Shown here: positions 1 through 64,000 of the stretch, piece by piece | Layout of the letters: each line of letters starts with the position of its first letter | Position numbering within the stretch: the first letter of the stretch is position 1 | Source of the DNA: Macrostomum hystrix | Lineage: Eukaryota > Animalia > Platyhelminthes | Direction: 5' to 3' | Assembly (NCBI GenBank): GCA_950097015.1 | Contig: CATNEN010000001.1 | Location: 18,538,001 to 18,602,000 of the forward strand | Length of the DNA: 64,000 nt | Program-made: the position numbers and the translations under genes | The notes under the pieces: generated by a model | Told to the model about the DNA's origin: nothing | What the model saw: only the letters and a program-made list of their open reading frames with translations | Databases searched by the model: none

Positions 1-452
1 TCCCATTAACCGACTGTGAAATCCCATTAACCGACTGTGAAATCCCATTAACCGACTGTGAAATCCCATTAACCGACTGTGAAATCCCATACCCGTCTGT
101 GGAATCCCATTACCCGACTGTGAAATCCCATTAACCGACTGTGAAATCCCATACCCGACTTTGAAATCCCATTAACCGACTGTGAAATCCCATTAACCGA
201 CTGTGAAATCCCATAAACCGACTGTGAAATCCCATTAACCCGACTTTGAAATCCCATTACCTGACTTTGAAATCCCATTAACCGACTGTGAAATCCCATT
301 AACCGACTGTGAAATCCCATTAACCGACTGTGAAATCCCATTAACCGACTGTGAAATCCCATTAACCGACTTTGCAATCCCATTAACCGACTCTGAAATC
401 CCAACCCTGACTATCGAATCCCAATAACCGACTCTGAAATCCCAATACCCGA
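1..452. repeat. 21-bp minisatellite (GAAATCCCATTAACCGACTGT)n in an intron of the PDK1-like gene
   Basis: About 21 tandem near-identical units; lies just past the GT donor at 483 on the minus strand; explains spurious ORF 69..404. Confidence 0.95.
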
Positions 453-483
453 GGTGAACTGAAGTGGTTGCTTAGCAACTAAC

Positions 484-2254
484 CTGTTGCCTGCAGAATC
501 TGTGATACGGATTTAGCCTCTCTTGCTCGCGACGCAGTCTCTCAGTTTCGTTGGCTTTGCTCTCGCCGTCCATACCATGCTGCTGCTTCTGCTGCTGATT
601 CAATTCGGCGTTAAGCAATTGTCTTACGCCCTGGCTGTAGCCCAGAGGAACGCTGGCCCAGTCAACGGACTGGTCGGATGCCGTGACAGGTGGCAGATTC
701 GGTGCCAACTCAGGCGGTCTGATGGCGGTCAGCTGACCGAACGGCAGGCCGAAGAAGAAGGCGTGTCCGCGCACCGCGGCGAAGCCTCCACGCTCTGGCG
801 AGCCCAACCGGCTGCTAGGGTCCTTTACCAGCAGATTCGACACCAGATCCTTGGCTACGGAGTCGAACTGGTCGGGAAAACTGTAGGTCACACCGACAGC
901 CTGTTGAATGACGCTGTAATCGTCGCGACCACGAAACGGAGGCCGACCGGATAGGAACTGAAATAGGCAGCAGCCGATGGCCCACAGGTCCATTGTGTAC
1001 AGCACGGTGTGGTCTCCTTTGGCAGTCTGCAGCAGCATCTCAGGCGCAGCGTAGTGCGGGGTGCCTGCGGATGGGATCCGGGTTGCAAGGTATGGGATAT
1101 TGGAGTGCCATTCAAAAGGGATTTGAAAGTGTTAGATCATATGATATTGCAGTTGAAGGATTTCAAGTGTGGCATCATGGGATATTGGACTGAGTGGGAG
1201 CTGAAATTCGGGAATATGGGATATTGGACTGAGTGGGACTACTTGAAATTTGGGATCATGGGATATTGGACTGAGTGGGAGCTGAAATTCGGGAATATGG
1301 GATATTGGAGTGAGTGGGACTACTTGAAATTTGGGATCATTGGATATTGGAGTGAGTGGAAGTTGAAATTTGGGATCATGGGATATTGGAGTGAGTGGGA
1401 GTTGAAATTTGGGATCATGGGATATTGGAGTGAGTGGGAGTTGAAAATTGGGATTATGGGATATTGGAGTGAGTGGGAGTTGAAAATTGGGATTACGGGA
1501 TATTGGAGTGAGTGGGATTGAAGTTGGCATCATGGGATATTGGACTAAGTGGGAGTTGAAATTTTGGATTATGGGATATTGGAGTAAGTGGGAGTTGAAA
1601 TTTGGGATTTATTTAGACATTTATTGGAGTGAGTGGGAGTTGAAATTTGGGATTATGGGATATTGGAGTGAGAAGTGTGGACTCACCCGTATAAGAAGGG
1701 CACCTGGGAAATCCGGTAATGAAAGCGCTACCAAAGTCGCCCAGTTTAAGCTGGAAGTCTTGCATCAGATAGCAGTTCTCAGGCTTGACATCTCTGTGAA
1801 CGATGCCGATACTGTTGAGGTACTCGCAGGCCTCTAGCAGTTCGCCGCAGTAAAATCTTGAGCAATCGATGCTAAAATTGCCCAACTTTCTGATCCAGGA
1901 CAGAAGTTCACCGCGAGGGCAGTAGGTCAAGATGAAATACAGTCTTTCGCTATCCTTCATAGTGCAGATGAGTCTAACGAACAGTTTGTGATCGATTCTA
2001 GTCAGCGCCTCCTTCTCTGTCATGATGACATCCACAGCTTTCTTTCGCATTATGTTGCTCTGATCACACACTTTAACAGCAACTTCATTGTGTACAATGG
2101 TGCTATTCTCAACTATTTGGGCCATGTAGACTGAGCTGAATGTGCCTTCGCCAATTTCGCGACCCAGTTTCAAATTGTTTGGGGTCCATCTTAGGCCAGC
2201 AGCGGCGGCGGCAGCTGCTGCACCATTAGCGCCCGAAGCCTCATTGGTTGTCAT
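484..2254 (-). CDS. PDPK1: 3-phosphoinositide-dependent kinase 1-like AGC kinase, partial. Exons 2254-1687 and 1064-484; continues beyond the left window edge
   Basis: Motifs IGEGTFSSV, VAVK, EKEALTRIDH, HRDVKPEN, DFG; GTPHYAAPE is created by the in-frame splice G|GC; DLWAIGCCLFQFLSGRPPFRG; LRREQERLNPYHRF matches the linker before the PDK1 PH domain; donors gtgagt at 1686 and gttagt at 483. Confidence 0.85.
1090..1672. repeat. 27/30-bp minisatellite (GGGATATTGGAGTGAGTGGGAGTTGAAATTT core) filling the PDK1 intron
   Basis: Tandem units visible across intron 1065-1686; source of the repetitive ORFs 1009..1521 and 1132..1533. Confidence 0.95.
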
Positions 2255-2714
2255 GCGTACTGAAGGCAGCAGTTGATTGATATGTATTCTGATTGGACAT
2301 AATAACATCTTATTCATTTTAAATATAACAATTGAACAGGGCCAATTTTCAACTTGACAGGAGCAGTTTTTGTGGAAAATTATGCAAGATAAAGTTAATA
2401 TAAATAACACTTGTAGTTCTATCATCTAGATAGACATTTAGATAGAAAATTATTCTATTAATAATATAATTAATTTAAAATACCGATCATATAGTCAAAA
2501 AATCTTAGAGCCACTTTTTAAATGTACTTGAGCCATCAAAAACATATGACCAACTTTTAGGCCGCATTAGCCTCGAGAGCCGCTGAAAAGTTAGGCAACT
2601 TGCGCACAACTTTTTACACACTTTAGACACTTGGTGATGTCATCTACTAAGTCATATACACTGATGTCATATACAACTACTAAGTTTTTCTATGCTGAAA
2701 TTATATATTTATTA

Positions 2715-4850
2715 TTCTGGTCCCAGGTCATTGTGGTGGCAAGACATTTCAGTGACAATCATTTTGGTGACAACTTAAGTCATATCAGTGACAGAATTGG
2801 TCATTTCAGTGACAACTTTTTTGCACCTGGAATCTGGATATGCTGAGAAAACAGCCTTCCATGTGAACTATGCACACCTATAAAGTATTATTAAGTCAGT
2901 GATAGTGTCAACTAGTCAGTGATAGTGTCACTAAGACACTTAGTGATGTCATCAGGTGATGTCAGCTCAGCTGCTTACCAGAATTTCCTATAGGAGCTGA
3001 AAACTGAAATAGCCAATCTAGAACCTAGGCAATCAAGAAACTTTTGAGCTTGTTCCTAATGGAAGCAATTGAGGTACAGCTCTTGTTGTTTCATTGAAGG
3101 GTTTCTGCTATGGTTTTCACCATTGATGCGGCAACTGTGAGCAGTATTGATGCACCCAGGATAATAGATGCATGCCTTGCTATATACCACATTGATACAA
3201 AAACCCTATAAACGTTTTATATGTGGCAGAAGTTGTCATTCTCATGATCCTCCACAGGATGCATTAGCTGTGCACAAGATAATTTGTGACAAAAAGATGG
3301 CTACGGTTTTGGACATTTTCAAGTCAGCAGCCAGCATTTCTGAGGAGTGCCTGCTTCAAAGTTTTAGCTTAAAGGAAGCCAACAATTTGCAGAATTTGGC
3401 AAATCTTGCCGGGGTGGCAAACCAATTTTGTGAACAAGATCGACCAAAAGTGCCAAGGCATTTGGATCTTGAGCTTGAGCAAGAAGCAATTCCCAATGGC
3501 TTCTTAAATGTCCAAGTTTGAGAACATTGGCACCTGATTTTTGCAATAGCAACAACTTACATAGTTAAGCAGATGTTCTGATGTCTACATGGATAGAATG
3601 TTTTTTATCATTAGACAGCCCTTTGTGCAGATTTATTTCTTTTTTGGATTTTTTGAGATCCAAATGACAAATAAAGCAGGCAAGGAAACTATTTTTTTGC
3701 TAGAAGACAATTTTATATTCAGAATGTATCATTAGTTCAATCTTCTCCCTGACCAAAGATTTAACTGACTGGTAAGCGAATGGGGAGAAAGGGAAAGAAA
3801 AAGGATAATACCCAATTACTTGATTACTATAAAGTTTGCTAGGATTAGCAAAGATTAGCCAGGACTAGGGAGGGCACTGGTGCTAGAAAAAAATCAGGAA
3901 ATTTAAGAGGAGGGTACTTGTCTTACTAAGAGCAGTGCATTGCATATATGATAATAATAGTAGACCACTATAGCAACATCACAATTGTGAGTGCTACACC
4001 AAGAGCAATGACTAGCCCATAGAACAGTGCAGTCAGGGCTTTTTGGCGACTGGACCAAATTTGAGGATAGAAATTGCACAATCCAGCAGCTTCTTAAAGC
4101 CTACACTCGCCTTGTCAATTCAAAACTTGAAAAATTATTTTTATTTGTATTCAATTATGAATGAATAATTATTGAAACTATTGACTACTCATTAAATCAT
4201 TTAATTTAAAGTAAAACCTAGACTCAAGCAGAGCCAGCTTCTATAGTATAGTATTAGCTTTGCAATTTTTCATTGGAGGTTGTTACCTTTAGGGCATAAA
4301 TGAATAACTATTAGAGCACATGCATGCAAATTAGATGCTCATCTAACAATTATCTAACAATTATTAAAATATATACTACAGATTTCAAGCTCTTTGTGTG
4401 GTTCTTCCTATTGTAGTATATACCAGACTTATAAAAATTTGGCTTTCTAATGCTTTTTAAAACTAAGAGGTTTATAGAAAATTTAAATATTTGTACAGTT
4501 TTAACAACATTTGTGATCAACAAGAATTATTATGAAAAAAGCATGTAGGCCTACTACGAGCTAATACTCGTATATAAAAAATAAATTAAAAGTAAAAAAA
4601 ACTTTTACAAGTAAAAAACAAAACAGCATATTGACATCACACATTGATTAAAACAAAATAGTATATATAATTACTTATTAACACCTTATAGGCATAGTTC
4701 ACATGGAAGGCTGTTTTCTCAGCATATCCAGATTCCAGATACAAAAAAGTTGTCACTGAAATGACCAATTCTGTCACTGATATGACTTAAGTTGTCACCA
4801 AAATGACTGTCACTGAAATGTCTTGCCACCACAATGACCTGGGACCAGAA
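2715..4850 (+). mobile_element. Degenerate Mutator-like (MULE) DNA transposon with ~159-bp terminal inverted repeats
   Basis: 2715-2873 is the reverse complement of 4692-4850 with about 3 mismatches; the TIRs contain CAGTGACA subrepeats; internal transposase remnant; no clear TSD found. Confidence 0.8.
3168..3715 (+). pseudogene. MULE transposase remnant
   Basis: HSHDPP...LAGVANQFCEQDRPKVPRHLDLELEQEAIPNGFL, then after stops/frameshifts HWHLIFA and VYMDRMFFIIRQPFVQ, resembling the invertebrate MULE motifs RP.dP.dLdFel...IP.gFl, RHLiFat and WyvDGTF...pF.Q. Confidence 0.65.
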
Positions 4851-5658
4851 CAATCAAAATCTAATTTCAGCAAAAAAGTTCAGCAGTTTAGCCAACAATT
4901 CTATAGCCTAGGATTGCTGCTTGCAAACAACACAAAATAGGCTGAGGCTACTTGCTATCTATGGCCACGAAGGCCTATACTAAATTATTAGTAAGTTATA
5001 GGGTATTTACTGTTTAGTATCTGTGATCTATGGCTGCCAGCGCAGCCAGCTTAGGAGTGCTGCACAGGAAAGAAAAACATTGAATAGACAACCAGGGTAT
5101 TTATTAAAATCCCACAGAACATATTTAACTGCTAGAATAAAACTACATGTGCCAATCTTAAAATTAACAATATTGTAGTTGTAGGATAACAGGCCAAATT
5201 TATTTATAAAAATCTGCAAGCAAATATTTACATATCCATTCTATGTATTGCATGACCTTTAATTTTATAATGAGAGCGCAGACGTACGGTTTTACGATAA
5301 ACAACATTTACTGACTTATAATCTGACTTATGAGTTCATGAGAGAGAGTGTAAACAATTTTTCACATGCACAGCCTAATTTCAAAGTTAAGGCCGTTTAT
5401 TTATAAAAATTAATTTATTTATAACTTGCTTTCCTTATCATTGTCGAGGTACATAGTGTTAATATATTTGTTATACTGTTACAATCTGTGCAATTTAAAA
5501 ATACGTTTTTCTATAAAACGTTTCCCTACTCCGAAAACGGTACTAAAAAGAAATAAATGCTTTTTGGCCAGGAAACAGCAATTTTTTTTCATATATTTTC
5601 AGTTTTCAGCAGGGAAAAAATATCGGCACTAAAGCAGCTTATTTTCGCCTTTTCGATA

Positions 5659-6985
5659 ATGTTTATTCTTGATGCAGCGAAAGATGGAAATGTAAAAAAA
5701 TTGACAAAATTACTCCTCAAATGTGATAGTCCCCTTGATATTTTTGACTCATCAAAAAAGTCAGCACTACAGTTGGCAGCGAAAAATGGTCATGTGGAAA
5801 TCGTGCGGAAGCTAATTTCAGCGGGAGCTCAGGTGGACTGGCAAGACTGTCGTGGTTGGACGCCTTTGCACGAGGCTGCTGCATTCAATCGATACAATTG
5901 CGCACGGCTTCTAATGCAAGGATTTGCAAATCCAAATCTGCGCACTATTGGAGAAGGCAACTCTCCGCTCCACCTTGCCTCAGAGAGGGGATACAATGAG
6001 GTATAATTAACAGCGTGGATCGAAATGTTCATTTTTCATCACTTAAAAGTATTAAAAGCTTATTGAAAGTACACTTATACAAAAGTAATGTGCAAGTGAA
6101 AGTAAAATTGAAATTAAAGTATTGCGATATACATAAATTATAAATTATCATACTTTCTAGAAGCTACTTAAAGTTAAATTTTGTTTACGCAATAATTGTA
6201 ACCGCGCTGATCGCAGTGTTTTTATTTGTAAAAGTTGAACTATCACTATATTTCACCAAAATATGCAGGTGGTCCTGTGTTTAATAAGCAGTGGGAAAGC
6301 TGACTGCGACCTTAAACTGGCAGATGGTCGCTCGGCCGCGCACAAAGCAGCTCGCCAAGGTCGCTTCAAGACTCTTCAGCTGCTCTGCCAGCTTGGAAAC
6401 GCAGATTTGAGCTTGCGCGCGTACGACGGTCAGACTCCGCTGCATTTTGCGACGCTTGTAGACGACAAAAAAGGTAGATGTGTCGCTGAACTACTCCAAG
6501 TTGCCGGCGCAGATCCCAATGTTGTTGACTGCAATGGATTCTCTCCGCTGCACCTAGCCGCTATTTCTGGACGCGAGGAAGCTGTTCGACTGCTTTTGCT
6601 GGAAGCCTGCCATGCCAGTGTCGGCCTGAGAACAAACGGAGCTGATGGCCTGAACGCCGCAGAGCTTGCCGCTGGCTTTAGACAGCTCGGGGTGCTTCTA
6701 CAACTACTAAGACACTCGCACAGCCGCACTATGATGCTTGAGATTGCTGATGGCCCCAATCTGTTTGGTGCGTTTCACATGAGCTCATTGGCCTTAAATA
6801 ATAATAATTGCAGGAGGGTTGCGGGCAATGGCTCATCAGTTGGTAACACCAGACCCGCAGCCAGCGAGGAGGCAATTCTGCCCATTTCGCTGACTCCTGA
6901 GCACATACTCACACAGATACTATACGCAGGCATACGCTCACACAGGTGGAGACACTGCCATCATGACTTTCTCATCGTCAGATAA
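5659..6985 (+). CDS. Ankyrin-repeat protein. Exons 5659-6000 and 6269-6985; 3' end uncertain
   Basis: About 8 ankyrin motifs (SALQLAAKNGH, TPLHEAA, SPLHLAS, SAAHKAA, TPLHFAT, SPLHLAA); phase-0 GT-AG intron 6001-6268; the last ~60 codons run through an antisense SINE. Confidence 0.85.
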
Positions 6986-7197
6986 GTCTACACTTCTGTG
7001 TCTTGGAGTTCGGCCCTCAAGGGCATTCATTGCACGACAAGCCCCAAACCTTCATTAATTTAATTAGTTTTATTTAATTAGTGCCCGCTTACCTAGCACA
7101 AGGCGGCGGGGTGGGTGCCTGGGGTGGGTGTTTACACCCAATCAGCAAGCGCTGATTGGACACGGCAAACATGTTAACCGCTCTGCCACCGATGCCC
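6797..7197 (-). mobile_element. SINE family A copy (tRNA-like head)
   Basis: Reverse complement begins GGGCATCGGTGGCAGAGCGG (A-box-like), shares its body with 20510-20812 and 12705-12845, and ends CCCTCCTGCAATTATTATTA. Confidence 0.7.
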
Positions 7198-7513
7198 TTT
7201 AATGGCCCTGAATTGGATTGTTCAAATGATATAATATAAATTAAAACTTTTTGAGACTGATTTTGTTACAATACGCACATTTCCTACACAATGCTCAAAT
7301 TTCTGATTGTCACAACGATGAACTAATAGACGCCGTGCCATTTAGTTTAATAAGCAATCTTCATGAAAACTTTTTAAGATCGCACGCAATTGCAACCAGA
7401 GGCCTTTGAAATTTTGCGCCGGATTCGAACGCACTTTAGTAAAGATCTAAATCAGTGCACAAGCTCATCAATCTGGTATTTCCTGCTTTGGCTGTTGTTG
7501 CTGCTAATTATGG

Positions 7514-9403
7514 ATGATGGTATGTATTAATTTTGCATTAAAAATTCTCACACTGAAATCCAACAGCTACGAACGTCAGATAGACGAGACAGCACTGAGC
7601 TGTGATCTCCACTCCGCCATGAACACAGCGGGATTCACCGAAGCCCGAGCTGAAATGCAGGCCAAGCTTTCAGACGCACTGCAAGACATTGTCAGACTGC
7701 GATGGAACGATAGATGCCACATTGTGGGTAGCTACAGCGACGGCTGGGGAAACAGTTTGAGTCGCATGGATGGCGTTACGGACGCTGATGCGGACATCGA
7801 CCTGACGCAGATTTTGTGTCCCAAAAAATCACAAATTCATATTGATGGCGCTTGTCGCTGCATCGGATCTGCTACAATAAAATACATAAATGGGCATGTT
7901 GAACATACAGGTCAAGGTAGGTCTGAGCAACCTTGGTCACTATTGATTGTATATTGCCTATAGTACAATTCCGAATACGTTTGACATTTGACCACAGAGT
8001 CCAGTCCAGCTATTGAGTACGCGGCCTCTCCCATGCGACCAGCAGTGGACATCATCCGAGCACTCCCCTGCTGCCAGTATCCTGAAATCAAAGTTCTCAA
8101 CGAAGGTTACCATTCTCACATTGCCTCCGCAACGATCAAACTGCTCATTGCCATAACGCAGGATCCAAAGATGCCGTGTCATCTAGTTTGTGCTGCTCCA
8201 TCTGGAGAAGAAAGTCAGCAGATGAGGGTCAGCACCAGCTTCTTGGAGCGGAGGCTGATGCGAAGCTTAACTAGCGTGCAGGGACAGGTGTTTGTACTGC
8301 TCAAGTACTCGCTGAAGAGACTGCTCTCAGAGAGGGCCCACGGCATCAAGACGTACCACGCAAAGACATTGCTTTTTTACATGCTTGAATCCACGCCACG
8401 CGATGACTGGAAGCCGACATGTTTAGTGTCGAAAGCAAAGGAGGGTCTGCAGATGCTTCTCGACAGCTTGAAGGAAAGCCATTCTGAACACGACCAGTGC
8501 ATGCGGCACTTTTTTCTAAGAGATGCCTGGCTGTATCTGAAGAAGGATAACAGTGGCAAGAAAATGATCGAGGAAGCCCTGCTGAAACTCATCGATCGAT
8601 TTCCTCAGCTGATGCTAAAATTCATAGATACTCTTCGCCCCCTTAGGGGTGACAGGCTGTTTGAATTTCATCCGTTTGTCGTGAATCCCGAGACTCGGCT
8701 ACATCAAACACTTCAAGAGTCCGGGGAGTTTTTCTATCACGACCTGCCGGATGTTGTAGCAGAAATTCTGCTGAGTTTGTCGCGCGACCGGCGGGGCTGT
8801 GAAAACTTCCAGATGAACCAATTGTTGGAAACTGTTCGAAGGATTCCAGATTTTGCTCGTACCGCTAGAGAATGTCTGAAGATATTGACGCATCTGAAAT
8901 TCGGAGAGCAAGATGCAGCAAGATCATTGCTTATAAGGGCCATAGATCATCATCCTTCTGATGGAGTCAGCGCAACCGCAATCTCAATTAAGGAACACCT
9001 CGAGAGCAGAGACTCCGCATGGAAGTTCTGTCTCTGGTTTAGTGACAGGTCACCGAATCTCGATTTTCTTCCCGATCGATTCAAGCGAACAAAGCGACAC
9101 TTTTTAACAAAACTGCAGCTAGCTCAGCTGCGGTTCATCAACTTCTCGGCCCTGATTCGCTGCCTCTGCCTCGATCTGGATTTAGCAAACTCTTCAACAG
9201 CCAGTCAGTGGTTTGAGGAGACCTTGCACAGCGACAAGCCCGATGTTCAGCAGTTGCTAATGACGCTGGAGTTCTGCGCCGATGTTTCTCAGCTTTCCAG
9301 ACTGATCGACAAGCACCGGGAGATTGTCTGCGACCTTCGAGTTGCCAGGCTAAAGATTGTCGAGCTGCTTGCGTGCAATGTGAGGTCTTTTACGATCCAT
9401 TAG
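7514..9403 (+). CDS. Mab-21/cGAS-like receptor (cGLR) nucleotidyltransferase. Intron 7917-7997; exact start uncertain
   Basis: NTase signature IVGSYSDG...DADID, third acidic residue in AVDII, Mab-21 C-lobe motifs MRVSTSFLERRLM, VFVLLK, IKTYHAKTLLFY, CMRHFFL; the phase-1 splice joins ORFs 7514 and 7988. Confidence 0.8.
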
Positions 9404-12297
9404 AAATATTTTTTAAAGCATGTATGTTTCCGTTTTGAATTTATTTTCTATTCCTGAAATCATGCAAAACGCAATTGTTCGTTAGCTAAACACTACTATA
9501 AAATAGGGTTTTGCCATAGACAAAAAAGTGGGAAGCCTAATAAAAAAGAGTTAACAGTAAGGCTGTACGGTTGGCTTCAGAAAATTTCATTCAGTCGAAT
9601 GTTAGTTTGATCATATTTCGCTATGCAGATCGAATACTCTATAGAGAAACGGAGGTTACAAATAGGGGGTTAAGAGTTAGATTTTTCGTGCTACGGCCAC
9701 GAGGTCAAATAACCACTTCGGCCGAAATTGCCACCTATCATCTAATCTACATGGCATATACTTTTATACTTGCTTTTGAACTATTTACTTCCGTTGTCTT
9801 ATCAGCTGTCTTAATCATCGCGAATTTCAGGCTACTTTGCGAAGCAGGAGGGCACATCAGGCTCTCGAGGCTTTGGAAGCAGAGCTGACTCATTGCTGAC
9901 TGCACTTGGTCCTGAATCTTGATGAATGATGGCAGAGATTTTTTTGCAGAATTTTCTGCACACACTACTCATGTAATATAGTGCTGTTAACTCCTCGCGG
10001 TTCATGATCTTGATGTGCTATTTAAAATATAAAAGAAAAAATCACATTCTTTATCGAGGTAGTAAAGAATCTACTAAAGGACAAAATCCAATTGGGCTGT
10101 GCATTGAGCTGTACTGTAATGTTTAGCTCATTTAGGGGAAATTATCAATCCCTGTACAGGGGACGCTTGAATTCTGGAACACACCTCGAATGCGGGTACA
10201 CATTTAAGTTTTTATTTTTGATAGAATAAATTCTAGAGAGGCGAAGTTAAAAAGGACAGATTAGTCAATCGATTCCTATACAGAAAAACTCCTATGCGAC
10301 GCTTCGAAATTCGATAAAAAATTTCTACTTATGTTCACGACAGCAAATACCAGATCTTCTTAAAAGTTCTCCTTGATCAAGACATTCAAATGTCAATGAA
10401 GTGTATGCGATAGTAAGAAACTCTTAACAAACTTTAAGCGTTTTAGCATCTTATCTCATGCAATTCTGACTTATACGACACATTTTTGTACTAATTAAGG
10501 CATGTTTTGTTACATTAGGTGCTTTTATTATATTTTAAAAGGTACATTGCTTCGTAGAAAACCTCGAGCATCAGTGCTAATGAGATTTTCTCTGATAATT
10601 ATGTCGACGGACGAAATTCAAATACTGTTGTATAGTGCCTAGTCCTAATTAATGGTACTTGTACTTGTACTAAATTGCTCCTAGAAGTGAAATTATACAG
10701 TATTCTATATATATATTTGAAATGAAATCTGGAAAAATTCTTACTGTTCCTTACTGTTTTAGCCAGTTTTCTCAAACCATGTCTGAATTGTTGCAACGTA
10801 CATTTTACGGAACAAAGCAAAATGAAAAAAATTGAACGAGAAAAAGTTACTACGTTAAGATGGTATTTATTACAGTACCAAACTTATTGTTTCCTTCTCG
10901 TTTTAAAAAGAAGCAGCTAGAAAATAAAAATATATTTTATTTATAGCTACTAAATACATTGTTTATTTGTAACTCATTTAAAGCATAGTTATCTCTATAT
11001 AATGATAAACTTTGAGTAATAATCATAACTGATAACTGTAGATCAAATACTGAATAACATAAGTAATCCTACTGGCTATGATTCACATACTGATCTGTTG
11101 CATCATATGTTTTTCTGAGGCAATATCTTGATTGTTTTATTGCTGCAGTTTAAATGTATGTAACTATGTCAATTTATTATTTAATTTGAGCTGTAACCTT
11201 TTCCTTTCATAGCTAGAGGCTTTTAGTAGGTTGTATGTTGTAGGAATATTGTTTATTATTATAATTTATTGTCAATGAAGCTCTTAAGGTAGCAGGTAGG
11301 GTACCACAAAATAGCCAGGCCTTACTTAACTAACTTATTATTGTTTAAATTAAAGTATCATTTCAAAAAATTCTGAATAATATAATGTTTCTAGTTTAGT
11401 AAGCAACAAATACTTTCAGCCCTACTGTGTTACTAAAATTATAGCACAATATTGTCTAATGCTTTCTAACTAAAACTGAGGCAAGAATATCTTAGACTAT
11501 AGTAAATACTAGTCAACCCAAGCATCTTTTAATTATCTTTGCATTTTTGTGTCTTAAATTGAATGACTATGAACTGAAAGTGAGAGGGTATAAATTAGGT
11601 TTTTGAAAAATCAATCTAGAGATATAACTTTTATAAATATATATTACTCAAAGTCTAATCGAATCTAAAAAAGGTGTTTAAATTGTTTAAATTGGTATTA
11701 TTAAAGTTACCAAAAATTGTTTAAATTTTGCCCAATAAATACAGAACAAATAAACTTCATAAAAATGCTAAATAGTTTCTTATTTAAAAAGTAATTATTT
11801 TTGTTTCTTATAATCAAAATTTAACAAAAATGATAGAAATATTGTATTTTAAATCTTAAAATCATTTTATTAAAATATTTTACGTAATGTCTAAAGTTTT
11901 ACAAACTTTTTTCAATGGTATTAAGACCTAGTTGCTGAGTTTTTTCATCTGACTATTGTACCCAAGTCCATAGGCTTGAATTTGCAATGGAGTCAAATTT
12001 ATTTGTGGTACAGCATCTGGGAGAAGGCTAATCATTTCAAATTTAAATTTATGTGCATCAGGACCAGCTTTCCAATGTGTAGTCAGTGAGAGTTTAAATT
12101 GCCTGCAAATGAAAAGGTCAGGGCAGATGTACACATCTTTTACACATGTACACACTAAAATTTATTTTTTATTACAATTTATTACAAATAATTAAGAAAT
12201 GAATGCTTTACAGATCTGCTGACCATTATAATCTACACAGAGGTCGCACTAACAAAAACGTTAATAACTGACCCAGCCTAAAAGGCAGATAGGAAGC

Positions 12298-15200
12298 ATG
12301 CCGTCCATTGACTATAACTCGTGCGCCATCGATGGGCCAGACTTTCGCTTCGCCCTGCTAGAGCATGAGCGCCAACTAGAGGAATCAGTCAAGACAATGA
12401 AGTCGGTGATTGACAGCTTCAAGCGCGTCCAGGAGACTGGCCGGTCCTATAACCTGGCTCTGATCTCATTTTCTCAGTCCATCGAACGGTTGGGCTTCGA
12501 CCAGCAGAGCGGACTTGCAGACTCCACCGCTGGCAGTCCGGCTGCACCCCAGGCTGCAAATCTCAGCAAAGCTGAACGAGACATGGCCAAATTCACCGCC
12601 CAGTTTGCCAAGGATTTGCAGTACATCGAGGACGCCAGGCAGAGATGGCTGACAATATCTCAGGAGTCATTTCTCAAGGTGAGCTCAATTATATTAGAAT
12701 AATTGTGAGACACTGAGAGTGTACACTGCCTGACGATGAGAGTCAGGGCAGGTGTACACACCTGTGTGCGTGTGTGCTCAGGAGTCATGTGCCATTGCCC
12801 GCAGCCCTCCTGCAATTATTAAATTATATATTATTATATATTATGAACATATCCCATTGTGGGTTACCTCATTTTATCCCATTGTCCCATCATGCTCTCC
12901 CAGGTGCTCTCCCAACAGCGGTCGAAAATTCGCGACTTTCTCAACGAGACCCGGCGCTCGTACTACGACGAGACCAGAAAGTTCTACCACAACCAGGAGC
13001 GAACTCTCGGCTTAAAGCAGCAGACTGGGAAAAATGCGGAGCCCAGGAACTGGTCAGCCATTGACAAGGACTCGGACACGGAACGGTTGAACTACTTCAA
13101 CAGGACTTACGACTACGTGAAGACTCTGCAGTGCGAGCAGGCCAAGAACAAGGTGCGCTTCTTTGAGGTGATCGCCACCCTGCAGAGCGTGTGGAAATGC
13201 TTCTACCAGGAGTGCAACGACAACCTCACCGAGCGGGAGAAGAATATGCACGCCACTAACGAGTCCGTGGCCAACTATAACGAGAGCATCGAAGTGGCCG
13301 AGAAGGAGCTGGAAGAGAATCGCCAGAAGTTGTTGGACGCCAACGCTTGGCGCCGTCATGGCAGTCGGCAGTGCCAGACTCTGGAAGGCTACCTGCTCCT
13401 GCTGGCTCAGAAGAAGCTCAGCGTCACTCCTAACAATTGGCAGCGATATTTTTGCACTTTTAATCGGCACAGGCGGGTGCTCACGCTGCAGGCATTTTCG
13501 CCGGCCAATCCGGGACGGACGGACTCGGCTTCGTCCGCTGGCGACTCCGGTCTGGGCGGCTGCGTTGTGGCAGTCGGCTTCCCGTCCAATAGCGAAGTTG
13601 ATCGGCGGTTCATGTTTGAAGTTGAGCTTAACGACTCCACTAGGACTCTGCTCATGCAGGTGCGTGATGACCGGTCATTCATCTGTAGGAGAGAGGGGCA
13701 ATGACCGGTCATTCATCTGTAGGAGAGAGGGGCAATGACCGGTCATTAATCAGTAAAAGAGAGGGGCAATGACCGGTCATTAATCAGTAAAAGAGAGGGG
13801 CAATGACCGGTCATTAATCAGTAAAAGAGAGGGGCAATGACCGGTCATTAATCAGTAAAAGAGAGGGGCAATAACCGGTCATTAATCAGTAAAAGAGAGG
13901 GGCAATGACCGGTCATTAATCAGTAAAAGAGAGGGGCAATGACCGGTCATTAATCAGTAAAAGAGAGGGGCAATGACCGGTCATTAATCAGTAAAAGAGA
14001 GGGGCAATGACCGGTCATTAATCAGTAAAAGAGAGGGGCAATGACCGGTCATGAATCTGTTAAAGGGGGTAATGACCGGTCATGAAACTGTTAAAGGGGG
14101 TAATGACCGGTCATTAAACAGTAGGAGAGAGGGGCAATGACCGGTCATGAAACTGTTAAAGGGGGTAATGACCGGTCATTAAACAGTAGGAGAGAGGGGC
14201 AATGACCGGTCATTAAACTGTAGGAGAGAGGGGCAATGACCGGTCATTAAACAGTAGGAGAGAGGGGCAATGACCGGTAATTAATCAGTAGAAGAGAGGG
14301 GCAATGACCGGTCATGAATCAGTGTTAGTAAGGGGTAATGACCGGTCATGAAACTGTTTAAGTGGGGTAATGACCGGTCTTGAAACTGTGTTAAAGGGGG
14401 TAATGACCTGTCGTGAATCAGTGTTAAAGTGGGGTATTGACCTGTCATAAATCAGTGTTTAATTGAGGTAATGACCGTTCATGAAACTGTGTATAAGTGG
14501 GTTAATGACCGGTTATGAATCAGTCTCCTCCAAAGGCTTTGTACAGCTGTTCAGTCCATGGACAGGGTGCCACCGTACCCACCCAAAATTCGCTCCCAGC
14601 AACTCCCGACCTCCCAGTCAGAAGCTCCATCAACTGGCATGCGTTTAAGAGAACAACTGTCCCCATCCCCCCACAAACCAGGCCTACTCACTGAGCGAGT
14701 TTCAAAGCTGGACGCGGGCCCTGCGCGGAGATCCGGCATCAACCGAGGACAATCAGGACGACGACGCGAGTCGACCACGACCGAGCGAATTGGAAGCGCA
14801 AAGATTCGAAGCCTGCCTAGCTGAGCTGGACAGTCGCTGCCTGGACGAAGAGGGCCTGTACCGGGTTGAGGGTCGCAGCAAACTCGTCGAAGAATTCGTG
14901 CGCGGCTTCATCATGGGCCGACCCGACCTGCCTGGGCAGCCGGTGCAACAGGTGAGACAGGCACCGCCGTCTGGTTTAGTGCAGCACTCGGAATTACTGC
15001 CTGCTTGATGCACTCTCCATCCTCTTCTCCCCTCTCTTCTCCCCTCTTCTCCGCACATCTTATCCCCTCTCTTCTCCTCTTCTTTCCTTTTCTCCCCTCT
15101 CTTCTCCCCACTCTTCTCCCCTCTTCTCCCCTCTCTTATCCCCCTTCTCCCGTCTTCTCCCCCCTTCTCCCCCCTCTTCTTCCCTTCTCTTCTCCCTCCT

Positions 15201-16291
15201 TTTTTCACTCGTCTTCCCCTCTCTTTTCTCCTTCCTCTTCTTAATCCTTCGCTCCTCTTCCCCCTCCTCTTTTCCCCTCCTCCTCTCCCTCCTTTCTTCG
15301 CTCCTCTTCCCCCTCCTCTTTTCCCCTCCTGCTCTTTCGTCCTCAAATAACCCTCCACTTTTTCTGTCCCCTCCTCGTCTTCTGTCTTTCTCTTGCGTTA
15401 CCTCTTTTACCCCGTTACTCTTCCATTATGATCAGATTCGACAATTTCATGCAGACAGTGAAATTTCCAAATAATTATCTCTCGCTCTCGCCGCAGCCCA
15501 ATCAGGTTGATGTTCGCGTACTGAGCAGCAGCGTGAAGCGCTACCTGAAGCAGCTGCCTGAGCCGCTGATCACCTACGCTGTGGTTGACCGCCTGCTGCA
15601 GCTGCTAGCCTGCAGCGGTTCGGATGCCTCGGCACTCCTTGAATCGCCAGACGCTGTCCAATCTCTCAGGCAGCAGTTTGACAGCAGCCTGCCGGCTATC
15701 AATCGGCGCCTAATTCAAGCCCTGATGTCCCACTTCAATAGATTAGTCAGCCGGGCTGACGTCAACAAGATGACAGACGCCAATGTGGCCATTGTGTTTG
15801 CCCCGACCCTGTGCTGGCCCCAGCATGTCAACCTGCAGAGCATGCAGGCCTGCGCCCTAGCAGGCAGGTACCTGCTGCTGGCACTCATGCATCACCCGGA
15901 GCAATTCCTCGGCGCCTGTTCTTCCTTCACTTCGCCTAGCGCGCCGGCTACCGCCTTGGCGCAGCAGCCGAAGTCTCATCACCAGATCCTTAGTCGGAGC
16001 CTCGTACCCTCCAGCACAGCTGGTGGCGTCAGCAGCGCAGGCGGAGGCGGCGCATCCTCAGCGTCATCCTCTTCGACCATCGTGACAGCCGGGCTGAATC
16101 TGGAAGGTCCGAAACGAAGCGCCAGGACATTGTATCCGTGCGTTGGCGACTCCCCAGCCGAGCTGTCATTCGCAGCCAACGAATTGGTCTATGATGTGCA
16201 GCGAATCTCCAGAGTTGACGGCTGGTGCTTCGGCGTTATCAACGGCCGGTCTGGTATTATTCCCAGCAACTATATTCAGATTCTGCAGTGA
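12298..16291 (+). CDS. GRAF/oligophrenin-family RhoGAP (BAR-PH-RhoGAP-SH3). Exons 12298-12678, 12904-13659, 14682-14951, 15497(or 15506)-16291
   Basis: N-terminal DGPDFRFALLEHERQLE (GRAF BAR start); PH motifs EGYL, WQRYFC, DRRFMFEV, QAYSLSEFQSW; RhoGAP EEGLYRVEG arginine finger, KRYLKQLPEPL, NKMTDANVAIVFAPTL; SH3 ARTLYPC...ELSF...GW...GIIPSNY; all introns phase 0 GT-AG. Confidence 0.9.
12705..12845 (+). mobile_element. SINE family A 3' fragment in RhoGAP intron 1
   Basis: GAGAGTGTACACTGCCTGACGATGAG...GCCCGCAGCCCTCCTGCAATTATT matches 20640-20812. Confidence 0.75.
13666..14522. repeat. ~32-bp minisatellite with palindromic core AATGACCGGTCATT in RhoGAP intron 2
   Basis: About 27 units, homogeneous on the left and decaying to the right. 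Confidence 0.95.
15012..15425. repeat. CT-rich low-complexity tract in RhoGAP intron 3
   Basis: Almost pure pyrimidine on the + strand. Confidence 0.9.
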
Positions 16292-16696
16292 AACTATGCC
16301 ATTGCGGGTCAGTCATTTGGCTGCTTTGTTATAACCCGTGTCTTCCCTGCTAACCTATAACTGCTGGTTCGCGTATATCTGGCCACGGTAACTCGTATTA
16401 ATAATGAAATCGTATTTTATTATGCTCTTTACCTATATAAATCTATTTATATTTTTAAATAAACGTTACTTTGCTTCTCAAGCAAAACAGTTTTATTTTT
16501 CATTTTTAAAAGTTGTTATTGGCTTTGATTTTGAGCTAATAATTGCTGCGCCTGATCTTAGCTCCCAGGTATTATCGGTTTTATTAGTACTATATTATGC
16601 AACAGAACTGACAATGCTGCTTCATGAAACCTTCAAGGTTATCTAAGATGCGTTCCAGCAGTATCTGTTTCCCACATTTACATCTAATCAATAAAC

Positions 16697-17790
16697 CCCT
16701 CCTTATCTCCCCTTTACTCTCCTACTCTCCCCTTTCCTCTCCTACTCTCCTCTTACCTCTCCTTCTCTCCCCTTTCCTCTCCTACTCTCTTCTTTCCTCT
16801 CCTACTCTCCCCTTTCCTCTCCTACTCTCCTCTTACCTCTCCTTCTCTCCCCTTTCCTCTCCTACTCTCCTCTTTCCTCTCCTACTCTCCTCTTTCCTCT
16901 CCTACTCTCCCCTTTCCTCTCCTACTCTCCTCTTACCTCTCCATCTCTCCCCTTTCCTCTCCTACTCTCCCCTTTCCACTTCTTCTCTCCCCTTTCCTCT
17001 ACCACTCTCCCCTTTCCTCTCCTACTCTCCCCTTTCCTCTACCACTCTCCCCTTTCCTCTCCTTCTCTCCCCTTTCCTCTCCTACTCTCCCCTTTCCTCT
17101 CCTACTCTCCCCTTTCCTCTCCTTCTCTCCCCTTTCCTCTCCTACTCTCCCCTTTCCTCTCCTACTCTCCCCTTTCCTCTCCTACTCTCCTCTTACCTCT
17201 CCTTCTCTCCCCTTTCCACTCCTACTCTCCCCATTCCTCTACTACTCTTCCCTTACCTGTCCTACTCTCCCCTTTCCTCTCCTACTCTCCTCTTACCTCT
17301 CCTACTCTCCTCTTACCTCTCCTTCTCTCCCCTTTCCTCTCCTACTCTCCTCTTTCCTCTCCTACTCTCCTCTTTCCTCTCCTACTCTCCCCTTTCCTCT
17401 CCTACTCTCCTCTTACCTCTCCATCTCTCCCCTTTCCTCTCCTACTCTCCCCTTTCCACTTCTTCTCTCCCCTTTCCTCTACCACTCTCCCCTTTCCTCT
17501 CCTACTCTCCCCTTTCCTCTACCACTCTCCCCTTTCCTCTCCTTCTCTCCCCTTTCCACTCCTACTCTCCCCTTTCCTCTCCTACTCTCCTCTTACCTCT
17601 CCTTCTCTCCCCTTTCCTCTCCTACTCTCCCCTTTCCTCTCCTACTCTCCTCTTACCTCTCCATCTCTCCCCTTTCCTCTCCTACTCTCCCCTTTCCACT
17701 CCTTCTCTCCCCTTTCCTCTCCTACTCTCCCCTTTCCTCTACCACTCTCCCCTTTCCTCTACCACTCTCCCCTTTCCTCTCCTACTCTCC
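16697..17790. repeat. 1.1-kb polypyrimidine minisatellite (CCTACTCTCC CCTTTCCTCT)n with higher-order repeat
   Basis: 10/20-bp units in register; the block near 16820-17070 recurs 480 bp later. Confidence 0.95.
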
Positions 17791-18689
17791 CGTTTTCTAT
17801 CTTAAAAGGCCATTCTGAAAGATCAGGTGTTGTTAAAGTACATTTTTGGTATTTTCCTTGCGAACAGCAAAAGTGCAATAATTACTGTACTGTTCGCATA
17901 AATATTAGTTCATTTTTATAGTCTCCAGGCTTTCGTATTGTACACTGTGTCCATTTTAGAATTTATAGTTTGCTTAAATTTTTTTCACAAAAACGATTTC
18001 ATTTTTTGAAACGAATACGTATATATTTTATTTTTAGATTACAAAATCGAAAATGCTCACACAGGCAAGGGTATTGGCTGTTTTTACTGAGTAATCCGTA
18101 ATCCGGTATTCATTCTGCTTGCCACCTAATCAGTACAGAATTAAATTTCATTGTTTTTTTATTCTCTTCAGTGCTAGCAAATTTCATTTTTCAAATAGTT
18201 GTTATTCCTCAGTAAAATATAAGCGCTTTCAAAATTTCAAATTATATTGCTAAGTTATTTTTCTTGATTTCGTAAAGAATTGTACACTTAAATGAAAAGT
18301 ACATTTAGCTCGCAATTAGAACTAATAAGAATTTGGCACCGAGTTTGCTGAAGTTTAAAATTCATTAAAAATAAACAATGCGACTTTATACTTCATCCCA
18401 GTCGTGTACTCTCCTATTCTCTTTCTAGTTTCTTTTTCCCTCGTTGATTTGCACTTTTAGTGGCTTCCGCAGAATTGGAATTACTCTGTCTTCCACAATG
18501 TCTTCCAAAATTTAACTGGGCTAGATACATGCATAAATCAATTCTGCATACCCATGGAAATTTCTATTTGTTTATTTAACCATGTACTTTTAAAAGGCGC
18601 ATCTATTTTGTCTATTTCGCCCCTAGTCTATTAATTATCCCCATAGACAATAAATTGCATAAATTATTCTAGGCGGGAAATAAACAAAC

Positions 18690-18995
18690 AAAATCACAGT
18701 CTGATACAGAATGACTGACAGAATCACAGTCTGATACAGAATGACTGACAGAATCACAGTCTGATACAGAATGACTGACAGAATCACAGTCTGATACAGA
18801 ATGACTGACAGAATCACAGTCTGATGCAGAATGACTGACAGAATCACAGTCTGATACAGAATGACTGACAGAAACACAGTCTGATACAGAATGAGCGACA
18901 GAATCACAGTCTGATACAGAATGACTGACAGAATCAGTCTGATACAGAATGAGTGACAGAATCACAGTCTGATACAGAATGAGTGACACAGTCTG
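18690..18995. repeat. 30-bp minisatellite (GAATCACAGTCTGATACAGAATGACTGACA)n
   Basis: About 10 tandem units. Confidence 0.95.
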
Positions 18996-19064
18996 AAAGT
19001 GCTGCACATTTGCATCACTCACTACTCAAACAAGTAGGCAATTGATATATCGAATGTTTTGCAG

Positions 19065-21401
19065 GCCACGCGCTGGATGAGGTGACTCAACTGAGCAGCA
19101 GCAGCGCTGACGGTGATGAAGAAGATCGCGCCAGATCTCTGGCCAGGACCAGAATCAGTTCGCCGGACAGTGGCGTGAGCAGCAGACCCGCCTCCAGCTA
19201 CTGCCTGCGGTTGCCTTCAGGCTGGGAGAGGCACGAAGACCATGTTGGCGATTATTATTGGCACGTGCCGTCTGGCACAATTCAACGAGATCCACCGGTG
19301 CAAGGGAGACAGCCCTGCCGGCCCAGGAGCTTCTATTTCAATCGGCCGGACGGTAACTGCCGCGGGGCTGGAAATGACGCCCGACTTGATTTATTAGCAT
19401 TCAGATTGTCAGCTGTCAGTCAATATCAGTCACCGTCAGTCAAAATCAGTCAGCTGTCAGTCAAAATCAGTCAGCTGTCAATGAAAATCAGTCACCTATC
19501 AGTCAAAATCAGTCAGCTGTCAGTCAAAATCAGTCAGCTGTCAATGAAAATCAGTCACCTATCAGTCAAAATCAGTCAGCTGTCAGTCAAAATCAGTCAA
19601 AATCAGTCAGCTGTCAGTCAAAATCAGTCAGCTGTCAGTCAAAATCAGTCAGCTGTCAGTCAAAATCAGTCAGCTGTCAGTCAAAATCAGTCAGCTGCCA
19701 GTCAAAATCAGTCAGCTGTCAGTCAAAATCAGTCAGCTGTCAGTCAGCTGTCAGTCAGCTGTCAATCACAATCAGTCAGCAAATTGTAAAAGTAAAAAAA
19801 TGTTCACATTGTTTGGCACTCTCAACACCAGGACCCCTTGAGCCGGTGGCACACGCACTCACAATCGAAAAGCCCGGACATCAGCCACCGCTGTCGCCTG
19901 CAGCTTCAACTCAAGGTGCCGCCACTGCCGCCGCCGCTGTCTCTGCTGCTTCAGTCGACTCGGCAGAGACGCTGCAGTTCCCAGCCAGTTATCTGGGCTG
20001 GCGAAGGCTGGACAACGCCGACATCGTCTGCTCGGATCGGTCTAGTCAAGCGGTGAATCTGTGCATTCGAGCTGTCTCCGCCGAGGCGAAGCATCGACAG
20101 CTTGGATGCAGTGCCGATGCTACTCACAGTAATCATAACATTCTTGAGCTTGACTGGAAGACCCTCACTTACTTTGGCTGTGGCGCAGACGGCTCGACCA
20201 GGTATCCGCGACCGCAGCCCCTGCTGTCCATTCGTCTGTGGGGCGCTTCCGGGCCACATTTCGCCTACGTGTCTCGAGAACAATGCGACCTTTCTTCTTC
20301 GTCTGCTTCTAGTCAGCAGAGGGGATTCCTCTGCCACGTGTTTCACTGCCAGCCGGACAACTCGGCTGCCAGTCTGGCCAACGCTCTCTGCCATCGCTGC
20401 AAGCTCCTGCTGATGACTACATCTGCAGCCGCTCATTCGTCCGTGTCGCCAGCATCGTCGCCTGAGCCAGGTTCTGTGTCGTTGTCCAGCGCTGGTTATC
20501 ATCATCAGAGGGTGAGTGGAAGAGCGGTCAAACGCGTTTGCCTCTCGCAACAAGGTCCCTAAGTTCGATTCCGCGGCGAGGCCACATTCATTTGGGGCGC
20601 AGCCGGGGAGAAAAAGCTTGGGGGCTTGTCGTGCACAGTGAGAGTGTACACTGCCTGACGATGAGAAATTCAGGGCAGATGTACACACTTGTGTGCCAGC
20701 GTACAGTATCTGAGTGCGTGAGTGCTCAGAAGTCAGCGGAATGGGCCGCGGGTCTACTGTCACTGTCACTCTAATGTGCCCGCAGCCCTCCTGCAATAAA
20801 TTATTATTATTGACACCATCATCATCCCCATTATCCCCATCCCCAGCAGCAGCAGCATCGGAGGCCATTGAGTTTGGCTCTGTTTCCAGCACCGCAGGCT
20901 GAGCCGCGCATGTCTGTGCCATGCCTGTATCTCGGCTACAGCCTCCTGGAACTGTCTGGCTCTAGCAGCTCCGTGGACATTGATCAGCTGAATCTTGCCA
21001 TTGATTCCATTGTTTCCGGGAACTCAAAAGATCTACAACCAGAAGCCTGCAACAATGCTATTTTACTAGCGTCGCCGTCTACTATTAGCATAGTGGTTCA
21101 CGATCAGTTGCCTGCCAAAGTGGAGTTTCGAGTGCGGTTTCTGAGGTTTCTGGGCGTCAGTCGTCGCTCTGTACAGCTGGCGGCTTTGGTATTTCAGAAC
21201 GCCGCGGGTCAGTCGGAGTGTCACGTCTGCAGCTGCCAACCTGACTGCGGCTCCCTGTGCACAACTGTTCAGGCCGCCTGCAATCTCAGGTATCAGAAGT
21301 GCCTGGACTCTAGAAGCTGCAACATTGTCAAGCAGACGGCTGGCAGTGCCGGTGACGCGCCGGATGTGGCTTCAACATCCGGCAGTGACGCGCCTAGAAA
21401 G
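19065..21401 (+). CDS. APBB: FE65/APBB-like adaptor (WW-PTB-PTB). Internal exons 19065-19352, 19832-20511, 20847-21401; first and last exons not resolved
   Basis: WW domain LPSGWERHEDHVGDYYWHVPSGTIQRDPP; PTB1 SYLGW, SSQAVNLCIR, QPLLSIRLWG, FAYVSR, CHVFHC; PTB2 FPAPQAEP, YLG, FRVRFLRFLGV, VQAACNLRYQKCLD; splice phases are compatible. Confidence 0.85.
19406..19780. repeat. 21-bp minisatellite (AGTCAAAATCAGTCAGCTGTC)n in an APBB intron
   Basis: Tandem units fill most of intron 19353-19831. Confidence 0.95.
20510..20812 (+). mobile_element. SINE family A, near full length, forming most of an APBB intron
   Basis: A-box-like TGGAAGAGCGG, B-box GTTCGATTCC at 20563, shared body, (TTA)n tail. Confidence 0.75.
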
Positions 21402-22329
21402 GTTGGCCCGTGTTCTTTCTCTATAAGTGAAGTCTTGATTAATAAAATAGTTTATATCGTTCGGCGGCAGTCGAGTTGCATACACACAGGTGTGCACATT
21501 TTCCCTGACTTCCTTGATGACCTTGATGGTTAGTCCTCACGGGGGTAAATTGTCTCGAAAAGCCACCAGGCCAGGCCGATAGCCTCTTGCACTTCGCCAA
21601 CTCACAATTCTCTCCCCTTAATTGCAGTCGCTCATGCTGCACAGCGTCGTGGCTTTGTTCTCTTCAATGTGGCGCCGAAATTCCAAGGTTTAATAATTGG
21701 CGTCGTTGGCACTGTTTATTATTTTTTCTAAACATATCGGTTAGTACCGATTTTTGTTTCAACTAGCAATATTTTTTACATATTTATATTTTTCGTATTC
21801 TAGTCAAAACAAAACAAGTTTATGGTGGTGTTTTTTCACGACTAACCGTTACATACTCAACCCTTAACGCCTAGCTATTCGATTATCGCGAATTTCTGTA
21901 TTCAACAATTGATTTTTGCTTGCCTGCTAGTCTTCATATTTCGCTTTTGCTGTCACAAAATTATATTATTTTTTTCTTTTACAAGAATAAACTTTGCTAC
22001 TTCGATTTTGTTATGTTTTTGTTAGATGCTACTGATTTTTAATACAGATGCGCGCTTCCTGATGCGGCTTTAGATTATTTTGTTTATCCCTGTCTAAATT
22101 CATCTATGCTTTTGCATCGCTTATATAACTGTTTTACTCTATACTAATCCTAGTCATTTGATTTCATTTTTTACCTACTTTTTCTTGCGTTTAACTTCGC
22201 CTTTTATAAGCACTATAAGTCATACTATGCCATTAGCAAATGCTGAAATTAGATTCTTACCGCTTTACCAACTTGGCTAACCAGGTGAAGGCTAGTGGGT
22301 TTGGGGCAGAGGATAAGTTTTGAAGTAGA

Positions 22330-22715
22330 GTAGAGAGGGTAAGGTGTGAGGTAGACGTGTGTGAGATAGCTCGTAGAGGGTAAGGTGTGAGGTAGACGTG
22401 TGTGAGAAAGAGAGTAAGGTGTGAAGTAGACGAGAGTGAGTGAGAGAGTAAGGTGTGAAGTAGACGAGAGTGAGTGAGAGAGTAAGGTGTGAGGTAGAGG
22501 TGAGTGGGTGAGAGAGTAAGGTGTGAGGTAGAGGTTAAGGAGTGAGAGAGTAAGGTGTGAGGTAGAGGTGAGTGGGTGAGAGAGTAAGGTGTGAGGTAGA
22601 GGTGAGTGGGTGAGAGAGTAAGGTGTGAGGTAGAGGTTAAGGAGTGAGAGAGTAAGGTGTGAGGTAGAGGTGAGTGGTTGAGAGGGCAATGTGTGAGGTG
22701 GAGTTGAGAAGGTAA
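22330..22715. repeat. ~36-bp purine-rich minisatellite (GAGAGAGTAAGGTGTGAGGTAGAGGTGAGTGGGT-like)
   Basis: About 10 tandem units. Confidence 0.9.
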
Positions 22716-24295
22716 GGTATGGAGCATACCTTAATATGCTCCATGCTCCATATAATGTGAATAAATATTGGCTAGTTTGGGTAGGTAACTTACATGCTGC
22801 TAATTAGTGCGAAGAAGGTCAAGGAGGGCCGGAATATTTTTGTTTTTTGCTGTAAAGTTTTGCTGAAAATATTTTAATTTACTACAGCTGCAAACTTCAT
22901 TGTACTCTTGATTCAGAAAGATTGTATTGATGCAATGAAAGTCTGCTAAATACATTCTGAATTTCGATTTTAGATTTTCGTCGGAATCAAAACAGTGATT
23001 AAATATTAGATTATTCCTTAGATGCAGCATGGCTACATAATGGACTAGGGACTTTTTGCACTTACTCTACTGTACTGAGTTATTAATTGTTATCAATGGC
23101 ATGACCAGTCAGCCGATCACCGTGTCCTGCCCACTGCAGACTTGGACAGTTTCGTTGCAGCTCACGAATCTCGATAAGTTGCCGCCTCTAAATCTGATCT
23201 CAGTTGATTTCAACAGCAGCAGCAGCAGCAGCAGCAGCAAAGCTAGCAAAGCCAGTGCGGAACAAATCATTCGCCTGTTGCTTCCGTCTCGGCAGCAGCC
23301 CCTGTTGGCTGCAGGAGCAGCAGAACCGGCCATTCTGGCCGCTAGCTGGCAGTTTCCGTTGCCTCCTGTTGCCAGGGACTCGCAGCAGTAGCTTATGCCG
23401 TCCTCTTCGATCTCGTTGCTCTTCAAGCGCTTGTTAGTCCAGTGATCGAATGGCTCCATCATGACGGCCGCTTCGTGCATCGCCATGGCTGCGATAGTGC
23501 TGGGCTGGCTGTGGGATCTGGTCTGATAGTTGATTAATGAACAATGCAGCCACATTAAGATCAGCAAATGACTGCCTACGAGCTAAACTATCTCACGATA
23601 CTCAGCCGGCACAAATATTAGCACATTGCTGACCCAGTGGCATTGGAGTAGAATGAGCTAGAGGCAGAGCGAAAGGGCTCTGGCCAATGACTTGAAGTCT
23701 ATTTACCAGACAAGCAATCGAATCAAATACGTACAGTGATTTCGCATGCGAGGAAGATCTGAAATTGCATACCGGCTAAATTTAAATACACCAGCATGAT
23801 AGATTTGAACCCAACCTACTACTCACTATTGTGGCTCGCGATCAACTAGTTTTTTGTCGACACAAGATCTGATCGACAAGATCTGATCGCGAGAAACTTG
23901 GGGCTTAGAGGCGAGAAAGCAATGCTGTGTCCAGAGACTAACAACTAACTTTTTCGATCAGGGCGACTCGGCACTTCAACCACTAGTAGAAGGGCGAGAT
24001 AATTGATCGTTTCTTGAAAATTTTATTGAAGGCTGATTTTCACGGAAAAATGCACTAGCCAGATAGGAACTTTGCACGTTTTCATATTAAAATGTTAAAA
24101 ATTTCACTAAAATAAAATGAGGATCAATTATTCATAAATAAAGCTTTGTAAAATTCGTTGCAGCAACATGTTTTGCAGTATTTAATTAACGAACAGCATT
24201 GGATTTGCTTCCAATAAAAATTTATCCCTAGATCCCAGTGCCCTGAATCACATCAAACTGAGCGGCAGCCTCTGAGTTCTTTGCATCATAGCAGA

Positions 24296-24873
24296 GGGTT
24301 GTTCTGCAGAGCGCCGCGCTGCCAGATCGCCTGAGGTCTCGGCTGTTTCAGGCGGTGGTCGAGACCGTCCTGACCTACAACGCCGAGACGTGGACGCTGA
24401 CCGAGACGCTGGAGAAGCGGCTGGACGCAACCCACTCCAGCCTGGTGCGTGGGTCCTTCGGCATCTCCTCCCCGAGGTTGTCTCGAACGCGGCCCTCTAC
24501 CGACGAGCCGGCCTGCGACCACCCAGCGAGACCATCCGGCGACGGCGGCTGCAGCTGGCGGGCCACGTGATCCGCGCGGAAGCCTACTGCCCTGAACCGG
24601 TGCAGGACGTCCTGCTGCTCACGCTGCGGGGCACCTGGCGCCGGGGGCAGGCCAGGACGCGCCGTTACGTGGACTGCCTGCTTGCTGATGCCGGTGTCAT
24701 CGACTGGACCAACGCTGCGGCTGCCTTCAGGGAGCGAGCCATGAGGAGGGTGCTCTGACACTGCCGCCATGCTCTCACTTTTCCCCTTTCTTTCCCCATT
24801 TTTCTCTTTTGCCCCATGCTCCCCCCTTTTTCTTTGCCTTCTTCTGCGGCAGTGTAAATGTATGTATGTATGT
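24296..24873 (+). mobile_element. 5'-truncated RTE-clade LINE 3' end
   Basis: Translates LFQAVVETVLTYNAETWTLT..EKRLD and SNAALY...IRRRRLQLAGHVIR...RRGQAR (RTE C-terminus, frameshifted); (TGTA)n tail; TSD ATCATAGCAGA at 24285-24295 and 24874-24884. Confidence 0.9.
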
Positions 24874-26356
24874 ATCATAGCAGAAGTACTCTCGTAGAGA
24901 TAATCCGCGAATCGCTTCGTGAATCTATTTCTGGCTACCTTCTAGCACAATAGCATGCTCGGTTTAGACAGCAGTGAATTAACTTGCCAATACCGAGACA
25001 GCAGCAGCAAGCAAATTGCTTACTGTGGCCTAATTAGAATATGGCTCAGCCAATTTTGCTTATCGGCGCACGGAAAAAGCGCGGATAGCACTACCTGATT
25101 AGATTATCCCCGTAATGTGAGGAGAGTGACCGAACGCGTCGGTGAAAAGCCGCGGGACATTGTCCACTAAATTTCGCCTGCGTTGCTGAGCTGGAGTCAA
25201 GCGGGAGATGTTTGATGGATCGAAGCTTTTTGTTGGCGACAGGGCTGCTTTCTTCCTTATTAGTAAAAATGTGTACCATGCGCAGCTTACTAACGTAAGA
25301 AGAGATTATTAAAGCATCACTTCGAGTAGTCTATAGAGCTACTCTTTGGATTGTGCAGATAATTAGTCCATGGACAGTAAATACAGCTTTATCTCTAAAT
25401 TAATTCGTGAAGTATTGGCTCTTAGAGTTACATGCGGAGATAGCATAAAAATTTTTTTTAAAGCTGCACTGCTGTTCCTAACTTCCGGATGAATTTGAGC
25501 CAGAAATGGGCACTTGCTCCGGACAAATTCACCAGAAAGATGTAAAGACAGTCTCTGCACTACCCCCTGCTGCTCTGACCAAGCATTAAAAACTCACTCT
25601 GAATAGTTAAGTAATTGCATTTGATGAACCACCAAAGTACACTTGTGTACAACCCAATAGCCCACCCCAACTGGCCGTTTAAGTCCATCACTTTGTAATT
25701 TTTCAGTGCAGAGATCGTGCGCGTTGTACGTAATCATAGTAGATCACTTTGCTTATAATAATAGTACTAGGTTTAGTTAAGTTTAGTTTTCAAAAAGCCA
25801 AGCCAACAAGTACCTAGCAACCAACCGAGTCAGCGGACGAGATCTGTCAGAACATTTCTGGAAGCGCCGGTCACCGGCAGCCTGCTGTCCGATGGTTTCT
25901 AACCGGCCGACCTAAATGACTTGGAGAATCGTCTACCCATGGAGACATCACCGCAGTCTCCAAGCAACCGGGTACCGATCCTCCAAATAAAAATTACCTC
26001 TAACGAGCGGCCTTCGGTCAATTCGGTGCCAGCTGCCACTCAAGCCACAGTGCCAGCTGAGGTCAGCCTGAGGTCACCTAAGGTCACAACCAACCGGCAA
26101 TCCGGGCTATCTGAGGTCAACAACCTGCTTAAGGGCACCACTAGCCGGCAACCTGGGTCATCTAAGGACAATGGGTCTGACGTCAAGGCCCATTCAACTT
26201 CGCCGAAGACCAAGCTTCCAGACGCAGCTCCAGCGCAGTCATCTGCCACCATCAATACCCCCACCATTGTCAACAGCCTGCCAGCTAGAGCCACCAGCCA
26301 AGCCGCGCCAACTGCACTGGCCAGCCGAGAGCCGCCTGCAGCCGCACCGCCACCGC

Positions 26357-27714
26357 CAGTGGTGGGAGTGAGGCGCGAATTCGCGCCTGGCGCGAATTTC
26401 GGGATTAATGGCGCGAATGCGCGATTTCTGAGGCGAGGCGCGATTTTTTTATGCTCAATGCGCGAAAAATGTTAGATGATTTTGCTTTACTTTGCCAGTG
26501 ACTGCCACACCCCCAGTGTCTCCTACAGCTGTACTTTCACTTGTAAACTTATTGTTGTTTAAATAAACTTGTGTTATGCTGAAAAATTTTGTAGTTTTAT
26601 CAGACATTTAAGTGTCTTAGTTTTATTTAGCATTTTTAGAAATAGAACCGAAACTTATTCTTAATCTATTCTTGGAAATCAGTAATCCGTTGCGACTAAG
26701 AATTGAATACCAAGTTAAGACAACACTCATAGACTCATGAGCCTCTACCTCTACCTCTACCTCTACCTCAGAAAACTACCTATATAGTTTTCACTACAGC
26801 ATCTCTTCCATTTTCTCCTTCCAGCGCTACTGACAATTGTTATTAAAATTAAGCATGGCGAAGCGTGTTCAATGGAACAACGATTGGTTAAATAAGCTCG
26901 ACTATAATGGTGACATCATTGGTCTTTGGGCACGTAAGCGAGACGACTTTAAAGCAGATTGTGCCTGGTGTAATGTCGATTTTGTTTTTCGAAGTGGCAT
27001 TACAAACTTTAAGAGCCACTCGCAGGCAGTAAATCATCGCGAAATTTCGAAGGCCCGTCGGAGCAGCAGCTCCCTCAAGATGTTGATTAACTTTCGTTTG
27101 CAGAGTCGACACCTTCTGCACCAACTGAAACAGACTGTCAATCTGACTCTGGCCAATGTCCGTACTTGAGTTCGCTTGCTCAGTAGCTGATATTACTTCT
27201 GACATGTCAACTTCATATGGTGTGAAGCTGAAGCTTAAAGAATTGGAATAAGATAAGCAAAAAGAAGGCCCGTCGGAGCAGCAGGTCCCTCAAGATGTTG
27301 ATTAACTTTCGTTTGCAGAGTCGACACCTTCTGACCCTCAATGACACAATGTGAGGAAGGCCAGTCTGACACTCAATGACGCAATGTGAGGAAGGCCCGT
27401 CTGTTACGATTATTTCGAATTTAATCTTTGGCAATTCAATAACTTTCATTTAAATAATTCATTTGTAAGACCTAATAAAATGCAACACACGAGACCCACG
27501 AGTGCGAGTGGCGCACTATTGTCTACGACTACGATGTTAAATTATAGTCAACAAGCTGTTGCAGCAACACAACAATCGTTTTTTTTCAATCAGAGTTACT
27601 CTTTTGAACATTATATAGTCAATGTATGGCAAAAAAAGATTGACACAAAAAAACTTGCGGCGCGAAAAAAAATCGTAGGCGCGAAAAAAAGGGCACTCCT
27701 CACTCCCACCACTG
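26357..27714 (+). mobile_element. Non-autonomous hAT DNA transposon (1358 bp)
   Basis: Perfect 17-bp TIRs CAGTGGTGGGAGTGAGG (26357-26373 / 27698-27714); 8-bp TSD GCCACCGC/ACCACCGC; GCGCGAA subterminal repeats at both ends; internal ~70-bp duplication at 27050/27264. Confidence 0.9.
26855..27070 (+). pseudogene. BED-type zinc finger; 5' remnant of a hAT transposase
   Basis: MAKRVQWNNDWL...ADCAWC...GITNFKSHSQAVNH (Cx2C...Hx5H) lies inside the hAT TIRs. Confidence 0.7.
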
Positions 27715-30700
27715 ACCACCGCCCAACGACCGTCAGCTGCATCCGCCAGCGCGAGCCGGTCAACAGGTCCGAACCTACGCCGACTGGGCACTGCCTGACG
27801 AGACCAACAGGTCAAGTAAATACTGAGCCTCTACCTAATTGCTACATTAGTTATAATTATCACCCCCACATGTTCGAATTATGCGCCGACAGTGTTTATC
27901 GCACACTGCTAGAGGAGGTCTGGCCGGCAGCCTCTAGAACGCCGGCTTGTCCATTGGACAGGTCCGGCAAACTCCTATTCCAATGTAGAGCTCAGGCCAA
28001 ATTTTATATGGCACCCTGCATAAAAAATCATAAAAAGGATTACCTAGTCTACGAGTACGAATCCGGATTGGATCTGCCTAACTTCAACTCATGTCTAATT
28101 AATTTCTACACCACCCTGCCAGGCTCGGTGATAGGCCACCGCGGCCTATAGCCGAACAGGCCCGGGCCAACCGGCAGGCTGCTTCGAGAATTCCTCCACC
28201 GAGGGTTGGGTCACGAGAAGAACGAGTGGCCAAGGCGCAACACAAACTAACACAGTACTCAGTACACACAGTACACAGTACAAACACCTGCTCAAAATTG
28301 TGTTTCTTCGCCATGACCAGTCACTGCCGCAGCGTGCTCATGTATGGCCTTCGATTCGGTCGCTGCGCAGTGCGACTGACACGGCCGGGGTCATCACGGC
28401 CATGGAGACGGTCGCGACCAGACTACGACGGGCGCAGAGCACAGGCGATAGACAGGCCTTCAAAACTCTATTGAACATTGAGTTTTGTTGGATTCTCATT
28501 CAGCTAGGCTGGGTGCATTACGAAGAACCACCGCCTCAGTTTGACTTTTAAAGGGACTAATTAAATGCCTTTGATCGTTTATAATTTCTTAGTGTGCATA
28601 TCTTACGGACGCCTAGTTTTATGAATTGCCATATTTATTTGTGTGTTTCTGCTTCTTTTTACCAATACTTTTGTGCCTGCGTACGTTCTTTGTGTGTTTG
28701 CTAACATCTTTTTGACAAATAAATTTTGCTACGTATTCTACTTGTGCTAATAATCCTTCACTTAAATATTCAGTCTTATTAGTAAGAGGAGGCAGTTGTA
28801 AAGGGGGCCTCATTGGTCAAATCAAATTAGCGCGGGAAATATTTTTATATATTCTTTTATATGCTACAAATATCTATACGTAATCTTTGTTTTACTCCAC
28901 TGAAATATACAGGGAATATTCAATAAGATTTTGGTATAAATACAGAGGGGTTTTTATATAGGAAGCTAACCGTTTGGTCTGCCATTAAATTGGAGCTTAA
29001 ACAGTTCAGTCTCTTTGTGAGCATACTCAAAAAGCCTTGAAATGGATAGGTGTTTGCAAGCGCTGACCTGCCCTCGTGAGAGAAAACTCCTAAGGCGGGC
29101 GACAGAGTCGACTTAAATATCCGCCTAGCTACACGCGGGATGCCGCGGAGAGAGAGAGGAGATGAAGGGAGAGAGAGAAGGAGGTTCAGCGGATGCAGGG
29201 AGTGGTCATATCGGCCTCAGGCTGGCCAGTCCCACTCGTCCCATATGCCACAGGCATGACTGCCGTGCCTACCCCAAGCAGTGCTCGAAACCGGCTAAAA
29301 GTCTAAGGAGAGGTGTCGGACTGCCCGGAATCGGACAGGGCAGGGCTAACTAGTCTACTGCCGCCAGTAGTGCGTGCGCAACTGACTCCTAACCTTGGTA
29401 GCGGTGGTCGAATCGGCCTAGGCTCCTGTCACAGAACTGCGGAAAGGCTATCGGCAAAGCGGATAGTTGATCGAGGGTAGCGCCACCACCCAATGCGCCT
29501 ACGTTGCCACCGCAGGCATTTTGGAACTTGGGTCCCCGGAGTACACAGCTCCTAGTTTATCACGCAGATCTAGACAAGCCGAAAAATAGGGCATTCTGCA
29601 ACTTCCGTTTTAGACTGGGGTGAGAGCCCCAGAATGGATTGAGACACGCCTCAAAAGGGGGTTCCTGAATTCGCGCTACAGGGGTCTAGAAAGGTGGTAC
29701 TCAGAACTCGAATGAGAATCCATAGCCAGAATCCTACTCATGAAACATCAGACACATTCTTTACATTAGACTGCCGCCTACACATTAAGTAACTAACAAA
29801 TCCGAATCTGTGTGAGATGAGGAGATCAGAGGCTGGAGAGATTAAGCAGAACACTGGCTGAGTGATTACGCAAGCGCAAGATTATTAGATCATCACTCTC
29901 GCTCCCGTGGCCGCGGTTGCGAGAGGGGGATAGGGGAAAACTCCATTGGAAAGGGAGTTCGACCCGTACACCTTGAGTCCACCCAAGAGGAAGAAGGAAA
30001 GCCGGCCAAGGATTCCCCCAACCCCCTGGGAAGAAATGCACGTCCTACACTCCGCATTTTTGCTTGCAAATCCCTAGCTCCTTATTACTCTTATGCGCGC
30101 GTACAGTTGCCTTCCTGCCGCAGCCTTCAGCTCGGCATCACCAGAGCCCACCCCCTAGGAGTTTAGCCACTCATAACCGAGGGCTGTCTGAGAGATAAAA
30201 TAAACATAGAAGATAACATGCAGAGACGATTTAAATCGTTATTTAAGATTGGCCTATGGTCAAATGATTGGCTAGAGTTGTACTAATTTATTGAGCCAAA
30301 AAGTCCTAGTGCCCTTTTCCACTAAAGTGCCGCTTGGCTAAAAGAAAAGTCCCTTTGGGGTAACAATCAGAAACCGCTACGCGGGTTACTTATCAGAGTG
30401 CCGATTGCGTGCCGCAGGCCAGTCGTTCTCGAGGGAGGGCAGGGCAAAATAGCAGAGGCAGAGAAGGGAAGGGCTAATTATGAGCTGGCAGGGGCCAACG
30501 CACCAGTGGAGCTCTGAGGCTCAATTTGAGGGCTCACCTAAAGAGGTGGCTTGCACTGTTAGGGAATCAGGCGCAGGCAATGGGCCTGCGAGCGCTATGC
30601 TGAGCTTCGAGCTCGAGGGTCTAAGCCCTAAGTGGAAGAGGTAGGTGGAAGGTCGGTCCGGTCTGAACGGAGTCGGAAAGGGGGTCCAGTCTCGGGGGCC

Positions 30701-32292
30701 GAGGTCCTAGGGGGAGCAGCGCAGCGCGCTTCCTTAAATAGTCCTGCAGCACGCCAACCTCGACATTCATCAAAATAACCCACATTCGCGCCAGCCTGTC
30801 ATCGAGGAATCGAAGCGGCGATGGCCACCCCGATTACCCAATGAACCGGCGGCGAGAAACGACAGATGCTCCTTTACGAGCAGCCGCCGGCAGTCGGCCA
30901 ATAATTGTTACTCCGCCAGGACAAAGGGAAGCGCAGGCGCCGACCTGCCTACAGTGACATTTACATGTATCTAAGAGAGGAGGCCATAAAGTCGAGCTGG
31001 GCTCGAATACTGTAAAGAAGTGGGGACATGAAGAATTAATGATCACTTATAATGCCCGAGTGATTCCCAATATCTGATCGCGGTTTGGAGGGGAATTATG
31101 ACCTAAACTAGCTCATACAATAAAGTTATGGCCGCGATCAGTTATTCCTACAGGGGTCTAGACAGATCCAGGGAGAGAGGATTCGACGGCTACTTAATTC
31201 ACCGCCGCCCCAAACCCGGCCCTAAGATTAATGATCTTGTTTGTGGCCAGCTGCTAGTTGGGTCGCGATTATTGACTGCCTAAAAATTTGAAAAATTCCG
31301 CTGGCTCACATTCCCACTCGATTCCCGCAGCACACTCCACATCAGCCTTACTTATTTCTAAGTGAGTGGAAACCGTTCATACCGACCCGGGAAAAAGCCC
31401 GAGTACAGACTGGCCAGAGAGCCTGAATTATCTGACTAAATTGTCTGAAACACCTGAGAGCAGTCTCCAGAATTGCCTAGATTTAGTATCTAGAACACTA
31501 CTGGCAGAAGGCCAGAACTATCGTGTTGAGAGCCACGCTACCCAAACTATCAGTAGTTTGAATCAATCCACCCAAAAGGGGTGCGGTATAATGATTGTAC
31601 AAGTCACTGTAAGTGACTGAAGACAATAAACAAGGAAATCAGGCCAACCATTTACATTATGTATTATTAAAGAGGAGAATTTGAATTACTAGAAAAGTGC
31701 AATATAGAAGAAGCTCTACAACAAAATTGACGGTCTAAGTTTTTAAACCTATTTATTAACTTATGCTTATAAAATTATGGCAAAACAATATAAAAGTACG
31801 CAACTTTTAATCATTTTCATTCAACAGTTCAGATCTCGAAATAGTCGAAATATTCTGTGCGAGTCTAAGCCTAGTTAGTTTCTGTCTGCAATGCCAACAT
31901 TATGCCACTTTGTTTTAAAAAGTCTCCAAACTTGCTCAACCGTTTATGCTAAGCTACTCATAGTAGCCTATGCATTCTAATAAAGAAGAAAAAATCACAT
32001 TAAAAAAATAAAACTGTTTAATTGTTTTTTATATTTATATTCACATATTTCTCCTTTCTCTTTCTGTTGTGAAGGCTTTTACCTATTTTTTACTGTATAT
32101 GTACGCAAGTCCACCACTCAGCCTACTCCGCCTGCCCCACCCCATTTTTGATTTGAGGTTGGCCGCACTGGAGCTTTTATAAATGTGGAATGTTGACTTA
32201 TAATAGTTAAGGAGTTGTTTTTCGCGCTCAGCGTTTTTTGTGGCGGATTATAGCCAATTAACAAATTTACGAGTCATCGTTGTTGAAGCCTT

Positions 32293-35200
32293 TGTGGCGG
32301 AAAGTGCAAATTTTCATGTCGTATCTTCTAACCCTAACTTCATTTTCTAACCCTGTTCGGTTGTTTGGGCATGTGCATGCCTCCAACTCATTGACATACT
32401 TTGAATATGTACAACGCGCGTACATCGCTTAATCGCGCGTTCACTTTCTTTACCGAGAACCCTGCGGCTTTAGTCCACCTCCAATTTTCACCTTCGTGGC
32501 AAGCCAAAGCTGTGTCATTCTAACCATTGATTCTATAAAATATACCGTCAGCCGGCCCTTTCTAGCCTACCGACGTCTGTAGACAACAGCTGAAAAACTA
32601 CGAAAGACTGGACATCTAGACGAGTACGACAAAATCCTGCAAGAACAACTCCGACAAGGGGTTATTGAGCCCGTGCCGAAAGATGAGGATCCGCAAACAA
32701 TCAAGCACTACCTTCCTCATCTACCGGTTTTCAAGGAGGACAGCTCCACAACACGACTTCGAATCGTGTTTGATGCAAGTGCAAAGACATCGATGAGCTA
32801 TTCGCTAAACGAAGTACTTGATCAGGGACCATGTCGCCTACCATCGGTCTTCTCGCTACTGCTGCGGTTTAGGACTCATCCGATTGCATTGATCGCCGAT
32901 GTCGAGAAAGCCTTCCTGCAAATAACAATCCAAGAGCCGGACCGCGACGCCGTGCGCTTCTTATGGCTAACACGGCATCTCGAGAAAGAATCGAACGTTC
33001 TCATCCTACGTTATGTCCGTCTTGTGTTCGGCTTAGTGTGCAGCCCAGCAATACTGCAAGAGGTGCTTCTGTATCACCTTCGAAACACGAAGCAAGCTTC
33101 ATTCAAGATGCGCGAGCAGCTGGCGCGCGATACGTACGTAGACAATCTAGTAACCGGAGCACCCTCCGTCAGCTCAGCGATTGAACTTTACAAGCGGACT
33201 CGAGAAATCTTCCAAGAAGCCTCCATGAACATGCGGGGATGGATTTCGAACTCTATGGAACTCACCGAAATGTTCAGCGCAGACGGTACGGGAGCTCAGC
33301 CCCCGACCACGGTCAAAGTGCTCGGCATGCTGTGGAATCCTCATAAGGACACATTCGAACTCTCAATTCGCGATCATCCGACAGTGAAAATAAAAGAAGA
33401 AGGAGTAGAACTTACGAAGCGAACGACACTGTCTGCCTTCTCCAAGACATTCGACCCTCTGGGGCTGCTCAGTCCACTTCTAACGCGACCAAGATTGCTG
33501 TTTCAACAAAGCTGCCGTCTGAACGTCGAATGGGACGCTGCGCTTCCAGAACCACTAAAGAGTCAATGGAGCGAGTGCCTCAATGACTTGACAGACTGGA
33601 CATGTCGCATCGATAGACCAGTTTCAGCTTTCAGTTCAGCCTCTAAAGAGATCCATGGCTTCTGCGATGCCTCACCGGTAACGTATGCCGCCTGCGTCTA
33701 CCTACGATCTACATCCGAATCAGGAGATGTTCGAGTATCCCTTCTCGCAGCCAAATCTCGCGTTGCACCAGTTGCGGAAACTACAATTCCGCGGTTGGAG
33801 CTGATGGCAGCCAAGGAACTCGCTAAACTGATCCACGAGGTTCGAAGAGAGTTCCCCGAAGTCCCGGTGACCTGTTGGAGCGACAGTATGGACTCACTGT
33901 GGTGGATAAAATCAGTGCACAAAGTCTGGAAAGCTTTTATCGAGAACAGAGTAGCATTCATCCGAACGACAGTTCCACCGGAGCAATGGAGACACTGTCC
34001 CGGAAAGGACAACCCGGCGGACGTTGCAACCCGACCAGTCGACCCGGGAGCATTTGATGGTCGATCAGCATGGTTTCGTGGGCCTTCGTGGCTGAAAACC
34101 AACTTTTCAACATGGCCCGTCCAGCCAGAGTTCATTGAGAAGTCGAGCAGCGAAAATACCGTCTATGCAACGGTGACAAGCAATGCTCTCCTGAGTAGGC
34201 ACATTGATAACATCATTGAGCTACAGAGGTTCAGCACACTGGAAAAGTTGCTCCGTGTCACTGCGTGGGTCCTCCGCGCAGTCCAAATGTTGAAATGTCG
34301 AACACGATTTCTGGCCAGCTCTCTTACCTCCGAGGAACTACAGGCAGCCGAACACCTCTGGGTTAGCTCTCTGCAGGCAAAGTCCTTTACTGCTGAGATT
34401 AAATGCATCACGTATCAAACTGCTAAGACACCGTTACATCAGAATCTGCGCTTGTTTATAGACCAGGATAACGTCCTACGCTGCACTGGACGTCTAGGAG
34501 AGTCCGATCTTTCGCCAGACCGTAAGTCACCTATTCTGTGCCCGACAGACGACAACTTTCAACGGCTGCTTATCAGACATGCTCACAGGAAAGTAGCCCA
34601 CGGAGGGGTAACGGCCACATTGGTACAGATTCGCGAGAAGTATTGGATGCTGAAGGCGCGACAGAAGATCAAATCGGTGCTTAGGCGGTGTAACACATGC
34701 ATTAGGTTGCAAGGTTTGCCATACAAAGTTCGACAGCAGTCTCAGTTACCGTCTTTTCGAATCGAGTCGCTCAGAGCATTTCAGCACGTTGGCCTCGACT
34801 ACTGCGGTCCACTACTCTACCGCAGGGGGGAGGGTGACGACCAGCACAAAGCCTATATTCTGCTATTCGTGTGTACCAGTACCAGAGCAGTCCACCTTGA
34901 AGTGGTGTCAGACTTGACCACTCAGCCATTTCTACAAAGCCTTCGCCGTTTCTGTGCTCGCCGTGGAATACCCTCCATTATTTCCGACAACTTTAAGACG
35001 TTCCACGCTGCAGCGCGTCTGCTTGATACCCGACCAGCACCGCTACAGACTACAGATGGTCAAGAGTTCCTGACAACCAAGAGAATCAGCTGGTCATTCA
35101 TTCCAGAGAGAGCCCCATGGATGGGAGGGTTCTACGAGCGTCTAGTGGGCGTTGTGAAAGCAGCACTCAAGAAGACCATTGGCAAGGCATTCCTGACTCT

Positions 35201-36517
35201 GGAAGAATTATCGACAGTGGCGTGTGAGATGGAAGCTGTTGTCAACTCACGCCCGCTCGGCTTTGTCGCGTCCGAAGCTCATTCAGAAGTGATCACCCCG
35301 AGCCACTTCCTCGTGCTCAACCGGCTAACTAACGATCCAGAGGCTACTTCTGAGACGTTGACAATATTGCCACTGCCAGAGAGATTGAGTCGAGTTCGGC
35401 AGACACTCAACAGATTCTGGCGAGAATTCAAGAATGAATACGTCCTAGCTCTGCGCGAGCGCTCCATTAGAGAAAGTCGAACGTCTACTCGCGAAGTCAT
35501 GGTCGGTGACGTTGTGTTGGTCATGGACTCCGGCGTGCCGAGGCTGCAGTGGAAGTTAGCCGTTGTGGAAGCGGTTCACCATGGTCGAGATGGTTTGGCG
35601 AGATCATGTCTTCTCCGGTTAGCGAATCCACAGCGTCGTTTCTCATCTCATTTTCGTCGTCCGGTTGCATTGCTGGTTCCTCTTGAAGTCTAAGCGCGCG
35701 CTGTCTCGCTCTTTCTCATCTTGTCTATCGCGTTTTTTCTGTTCTCCGTTCATTTCCCTCTAGTGCTTCTTTTCCGGCGTGCCGCTCTTTGTTTTTATTA
35801 GGAAGCTCAAGTTGGCGATCTTATATTCACGTCTATATTTATATTTGTTGTTATTCTGGTAAAGGCTCTTTAAACCGTGTCTCAATATTGCTTTTCAGTT
35901 TTCAGTGTTCTTTTTCTTGAGAGCTAAAAGTTTTCTCTTTTGGTGTTGGTTATACAGTATCCTAATTCGTTGCGCCTATTGGCTACACTATTATCTTGTT
36001 TCGTTTGTTCTGTGCACGAGGCCAAAACTTTCGCGGCTTCGACTCTTCTGCGTAGGCTTGTACTATTCCATTCACTTAGTCTTTAAGCTGATAATCTCTA
36101 CGTATACTCCCGATGCTATGATTTCTCGAACAGTTACTTCACTCGCTCGTGTGCATTATCCCTTTCCTTTTTGAGCCAGTGACTCGAGCATCGGTCACTG
36201 GCGGGGGAGTGTGGCGGAAAGTGCAAATTTTCATGTCGTATCTTCTAACCCTAACTTCATTTTCTAACCCTGTTCGGTTGTTTGGGCATGTGCATGCCTC
36301 CAACTCATTGACATACTTTGAATATGTACAACGCGCGTACATCGTTTAATCGCGCGTTCACTTTCTTTACCGAGAACCCTGCGGCTTTAGTCCACCTCCA
36401 ATTTTCACCTTCGTGGCAAGCCAAAGCTGTGTCATTCTAACCATTGATTCTATAAAATATACCGTCAGCCGGCCCTTTCTAGCCGGACCTAGTTTCTACA
36501 AGCTAAATTTAACTACA
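32293..36517 (+). mobile_element. BEL/Pao LTR retrotransposon #1, young and internally deleted (end of 5' LTR, PBS, gag and protease missing)
   Basis: LTR copies 32293-32567 and 36210-36517 (TG...CA, 1 mismatch over 275 shared bp); PPT GGCGGGGGAG before the 3' LTR; 5-bp TSD GCCTT at 32288-32292 and 36518-36522. Confidence 0.95.
32673..35693 (+). CDS. pol: BEL/Pao pol (RT-RNase H-integrase), open for 1006 codons but 5'-truncated
   Basis: YLPH.PV, RIVFDAS, ADVEKAFLQ, YVDN (RT); HGFCDAS, TIPRLEL, WSDS, NPAD (RNase H); H..H..C..C, GLDYCGP, SDN, GGFYERLV (integrase). Confidence 0.95.
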   Translation: MPKDEDPQTIKHYLPHLPVFKEDSSTTRLRIVFDASAKTSMSYSLNEVLDQGPCRLPSVFSLLLRFRTHPIALIADVEKAFLQITIQEPDRDAVRFLWLTRHLEKESNVLILRYVRLVFGLVCSPAILQEVLLYHLRNTKQASFKMREQLARDTYVDNLVTGAPSVSSAIELYKRTREIFQEASMNMRGWISNSMELTEMFSADGTGAQPPTTVKVLGMLWNPHKDTFELSIRDHPTVKIKEEGVELTKRTTLSAFSKTFDPLGLLSPLLTRPRLLFQQSCRLNVEWDAALPEPLKSQWSECLNDLTDWTCRIDRPVSAFSSASKEIHGFCDASPVTYAACVYLRSTSESGDVRVSLLAAKSRVAPVAETTIPRLELMAAKELAKLIHEVRREFPEVPVTCWSDSMDSLWWIKSVHKVWKAFIENRVAFIRTTVPPEQWRHCPGKDNPADVATRPVDPGAFDGRSAWFRGPSWLKTNFSTWPVQPEFIEKSSSENTVYATVTSNALLSRHIDNIIELQRFSTLEKLLRVTAWVLRAVQMLKCRTRFLASSLTSEELQAAEHLWVSSLQAKSFTAEIKCITYQTAKTPLHQNLRLFIDQDNVLRCTGRLGESDLSPDRKSPILCPTDDNFQRLLIRHAHRKVAHGGVTATLVQIREKYWMLKARQKIKSVLRRCNTCIRLQGLPYKVRQQSQLPSFRIESLRAFQHVGLDYCGPLLYRRGEGDDQHKAYILLFVCTSTRAVHLEVVSDLTTQPFLQSLRRFCARRGIPSIISDNFKTFHAAARLLDTRPAPLQTTDGQEFLTTKRISWSFIPERAPWMGGFYERLVGVVKAALKKTIGKAFLTLEELSTVACEMEAVVNSRPLGFVASEAHSEVITPSHFLVLNRLTNDPEATSETLTILPLPERLSRVRQTLNRFWREFKNEYVLALRERSIRESRTSTREVMVGDVVLVMDSGVPRLQWKLAVVEAVHHGRDGLARSCLLRLANPQRRFSSHFRRPVALLVPLEV

Positions 36518-36552
36518 GCCTTAATTTATCTTATAGTCTGCTGAACATTAAC

Positions 36553-36568
36553 TGATAGCAGAGCGTGG
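36553..36568 (+). other. Primer-binding-site-like sequence (tRNA-iMet type) of BEL #2
   Basis: TGATAGCAGAGCGTGG resembles TGGTAGCAGAG, the complement of the initiator tRNA-Met 3' end; it sits between ...GAACA and the gag ATG. Confidence 0.6.
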
Positions 36569-36575
36569 TTGCAAA

Positions 36576-39500
36576 ATGTCCGATGATGAAGGAGCATTAA
36601 AACCCAATGACGATGACCGAGAGCTTCAATTAGTGGAAGCAAGAGCGAGCAAAACCAAGGCCAAGACCGCGTTAACTAAGGGCAGAAATCGGCTGGTGCA
36701 GCAGATAGCTGCAGGACGAGACATCGGCGAGATTCAACAGCTGGCGGCCACGCTGGAGGACCTGTTCAGTCGAGTAGTCGAGGACCTTGAGAAGCTGCTG
36801 GAGCTCACCAAGGACGACCTGCCACTGCGCCGCAAGACTCTGAAGGAACTGGAAGCTGCGGAAAATGACTATGGCGAGACTGTCAGTCTGATGACGGAAT
36901 TTCTGAAAGACGAGGGAAGGAGCGAGGTTGCTAAAAGAGAGGAGAAGGACCGTTTGGCAGAATTGGAAGAACAGCATCGGCAGAGAGAAGAGCAGCGGAG
37001 AGCTTAAGAAGCAGAACTTAGGGCGGTTGAGCTGGAGAAGGCACAGAAAGAGCTTGAGAGTGATTATCATCGGCGGCAGTTACAGGTGGCAGAGGAGCTG
37101 AGGCGGCTAAAAATAGTTACTGGTCAAGCCGCGGCCGAGAGCCTAGATGAGAGAGCTAGTGCAGGCAGGGGGGACTGCCGATCGGTGATGAGGAGGAGGC
37201 GGGTGCGAGCGCTAAGCCAATCGCGTGTGCACAGGCTGAGTGGACTGCCCACGAAGGGGGGGTCGGGTGAGCGATCGATAGAAACAAAAACCGTCCCCAG
37301 CCCAGCGCCGTCACAGTCAGCCAGCGTACAGTGGCAGCCTAGAGAGCCAATCGTGCAGCAGCAGTGTACGCAGCGGGTAGCCGAGACAGATGTTTGCCAA
37401 GACATGTGGCGCCAATTGCAGAGGGTGGCGATTACGAGTTTTGCAGGCGATAAACGCCAGTATGAGGGGTGGAAGGCGGCCTTTTACGCATGTGTTGATA
37501 CTGCACCCTCCTCTCAGGTCTACAAACTGCTGCAGTTGAGACAGTGCTTGCATGGCGAGGCGCTAAAGCTTATTGCTTGGGCCAATTTGGGACACTCTGA
37601 GTTTGCGTACAGGGCAGCGTTGGACAGGCTAGAGAGAGAGTACGGTGGTGAGCGGCGCAGACTGGTGCTAGTATTGGAAGATTTGAACAGCTTTAGGCCG
37701 ATTTTGATGGAAAGCGCTCCGCAGCTGAAGAAGCTGGCCGATTTGGTGGACGTGGCCGTAATTAACCTGATGGAGGCGGGGCGTGATGCTGAACTCAATA
37801 GCAACGGGTTGCTGCACCTCATTGTGCAAAAGAAATTGCCGACCAACACATTGGCGCGGTATCACAGATGGATCGGAGAGCACTGTACTACAGACACACT
37901 GAGCACCCTTCATCAGTGGTTGTTGCGAGAGGCAGAGTACGAAACAGTGGCAATGGAGGCAGTGCGGGGAGTTACAGACCCGAGTAGCTCAGGAGCGATG
38001 AGACCGGAGCAAAGCAAGCCGAGATTTCCTGTGCAGCGCAGTGAGGTGACAAGAACGATTTCGGCGCGGTTGAGCCTGCGGCTAAGAAAATCTGTCGTGT
38101 CTGCGAAGCTGGCCATGGTGTTTGGGAGTGCCCTAAGTTTGCCGAGATGGATGTGTTGAAGCGATGAACTGTCGCGCTGGAGAAGAAGCTTTACTTTCAT
38201 TTCCTGGGCATCAATCATTCCGGCTTGACGTGCCAGCGCTCGAGGCCGTGCGGTGTGGATGGCTGCCACGGAAAACATCATCGATTGCTTCACCAGACGC
38301 GGGAGCCGAAACCAGCAGCTGTAACGAAGAGTAACAGCGCAAAGGTACCGCAAAAGCCGACAGGAGCTGTGGTAACAACAAAGAAAGAGAGCACCATGCT
38401 GGCTGAAGTCACAAAAGAGATAGCGTTGAGGACGGTTCCAAGATTCTTGGTAGCTGGCGAGCGTCAGGTGCGAATCAACGCGCTGTTGGATGATGCGAGC
38501 ACCCACACGTAAATCAATGCAGACATTGCAGCTGAGCTTGGGTTGGAAGGAAAGCTTCAGCGAATCAACGTCAACGGAGGCATCGAGTCGTTCGAGACAT
38601 CACCCGTAGAAGTGACGCTCCGCAGTGTTGATTCGGCATTTGAGGCAAAGATCATCGCCTTCACAGCGGAGAAGGTGACCGGCGGCATGAAAGCTGTCGA
38701 TTGGAGCCGACTGGCGGAGCATTGATCGCACTTGAGAGGCATTCCGTTCGAGTCAATATCGGATCGGCAGACAGTCGACATGCTCATTGGTGTCGATAAC
38801 GCTGAGATGCATTTAGCTTGCAAGGAAGTCTGTGGAATGCCGGGTGAACCTATGGCATGGTTGACTCCTATTGGATGGACTTGTATCGGACAGGTGGAGT
38901 CCGACGAAAGCGGCAGTGAGTCGTTTCTGTGTCACGAGTGCCAGGATCAGGTTGATGAAGATGTGCGGAAGCTGTGGGCGATCGAGGACGTCCCTGACGT
39001 AGCTGAGTTGAAGGGTGAGAGAGGAATGCTGACGGCAGACGAGCGGCGAGCGTTGGTCGTCGTCAAGGAGTCGATGACAATGGTTGACGTTGATGGTATA
39101 CCATGTTATTGCCACCATGGTATACCAGGTGGCAATACCATGGAAAACTCAGGATCGTGTACTGCCAAGCAACCGAGAGGCTGCGGAACGCAGGCTGGTC
39201 AGCACGGAGAAGCGGCTTCAGCAGAGCGATGGGTTGTCAAGAGCATATCAGGAAGTGTTGAGAGGGCAGCAGGAAAAAGGCTATATTAAGAAGCTCGAGG
39301 AGATTGGCGAAAATTCTCCTACGAAGTGGTACCTGCCGCATTTTCCGGTCTGACCTGACGTCTTTACCTGACGTCAAAAGCATTAGGAGTGACCTGGACC
39401 GCAGACGATGACATGCTCGCCGTTACTGGGAGTGCAGGTACAGGTAGCGAAATAGTGGCCGTTGCATCGAAAAGACAGCTGCTCAAGCGCGTGGCAATGG

Positions 39501-40272
39501 TGTTCGATTCGTGTGGCTTCCTGACTCCTTTCACAAATCGCGGTCGGATTCTGCTGCAGGAGATTTGCTAGAATGGCGCAGATTGGGATGAGCCGTTGGA
39601 CCAGCAAATTGTTGAGAAGGCAACACATTGGGCAGCGCAGATTAGAGAGTTGGACAGTCTGAAAGTTCCACGATGTCTATGGCCGGATCCGACTAAAAAG
39701 GCCGTGCTGCACGTCTTTGTGGACGCGTCTCAGATGGCCTACGGCGCTGTTAGTTATCTTCGAAGTTTAACAAGTGACCACAACGTCTGTGTTCGATTAG
39801 TGGCATAAAAAGCGTGCGTAGCTCCTCTCTTAGCATAGCATTCCAAGGCTTGAGCTCATGGCGGCGGTGCTAGGTGTTCGACTGGCTCAGACTGTAGCAA
39901 AAGGGCTGGGATTAGAAGTGAAGACAGCCGTATTCTGGAGTGACAGTAAAAACGTTCTTTGGTGGCTTCGAGGTCGAAGCAGGATTTTCAAGCCGTTCGT
40001 AGCGCATCGTGTCGCATTCATTCAAGAGACTGTGAGATCCGGCCAGTGGCGCTACATGCCGACCGACCAGAACCCTGCCGACATCGTGTCGCGAGGATGC
40101 AGCGCTAAAGACCTTTGCGATTCGTCTGTCTGGAGAGATGGGCCAGTGTTTCTGATGCAGGATGAGGATGGATGGCCTGCGAAGCTAGTTCCGACATCAG
40201 ATGATGGTGATCGAGAGGTTCGTCGAGAAGCTAGAACGGGAGATGCAGCGCCAGGGATAACGCTGCTGGCAA
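36576..40272 (+). pseudogene. gag-pro-pol of BEL #2 (fragmented)
   Basis: ORF pieces 36576, 37086, 38225, 38543, 38732, 39084, 39389, 39596 and 39858 follow BEL domain order. Confidence 0.85.
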
Positions 40273-41125
40273 CCCGGTGTAAAAAACATCGTCCGGCGGA
40301 CGATGATTTTTTGGGTCCGCCGGACTCTGCTTTTCGGTCTATTGTACGCATAAATATAGTCGAAAAGACGTCCGCTTTCGGCCGACGGACGACTAATTTC
40401 GGACCAGTGTAAAATGTTGTGAATACTACTATTAGTAGTGTAGCTCTGAATAAAAATTGTATTCATTATTGTCTCGTATTATTTTAAATAACTAATTAAT
40501 CACAAAAAAAGATTTTGATTTTCTTATTAAAAAGAAATGTTATCGCACGTTTTTATTTTAAGTTGCAAATAAATTACTCATAGCATAAATTCATAAAAAA
40601 TTATATTTGCAAGTTATAAAAGAAGAACAATTTGGAATAGAAATAAGCAAGACAGAACTTGCTACAAAATTAGGATTATAGAAAAACTACAGGCAAAAAT
40701 AAAGAAGGCAAAGTATAAAATACAGATAAAGTATTAATAATAATTAAATACAACGCAAACAGACAGCATAGACACTGGGTCAAAATATTAAAAATTTAAA
40801 TACATAGCAAGGAATATCATTGTGTACTATACTTAACGTAAATAACTTTGCGCGTTTCTAAAGCATGTAGGAAAATAATCGAAAGGAAGACGAATAAGTT
40901 TTATACGTCACGAACACTACAATTTTTATCTGTATAAATCAAGACACAAATACAATTTGGAGTATAAATTGTGCCACTTATGTCCCATTTTAGCTACTCA
41001 CTAGCAAGTCGTTAGTAGTAGCATACTAATTATAGTTTCGAAAATAAACAAATGGTGGGACTTATGACAATTATGACAGATTTATAAATTTATAATTTTA
41101 TTATTAATATTAATAATAAATCAAT

Positions 41126-44100
41126 TTATAAATCTTCTGAGCTGCTGCTCGCAACTCGAGGGCGCTTTCGAGCCGCCGTAGCTCCAGATGCCGCAGCTCC
41201 GACCGCCGCATCTCCAGATGCTGCAGCTCCGGCCTCCGCAGCTAAGGCCGCTGAAGCTCCGGCCTTCGCAGATCCGACCGCCGCACCTCCAGATGCCGCC
41301 GCCGCGTTGCGCTGCCCGGCACTGATTCGCCGCTCCTTTGCCGCCTGCCTCTCGGAGGCGTGTTTTAGGAGGTTTTTTAATTCCCTCTCCACGTCGGACT
41401 CCGATGGTCGACTTTGCTGGTGGTAAAGCACGGCGACAGCGTCTGAAAGTGTTCAGAGTCTCAATGACGAAATGCTCCTGATATGATTGCCTAATTTGCC
41501 CATAACAATTTCATGTTGCCTTACAATAATAATACTAATAATAGTGACACTAGACCCAAGGGCCAGTGCAGGTGTTGGTGTATCAAGCACACTAGCAGGT
41601 GGGGACTGCATTCCCCGGCTTTCTCGGACACCTGTTGACAGCCGCGTGTCAGCAGTGGAATTTATTTTTTCCAAACAAATCGGCAGCATTCGAACCCCAC
41701 TGAATAGCCACACAAAACTGCTTTATTACACGCCAGTCGGAATTATTATTAACCGACGAAATGTCGGCGCTCATTTGCAGCTGAGTAGACTGTGTGCACA
41801 TCAGGGCAAAGCAGCTTGCCAACGGCTGCACGAATAGTTCTAGACTAGGTCGGGAATTTGCATGAATATGATGAATATCTTACCTAAGAAAATACTGCTG
41901 AAATTGCGGAATCCCAGCTGGTCGTCCGACAACTCCACGCCTGGTTCGGCCTCGCGCAGTCTCGCCGACATGTGTCGTCCTGACCAATTGACAACACACT
42001 GCATGTTGCTAGCAAGGCACTTGTTCAGCATGCGCTTGCATGTGTCGTGGACTGTGCTTCCCCGACAGCTACGGAGGCATTCGGCCTGTTTGAGGTTGAT
42101 TTAGTATATTTTTAGTTTTTAGTGTACTGTTAGTACACAAAATTTATGTGTACAGTGGTCTAATTTTTTTTAAATGGCTTAACTTGTAAAAAGTTGTGAA
42201 TACTACTATTAGTATTGTAGCAGTGAATTAAAAATCGTTCAAGACAAAAATATAATACTCACCAAACGCCCTTGTTGCACTCTGGAATTCCGGAAATTCA
42301 CGTAGTCACTCCAACTCGAAATCGGAGTGAAATCCGGTTGCCCAGCGTTGTTAGACCGCTGACCGAGCTGCTGCAAACCGAGCTGCTGCACACCGAGCAG
42401 CCGCTGCTGCAACTGCTGCATAAATTCAGTCAGTCTCGCCGACATAGCATCAACTGACGAATTCATGTCTCTCCGGAGAGCTTCGACAGCGGCATGTGTC
42501 TCATAGCATCTCCTAGCAGTCAGGGTCGCCAAATAAATGGCCGTCTTCTGGGATGCAGGGTCCAGGCCGCTTGTTCGCAGCCGATTCTCAATTCCGGCCA
42601 TAGAGGAGCCTGGTTGGCCCAGGAATCTGCCATAGTCTTTTCACAATGTTAAGTGAAGGGACGGGTTGATAAGTACGAGATAAGTTTGTAACTAAGCAAG
42701 TCTCTTTGCGAATTACAAATCAATAAGATTGTGAATGGATCAGTGAGTCTGAATGATTGAATAGTGAGTCTACAAATGAGTTAATGCAGAAATATTATTT
42801 TAGAACCTTACCATCAGCCACTTCCTGATGGAATGAGATGCTCGGTGAACGCTGAATGTCTGATGGCCCCGAGCATTTTGGCACAGTAGTGGCGTCATCA
42901 TCTGTGAATGTAAGCAGAGTGGTGGGGAAATAAATTAGACTCTGAATCACAGTTTGTAAATCTGCTAGTAATTGATTGAGTAAGTCTGAATGAATGAACC
43001 TGTGAGTGAGTCTGTCAATGAATTGAACAGTGAGTTTGTGAATGAATTGAACAGTAAGTCTATAAATTAATGAACCAGTGAGTCTGCGAAATTCTATGAA
43101 TCCGTGAGTTTTTGAATACGTGTTTGTATGGAACCAATTTAGTCAAAGTATTATAGACTCTTACCATTAACAATAACAATCGGAGATTCCATTGCGCCGG
43201 TTGAATGCAGGTGGTTCTCCTGGTCCTCCAGCAGTCTTTGAGGTGAGGATGTGGACGTGGATGGGATCAGTGTCGCGGTGCTGCTAAATCTTAGCAGCTG
43301 CGGTCGATCAGGCAGAGGAGCTGCTTTGGAGCCCACATTCCTCCGATTTATGGCCTCGGAAGCTTCCCTCTCGCTCTCCGAGGTAGTAATGTTCTGTTTT
43401 AATTTTAGAAGGAAATGTGGTGATATGCAGTGTAATGAATTGTGTTAGAAGTCAAAACGAACTCCAATTTTAAGTGTCTCGGCTCTCGCTGGGGGCAGAC
43501 AGAAAAGGAGGAACAGAAGATCAGTGTGTGGAGCCCAACCAGTCAGGCTCAACATTATATTCGAGGGCTCTGGGCCCAAGACAAAGCAGGCTACAACAAG
43601 CGCAGGGGAAGGCATGTGAACGCACAACGGAAAACTCGGTGCGCAGTGCCCATTAGAAAGCGTACAGCGCCCATGAGTCAGTCAGTGGCCCTACAAACTG
43701 AGTACAATTGCAAGCAGACAGTACAGTGTTAGTTTTGTGCGGTCAAAGTTCCGGGGTAGCTATTCTGCTTATTGACAAACTCAATTTGTGTGGATTAAGT
43801 CTGTTAGTGAATGAACCAGTGAGTCAGTAAAAGAATAACTGAGAGCGTGTGTAAATGAATTAATCAGTGAGTCTGTGAGCAAATGAATGAGTGCGTCTTT
43901 GATCTGTGAATGGTTTAAGCAGTGAGTCTACTTGGATAACTAATAAAAATGTCTGCTGTTTATTAATAGACAATCTGTTATAGTACAATTTGTAGTGTCC
44001 TACCTGAATGGCTCCTAATCGGTTTCGGTGGCGCCCGGCATTCACCCGACAAACGGCCTTCAGCAGCGAGTCCACACTTTTCTTCTTGATGGTGCGCATT

Positions 44101-44348
44101 CTCCGCAGGTGAAGGACGGTTGGCGTGCTGTCCACTTCTGGGTCAGTGACCACCTGGAGGAGAACGGCGTCATACCATTCGCCACTGTACTCTGCCCTCA
44201 CCTCAATTCTCGTTGCTGAGTACAGTTCCGAAGGCTCCATGCTGGCCCAGTCAAAATCCTGGTATTCACCAAGCATAATCTCTGTCTCATCTACTTCTAA
44301 AATTTCACCATCATTAGAGAAAAATACAATATAGCGATTGGACTGCAT
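41126..44348 (-). CDS. DUF4806/BEN-like accessory protein, ~509 aa. Exons 44348-44004, 43393-43165, 42901-42812, 42609-42263, 42085-41884, 41442-41126
   Basis: Six exons with GT-AG borders total 1530 nt and stay in frame; coiled coil followed by GSTVHDTCKRMLNKCLASNMQCVVNWSGR...SESDVERELKNLLKHASER (DUF4806/BEN-like pattern); beta-rich N-terminus. Confidence 0.75.
41530..41855 (-). mobile_element. SINE family B, 5'-truncated, in the last intron of the DUF4806 gene
   Basis: Closely matches 61030-61360. Confidence 0.85.
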
Positions 44349-44413
44349 TTTAAGCTTTTATAATAGCTTCAATATAAGAATTTGAGAGACTAAGTAGCTA
44401 GAAGTTTTCTAGA

Positions 44414-44745
44414 GACTATAAAATTGCTCAACAAAGATTGATAAACTATTCATATACGAGCTACGTACGTGCAGATATGCTCCGTTGGGACCCAGCCTTC
44501 TCAAAGCTTTACTGGACAAGAGCCAATGCAAGAGCGCGTAATCCGACAGAGCCAATCCGGTTAGAGCGAGCCGAGCCAATAGCGAACAGCTCGAGCGAAT
44601 GACTCGACAAAGGCAAGCTAGCTTTGTAGTAATTGAATTTATTGTAATTTACTTACCTTAAGTATCTGTAATTTCCCGGGTATATTTACTGTAGTTTGCG
44701 TTTTAATATCGTTGATCACCATCTACTAGCGTTGATGGTGATTCT
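44414..44745. promoter_or_regulatory. CCAAT-box promoter module, copy A (upstream of the DUF4806 gene)
   Basis: Three GAGCCAAT boxes near 44520, 44548 and 44573; homologous to 45941-46325. Confidence 0.6.
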
Positions 44746-45545
44746 ATTTTTCCGTTGCGATGCAATTATTACAATATGCATGATAGTCTAGCTTATCTAG
44801 CAATCGTTGCAATGATATCATTACAATCTGCCGGTCAGAACTCAGAACTCATGATTACTAGACTTGCTAGACACGCCTACTATGCATATGCTGAGCCTAC
44901 AGCAGCTAACAACAGAATTAATTTCTTTCATGTGTTTTTTTAACTAAATGGCTAAATAATTAGGAATGCGTTATCAACAATGTATGCTGTCTTGTAACCG
45001 TCTCTCATATACACGGTTTGTACGACTATGATTAAGAACTATGATTCCGATTCAGACTGTCCTGATTCAGACTGTAATTGTCCTGATGTCCTTTGATTTC
45101 TCAATAAGGTTTCACATACATACTAATACTATGTATTGTATATATACAAAACTATTCCTTATTGTCAAGTCAACAACTATACGGAAATCCAACCAACCAG
45201 TGCCAGTGGCACACAAAAAATTGAAGACGGCGATGAAAAATTATGGCTTGTGTATTTTTTGTGTAAATGTGTATTTTTTAAACATTTATTTATTTAAAAA
45301 TGTGCGCGTGCGTATTTGTGCATAAATATTGAACACAACATTAATACAGTTATTTATAAATTATTATTGTCAATTATCGCCACTTAAATTGGTCAGCCGG
45401 TCCCGGTCAGCCGGCCGATCTGCTGCCCAGCAGCGATTCACAGGACGCCCGGCTGCGATATAAAAGATGGGTTTCAGTTTCATTTAGCTTATTAGCTCGG
45501 TTATCAGATCAGATGCGTTAATAAATATTCTAATAATAATAATAT

Positions 45546-45884
45546 TCAAAAGCGACTACTCACATATGGGTCAAGGCCCGCCGCTATGCGGCGAGCTCTG
45601 GCCATCCGAATCATGGCCAGCTTCATAAGACGCGTCGCTTCATTCAGCGCGTCCTGTGCCCGGCGCCGTGCGGGCGTCCAGGCCACTGTCGCCGCCATCT
45701 CTTCCGCAGCGACGAGGCATGACTGGATGGCCTCATCCAGTTTGGTGGTGGCATTGGCCAGAATGTTCGCCCGGAACTGTGCCGGGAACAAATGAAAGTT
45801 GAACTCATTGACATCAGCATCCAGGCCATGGACATGGCATTGGCTGCTGTTGATGTTGTTGCTCTCGCTGCTGTTGCTATTCAT
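45546..45884 (-). CDS. Orphan ~112-aa helical protein (transposon cargo)
   Basis: AAAAAAATG start context, GC-rich coding-like ORF in AT-rich surroundings, directly downstream of promoter copy B; no family recognised. Confidence 0.55.
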   Translation of the reverse strand: MNSNSSESNNINSSQCHVHGLDADVNEFNFHLFPAQFRANILANATTKLDEAIQSCLVAAEEMAATVAWTPARRRAQDALNEATRLMKLAMIRMARARRIAAGLDPYVSSRF

Positions 45885-45940
45885 TTTTTTGTTGAAGGAA
45901 GTTAGTTGAGGGAATTTTAGTGATCTGGTGGGAGAAGTTG

Positions 45941-46325
45941 CAACTATAAAATTGCTCAACAACGATTGATCATCTATTTATATATGAGCCATACGTGCAG
46001 ATATGCCACAGGTGGGTCCCCGCCTTCTCAAAGCTTTATTGGACACAAGCCAATGAAAACTTGCCCGCGCCGCGCGGAATCCGACAGAGCCAATCCGAGC
46101 CAAGAGCGAGCCGAGCCGGCTCGAGCCGAGCGAGCCGAGCCGAGCCGAGCCGAGCTGAGAGCCAACTCGACTCGAGTCTCGACAAAGGCAAGTAAACTAG
46201 CAATTTTAGTAAACTAATGAATTGTAATTTACAGACCTCTAGGCTCTAGTAATATTATTTTCCCGGGTTAATTTACAGCAATTTTCTTTTCAATATATCC
46301 CATCTATTAGCCTTTGATAGCCATC
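45941..46325. promoter_or_regulatory. Putative bidirectional CCAAT promoter module, copy B (between the orphan ORF and the transposase)
   Basis: CCAAT/ATTGG boxes and a (GAGCC)n expansion at ~46096-46165; divergent ATGs at 45884 and 46339. Confidence 0.6.
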
Positions 46326-46338
46326 ACTTACTCACAAA

Positions 46339-49091
46339 ATGTCTAAAAGACGGACTAAAGGCGACACGAACCCACGACGAAAGTTTCAAAATTGGCTCAC
46401 AAAGAACCTACTTGACTTTGCGGACAGTGATGTAGAAATGGACCAAGTGAGTTTTCAATTTTTATTGAGTTTCTATTTAAGTTTCATGCAAGTTTGTGAA
46501 GAAATTTGACGAGGGTGGGGCAGACAGGCAGGATTGACGGGGTGCTAGGTTTGATTGATTGCCTCGAATTTTATGCACAGTTTCATCGTCGTCTGTTTTT
46601 CCTCTTTATTTTCAATCAGGAGGTTGCATCTTCCCATGCAGATGGCGCAAGCCTCATTCCACCTGAGGATTCGCGGCCTGATTCTACCAGTGCCGGTGTC
46701 AATGCCTGTGACCCCATGCATTTATCAGCTAATAACGAGGCTTTCGACGAAAGTGAGGCTGATGAGTTCGACTACGCCGATCACTTGTCAACAGATGCGG
46801 AAGATGGGGACCCAGGCCAAACAGCAAAGCCATCATTGGAGAGCCTGAATGAGGAGCTTCTAATATTCTTCGTTCGTTACAACATCTCACATCGAGCGAT
46901 GCAGTTCCTGCTCAATGCTCTAGTCTGCCGAGGCCTGCCGGTCGCAAGAACAGTGCACCGTCTGCGCAAAGAACCTTCGGCTGAAGCAGTACAAATACAA
47001 AAGTACACCATGGGTAGTGGACACTTTTCCTACATCGGTATTGCTTCGAACCTGGCGTTCCTGATTCGCGGCGGCATGTTGGATCTTGGAAATCCGGAAG
47101 CCACCCAGAATGACAGAGCAAGGTTGGAACTGGACATTGATGTTGGCATTGACGGAATGCCGATTTACAATTCGTCAAACTACGCGGCATGGCCTATTAT
47201 CGTTAAGTTTTCGAGATTCTGTCGCCCACTTCCTGTTGCTGTGTATGCTGGGTTGGGTAAACCACCTCTTACCGAGTACCTGGCCGACTTCATCAAGGAG
47301 CTGCAGTCCTTCATGACCGACTTTGTCGAAGTTGATGGGGTGCTAATCCACATCAGGAACATCACGTTCATTTGCGACACGCCAGCGCGGTCCTTCATTA
47401 CCGCAACTTTGGGCCACAACGCACATCACGGCTGCCCCTACTGCAGAGTGGTAGCCCAGACGGTCGACCGGCGAATAGTCTACCCTGTCGAAGTCGGAGA
47501 GTGTCGCACAGCTGAGGATTACCGTTTTAATAGGTGCGTGTGTGTGCATGGGGTTGTGTGTATGTGTGTGTGCTTTTGCGAATTTTGTATACCAGCTTAT
47601 ACATCTGTATATGCCTACATGGCAGGATATCTGACATGTTTTTACATGTCTACGAACCTGACCTGACGTTGTCTTAATACGTGAATCAGTTAATCATATA
47701 AATATGCAAATGGCTGTATCGCGATATGGCAACTAAAGAAATGTGATTCCGATTCAGACTGTCTATATAATGGCTGTCCTTTTAAATCTCAAAAATTATT
47801 CACATACTTGCTATATACAATATAAAATATACAATATTCAATATACAATAATATACAATAGCTCGATTCCCGACTCCACTGAAAAAATTTGTGTCCTTTA
47901 GCAAGACACTTAACTCTGCAGTGCTTCGGTTCACCCAGCTGTTAAATAGGTACCAGCATTAGCTGGGGTAATTGAAGGTGGGTGTATGGCGTCCTCCCAG
48001 TCCATGGACTGAACAGCCGTACGCAGCCTTCAGATGCGCCGCGCATTAGCTGCGGCTGTGCTGTCGATTGGGGCAGGTGTAATCAATTATTATTATTACT
48101 AGTCTTTATCGCCAACAACTACTGCAGGGAATCCAACCAGCGGCATGAACCAAGTCCGCTCCTGTCACTGCCAGGCTTGCAACTACCTGATGCTTGCCCA
48201 CCGGAGCCAATGCACCTGCTCTTTCTAGGCGTCGCTAGGCGTCTTTTCACCTTCCTCTTTGCGGTGGATGACGGACGGCGGCGCAAAATTAGGCCGGATC
48301 AAGTTTCCGCACTTTCTGATTTTGCCGAATCACGTGCTATATATACACCGACAAATTTCCAAAGACGCCCTCGGAGAATCGACCGAGAACTCGGACATTT
48401 CAAATCCAGCGAGTTCCGCACGTGGACTTTGTATGTGGGCCCGTATTTTTTTCGCAAATTTCTGCCAACAGAGTTGTACAGGCATTTTCTTCTATTTCAC
48501 TTTGCCTGTTATGTTCTTTGCTCTGATAGCCCACAGCCTGAACTTCTTGATGCCGCTGAATCTGCCATGAAACTTTTTGTGTATGACGCAGCTCAACTGT
48601 ACGGCAACAGTTTCATGACTCACAATGCTCACGTTCTTTTGCACTTGTTTCAATACGCGAGGCAACGTGGAAATGTGTCCAACTTTTCGGCCTTTCCATA
48701 TGAGAACTACCTCTCTCACTTAAAGGGTCGCCTTCGAGTAACGCGCTTTGTATCATCTTACTTGCTAAATCAAATGCTTTCACTTCGCGACTTACTAGTC
48801 AGCAACCCAATTCAGCCCATTAAGTACTCTGTTAAGATGCCCGACAACTGTTGCATCGTGAATGGCTCAGTTGTTCGGATTACTTCTGTTCTTGGTGACC
48901 AAGTAACTGGCAATATTCTGTCGCTGCAAAAGGACTTGTATGACTATCCATATCCGTCCTCAAAACTGGGTATCGGAGTCTATTGTAAAACACGATCTTT
49001 TGTTACTGGCACTCCCCACAGGAAGTGCTTTCTGTTCCCGCGCAAGACCGGAAAGGCATGGCTGGTGATTCCTCTCTCTGGTGTTGATTAG
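46339..49091 (+). CDS. EnSpm/CACTA (Tnp2-like) DDE transposase, ~661 aa, apparently intact. Exons 46339-46446, 46620-47533, 48128-49091
   Basis: GIDGMP...WPI (D1), FICDTPARSF (D2), GHNAHHGCPYC, PEPMHLLFLGV, FKSSEFR, HNAHVLLH, SAFPYEN (E); 1986-nt spliced frame without stops. Confidence 0.9.
47862..48100 (+). mobile_element. SINE family C copy in transposase intron 2
   Basis: B-box remnant CTCGATTCC, TGTGTCCTTTAGCAAGACACTTAA...CACCCAGCTGTTAAAT.GGTACC core, (TTA)n tail; matches copies at 54865, 60215 and 60680. Confidence 0.8.
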
Positions 49092-49912
49092 TGGAATCGC
49101 ATTCTGTTCCACCCTTGTCAGCAAATGTAATTTTGACTGTTAATGTTTTGCATCAATTTGACTACAGACATAAAAATGTACAAATGTAAAAAACTGTATA
49201 CTCCCTGTATCCCTGTAAACTGTATACTGATATTGAGCAGCAAAGTCCGAATAGCAAAATAAATACCGGGAATCGGGAATGATAAGCGATAAGGTTTATT
49301 TGAGGCGGTGTGTGGTCTCCGATAACAGGAGTCCATTTTTCTTGCCGTCCGTTGCCTGAAGAACGCGTTGACACTTTAATGCCAAAACTTTGTTCTTTCG
49401 CACATTTTTACGAAATTCTTAAATCGAATTTAATTTTATAAGGCATTCGAAAGCGTGTCATTATCTTCGTAATTGCTTTTATTGTACGCGTACTCATTGA
49501 CTTAGAAGCTTAGTGTTTTAGCAACAAGCATGCTTCCAGAATCACTTAATTCCCATTAATTGAAGTGACTGCTAGAAACGGTAAACATCTAGCTAGTAGA
49601 GCTCTTCTGCATGGTCACAGGACTTGCACGGCCAAAAGAGGAAGGAGCAGCTAAAAAAAACTGATAAACTGATGACTGGTCTCCCCACCACAGACAGAAG
49701 GAAAGCCGGCCTTATCTTATCCATTTGGTCTGTGCTCCCAGAGAGAGACTTCTAGAAATAACAACTTCTAGAAACTTCTAGAAATAAAAAGTCTGTGTGC
49801 TCCCCTCCCCACCCCACTTGATCGGTCCCACCCAAACCCGTTCAGAGTCATTACACACTACACAGGAAATTATTTTGCGATTTATTTTCATCACAAAAGT
49901 ATTTAATATTTC

Positions 49913-51366
49913 ATGGATATAAGTGATCAGTGGCTAATATCTGACTGCGGAAGTGCAGACACAGCAGCGCCCGGTTTAAAAATTCGTTTAAAGCGCGTAT
50001 CGACCGCCCTCAATGAGGTGAGAATTCAGAGGCAGCAAATTATTTGAGATTGTAAAAAGTTTACAACTTTTCCTTTATTCTTTTGTTATATTTCTATTGT
50101 ACACTCACGTATTGCACGCATACATTGCCAGACTTCCCAACGCGCTGATCAGGTCAGGGTGACCTGCGAAACTGGCCCGGGACTTATAGTCCGATTCAAG
50201 CGACATTCTTGCGCAATTCCATCAACGGCTGAACTTCAGGTGAATGATAATGTATGTTACCTGCCTGTTCAATAACTTGTCCTTCTAAGTATTCTCCTTC
50301 TCCCCTCTGCAACTATAATCTCCCACTATAATCTTTGCATGTAGGCCCCGCGTCTTAATTTCTGTTATGCACATTCTCATGTTTCTGCATGAGAAAATAT
50401 TAAAAATGTTTAATTTTTCAGACTAACAAACGCGCTGTCCCTGAGGTCAACGTCGAATTATCCTTCTCCGACAGCGAGGAAGAGGGCGAAGGCAACTCAC
50501 GCGTGGATCAATCTTTACGAATCGCCCTAGCAGTATGTCCATTAGAGGTTCGTCAATCAATTGAGTGCGGTTAGATGGTGTGGCTGTATAAAGCTGATTT
50601 TGGGGCAAAGTTTCCTTTTCTGTAATCGTTTTTCTTTGAGTAACTTAATGAGAGAGGAGAGGATTAAGAGGGAGTAAAAAGTAGAGGCCGATTAAGTGAG
50701 ATGAGATGCAAACGAGATGTCAGCAAGCAAGTGAAATGTGAGAGAGGCGATGGAGAAAAGGGCGATTTAGAAGCATGAAAAAAAACAAATTAAATCGTGT
50801 TTAACTACACCCCCGCACAGCCTTTGCCTGACCCGACCGTTAAGAAGAGGCCGGCTCAGAGGCTCAGCCGATCTAGTGTCGATTATCGTCCCCCGACATC
50901 CACTAGAGATACAACCGAGCGCATACTGGGCATCAACGGGAAGACAGACACCGCGATCGCTGTTGCACCTGCGGGCGAGAAGGGACTGGGCGCCTTTGCG
51001 AGAATCAACCTAGCTGCGGGGGCGTTTGTCGATCAATTCGCCGGAATCCTGCTGAACGAACAGGAAGCGATTAGACGCGAATGTGAACCTAACTCCGACT
51101 GGATGCTATTTGAGTTTAAAGTTAACGGCAAATTATGGGTAATTGACGCCAGCAACAGTGACGGATTGGGAAGGTACCTGAACCATTCTTCTACTGCTCC
51201 TAACTGTAAAGCAAAGCTCATTATTATCGACCAGGGGCTGCGACCCGTCATTTATTTCGTGACAAATAAATATGTTGCAACGGGCACAGAACTGACGTTC
51301 GACTATACGACTGGTAGAGGTATCGATAATGATGATCTTGTGAAGAACCCATGGCTTCGAGACTAG
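49913..51366 (+). CDS. PR-Set7/SETD8(KMT5A)-like SET-domain methyltransferase, ~290 aa. Exons 49913-50017, 50132-50239, 50422-50532(or 50547), 50821-51366
   Basis: GEKGLGAFA, FVDQFAG, EAIRRE, MLFEF, WVIDAS, LGRYLNHS, GTELTFDY and a C-terminal NPWL as in SETD8 HPWL; the three upstream exons are phase 0 with GT-AG borders; AATAAA at ~51464. Confidence 0.85.
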
Positions 51367-52319
51367 AAAGACACGCATGTTATTATGACTCGTCGCTTAG
51401 TTTATTTTGCTAAATCTTTAATCATGTAACAATCATGTTTAATTATGTATATTCTTTATTACAAATAAAGCAATGGCGCATTGAGAAAATGGTTACTTTT
51501 CTGAAAAGTTTCTTGGAATTTGTGTCATAATTTTTTTAATCGCTTAATGTACTCGTACTCATTGGCATAATAAAGTAATAAAGCAAACAGGATGCTCCAG
51601 AATCATCAAGCAAGTAAATATAATTTAATAGTTTTATAACTCAGCAAATATCTTTTCCTAACAGACTGTACATATCTGTACAAATCTGTACATATTTTAA
51701 TTTTTCGAGACAAATAAAAGAGTATTTTTAGCGGCAGAGTTCTGCGGAAGTTCGGAACTGACTCGCGCCCCCAGTCTTTTAGGGATCTAAAACCAATTGA
51801 AGTGAGTCACAGAACTTGAACAGCCAAAAGAGGAGGGAGCAGCTCAAATAAAAACTGATAAGAATATTTAGAACGTAATGCATGTGGGTCTCCCCACCAC
51901 AGACGGAAGGAAAGCCTTATCTTATCAATTTGGTCTGTGCTTCCCACCCGATCAGTCCCACCCGATGTGCCACGGCGTTCCTGCATGGCTTTCGAAGTTT
52001 CGGAGAAGGGCAATGGGGAATTTATGAACAGGGACTATTTTACTTAGATAGACTTAAAGTTGTTTTAAAAAAGCTTGAAAACTTCATGATGAGCTTGAAG
52101 ATGAACTTTCCTTCATCATGAGGAAATCATTTGAAATCATGAAACCAACTCAGTCGTGTAGGAAATCATTTCTAGGTTGATTTTCAATTGAATCCGACTC
52201 GATAAACTGTGCTCAAATCTATTGGGACACCGACGACAGCCATATAGTACTGACATAGTCAGAGTTAAGATAAACTTTTCTAGGTGACTTTCCAGGTTAA
52301 TAAGTTCGAGTCAAATAAA

Positions 52320-54865
52320 TTTGATGATGATCCCCCAGTTAATGATGATCCCCCAGTTGATGATGATCCCCCAGTTGATGATGATCCCCCAGTTGATGAT
52401 GATCCCCCAGTTGATGATGATCCCCCAGTTGACAATGATCCCACAGTTGACAATGATCCCCCAGTTACCAATGAACCCCAGTTGACAATTATCCCCCAGT
52501 CGAAAATGATCCCCCAGTTGACAATGATCCACAAGTTGACAATGATCACTCAGTTGATTATGATCACCCAGTTGACAACGATCCCCCATTTGATGATGAT
52601 CCCCCAGTTGATGATGATCCCCCAGTTGATGATGATCCCCCAGTTGATGATGATCCCCCAGTTGACCATGATCCCCAAGTTGAAAATGATCACTCAGTTG
52701 ATTATGATCACTCAGTTGACAATTATCCCCAGTTGACAATGATCCCACAGTTGACAATGATCCCCCATTTGACAATGATCCCCCATTTGACAATGATCCA
52801 CAAGTTGACAATGATCAGTCAGTTGATGATGATTCCCCAGTTGACAATTATCACCCAGTTGACAATGATCCCCCATTTGATGATGATCCCCCAGTTGACA
52901 ATGATCACTCAGTTGATTATGATCACTCAGTTGATGATGATCCCCTAGTTGATGATGATTCCCCAGTTGACAATTATCCCCCAGTCGACAATTATCCCCC
53001 AGTTGACCATGATCCGCCAGTTGACAATGATCACCCACTTGATAATGATCCCCCAGTTGACCATGATCCCCAAGTTGACAAAGATTCCCAGTTGACAATG
53101 ATCACTCAGTTGACAATGATCACTCAGTTGATTATGATCACGCAGTTGACAATGATCCCCCATTTGATGATGATCCCCCAGTTGATGATGATCCCCCAGT
53201 TGATGATGATCCCCCAGTTGATGATGATCCCCCAGTTGACCATGATCCCCAAGTTGACAAAGATTCCCAGTTGACAATGATCCACAAGTTGAAAATGATC
53301 ACTCAGTTGATTATGATCACTCAGTTGACAATGATCACCCAGTTGACAATGATCCCCCAGTTGACAATGATCCCACAGTTGACAATGATCCCCCAGTTAA
53401 CAATGAACCCCAGTTGACAATTATCCCCCAGTCGAAAATGATCCACCAGTTGACCATGATCCCCAAGTTGACAATGATTCCCAGTTGACAATGATCCACA
53501 AGTTGACAATGATCACTCAGTTGATTATGATCACCCAGTTGACAATGATCCCCCATTTGATGATGATCCCCCAGTTGATGATGATCCCCCAGTTGACCAT
53601 GATCCCCAAGTTGACAAAGATTCCCAGTTGACAATGATCCACAAGTTGACAATGATCACTCAGTTGATTATGATCACCCAGTTGACAATGATCCCCCATT
53701 TGATTATGATCCCCCAGTTGATGATGATCCCCCAGTTGATGATGATTCCCCAGTTGACAATGATCCCACAGTTGACAATGATCCACAAGTTGACAATGAT
53801 CACTCAGTTGATTTTGATCACTAAGTTGATTATGATCTGCCAGTTGACAAGTATCCCCCAGTTGATGATGATCCCCCAGTTGACAATGATCCCACAGTTG
53901 ATTATGATCACCCAGTTGACAATGATCCCCCAGTTGACAATAATCCCACAGTTGACAATGATCCCCCAGTTGACAATGATCCCCCATTTGATTATGATCC
54001 CCCAGTTGATTATGATCAGCCAGTTGACAAGTATCCCCCAGTTGATGATGATCCCCCAGTTGAAAATGATCCCACAGTTGACAATGATCCACAAGTTGAC
54101 AATGATCAGTCAGTTGATTATGATCACTCAGTTGACAATGATCACCCATTTGACAATGATCCCCCAGTTGACAATGATCCCACAGTTGACAATGATCCCC
54201 CAGTTAACAATGAACCCCAGTTGACAATTATCCCCCAGTCGAAAATGATCCCCCAGTTGACCATGATCCCCAAGTTGACAATGATTCCCAGTTGACAATG
54301 ATCCACAAGTTGACAATGATCACTCAGTTGATTATGATCACGCAGTTGACAATGATCCCCCATTTGATGATGATCCCCCAGTTGATGATGATCCCCCAGT
54401 TGACCATGATCCCCAAGTTGACAAAGATTCCCAGTTGACAATGATCAACAAGTTGAAAATGATCACTCAGTTGATTTTGATCACTAAGTTGATTATGATC
54501 TGCCAGTTGACAAGTATCCCCCAGTTGATGATGATCCCCCAGTTGACAATGATCCCACAGTTGATTATGATCACCCAGTTGACAATGATCCCCCATTTGA
54601 TGATGATCCCCCAGTTGATGATGATCCCCCAGTTGATGATGATCCCCCAGTTGACCATGATCCCCCAGTTGACAATGATCCCACAGTTGACAATGATCCA
54701 CAAGTTGACAATGATCAGTCAGTTGATTATGATCACTCAGTTGACAATGATCCCCCCAGTTGACAATGATCCCACAGTTGACAATGTACCTCCCCTGTTG
54801 ACAATGATCCCACAGTTAACAAAGATCCCCCAGTTGATCATGATCCCCCAGTTAACAATGATCCC
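52320..54865. repeat. 2.5-kb 18-bp satellite (GTTGACAATGATCCCCCA)n inside the transposon
   Basis: About 140 units with recurring variants; diagnostic blocks recur at ~52460, ~53390 and ~54200. Confidence 0.95.
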
Positions 54866-55070
54866 TGAATTGCTTCAGTTCAACCAGCTGTTAAATGGGT
54901 ACCAGCATCAGCTGGGATACTTGAAAGGTGGGTGTGGCGTCCCGCCAGTCCATGGACTGAACAGCTGTACGCAACCTTCAGATGCGCCGCGCCATAGCTG
55001 CAGCTGTGCTGTCGGCTGCACATCTGGCCCAATTGGGGCAGGTGTAATCAATTATTATTATTATTATGGT
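54865..55070 (+). mobile_element. SINE family C 3' half abutting the satellite
   Basis: Matches 47920-48100. Confidence 0.8.
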
Positions 55071-56626
55071 GGTATGTAATTCTATGGTAATGTGTTTACA
55101 TAATGGCGGAGTGATTTGGAGAGTCGTCCATTTACGCTCGTAAAGCAGGTCGCTCAATTGTGAGGGCGACCGGCATTATGAATTTTGGCGCTGATTCATT
55201 TCTTAAATTCTAACAGCAACTGCGCACTTGGTGCGGCCTCTGATGCGCAAGTTGACAAGATTTTTTGGCTCAGTTGTGCCAGCTCAGTATTATTAACTTA
55301 TTAAGTATTGTAGACATAGATGAGCCGCCTTCAGGAAAACGATCCCAAAAGATTCGATCGTAGGTGAAAGCACTAGCTGTGTCAGCATTATGTTTTGCTG
55401 CATAACGTTTAAATTTCGAAATTAAAGAAGTAAGAGTCAACGAAAATAAATATAAATTTCTAACGCAGTTCAGTATAAAGAATTTGTCTGACTGGCTGCT
55501 TAATTGCCGCACAAAGAACGTTTAATTTTCTGTATAAATAGTAAAAGGATGCATAGCGGGAGAAAAAAAGTAAACACCAAGTATCTGTATACATATGGGA
55601 TAGGCCTGGGATAGGATTTGGATAGCACTCAAACCGGAATGTTTTGTAGAATTAAATATCTGCAGGGTACTAAATGCAAAGCAACTGAAGAAGAGTGAAA
55701 TTGAACAGACGAACAGTAAATTACAGAAATAAAAATAGGAAAGCTTAAAGAGCAATAATAAAAGAGCCCGCCTTTACTTGATAAAGGCACTTTGACTTTT
55801 TCTTTCGTACAAAATGCCTGTTGTGACTATTAATTAGTAAAAACTTATTTTCGAATTTATTTCTCACGCCGAACAGTTATATTGCAGTGATTATGCCGCT
55901 AAACTAAACAGTACGGCAACAGTTTAATGACGCTCGAACTTCTGAGGAGCAATCTTAGAATAGACACTAATATCAATGTCATCCGCAGCTTCCATTTCTC
56001 GACGCACCTGACCGTGTACCGGGCGTCAGGTGTTCATGGAGAATATCTGGAAGAAATTCGGAATGTTTTAAACCCAATTTACATACGAGTATTTATCTGT
56101 CTAGAATGATTGCCCTTAATCAAAATTATAAACGTATATTACCAAATTTGTAAAGGGATCAGTGTCATTGACAATACAACAACAAAACAGCAACAACAAC
56201 TGTCTTTGACAATGGCAATTAGAAATATATTTACTGATTATTGTCTACAACCGTAATGGTAGACAATACAATAGCCTGGGGAATTTCATGGTCTAACCCA
56301 ACTAAATTTTGAGAGATCCAGAGGGGAAGTAAAATACACAGCAGAGATAAGAGTCTAGAGTCACTAGAGTCTAGACTAGACAAACAAAGCGTTTCTTTAG
56401 GGCAAGGACTTCTATAAATAGCATCTATAAATAGATCGATGCTTGTATTCAGAGGTCCTTGCTTTAGGGTGGCATAGATACCTTACATTGTAACTTGATT
56501 TGGCTAGCTGTCTAAAGCGGAGACACGGCCACAATATTTTTTCCAACAACTATAAGCAACAAAGCGGAAGCGGCCAAGAGTAATATTAACTGGTTCCTCT
56601 TAGAGGCTGTGCCAGACACTGGGACA

Positions 56627-57637
56627 ATGAATTTTGATAGCCGAAATACAACTGAATCCCTAAAGGTAAATCTATATGATTCGAGACAGTGACTGGTTGT
56701 TCTATGGGAGACAGTGGGTATCTACTAGGAGTATATCAAAATCTCGTAGATTTTCTAGGTAGCTAGCTTATAGCTAGAAAGACAGTTACTATAGCAACAC
56801 TTGATTGCGGAGAGTGGCTAGATTGTCTAGCTATGGGACACGGTGTCTAGATTGATTGTTCACGGGAGACAAGCTAATCGCAAACCCATTTATTCTTACC
56901 AGCCCGTCGATGACCTGGGCAGTCTAGACAATTTGGACTTCGCCGTGATGCGCTGCGAATTCAGTGACCTCCAGTCTTACGAAAGCGCTGCCCTCTTCGA
57001 TTTGTACAAGCCGGTTGCCAACGAAGATGACACTGGGGCCATGAGCGCATCGGAGTCCATCTGGTCCATCGGACAGCAACAGCATCCGCAGCAGCGACTG
57101 AATGCTTCGGCGATTGATTGCTCCCTTTGCTGGGTTCATTCGCTTGATCCGCCCACTTCGCATCTCCCAACGCATGTGCAGCCGCCAGGCGTCATAAAAA
57201 GAACAAGGAAGAAGCGTGCTGGCATCGGTTAGTGTTTTTGAGCTGCGAAAATTTGGGATTTGAGAATCTTTAGTATTTAACAACAATTAGCTATCAAAAC
57301 TTAGCATTGCCCAACCTCAGACAGGAATTTTTGGCTGTGGGAGTTTCTGTACCAGTTACTCGAAACTCCGTCTGTCGCTGACCTGTCGCCACAATGCTTG
57401 CGCTGGGAGAACAAGCTGGAGGGCATTTTCCAAATTCTAAACCCAACCGGCCTAGCAGAGGCCTGGGGCAGTTACAAGCGGCGGGACATGAGCTTTGAAA
57501 CGATGAAGCGAGCGCTGAGGCATTACTACGAGGACAAGCTTATCACCAAGACCCACCCAAGAGACAAGCACTTTTACAAATTTCACTTCGACCACGAGAA
57601 AGTAAAACTTTTTTTAGAAAAATTACAGACAAAATGA
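56627..57637 (+). CDS. ETS-domain transcription factor, ~226 aa. Exons 56627-56665, 56903-57227, 57321-57637
   Basis: WLWEFLYQLL...LRWENKLEGIFQIL...LAEAWGSYK...MSFETMKRALRHYY...FYKF is a complete ETS domain with both invariant Arg residues; 681-nt in-frame splice; duplicated TCTATAAATAG TATA-like motif at 56411-56434; AATAAA at ~57664. Confidence 0.88.
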
Positions 57638-57949
57638 CATGTAAATCAGAAATCCCATAATTTAATAAATACCTCAGAAATCCCTACATTGCCCTAGAAA
57701 TCACATGATCCAGACAATGACTCAGAATTACATCACGGATTGCCTGATTGTCAGTTGCGCTACTTCACTCATGTAAACTATTGTTTCTTACGGCCATGTT
57801 TTGTTCTGTTTTCTTGTGTTTTCTCATATTGTCCATGCATGACTTATCATCTGTTATTAAGCCTTGATTTTGAAGACATGTAATTGAGACCGACTGTTTC
57901 CTATAAAAGTATGATATCTACGAGTACTTATAAATGCTATACTATAAAT

Positions 57950-59370
57950 AAACTAATAGTTGCTGCACATTATTTCATAAACTAAAAAACAAAAAGCACA
58001 CTTAACGTTGTTGCGAGTGCAGCCGTGGAACTCTATTGACATGACAAGGAGTTCGTGAATGTCGCTGTCGTTCTCTAACCTGCTAAACTCGGCCAGATGC
58101 AGCTAGCCGGGACGCTGGGCAAACTTGTGCTCGACGCTGACTGAAATTCCCCATGCTGCAGAGGGTTAGATCAATTCATTTATCTCATTTTGAATTCCTA
58201 ATGTGAATTTAAACTCAAACTGCTTAAGAAGAAAGTAACTGCATACCTGTACATCCGAGGTAAGAGCTAAGAGCGATGTCTCGTCGGTACATTTTCTGCC
58301 GACCACCTTGCAACACACGTCTCAGGATTTTCTGGAACGGGGAAAACTAAAATTGGAATTTCACAGTATACAGTTTTTGCTTTCGGTTGAAATTCGGTCA
58401 ACTATGAATTTCAGCTACATTTCTGCAAGCCTTTAAGGGACAGATGCCAGCTATTATATCAAGTCATTCTAAGAAGCTAATTGCATGCATCTTAAGTACA
58501 TCTTAAACACAAAGCAAGGTGCAATAGCTCAATAAATATGTTTGTTGTCGTGCAAAGCTAAAGCAATTTATAAATACTTAATGCATGCAGTGCATGTAAT
58601 AAATAAATGAGTGTGAAATAAATATAAAGACACGAAGGCATAGATATCCAAAAATCCTATGGCGCTGCAGTGCAGGATCGATCCTATACTCTGCTCATCA
58701 TCTCATCATGCTCAGAATCAGTGCTCTGAAAGGCGAAAAGGAGTTTTAAGGCACAAATATCATTATTTAGTAAAAACATGCACCTTTAATAGTTGCTTTA
58801 TCCAATGGCAACAAGGGCATGCATCCAACTCTAAGCGAATGCTTGGAGTTTGCTTATGGAATGAGCTGCATGGTTAGACACGAAGTGCGGCACGTACGAC
58901 AAAAAGACTAACGTTATAGCATTTAGCTACTATATCATATTAAAAGTGAGTGCATGTTGCTTTATTGTAATATTGTGTTTGCATTTGTGGTGTGAATTGC
59001 AGCTTGTTAAACGACGTGTAGCTAATGGCTAAAAAGAGATTTAGTTTTACCATGCACCTAGCACCAATATGAAGATTTTAAAGGAAAGTAAAACCTGCAA
59101 AACCGGGTATATCTTTTTTAGGATGTTTAAAAGCATATTTTAATAATTGTTAAAAAACTGTCAAGAATTGCGAAGAACTATTGGTATAAAAAAGCATAAA
59201 GTGGTTTAACAAACCTTTTTATTTATTTCCACCGGAAGGTAGGTGCCGGGGCGGGGTGAAGTTGGTAGATGCCCCGGCACCTACCTTCACCTTCCAGACC
59301 ACCACACGTTGGCCCTGGCCCACCGTGTGTGGCTCAAGAAGCCACGGTGAGCCAGGGCCCTGCTGCTGCG

Positions 59371-59427
<57 letters not shown>

Positions 59428-59434
59428 TATCCAT
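57950..59434 (-). pseudogene. Possible spliced polyQ orphan gene or pseudogene. Exons 59434-59285, 58331-58247, 58155 onward
   Basis: MDNHH-polyQ exon with a GTAG donor and in-phase acceptors; the third exon hits a TAG after 17 codons although the frame stays open beyond it. Confidence 0.35.
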
Positions 59435-60214
59435 GGTTATCCTGATTATCCAAAATTGAGCGCTCTATCTGAAATTAAGTGGTCTCAATCAAATTCGTAT
59501 CATTTTAATCAAGATCGTATGAACAGATATTAGTATGATTATCGATTTTTAAGAGCACTCAGCACTGAAATCTCAGAGGAATCAAATGAGAAGCAATCAA
59601 AAGAATCTCGAAGGAATTAAACAAATAAAAGAAATTCAAAGACAGACGAAACAAGACTAGGTTTCGGCAAGAGTGTTCTATTAAATAAATTCAGCTGACT
59701 GGTGAGTTACTAGTTTTAATTGTAGCTCGAACATTTTTTATCAGACTAATTTAAATGGCTAATAGTAATAAGTTTTTCAGCTATTAAAATATTCAACATT
59801 ATTGAACAGGTGCTTATCACACTAGCTGGAATGGTGGCATTTTTGACTGGCTTAAGGCAGTACTACCTATAGCAACTGCTTTCCTTACATCAGTGCATCT
59901 GAGAACTGCTGGTCACATAGTAAGGGCTTGACTAATCATGATCCTTTTGTGAAATACTTAACACCTAACCCACAATTGATAGCTACTATCAATTGTAACT
60001 CAAATTAATTTTGAGCCATTGGTTTAAATAATACATGTGTACAGGTTCAGTTTGTCTAAAAAGGTACTATGCATGTATTTTTTAACTTAAAAGCTTACTA
60101 AACATATATACTACCTCTGTATGTCAGACCCTAAAGTGTCATAAAAATTATAGCATTCACTAGCTATTGCTAGCTGTTGGTACTAGCTAGGGTTATTTGG
60201 TCTGCTGTATTCAT

Positions 60215-60420
60215 GTGAGACAATTTGTGTCCTTTAGCAAGACACTTAATTTACTCTGCATTGCTTTAGTTCACCCAGCTGTTAAATGGTACCAGCATTC
60301 GCTGGGATAATTGAAGGTGGGTGTGGTGTCCCCCCAGTCCATGGACTGTACAGCTGTACGCAGTCTTCAGATGAGCCGCGCAATAGCTCCGCTGTGCTGT
60401 CGGCTGCAAATCTAGCCAGT
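60215..60420 (+). mobile_element. SINE family C copy
   Basis: Matches 47885-48065. Confidence 0.8.
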
Positions 60421-60679
60421 GACCCCAGTGTATACTTGAGTTATTTGGTCTGGTATTTAGCAGCTAGGGGTCGGCAATGAGCCAGTGGGCCACTTACAGA
60501 ACCTAAAAGACGACGGCTGTATTAAATGTAGGAATCTGAGAAAGGGCAGGGATTAGACATAGGATAGATGAGGCAGGGGGGAATTAGGGTGGGGGTTTGA
60601 TTCCTAACTCTACTGGTACAACTTAATATGCCCTTTGGCAAGAGGCCTAACTTGCTTGCTTCAGTTCACCCTGTTATAA

Positions 60680-61020
60680 AATTAATAATAATCCATTAAC
60701 TAATTACAACTGTCACTATGGGCCAGATGTGTAGCCGACAGCACAGCTGCAACTATTGTGCGGCGCATCTGAAGACTGTGTACGGCTATGGACTACAGCC
60801 AGTACAGTCCCTCGACTGGGGATGGCTACACCCACTATAAGTTACCACAGCTAATACTGGTACCCATATAATAGCTAGCTGAACTGAAGCAATTCAGAGT
60901 TAATTGCCTATCTTAGAGACACAAATTTCAAATTGTTTCTTAAAGAAACAGGAGTCAGGAATCGAACCATCAACCTTCAAGATGCGAGTCTGACGCTCTA
61001 ACTGCTGGGCTACAACCCAG
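60680..61020 (-). mobile_element. SINE family C, full length with tRNA head
   Basis: Reverse complement GGGTTGTAGCCCAGCAGTTAGAGCG...GGTTCGATTCC (A and B boxes), followed by the family C body and an AT-rich tail. Confidence 0.8.
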
Positions 61021-61029
61021 CTGTAAAAT

Positions 61030-61420
61030 ATTAATAATAATGACACTAGACACAAGGGCCAGTGCAGGTGTTGTGTGTCAAGCACACTAGCAGGTGGGGA
61101 CTGCACACCTAATATACTCCCCGGCCCTCTTGGACACCGGTTGACAGCCGCGTGTCAGCAATGGAGTTTATTTTTTCCAAACATATCGGCAGCATCCAAA
61201 CCCACTGAATTGCCGCACAGAACTGCTTAATTTCACGCCAGCCGGAATTATTATTCCCCGATGAAATATCGGTACTCATTTGCAGCTGAGTAGACTGTGT
61301 GCACATCAGGGCAAAGCAGCTTGCCAAAGGCTGCACGAATAGTTCTAGACTAGGTCGGGAGTTGAACCCAGGACCATCTGATCCAGAGTCCGACACCTTA
61401 CAGACCGAGCTATCCGCCCC
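61030..61420 (-). mobile_element. SINE family B, full length with tRNA head
   Basis: Reverse complement GGGGCGGATAGCTCGGTCTGTAAGG...GGGTTCAACTCCC, body shared with 41530-41855, (TTA)n tail. Confidence 0.85.
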
Positions 61421-61431
61421 TCTGTTTATCC

Positions 61432-61620
61432 AAGCTAGCTGTAAAATGGGTACCAATATTAGCTATTTGAACTTAAGGTGGGTCTGGCATCCCTCAGTCC
61501 ATGGACTGAACAGCCATGTGCAGCCTTTAGATTCGAGTGTATGCTGCACAATAGCTGTGGCTGTGCTCTTGACCATACTGCACAATTGGCCGGATAGGTA
61601 TAATAAATTATTAATTACTT
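61432..61620 (+). mobile_element. SINE family C diverged 3' half
   Basis: GCTGTAAAATGGGTACC...CAGTCCATGGACTGAACAGCC. Confidence 0.7.
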
Positions 61621-62694
61621 AGCCTATATATAAATATAATATATGTGCTATGTTATTTATTTTTCTGCTCTGTTTAATACATTTAAAACCAACAAGCTAA
61701 CCAACAACTCTCTTAACCACCTTATCCTTTTCAAACAGGTTAAGGAATGGCAAGATTCTCAATCTGCATGTACGAGAGCTTACTGGAACTTCTACTGTAT
61801 CTGGTGCTTGGCCAACAAGAGCTAGCCTGAATGCTGCTGCCATCCAAGATTATGAAAGGCATGATTGACTATAGCTCACTGTTAACTGACAGATCTTTGC
61901 TTCTTAATGCCTAAGCATGACCAAAACTGCATGCCACATACCTAGGCTAAACTAGCTAATAAGTAATAAAACATTTTTCATGATAATTAGTTCTCATATC
62001 ATATAGCTATATAACAGTTTCTTTCTTTCACTGTTTCAATAGAATAGGCACTTGTGAAAGCCCAAGAATAAACAGAAGTTAGACTTGAAGTATCTAGAGC
62101 AGAAAATAGGAGTTGTAACCTAGCTATATAGTATATAGGCATTTAAGCCTCACTTGGTACAATTCATTATAATATGGTGCAAAAATATGTATTTTTTGCT
62201 AAATAAAAGTAAATGTACACTATGCGCTTTAAAGTAACTCTCTTTTTGTAAAAAATATTCCTGTGGCTTCATAATATATCCTAACTAAGCTACAATGACA
62301 TTGCTGATCAAATAGACTTTCACTTAATAATTAACTTATATATAGATAAACCACAAAGTGATGGCGAGTTTGATATCGGTGTTTATATTCACTTTGTCTT
62401 GTCTAATGAATTTCAGTGTCTTACTGTGAACAGTTTTTGAGAATTCGTTGATCGAATCGAGAATTCTCACGTACATAATAGCTAATTAATTGAGGATCCG
62501 GTCAGGTCAAAGTGAAAGTTTGCAGTGCATGCGCTTTCAAAAACTTTGCTCAGGCCATTCTTTCGCTTTTAAGCTGCAATTTGAAACTAAAAAAATTGAT
62601 TCTGACTTCTTATTAAGTTTAGTGCAACTGGCTTCTTCTGAGACAAAACTTTTTATTGCCTGCGGTCAAAATACATGTGTTTGTTAAATTTTAC

Positions 62695-63720
62695 ATTCAC
62701 GTCGCCTTTTTACGGACTCAAATCGGACGGAAAACGGACCATCACAATTATGCGATTTCTACCTATTCTATATACTCCTAAATACATAGCTATTCGAGAT
62801 GTAATGCAATTAAAGCAGTTGCCGCATTATCAATCATTTTATACGGCTATTGAGCGGTTTACTGCAGACGGCCGGAATATGCATGGCCGACCAGAAGATC
62901 GAATTGTATACACGCTCAGAATAGTTTGATGATTCCACTATATACTCGTAAATTGCTTCACTGATGCACACAAATTTTATTTCCTAGCTCTCACTGATCA
63001 GTAAAACAGTAAGTATATGTGTAAATAATTTATATCTAAAAACTAAATATTACGATTATACAAACCAAACATTTAACTTGCTGCACTACTAACGTTTAAA
63101 TACGAGTAGTATTTCAAGCATGTTAGGTTCTGTACAGTAGATCAAAAAATTACCTTTTGCGGACTGGAATCGGACTGTTGGAATTACACAATTTTTCATC
63201 TTTTAAATGCATAAGTAACGGAAAATAAAGCCTTTTATGACGTTTTCAGCAGCTAACTCAAGAATTTTTTTATGGAACATCGTCCTCCTCGTCGCCCTTT
63301 TGAGGACTCAAAACGGACCGCGGACGCGTCGGCCTTTTGCGGACTAATTTCGGACTGTACGAATTACACATTTTTTCATCTTTTAAATGCATTTAGAACT
63401 GAAATCAAGGCCTTTTAAGACGTTTTTAGCAGCTAACTCACGAGTAATTTTTTTTGGAACATCGTCCTTCTCGTCGGCCTTTTTCGGACTCAAATCGGAC
63501 CATTTTGGAGCCGGTCGACGCGTCGGCCATTTTCGGACTAAAATCGGACTGTACGAAGTACACATTTTTTCATCTTTTAAATGCATTTATAACTGAAATC
63601 AATACCTCTTAAGACGTTTTCAGCAGCTAATTCGATTTTTTTTTAGCTGAGCTGACATAGGGTTAGATCGGACCGTAGGCGTCGAAAAGACGTCTTTTCG
63701 ACGATGCTTTTTACACCGGG
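62695..63720. repeat. Subterminal repeats of the CACTA right end: CGGACT-N4-TCGGAC motifs, ~190-bp tandem units and a 24-bp palindrome
   Basis: Motifs at ~62713, 63160, 63303, 63340, 63485 and 63535; perfect palindrome CGTCGAAAAGACGTCTTTTCGACG at 63680-63703. Confidence 0.85.
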
Positions 63721-64000
63721 AAGCGACACAAAGGAAAGTGACTGGCGGTTAAGCCCAGAGCGGTTTTCGAGCTACCGCAAATTGCGCAGCGTGACGGCAT
63801 GGGTTCAACGTTTCATCAGCAATTGTCGACTGCAAAAAGATCAGAGGAGAGTGGAAGAGCTCGAGGTTGCCGAGTTGCAAGATGCCGAGGAGGGGATTCT
63901 GCAAATGGCGCAAGAAGAGACATTCAAAGCTGAAATTTAAAAAATCCGTCATGGAAGGCCAGTCTCGTCAACCAGTCAACTCCGCTGTCTTCAACCGTTC
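63721..64000 (+). pseudogene. Continuation of BEL #2 pol after the CACTA insertion
   Basis: SDTKESDWRLSPERFSSYRKLRSVTAWVQRF...ELQDAE...AQEETF, homologous to RFSTLEKLLRVTAWVLR in BEL #1. Confidence 0.9.

Follow-up and report, generated by a model that had tools for sequence, protein, structure and literature searches.

Our preferred reading, to which we give a probability of roughly 0.5, is that a 23.4-kb EnSpm/CACTA transposon lies within a broken BEL retroelement, encodes, in genes predicted to be intact, its transposase, a SETD8-like methyltransferase, an ETS factor and a probable partner of the DUF4806/BEN type, and likely uses the methyltransferase as an accessory enzyme to alter H4K20-type methylation for its own benefit. 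Positions 40273–63720 of the window (the whole 64-kb stretch of DNA analysed) almost certainly represent a single insertion event of this element, which is delimited by the following features.

36552..40270, + strand: host BEL/Pao retroelement, left part; several stops of its own and frame changes break the ORF
40271..40272: left TSD copy, AA
40273..40293, + strand: left TIR, starting CCCGG and followed by ~190 nt rich in CGGAC/GTCCG motifs
63143..63643, + strand: right subterminal array, three CGGAC-rich direct repeats at 180–194 nt spacing
63700..63720, − strand: right TIR
63721..63722: right TSD copy, AA
63723..64000, + strand: same BEL pol, right part, with a stop at 63938–63940

The original prediction described matching 21-bp TIRs; their identity is 20/21, so that the TIRs are near-perfect but not perfect. 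The predicted AA duplication was found immediately outside both ends, and the 13-mer CCCGGTGTAAAAA occurs once per strand in the window. The left flank matches Pao Peptidase_A17 (Pfam, E 7e-8). Against a neighbouring BEL pol, the left and right flanks correspond to residues 401–514 and 548–606, respectively, in the same order. The TIRs, the AA on each side and the collinear BEL pol flanks bear out the earlier view that the two ends belong to one insertion. Moreover, a public read contig (set X3, 39300–40424) spans the left junction without any difference from the window.

The transposase gene has the following predicted structure.

46339..49091, + strand: predicted transposase, 3 exons (46339-46446, 46620-47533, 48128-49091), 661 aa

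As judged from its sequence, the element is an autonomous-looking cut-and-paste transposon of the animal EnSpm/CACTA (CMC) kind. The transposase, expected to be intact-looking, has an open model with DDE motifs. It carries D214, D289, CPYC 308–311, H509-x3-H513 and E533, the residues of the CMC definition used for the motif comparison (PMC12730594, in its available part). Pfam returned DUF4218 alone (E 2e-4; it scores 21.4 bits, short of the cut-off of 27), with no match in exon 2. The relatives of the transposase are 28–35% identical, and one homologue (P0004) carries PF13960. The protein aligns with CACTA-type proteins and shows no Harbinger domain in Pfam, which places it outside HarbingerS. 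The transposase profile had no match in the PDB, and the viral contigs searched contained no relative of the transposase or the SET protein. The short TIRs (20/21 nt) and the 2-bp AA duplication fit the TSD of 2–5 bp required of EnSpm/CACTA elements. Many animal EnSpm families have CCC ends and 2-bp TSDs. The ends of the window element are CCC..GGG, whereas most EnSpm/CACTA termini are 5'-CA..TG-3' in the source text available. Animal CMC(T) elements, as described in the available parts of PMC12730594 and PMC6431247, share with the window element a DDE transposase, C(2)C and H(3-4)H motifs, short TIRs, a 2-bp TSD and subterminal repeats.

All gene models in the element contain GT-AG introns only and no internal stops; 10–43 stops occur in the two alternative reading frames of each model, and AATAAA or ATTAAA lies 24–167 nt downstream of the stop codons. 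The exon counts agreed with those claimed (transposase 3, BEN-like 6, SET 4 and ETS 3) in models that are predicted and fitted, the acceptors of BEN-like exon 6 and ETS exon 3 and the donor of SET exon 3 having been chosen to avoid stops. A crude exon-chain scan gave no convincing additional gene.

The second gene and the two orphan ORFs are as follows.

41126..44348, − strand: predicted DUF4806/BEN-like gene, 6 exons (44348-44004, 43393-43165, 42901-42812, 42636-42263, 42085-41884, 41442-41126), 518 aa
45546..45884, − strand: orphan ORF 1, single exon, 112 aa, GC3 0.68, no family
58100..59434, − strand: second orphan, a candidate by eye, with a poly-Q first exon (59434-59285) and two small exons; coordinates approximate

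The six-exon DUF4806/BEN-like gene was recovered as an open model, but its family label is statistically weak. The DUF4806/BEN-like part is C-terminal, and the candidate domain is spread over exons 4–6. No single exon matched Pfam, including PF16064. A profile built from three related sequences ranked exon 5 first among the 1165 ORFs of the window, yet with an E of only 0.11; two relatives in this profile score DUF4806 at E 0.03 and 6e-4. The exon 5 profile had no match in the PDB, a structure search with its predicted fold (pLDDT 69, two helices) found no match, and the Atlas search gave nothing usable for exon 5 or orphan ORF 1. The N-terminal exon of a second gene of this type lies directly behind the transposase in 6 of the 9 related loci, and a DUF4806-scoring exon is present in 2 of the 9. 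Because related loci carry such a gene behind the transposase, the BEN-like gene is probably what animal EnSpm elements normally have as their second gene, and we no longer count this putative DNA binder as part of a special cargo. The metagenomic relatives L001–L007 also have a similar second gene; it lies behind the transposase in the relatives, whereas in the window element it is upstream and on the opposite strand.

In regards to the two orphan ORFs, the first is clear, but the second is only a by-eye candidate, and none of 106 further ORFs exceeded the Pfam cut-off (one weak match, E 0.009). Orphan ORF 1 has a weak match of 27–28 aa to the second gene of L001/L002. Its assignment as the N-terminal exon of the relatives' second gene was rejected, the profile giving E 0.02 among 5 models and a rank not near the top of the 1165 ORFs. 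The same profile found no match at the N-terminus of the BEN-like gene.

The methyltransferase gene lies downstream of the transposase.

49913..51366, + strand: predicted SETD8-like gene, 4 exons (49913-50017, 50132-50239, 50422-50547, 50821-51366), 294 aa

The four-exon SETD8-like gene was confirmed as an open model with a SET domain (Pfam, E 9e-13). Like SETD8/KMT5A (PR-Set7), the protein is a minimal SET with a PWL tail and without post-SET cysteines, and it keeps the NHS motif and the terminal Tyr; it differs in being transposon-borne and only ~30–35% identical to SETD8 (at most 43% to any protein found). The alignment extends to the C-terminus with SETD8 chains only, and KMT2D, aligned over fewer residues, gives a slightly better score; the SETD8 preference of one alignment (A3) is partly circular, its rows having been chosen for the tail. 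In a quick tree of 65 rows, the SET protein clusters with a SET fragment of Macrostomum lignano and a protein of 349 aa, away from the majority of SETD8-like matches (SH-aLRT 90). A word-seeded homologue search for SET retained 0 of 97 candidates, a blank that is uninformative because the domain is common, and a single-sequence fold (pLDDT 36) was left out of the analysis. The protein has no recognisable DNA-binding or reader domain and would therefore need a targeting partner.

Phe186 and Phe273 occupy both active-site Tyr positions of SETD8. Of 150 relatives, 146 carry Tyr at the first position and not one carries Phe at both; such a SET is what is new here. The two active-site tyrosines that fix mono-methylation in SETD8 are absent from the element SET. 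We take the first position to be Tyr245 of SETD8; changing this residue to Phe reportedly leaves the enzyme with little activity towards H4K20 that carries no methyl group. Tyr-to-Phe at the first position raises the methylation level in EZH2 and G9a, as does Tyr-to-Phe at the switch position of SETD8 (PMC3868588, in its available part); the second SETD8 position is number 334 (PMC3529403). From the alignment, Phe/Phe would predict a changed product specificity or weak activity of the element SET, and it could equally mean a dead enzyme. A catalytically weak decoy, which would bind H4K20 nucleosomes or a SETD8 partner and block host silencing or repair marks, is in keeping with Phe where 146/150 relatives have Tyr and with the reported low activity of the Tyr245-to-Phe mutant. 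We regard such a decoy as very improbable, given the intact cofactor motifs and the same change in EZH2 and G9a, which yields a trimethylating and not a dead enzyme (available part of PMC3868588).

Other copies were sought among public read contigs placed on the window, which cover positions left of 52250; X1–X3 belong to a single study, possibly with the source sample among them, and X5 comes from a second study. In X2, the BEL-flank contig (depth 90) ends at 40301, 29 nt inside the TIR, which points to several copies sharing an end, as in assembly graphs. The 7 X2 contigs listed inside the element have depths of 329–847 (SET 642 and 587; transposase 692–847), or 4–9 times that of the flank, contig depth being no copy number. 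In X1 the flank is absent and the transposase and SET contigs have depths of 10–12; in X3 the depth of the element (2.4–8.2) is not clearly above that of the flank (3.7). Among the contigs listed, divergence from the window was 0.44% over 6370 nt in X1 (8 contigs) and 0.39% over 5175 nt in X2 (7 contigs). These values suggest that the left half through SET belongs to a young multi-copy family, ~0.4% divergent. Neither a further flank nor a second TSD turned up among the contigs listed. SET is very probably a gene of this transposon family, the contig depth suggesting that it travels with the family. Furthermore, X5 contains SET pieces that are 85–87% alike, and an X2 contig of depth 298 aligns with exons 3 and 4 of SET and has another intron between them, which indicates that diverged sister SET genes exist. 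Neither SET nor ETS was present in any of the 9 related EnSpm loci, which are 1.3–13.3 kb long.

Among the 40 variant rows listed (358 more exist), those in coding exons alter 15 codons, 11 of them non-synonymously and 4 synonymously, which is no sign of purifying selection. Variants that look neutral in this way would suit an ordinary two-gene EnSpm that captured host SETD8 and ETS genes, drifting without a role in a Pack-CACTA-like manner. The loss of a nearly invariant Tyr from SET, the minisatellite, SINE-like repeats and duplicated promoter pieces of the interior, and the observation that accessory genes often move passively from one transposon to another (PMC12730594, in its available part) would agree with such a capture. 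We nevertheless consider it rather unlikely: SET and ETS are complete genes that have introns and polyA signals but are at most 43% alike to any protein found, which implies that they have long been open; X2 and X5 contain sister copies of SET that have diverged; and SET retains NHS, the terminal Tyr and the PWL tail. That SET acts on chromatin for the element is, in our analysis, slightly short of an even chance.

The ETS gene and the repeated stretches of the interior are given below.

44415..44733: duplicate, 71–79% alike, of the intergenic promoter-like stretch 45943-46314 (between orphan ORF 1 and the transposase)
51806..51944, + strand: second copy, 78% alike, of the region 49614-49739 that precedes SET; a search downstream of it found no intact gene
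52327..54865: 18-bp minisatellite, 141 copies, frameshifted, no single ORF
56627..57637, + strand: predicted ETS-domain gene, 3 exons (56627-56665, 56903-57227, 57321-57637), 226 aa
60216..61613: short interspersed repeat cluster; related copies at 41531-41858, 47863-48066 and 54856-55066, two intronic

The segment at ~55–63 kb is AT-rich and holds the SINE cluster, and the 2.5-kb minisatellite lies between this segment and SET. Contig depth is very high at the two short interspersed repeat copies covered.

The three-exon ETS factor proved to be an open model with a clear domain (PF00178, E 7e-21). Its closest PDB match is ETV6, and the conserved Trp residues and the two-Arg recognition helix RALRHYY are retained. 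The word-seeded homologue search for ETS retained 0 of 17 candidates and, the domain being common, is uninformative. The putative ETS site SCGGAAGY was observed 4 times in the element against 1.5 (5/100 shuffles, borderline), and three other patterns gave nothing. The family might consist of the left 12 kb and the ends, the ETS segment having been gained by this one copy through nested insertion or a rearrangement; the AT-richness, the SINE cluster and the minisatellite separating the segment from SET would fit such an entry. It is distinctly unlikely, since the 25 longest of 78 inverted pairs include no inner terminal repeats around ETS (the long pairs are SINE copies), the ~0.4% distance between copies leaves little time, and the GC, GC3 and CpG of ETS resemble those of the other element genes. 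We consider it reasonably probable that ETS is a gene of the transposon family.

In our preferred reading, the transposase and its BEN-like partner would form the core machinery, as in the relatives, and the partner may bind the subterminal repeats rich in CGGAC, in the manner of TnpA in plant Spm. The SET protein, judging from its active site, would be a later-step (di- or tri-methylating) or weak enzyme and not a copy of the host SETD8, and would change H4K20-type methylation on chromatin to the advantage of the element. The ETS factor may drive the element genes in a permissive cell type. The CpG o/e values are 0.89–1.18 in the element genes and 0.81–0.97 in four host-like exons; because CpG is depleted in neither, histone marks would be a likelier target than DNA methylation. 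It is possible, but rather unlikely, that the element holds a self-regulatory kit made from host parts in a recently active family, with a BEN-like reader, a SETD8-derived writer re-tuned by the Tyr-to-Phe change of lymphoma EZH2 and an ETS switch that turns the element on. Such a kit would be the animal histone-level counterpart of plant TnpA/VANC, in the first DNA transposon known with an ETS gene.

Compared with the 1–2 ORFs usual in animal EnSpm according to the available source text, the window element is 23.4 kb long and has at least 5 genes, with SET and ETS added. En/Spm families of Chondrus crispus are 16–20 kb long with 4–5 ORFs (PMC6431247, available part). The red-algal Plavaka elements (EnSpm superfamily; PAG1-3) are giant CACTA-clade transposons with accessory genes including SET, and modification of their own chromatin has been proposed; they differ in their red-algal hosts, in that PAG2 joins a DNA adenine methylase to SET in one fusion protein while PAG3 is a ParB-oxygenase, and in that ETS is not mentioned in the part of the text available (10.1101/2025.02.11.637652). 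HarbingerS, Phytophthora MuDR and Helitrons carry a free-standing SET lysine methyltransferase gene, as here, but belong to other transposase superfamilies, with no transcription-factor cargo mentioned in the available parts of the papers citing them (PMC12730594, 10.1101/2025.02.11.637652). Plant Spm TnpA and VANDAL VANC are transposon-encoded anti-silencing factors, and the window element may likewise encode a regulator that could act on its own subterminal motifs; TnpA, however, is a transposase-derived tandem HTH protein confined to flowering plants and acts via DNA demethylation (10.64898/2026.08.24.746577, in part), whereas the host exons of the window show no CpG depletion. The available part of PMC12801592 contained nothing on EnSpm. 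No report of ETS cargo in DNA transposons was found in the literature searched, 'ETS domain' being absent among the matches listed. The expectation that no described family has this combination thus survives for ETS but not for SET, which has already been published as cargo, including in Plavaka of the EnSpm/CACTA clade, in the texts available.

To our knowledge, plants are the only organisms in which chromatin regulators encoded by transposons have been demonstrated to function, and there they act via DNA methylation. Outside plants, SET cargo has been annotated from sequence only, according to the available parts of PMC12730594 and 10.1101/2025.02.11.637652. A young, multi-copy element that looks intact and carries a SETD8-like gene is a direct test case for whether animal transposons write their own histone marks, and the Phe/Phe pair that nature has put into its active site lends itself to the study of SET product specificity. 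If the host is a macrostomid flatworm, transgenesis is reportedly established in a relative (PMC5730564). If ETS is a gene of the family, the transposon would spread a developmental transcription factor through the genome, and the counts of the ETS and SETD8 gene families in the lineage would be inflated by mobile copies.

The insertion at 40273-63720 (23,448 nt) is a genuine animal element of the EnSpm type, both giant and young. Its terminal repeats start with CCCGGTGTAAAAA and are identical at 20 of 21 positions. The ends pair as originally predicted, with a near-perfect match. This 13-mer occurs once per strand within the window, and the remaining inverted pairs of like quality are parts of longer repeats. 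The dinucleotide AA lies directly outside each end, in agreement with the proposed target site duplication. The left flank encodes BEL/Pao pol (Peptidase_A17, E 7e-8, Pfam). When the flanks were aligned separately to the pol of the intact neighbouring BEL, residues 401-514 matched the left flank and residues 548-606 the right flank in collinear order, which confirms the predicted interruption of a BEL pol; the host BEL carries further breaks unrelated to the transposon insertion. The left junction was spanned by a contig of the public run X3 (39300-40424) with zero differences, this contig possibly being from the source sample, and the right junction is known from the window sequence alone. 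CGGAC-type motifs are concentrated at both ends, where the terminal bins have 7, 5, and 9 per kb against 0-3 elsewhere, and the right end contains three direct repeats spaced 180-194 nt apart. The element would work like other CACTA elements in transposition.

The surroundings contain further repeats. An intact-looking BEL/Pao element with a 1036-aa pol ORF and identical 275-nt terminal repeats (32293-32567 and 36210-36484) occupies 32293-36484, directly left of the broken host BEL, so that three mobile elements are stacked: the intact BEL, the broken BEL, and the transposon within the latter. At 2688-4877, inverted arms of 186 nt, 95% alike and 1818 nt apart, flank a short ORF, probably representing another DNA transposon. 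Left of the retroelements, 472-21533 contains host-like exons that we take, by eye, to encode a PDK1-like kinase, an ankyrin-repeat protein, a nucleotidyltransferase-like ORF, a BAR/PH/RhoGAP/SH3 protein, and a WW/PTB protein.

The gene models of the element listed below are all predictions, with exons fitted manually to GT-AG sites.

Predicted genes of the element
41126-44348, minus strand: BEN-like gene, six exons, 518 aa
45546-45884: orphan 1, single ORF, 112 aa
Transposase: three exons, 661 aa; D214, D289, CPYC, H509-x3-H513, E533
SET gene: 294 aa; PF00856, E 9e-13
ETS gene: 226 aa; PF00178, E 7e-21

The motif set of the transposase agrees with the CMC-clade set in the excerpted text of PMC12730594, and five homologues with 28-35% identity were found among 4062 candidates. 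The models thus bear out the intact-looking three-exon transposase, the SETD8-like methyltransferase (with its SETD8-type PWL tail), and the ETS factor that had been predicted inside the element. Two orphan ORFs had also been proposed, of which orphan 1 was recovered and the second was not confirmed; none of the 106 further ORFs reached a Pfam cut-off. Orphan 1 and the transposase share a 450-nt intergenic stretch, which has a 71-79% copy ahead of the six-exon gene. A 54-nt left subterminal piece (40408-40460) is repeated (89%) at 42185-42238, in intron 4 of that gene. Two adjoining hairpins (arms of 18 bp, perfect, and 17 bp) lie at 59235-59359 beside a CTG x20 tract, within a candidate poly-Q exon.

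In regards to the BEN-like gene, the six exons of the prediction stood and its family is unproven. We compared nine related transposase loci from metagenome contigs, found by a scan of 21 of the 64 parts of the collection. In 6 of the 9, the exon just behind the transposase is exon 1 of a conserved second gene, and in 2 an exon scores DUF4806 below the cut-off (E 0.03 and 6e-4). A profile of three such exons placed window exon 5 at the top of 1165 window ORFs with E 0.11, and window exon 6 is similar by eye to the corresponding last exon of one locus, L002. DUF4806 is tied to the BEN fold in the excerpt of PMC10789644. Because of this link, the second gene in relatives, and the E 0.11 profile, the DUF4806/BEN label is plausible, and the gene is most likely a normal partner of the transposase rather than exotic cargo. 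Neither SET nor ETS was found in the nine loci (1.3-13.3 kb), of whose 156 ORFs 122 were scanned, those overlapping the transposase or in locus L008 being left out. L002 also contains a PHD-finger ORF (280-975) about 1.6 kb upstream of its EnSpm transposase, which may be an accessory gene for a chromatin reader.

Over 39300-52250, covering the flank and the left half through SET, we compared contigs from four public runs (X1-X3 from one study, X5 from a second). The X2 flank contig, which ends 29 nt inside the terminal repeat, had a depth of 90, and the seven listed interior contigs had depths of 329-847 (BEN exon 1, 576; transposase, 692-847; SET, 587-642), contig depth not being equal to copy number. 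In X1 the flank was not assembled and the transposase and SET contigs had depths of 10-12; X3 gave no marked excess of the interior (2.4-8.2) over the flank (3.7). This depth pattern suggests several near-identical copies, SET included. The listed contigs diverge from the window by about 0.4%, which indicates a recent spread. Diverged sister SET sequences occur in X5 (85-87% alike) and in X2. Among the 40 variants listed (358 more exist), those in exons gave 11 non-synonymous and 4 synonymous codons and 0 stops; these counts give no evidence of selection, with low power for copies so young. A minisatellite at 52327-54865 inside the transposon (18-bp unit, 141 copies, which would translate as DDDPPV in places) is nearly free of CpG and follows a second copy of the region upstream of SET; since the preceding bin has high X2 depth, the minisatellite may represent a nested repeat in its own right.

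The closest PDB chain of the ETS protein is ETV6, and alignment to it shows an intact recognition helix. A nested insertion could have brought in this gene; against this, the 25 longest of 78 inverted pairs include no inner terminal repeats around it, and its composition is like that of the other element genes. Strong sites of the ETS type occur at 49947 (in exon 1 of SET), 51744, and 56564 (63 nt upstream of the start of ETS), their enrichment in the element being borderline and limited to one pattern of four. That the ETS factor drives the element is speculation.

The SET protein was searched against 1.84 billion representatives, with 2271 hits. Among these, P0008 is the best relative with a single domain, at 43% identity, and the C-terminal part shares 51% identity with a 94-aa fragment from Macrostomum lignano; both cluster with the window SET in a quick 65-row tree (SH-aLRT 90, not starred), which would point to a flatworm host. 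P0008 (349 aa) has zinc-finger-like motifs at its N-terminus; its first active-site position is still Tyr, and its switch position is Phe. The sea-cucumber protein P0006 (KAJ8048607.1, 799 aa, named set-1) has eight SET-matching stretches and may be an array of tandem SETD8-like genes joined in error. The window domain retains NHS and the terminal Tyr. At residue 186 it has Phe, in contrast to the Tyr of 146 among the best 150 of the 2271 hits, and it has Phe again at the Phe/Tyr switch, residue 273; none of these 150 hits has Phe at both. Both codons are spanned by an X3 contig with no letter changed and by a 1045-nt X2 contig with two differences, one at 51527, so the pair is probably not a private mutation.

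The original prediction knew of no described family with this combination. SET cargo by itself is already described: excerpts report SET genes in HarbingerS and oomycete MuDR (PMC12730594), and in Helitrons and the red-algal Plavaka of the EnSpm superfamily, the latter with three accessory genes (10.1101/2025.02.11.637652). In regards to ETS, no 'ETS domain' paper was among the matches listed for the ETS and transposon literature searches. The element is similar to Plavaka and HarbingerS in carrying a SET gene, and differs in that its host belongs to another kingdom, its SET is of SETD8 origin with a Phe/Phe active site, and it encloses an ETS gene. Chondrus En/Spm families reach 16-20 kb with 4-5 ORFs (PMC6431247, in part). 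According to the excerpt of 10.64898/2026.08.24.746577, plant TnpA acts on subterminal motifs via DNA demethylation and is apparently confined to flowering plants, and accessory domains of various kinds occur among 962 Spm proteins.

By offset (query 46-164 against chain 614-728), residue 186 would correspond to EZH2 Tyr641. According to PMC3868588, EZH2 and G9a shift towards trimethylation when the Tyr at this site is replaced by Phe, and the mono-methylase SETD8 becomes a di-methylase through a Tyr-to-Phe change. By analogy, we predict that the window SET is a later-step methyltransferase. Alternatively, it may be a weak enzyme with a decoy role. At breaks, H4K20me2 serves as a docking site for 53BP1, and H4K20me3 is a mark of heterochromatin, so a later-step SET could help repair after excision or tune silencing.

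Follow-up and report, generated by a model that had tools for sequence, protein, structure and literature searches.

The closest described enzyme to the one reported here is SETD8 (PR-Set7/KMT5A), to our knowledge described as the sole H4K20 monomethylase, the higher H4K20 states being written by SUV4-20. In the available parts of the literature, the methylation state produced by SET enzymes is said to be lower the more tyrosines surround the substrate amine, and in G9a, which has phenylalanine at the Phe/Tyr switch (F1152), the Y1067F substitution makes a trimethylase (PMC2797608). EZH2 Y641 mutants show a preference for dimethylated substrate and cooperate with wild-type EZH2 (PMC3914023, PMC3868588); EZH2 Y641, G9a Y1067 and SETD7 Y245 are given as the same position, and a mono-to-di switch is noted for SETD8 (PMC3868588). 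For yeast Set1, the Y967F mutant is reported to retain 50% of me1, 1% of me2 and 4% of me3 (PMC3585878). Human SETD8 itself requires an arginine anchor (R188/R192) for the methylation of nucleosomal H4K20 (PMC7893823).

SET genes have also been found as cargo of mobile elements. According to the accessible portions of the sources, they are carried by Phytophthora elements of the HarbingerS and MuDR groups (PMC12730594, citing Repbase Reports) and by an oomycete proto-Helentron, whose SET gene was compared with Clr4 (PMC4067079). Large expansions of KMT5A-like genes are known from Hydractinia (65), Hydra (24) and sea urchin (61), where many divergent copies stand beside one canonical gene, and the accessible text discusses neither a link to transposons nor active-site residues (PMC10368294). 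A survey of literature listings and abstracts, which did not extend to Repbase Reports or to the PMC10368294 supplements, turned up neither a transposon of an animal that carries a SETD8-like gene nor a natural SETD8 with phenylalanine at both channel positions.

Results

A SET gene carried by an EnSpm/CMC-type transposon

All coordinates refer to the window, a stretch of 64,000 nt from a Macrostomum hystrix contig (Table 1). A first-pass annotation of this DNA had called the SETD8-like gene cargo, and the gene indeed lies between both terminal inverted repeats of a DNA transposon. The element is flanked by a 2-bp target duplication (AA at 40271-40272 on the left and 63721-63722 on the right), subterminal short repeats occur near its right end (about 63150-63640), and copies of CGGAC/GTCCG cluster towards both ends, with 7 in the opening 600-bp bin, 11 in the closing one and no more than 3 in any bin between. 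It is inserted in a decayed BEL/Pao retrotransposon: the left-flank ORF has a Pao peptidase Pfam match, and the right flank resembles, by eye, the corresponding stretch of the BEL/Pao ORF at 32583-35693.

The transposase gene contains no internal stop, and its product harbors the motifs GIDG, CDTP, CPYC, HNAHVLLH and YENY. The sole homologue found, the unnamed protein P0163, is 33-40% identical over both long exons, and the Pfam match to DUF4218 is weak (E 3e-4, below the cut-off). The EnSpm/CMC group is defined, in the available part of the source, by a DDE transposase that bears C(2)C and H(3-4)H motifs (PMC12730594). Both motifs are present here, together with the short terminal inverted repeats, a duplication within the 2-5 bp range of the group and subterminal repeats as in EnSpm (CACTA) elements. 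However, the ends read CCC..GGG instead of CA..TG, the latter being usual in EnSpm/CMC but not universal, and the length of 23 kb and the SET and ETS cargo also differ from the usual members. CCC starts do occur in some EnSpm families of animals.

Besides the SET gene, the element contains an intact, open ETS gene, a second regulatory cargo, and a probable accessory gene for which no Pfam match was obtained below E 0.03 and Atlas matches stayed under 0.9. Two pairs of promoter-like modules, about 78% identical, precede or flank the genes of the element, one around the SET gene (Table 1) and the other at 44415-44733/45943-46314. Directly after the SET gene lies a minisatellite with an 18-bp unit present about 141 times (52327-54865), and a dispersed short repeat is present in five copies (47880-48101, 54865-55066, 60216-60417, 60683-60928 and 61437-61613), one of them in a transposase intron. 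Rfam gave 0 matches within 40000-64000. Outside the transposon, at 6239-9403 (+), an ankyrin-repeat ORF is followed by a Mab-21/cGAS-like ORF (Pfam), the two possibly forming one innate-immune receptor gene.

Table 1. Features of the transposon and its SET gene (window coordinates).
Feature	Position	Strand	Basis or remark
EnSpm/CMC-type DNA transposon, 23,448 bp	40273-63720	+	Inverted ends, flanking duplication, transposase
Left terminal inverted repeat, starts CCCGG	40273-40293	+	21 nt, 95% complementary to right end
Right terminal inverted repeat	63700-63720	-	21-nt inverted ends
Probable multi-exon accessory gene; ORF pieces 43863-44357, 42242-42640, 41843-42100	41843-44357	-	ORFs
Transposase, 661 aa; three exons 46339-46446, 46620-47533, 48128-49091	46339-49091	+	GT-AG model
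Direct repeat upstream of SET gene	49614-49739	+	Second copy 51806-51944, 78% identical, self-BLAST
Probable first coding exon, SET gene, ATG at 49913	49913-50017	+	X5 contig joins 50017 to middle exon
Possible extra in-frame exon, SET gene	50132-50239	+	Donor seen in X5 joint; acceptor inferred
Acidic middle exon, SET gene	50422-50547	+	X5 and X9 contigs, GT..AG joint
SET-domain exon, SETD8/PR-Set7-like, 181 aa	50821-51366	+	Pfam, phmmer, fold, tree
QRLSR, aligned with PR-Set7 RRxxR arginine-anchor motif	50857-50871	+	Alignment
GLG, SAM motif	50983	+	Sequence
Phe at SETD8 Y245 position, VDQFAG; rare change	51037-51039	+	phmmer alignment
RYLNHS motif	51172	+	Sequence
Phe at SETD8 Y334 position (Phe/Tyr switch), ELTFDY; common	51298-51300	+	phmmer alignment
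Catalytic Tyr, kept	51304-51306	+	Invariant in 42/42 alignment rows; only silent variant listed
NPWL, C-terminal end	51346	+	Sequence; no cysteine post-SET
ETS-domain transcription factor gene, 198 aa; exons 56948-57227, 57321-57637	56948-57637	+	Pfam Ets E 7e-21, GT-AG model

The SET gene is intact and spliced

The SET-domain exon is open over 181 codons, is directly preceded by an AG acceptor and matches the Pfam SET profile with E=1e-12. Contigs from two studies (runs X5 and X9) skip the 273-nt GT..AG intron 50548-50820, and a further GT..AG joint in X5 skips 182 nt (50240-50421) after the possible extra exon. Run X5 is of unknown kind and X9 is RNA by our guess, none of the runs listed as containing the SET gene being recorded as RNA; the DNA runs X3 and X4 contained 0 of its splice joints. 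Both gene models, of 258 aa (three exons) and 294 aa (four exons), are open. The cargo SET gene is thus intact and spliced. In one contig of X5 the sequence returns from 51849 to 49656; a repeat artefact or a SET cassette in tandem may lie behind this.

The exon retains the SAM-binding GxG, RxxNHS, the catalytic tyrosine and the PWL end, as the first-pass annotation had read it. Upstream of these motifs, the segment aligned with the arginine anchor of PR-Set7 has glutamine in place of the first arginine in the M. hystrix copy, and a sister copy reads RRLSR there (X5 loose end before 50882, by eye). An RRxxR-like motif lies upstream in 30 of the 41 testable homologues with a PWL-type end.

A divergent member of the SETD8 family

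In the phmmer alignments, the phenylalanine of VDQFAG falls on the phenylalanine of PDB entry 3f9z, titled SET8-Y245F, and that of ELTFDY on the phenylalanine of 3f9w, titled SET8-Y334F. Because the aligned entries are the mutant structures themselves, the equivalence to SETD8 Y245 and Y334 that had been proposed from the motifs is direct, and a misalignment of the pair is ruled out. From the motif alignments, we take SETD8 Y245 to be the position of EZH2 Y641 and G9a Y1067.

The proposed kinship with SETD8 was also recovered. An AlphaFold model of the exon product, built from a 42-row alignment, has a mean pLDDT of 85, and SETD8 chains hold all ten top ranks of the Foldseek search (TM 0.72-0.75). 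A tree of 35 rows, hand-picked from 151 and with motif-based group labels that we assigned, places the protein with the PR-Set7-like group (support 100/98), outside the core canonical group, and separates it from EZH2-, SET1- and ASH1-like proteins; in a quick tree that used all 151 rows the PR-Set7 placement stayed open, and the transposon protein formed a small clade with P0003 and P0046. The protein is only about 27% identical to SETD8, the best PDB sequence match is KMT2D (49.9 bits, against 44.9 bits for SETD8), and segments of the peptide cleft differ from SETD8 (WMLFEF for CYMYYF, YTTGR for YGDR). The GxG, RxxNHS, ELxxDY, catalytic tyrosine, PWL end and fold are those of the SETD8/PR-Set7 family, but the canonical Tyr245 and Tyr334 are both phenylalanine; we therefore describe the protein as SETD8-derived and do not class it as a canonical monomethylase.

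The nearest full-length relative, P0003, is 43% identical and has tyrosine at 245 and phenylalanine at 334, while the nearest named relative, P0046 from Macrostomum lignano, has phenylalanine at 334 in a sequence that does not cover the 245 site. A protein search with a three-sequence profile yielded 6 matches, none closer than P0003, and a word-based protein search with the SET exon alone scored 0 of 97 candidates. P0003 and P0173, both SETD8-like, carry a C2H2-type zinc finger at the N-terminus, and P0173, named from Macrostomum lignano, has tyrosine at both sites. In P0063, a SETD8-like domain (Tyr/Phe) is fused to a Ulp1 protease; Ulp1 is a common transposon cargo.

Phe245 is rare and Phe334 is ordinary

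Site counts were taken from the best 150 of 2271 phmmer matches at E<=0.001 in a whole-library search. Among these 150, the 245 site is tyrosine in 147, with one phenylalanine, one cysteine and one gap; the 334 site is phenylalanine in 53, and the two phenylalanines never occur together (0/150). The 66 of these matches with a PWL-type end include 18 with Phe334, and Phe245 is found in none of the 65 that have a residue there. On the counts in these best 150 homologues, Phe245 is thus rare and Phe334 ordinary. The first-pass annotation had treated both as equally noteworthy; this holds for Phe245 but not for Phe334, which P0003 and P0046 also possess. Since these relatives have it in common, the switch phenylalanine is older than the transposon SET family, and we ruled it out as a feature special to that family. 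Phe245 is the family's own change.

A metagenome scan, in which 80 loci were kept of 179 confirmed, used a pattern that forced phenylalanine at 334, so that its count at this site is unusable. All 80 loci are 25-38% identical to the SET protein, and Phe245, hence Phe/Phe, is present in 3 of the 73 assessable ones; none of the 80 matched the transposase homologue P0163. The three are short SET proteins (L061:2085-2423, L063:1785-2123 and L079:960-1520), and as they are distant, the pairing also occurs outside the SETD8 family. A multi-copy SET cluster in the fish Metynnis (P0027, P0166-P0169) has Phe245 in four of its five members, tyrosine at the switch and ND in place of NH.

Sister copies

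Several diverged copies of the gene, about 85-90% identical and known from run contigs, are present in the sequencing runs, several of them within single runs. The 56 differences listed for the SET exon comprise 33 silent and 23 replacement changes against 130:413 sites, which gives a crude pN/pS of 0.22 (p=2e-8), with several subfamilies pooled and transition bias ignored. One of the two difference lists covers 40 of 153 rows, 32 of them in the SET exon; the second, complete list has by itself 12 silent and 12 replacement changes. The full table for the diverged contigs that span codon 334 contains no change in it, and none affects codon 245 among the differences listed (40 of 153), while the neighboring positions 51033, 51034 and 51036 do vary. 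This shows that the phenylalanine pair is a family trait and not the oddity of one copy. As Tyr-to-Phe is a one-base change and the lineages are few, its retention is no proof of selection. The decay of a single copy is ruled out by the open frame, the splicing and the silent excess in the sister copies.

At 51184-51186, NQS takes the place of NHS in some diverged contigs, and this form is dominant there in runs X5, X9 and X6. The histidine is otherwise invariant (42/42 alignment rows), and its replacement counts against full activity of those copies.

Discussion

Human SETD8 (PDB 1zkk, 3f9w, 3f9z) and the cargo protein share the SET fold, the PWL end, the GxG and RxxNHS motifs, the catalytic tyrosine, a possibly anchor-like basic segment and their placement in the tree; the cargo protein differs in its low identity, its two phenylalanines, its changed cleft, a short unrelated N-terminus and its residence in a transposon. 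EZH2 has phenylalanine at the switch. The combination of phenylalanine at the amine-binding tyrosine and at the switch thus has its counterparts, as far as the available parts of these papers go, in G9a Y1067F and EZH2 Y641F (PMC2797608, PMC3868588, PMC3914023). Both are mutations of other SET families, engineered or from tumours, whereas the cargo pairing, whose effect is a prediction, is natural, inherited and housed in the scaffold of a SETD8-type enzyme.

The first-pass annotation had listed three fates for the enzyme (higher-order methylation, another substrate, a weakened decoy) and chosen none. Because the G9a and EZH2 pairing favors trimethylation, we tentatively prefer the first, in the form of an enzyme predicted to bind nucleosomes and to take host-primed H4K20me1 further to me2/me3, a reading that we regard as possible rather than probable. 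The protein would dock on the nucleosome's acidic patch through its arginine-anchor-like segment; a nucleosomal substrate is favored by this QRLSR/RRLSR segment and by the RRxxR motifs of the PWL-type relatives. Phe334 would open space for a second methyl group, and Phe245 would let the substrate amine turn for a third while weakening the first transfer. With the catalytic tyrosine as the only one kept, the first methylation is predicted to be weak and the later steps efficient, and since Phe245 would weaken the first transfer, priming by the host PR-Set7 may be needed, much as mutant EZH2 relies on the wild-type enzyme. As a speculation, the transposon could gain by shifting those H4K20 states that direct repair or replication where its copies lie. 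The silent excess and the splicing argue against plain decay. On the other side, the partial loss of function in Set1 Y967F, the reportedly much lower activity of SET8 Y245F, the NQS form of some diverged contigs, the distance from SETD8, the changed cleft and the glutamine at the anchor all count against the higher-order H4K20 reading.

Part of this contrary evidence is shared by a rather unlikely alternative, in which the protein is a weakened decoy that can bind SAM as well as the H4 tail and acidic patch but turns over poorly and competes with the host PR-Set7, so that H4K20 would be kept unmethylated near the element. Unmethylated H4K20 favors sister-chromatid repair after excision. The SET8 Y245F mutant itself is reportedly much less active, NQS replaces NHS in some contigs of the spliced type, and purifying selection would fit a binding role equally well. 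Set1 Y967F is likewise a partial loss of function, but Set1 has tyrosine at the switch and so does not present the same pairing, which in G9a and EZH2 is activating (PMC3585878 and the papers above, in their available parts). The M. hystrix copy, moreover, keeps the catalytic tyrosine, GxG, RxxNHS and PWL, which speaks against a decoy.

The low identity and the altered cleft can also be taken to mean that the enzyme is an active multi-methylase of some other substrate, be it a different histone lysine, the transposase or ETS protein of the element itself, or a silencing factor of the host. The best PDB sequence match, 5 bits above SETD8, is consistent with this, as is the N-terminal zinc finger gained by P0003; however, the tree and the fold group the protein with SETD8, and the PWL tail and a possibly anchor-like motif are retained, so that we consider this unlikely. 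Quite improbable, in our judgement, is a relaxed passenger, that is, an ordinary mono- or dimethylase in which Phe245 was tolerated and fixed early in the family without any special function. The single-base nature of the change and the recurrence of Phe245 in Metynnis and in the metagenome loci would be compatible with it. Against it stands the near-universal tyrosine at this site among the best 150 homologues, with no phenylalanine in the PWL-type matches, from which we conclude that the site is normally under strong constraint.

SET-carrying transposons as such are already known; what differs here is the rare Phe245 and the SETD8-like cargo in an animal. The oomycete elements resemble the present one in carrying a SET methyltransferase gene, but they belong to other superfamilies and hosts, and in the available parts of the sources the Helentron SET protein is not compared with SETD8 and no altered channel is reported (PMC12730594, PMC4067079). 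If the enzyme is merely weak, the locus would be a case of ordinary gene capture. At its fullest, and here we are doubtful, the higher-order reading would mean that an animal transposon encodes a neomorphic histone writer, a SETD8 derivative with a two-phenylalanine channel like that of EZH2 Y641F which converts H4K20me1 into me2/me3 without SUV4-20, and that many of the KMT5A-like expansions of invertebrates are such passengers. The tyrosine-count rule would find a natural test in a transposon-borne relative of SETD8 whose channel is opened, only single mutants having been crystallised in the SETD8 scaffold, and the element would offer an animal example of a mobile element with a histone writer. 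We hypothesise a transposon origin for the invertebrate KMT5A-like expansions, which suggests a testable source for dozens of divergent KMT5A-like genes.

Follow-up and report, generated by a model that had tools for sequence, protein, structure and literature searches.

Can a host-type transcription factor gene be carried by an animal DNA transposon, and does such a gene serve the element that carries it? This question is raised by a stretch of 64,000 nucleotides of the Macrostomum hystrix genome (contig CATNEN010000001.1, positions 18,538,001 to 18,602,000 of the forward strand; hereafter the window, whose own numbering is used for all coordinates). A sequence-only reading had described there a small intron-containing ETS gene and had placed it inside a DNA transposon.

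The location inside a DNA transposon was borne out by the two termini, the matching 2-bp flank, and the retroelement that the insertion interrupts (Table 1). The terminal inverted repeats (TIRs) are 21 bp long and match at 20 of 21 positions between the ends (E 2e-5), and each strand of the window contains the terminal 12-mer a single time, with no internal copies. Only 2 of the 123 12-bp inverted pairs with 2-bp flanks begin with CC or CAC, and the element ends are one of these two pairs. When compared separately, both sides of the target aligned in order to one and the same pol; the interrupted retroelement and its neighbour are presumably of the BEL/Pao type. An inverted CCCAGCG match (42338/58122) lies in an exon of ORF2 and was for that reason not accepted as a terminus. 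CGGAC motifs cluster at both ends of the element, with 18 of the 25 copies in its first 300 or last 1200 nt. To the left of the element, two adjoining retroelements occupy 32293-36484 and 36552-40272, the second being the one broken by the DNA transposon; in the other, the direct repeats (275 nt) are identical and the pol frame is open over 1036 codons. Positions 1-23600, left of the retroelements, hold genes that look like host genes by their ORFs, among which we assume a PDK1-like kinase (472-2425, minus strand), an ankyrin-repeat gene, a Mab-21-like ORF, a BAR/PH/RhoGAP/SH3 gene, and a WW/PTB adaptor.

Table 1. Features of the transposon, its genes, and its insertion site in the window.
Feature	Position	Strand	Remarks
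Whole EnSpm/CACTA-like (CMCT-clade) DNA transposon	40273..63720	.	23,448 bp; TIRs, 2-bp direct flank, interrupted pol of presumed BEL type
Left terminal inverted repeat	40273..40293	+	Starts CCCGGTGTAAAA; AA at 40271-40272
Right terminal inverted repeat	63700..63720	-	AA at 63721-63722
Pol of presumed BEL type, left of insertion	39834..40272	+	Target; matches the second pol of this kind in the window over residues 401-514, E 1e-22
Pol of presumed BEL type, right of insertion	63721..64000	+	Target; aligns with residues 548-611 of the same reference pol, E 1e-6
Subterminal repeats	63143..63633	+	Three copies of about 117 nt
ORF2	41126..44348	-	Six exons, about 518 aa, zero stops; four frame-compatible splice choices
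Small ORF	45546..45884	-	112 aa; upstream region duplicated with that of ORF2
DDE transposase	46339..49091	+	Exons 46339-46446, 46620-47533, 48128-49091; 661 aa, intact
SET-domain gene	49913..51366	+	Four exons, 289 aa, intact; SETD8/KMT2-like
18-bp minisatellite	52327..54865	.	141 copies, inside the element
Antisense intron	56047..56899	-	853 nt, GTAAGA donor, pyrimidine-rich CAG acceptor; joint from X5-X8, depth 0 in X1 and X3
Two TATAAATA motifs	56413 and 56426 (56413..56433)	+	Upstream of the ETS gene; missing in one variant
ETS coding exon 1	56627-56665	+	13 codons; splice predicted, absent from contigs
ETS exon 2	56903-57227	+	N-terminal motif common to M. lignano ETS proteins; variants carry frame-keeping indels
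ETS exon 3	57321-57637	+	Entire ETS domain, then predicted C-terminal helix

The transposase has the motifs D214, D289, C308xxC311, H509xxxH513, and E533, which are conserved in the homologues that cover them, and among named proteins it is most similar to an M. lignano "transposase domain-containing protein" (about 54% identical). Animal EnSpm families often start with CCC and have a 2-bp duplication. The termini of the element are CC..GG rather than the 5'-CA..TG-3' of EnSpm in the strict sense. According to the passage on the CMCT clade, a DDE triad with C(2)C and H(3)H motifs is common to that clade and CA..TG ends are given for most of its members (PMC12730594); the element has the catalytic, C, and H motifs, TIRs, and a target duplication within 2-5 bp (the AA flank). 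A Pfam search of the transposase reached DUF4218 at 21.4 bits, under the cut-off of 27, and gave no match to Transposase_21. Its look-alikes in the Atlas scored 0.91-0.97, and two of them carry Transposase_21/DUF4218 families on 12-20% of their members. Because the CC..GG ends differ from CA..TG and the Pfam support lies under the cut-off, the element is, as judged from its sequence features, EnSpm-like and not an EnSpm in the strict sense.

No match was obtained when the transposase was aligned against solved structures, or among longer proteins when its exon 2 was used in a word-index search. Of 365 metagenome loci carrying a related transposase, the best 80 (median length 4.75 kb) gave no match to ETS, SET, ORF2, or the small ORF, and are too short to exclude cargo. 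The M. lignano model P0199, which combines this transposase family with a Swi3 protein, looks like a merged gene model and was not taken as cargo.

Five genes with intact models were found in the element: transposase, SET, ETS, ORF2, and the small ORF. The sequence-only reading took the retained introns of the ETS gene to imply capture at the DNA level, in which case they would be those of the donor; the transposase, ORF2, and SET genes of the element have introns too. The SET domain was recognized by Pfam at 48.9 bits (cut-off, 22.4), and the PDB matches of the protein were KMT2D and SETD8, with the SETD8 alignment extending to the C-terminal end. The SET protein has a Phe just before the final DY motif and another Phe in the N-terminal half, at a position where Tyr is usually conserved; if these residues have the roles that we assume for them, both changes may alter the methylation state or activity. 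ORF2, which may be DUF4806-like, gained no confirmation of this from either search, as four of its exon pieces gave no informative Pfam match and no usable Atlas match was obtained; the small ORF likewise had no Pfam match.

Several repeats lie between and within these genes. One pair of duplicated non-coding blocks comprises 44415-44710, upstream of ORF2, and 45943-46300, in the gap from the small ORF to the transposase; a second pair is found at 49614-49840 and 51806-51960. The two duplicated promoter regions contain three CCAAT motifs each and zero or one GGAAG. The 18-bp minisatellite has open frames on both strands and ends directly at a copy of a short repeat. Two short repeat families have very high depth, one at approximately 47885-48100, 54865-55060, 60220-60440, 60700-60930, 61420-61620, and 14525-14590 and the other at 41690-41858 and 61195-61363; both look SINE-like and, within the element, are confined to introns or intergenic parts, and two insertions of this kind are lacking in other copies. 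In the right part of the element, at 59235-59430, two neighbouring GC-rich inverted repeats (arms of 18 and 17 bp) that can form hairpins are followed by a CTG run. An Rfam scan of 40000-64000 gave zero matches.

Evidence on copies was drawn from public contigs aligned to the right part of the element, run X9 (share 0.06) excepted. The deepest DNA run, X3, covers the ETS gene at a summed contig depth of 1073-1592 and the last 1.5 kb of the element, its right end, at 1128-1674, as against 142.5 for the flank bin. Gene and right end are thus similar in depth, about 8-fold over the flank, a ratio that is no copy number and whose reference flank may itself be repeated. The corresponding depth in X1 was 15-34 over the ETS gene and 23-66 at the right end, and zero cover (X5 and X8 at 62196-64000; X1, X5, and X8 in the flank bin) was given no evidential weight. 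Joints at 59838-60420 and 61008-61437 represent copies without two repeat insertions of the present copy. The X3 pieces over the ETS gene fell into all four identity classes (18, 18, 11, and 26 pieces), from more than 99% down to less than 90% identity. Taken together, the depth, the insertion-free joints, and the identity range of the pieces indicate that the element belongs to a family with several putative subfamilies. The linkage of the ETS gene to this transposase is seen in one copy, the one described here, the read alignment having covered the right half of the element. By its variant classes and its contig depth the gene is multi-copy, not a lone gene of the host, and, in accordance with the earlier reading, very probably the cargo of a multi-copy transposon.

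The ETS gene had been described as small and complete, with three exons and an intact domain, and it could be modelled cleanly as such: the three coding exons encode 226 aa with zero internal stops, both introns (237 and 93 nt) are GT..AG, and Pfam Ets is matched within exon 3 at 74.8 bits (cut-off, 26.9; E 7e-21; profile positions 2-80 of 81). Only one of nine AG sites tried as the acceptor of intron 2, that at 57321, brings the ETS domain in frame. The acceptor at 57305 was discarded; it loses the ETS frame, and the contig starts at this point are explained by a variant site at 57304. Matches of exon 2 to M. lignano proteins also confirmed this exon as coding on the plus strand. The doubled TATA-like motif and the polyadenylation signal reported for the gene are both present in this copy, the latter as AATAAA at 57664, downstream of the coding exons; they are, however, not constant among copies. 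The hexamer is altered at 57667 in 966 of 1051 of the X3 contig depth and in all of X6-X8, and one DNA variant (depth 243) lacks 56403-56473 and thereby both TATA motifs. Moreover, since the 8-mer TATAAATA occurs 20 times in the window on both strands, the pair is weak evidence when taken alone.

A structure model predicted from a 40-row alignment has an ETS winged helix-turn-helix fold with a C-terminal helix (pLDDT 85); a single-sequence model, all-helical with a pLDDT of 67, was set aside. Foldseek retrieved ETV6 as the best solved structure (E 5e-10, TM 0.74-0.77), and ETV6 likewise came first when solved structures were searched by sequence with the ETS domain. The domain retains its core Trp, Phe, and Arg residues. 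Both Arg residues of the recognition helix, MSFETMKRALRHYY, are kept as had been stated, and they are present in all 146 other ETS rows. Adjoining this pair on the DNA face are a Lys at a position where none of the 146 others has one and a Phe where 138 of 146 have Tyr. By comparison of residues, the recognition helix is a derived form, and DNA binding by the domain may, given these odd residues, be altered or weak.

The sequence-only reading also held the domain to be closest to the ELF type, which our analysis of its ancestry did not uphold. Among 2623 ETS matches, a three-domain protein came first, followed by two M. lignano ETS proteins (48% and 53% identity); these, PAA86414.1 (Mlig017052g1) and PAA67943.1 (Mlig029661g1), are the best single-domain matches and also contain the N-terminal motif of exon 2, and no near-identical M. 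lignano protein was found in this search. At E < 1e-4, exon 2 matched 7 of the 197 proteins searched, all of them from M. lignano. An IQ-TREE analysis of 49 domains picked from 147, with 88 columns only, placed the ETS domain of the window in a group with M. lignano ETS proteins and one unnamed protein (support 98/87), at the end of a long branch (0.83). The tree, the M. lignano-only matches of exon 2, and the choice of ETV6 as the best structure all speak against the ELF assignment. The ETM in the recognition helix does resemble ELF; when the domain was forced into an ELF-type clade, whose rows we presume to be ELF-type from a YETMGR helix, the tree was 23 log-likelihood units worse (AU p 0.075, 32 rows), a value at which this placement is disfavoured but not formally rejected. 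A forced ETV6/7-type grouping was 23-24 log-likelihood units worse (AU p 0.060, 32 rows) and was likewise not formally rejected; in the best tree the domain lies outside the ETV6 group. No PNT domain was matched by Pfam in exon 2 at E values up to 5, nor was one found in PAA86414.1 or PAA67943.1.

The cargo protein shares an N-terminal motif, a clade, and the absence of a PNT match with the M. lignano ETS proteins, but it is shorter (226 versus 298-363 aa), has a longer branch, and differs in its recognition helix. The gene was likely captured from an ETS gene of a Macrostomum-type host. A word-index search with the ETS exon gave no match among longer proteins, and no ETS relative was found in metagenome contigs. 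One contig (record of 2078 nt in X8 and of 1212 nt in X6) is approximately 86% identical to 56902-57009, matching the N-terminal motif only, and, as read by eye, its frame is open upstream where the end of the intron is expected; it may be an mRNA of the host donor or an older subfamily.

Sequence variants among the contigs bear on whether the protein matters. Within the 12 of 54 rows listed, one variant contig has exon-2 indels of -3, -3, -1/-2, -18, and +54 and a second has -1/+1 within 12 nt; both keep the frame. All four non-coding indels in these rows (5, 2, 2, and 2 nt) are not frame-preserving. A 2-nt insertion at 57626 lies downstream of an earlier stop in the same contigs. The best 40 of 158 rows contained 11 coding substitutions; the three in the conserved ETS core are all synonymous, and the remaining listed ones fall in the N-terminal part, the variable loop, or the tail. 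The non-synonymous changes among the listed variants are N23T, S34G, S139P, Q146P, and V216L, plus a stop four codons early. These counts are small and come from a ranked subset of rows. The frame-keeping indels in exon 2 together with the synonymous core changes suggest that the ETS protein is probably under selection.

The joint 56046/56900 was present in all four runs of study P2 (X5-X8), and the loose end of a variant at 56900 is a second acceptor form of this antisense joint. None of the nine runs listed is on record as RNA, X5-X8 included, and we infer that these four are RNA solely from the splice-like joint. Thus, a spliced antisense transcript likely crosses ETS exon 2, judging from the junction and its splice signals. 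The longest ATG ORF in the antisense RNA model is 83 aa, opposite exon 2. None of the nine joints listed for 55980-57800 matched a sense ETS intron, and the contigs read through both introns; contigs drop rare forms and show presence, not absence.

Eight ETS-type sites were found in the element against 3.6 expected, a number reached in 7 of 200 shuffles, and 12 against 9.7 outside it. Six of the eight are in coding exons, one is in the 5' region of the ETS gene itself, and one is behind the SET gene. The proposal that the ETS factor could drive genes of the element gained no support, with most sites in coding exons and the sole splice found being antisense. Because the sites are only mildly enriched and mostly in coding exons, it is rather doubtful that the protein would directly control promoters of the element.

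We consider it reasonably probable that the element took its ETS gene from a Macrostomum-type host and keeps this cargo as a working accessory regulator that aids expression of the element in some cells. In such a mechanism, the whole 23.4-kb unit would be moved by its transposase in a cut-and-paste manner that leaves 2 bp duplicated, and the ETS reading frame would be maintained by selection. The predicted ETS protein would bind GGAA-core sites and, with the SET protein, would favour transcription of the element in a small number of cells, of the germ line or among stem cells; in bulk tissue, the ETS gene would likely be held back by the antisense RNA. A more elaborate version, which we regard as decidedly unlikely, is a two-part module of self-control in which a re-tuned ETS protein recognizes copies of the element, the SET protein marks them, and the antisense RNA encoded by the element acts as a switch. 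If true, this module would be an animal counterpart of plant VANC anti-silencing, built from a developmental transcription factor family of the host.

The same observations can be read in other ways. The ETS protein might do little, the gene being a passenger whose antisense RNA silences the cargo or makes silencing costly by also hitting the host donor; a camouflage of this kind has been argued for captured genes in maize, according to the passage concerned (PMC13317346). The only splice seen is antisense, in four of four P2 runs and with a second acceptor form in a variant, the antisense model has just the short ATG ORF noted above, and neither the polyadenylation hexamer nor the TATA pair is kept in all copies. 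The frame-keeping indels and synonymous core changes, in contrast, point to selection on the protein, and about half of the residues differ from the M. lignano proteins, which, with M. lignano as a proxy for the donor, would make small-RNA cross-talk with the donor doubtful. We consider a passenger or camouflage role unlikely.

If the protein is made and selected, its targets might instead be those of host ETS factors, where it could compete or activate in stem or germ cells. The lack of clustering of ETS-type sites at element promoters, the duplicated promoter regions with three CCAAT motifs and at most one GGAAG each, and a protein shorter than its host relatives with the N-terminal motif retained would agree with a host-directed regulator; the same evidence, however, fits an accessory of the element, the target being the sole difference, and we hold action on the host to be very unlikely. 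Finally, no contig among those listed spans the element, which would fit a resident single-copy host ETS gene between separate element pieces or a misassembly. Against this stand the presence of one left and one right terminus, the 12-mer without internal copies, the matching 2-bp flank and interrupted target, and an ETS depth equal to that of the right end and about 8 times that of the flank; that the gene is not cargo at all is extremely unlikely. Retention of a captured gene as an accessory regulator of the element is the reading we prefer.

A 23-kb animal cut-and-paste element with intact ETS and SET genes would mean that a developmental transcription factor family can multiply and change its form when carried as mobile cargo, and ETS gene counts in flatworms may be inflated by transposon copies. 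The genus is open to transgenesis, and the element would allow a test of whether an animal transposon governs the state of its own chromatin.

Capture of an ETS gene by a mobile element is known from v-ets of the avian retrovirus E26. That capture occurred at the RNA level and yielded an intronless retroviral fusion, whereas here an intron-bearing separate gene lies in a DNA transposon. A literature search, with Repbase Reports, subscription journals, and supplements outside it, found neither a DNA transposon with an ETS gene as cargo nor an element of this kind in Macrostomum. Compared with EnSpm/CACTA and the CMCT clade as given in the passage on them (PMC12730594), the present element has CC..GG instead of CA..TG ends, does not reach Transposase_21, and is 23.4 kb long with five genes. 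The enlarged En/Spm families of the red alga Chondrus crispus are 16-20 kb long with 4-5 ORFs in the passage that describes them (PMC6431247), and both cases are oversized En/Spm-type elements with extra ORFs; the host here is an animal, the element is larger (a length due partly to the minisatellite and secondary repeat insertions), and its cargo is ETS and SET, whereas the algal passage names no cargo. Whole host-type regulator genes in eukaryotic DNA transposons are known, from the passages available, mostly from fungi, oomycetes, and plants (PMC12730594, PMC4067079, PMC13317346). They include SET genes in oomycete HarbingerS, MuDR, and Helentrons (PMC12730594, PMC4067079), the self-protecting anti-silencing VANC proteins of plant Vandal elements (PMC13317346), and TET/JBP carried in fungal transposons (among PMC12730594, PMC4067079, and PMC13317346). 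Those passages name no ETS gene and no pairing of a sequence-specific transcription factor of a host family with SET in an animal element; the likeness to the present element lies in the carriage by DNA transposons of whole host-type regulators for which an anti-silencing function has been proposed or shown.
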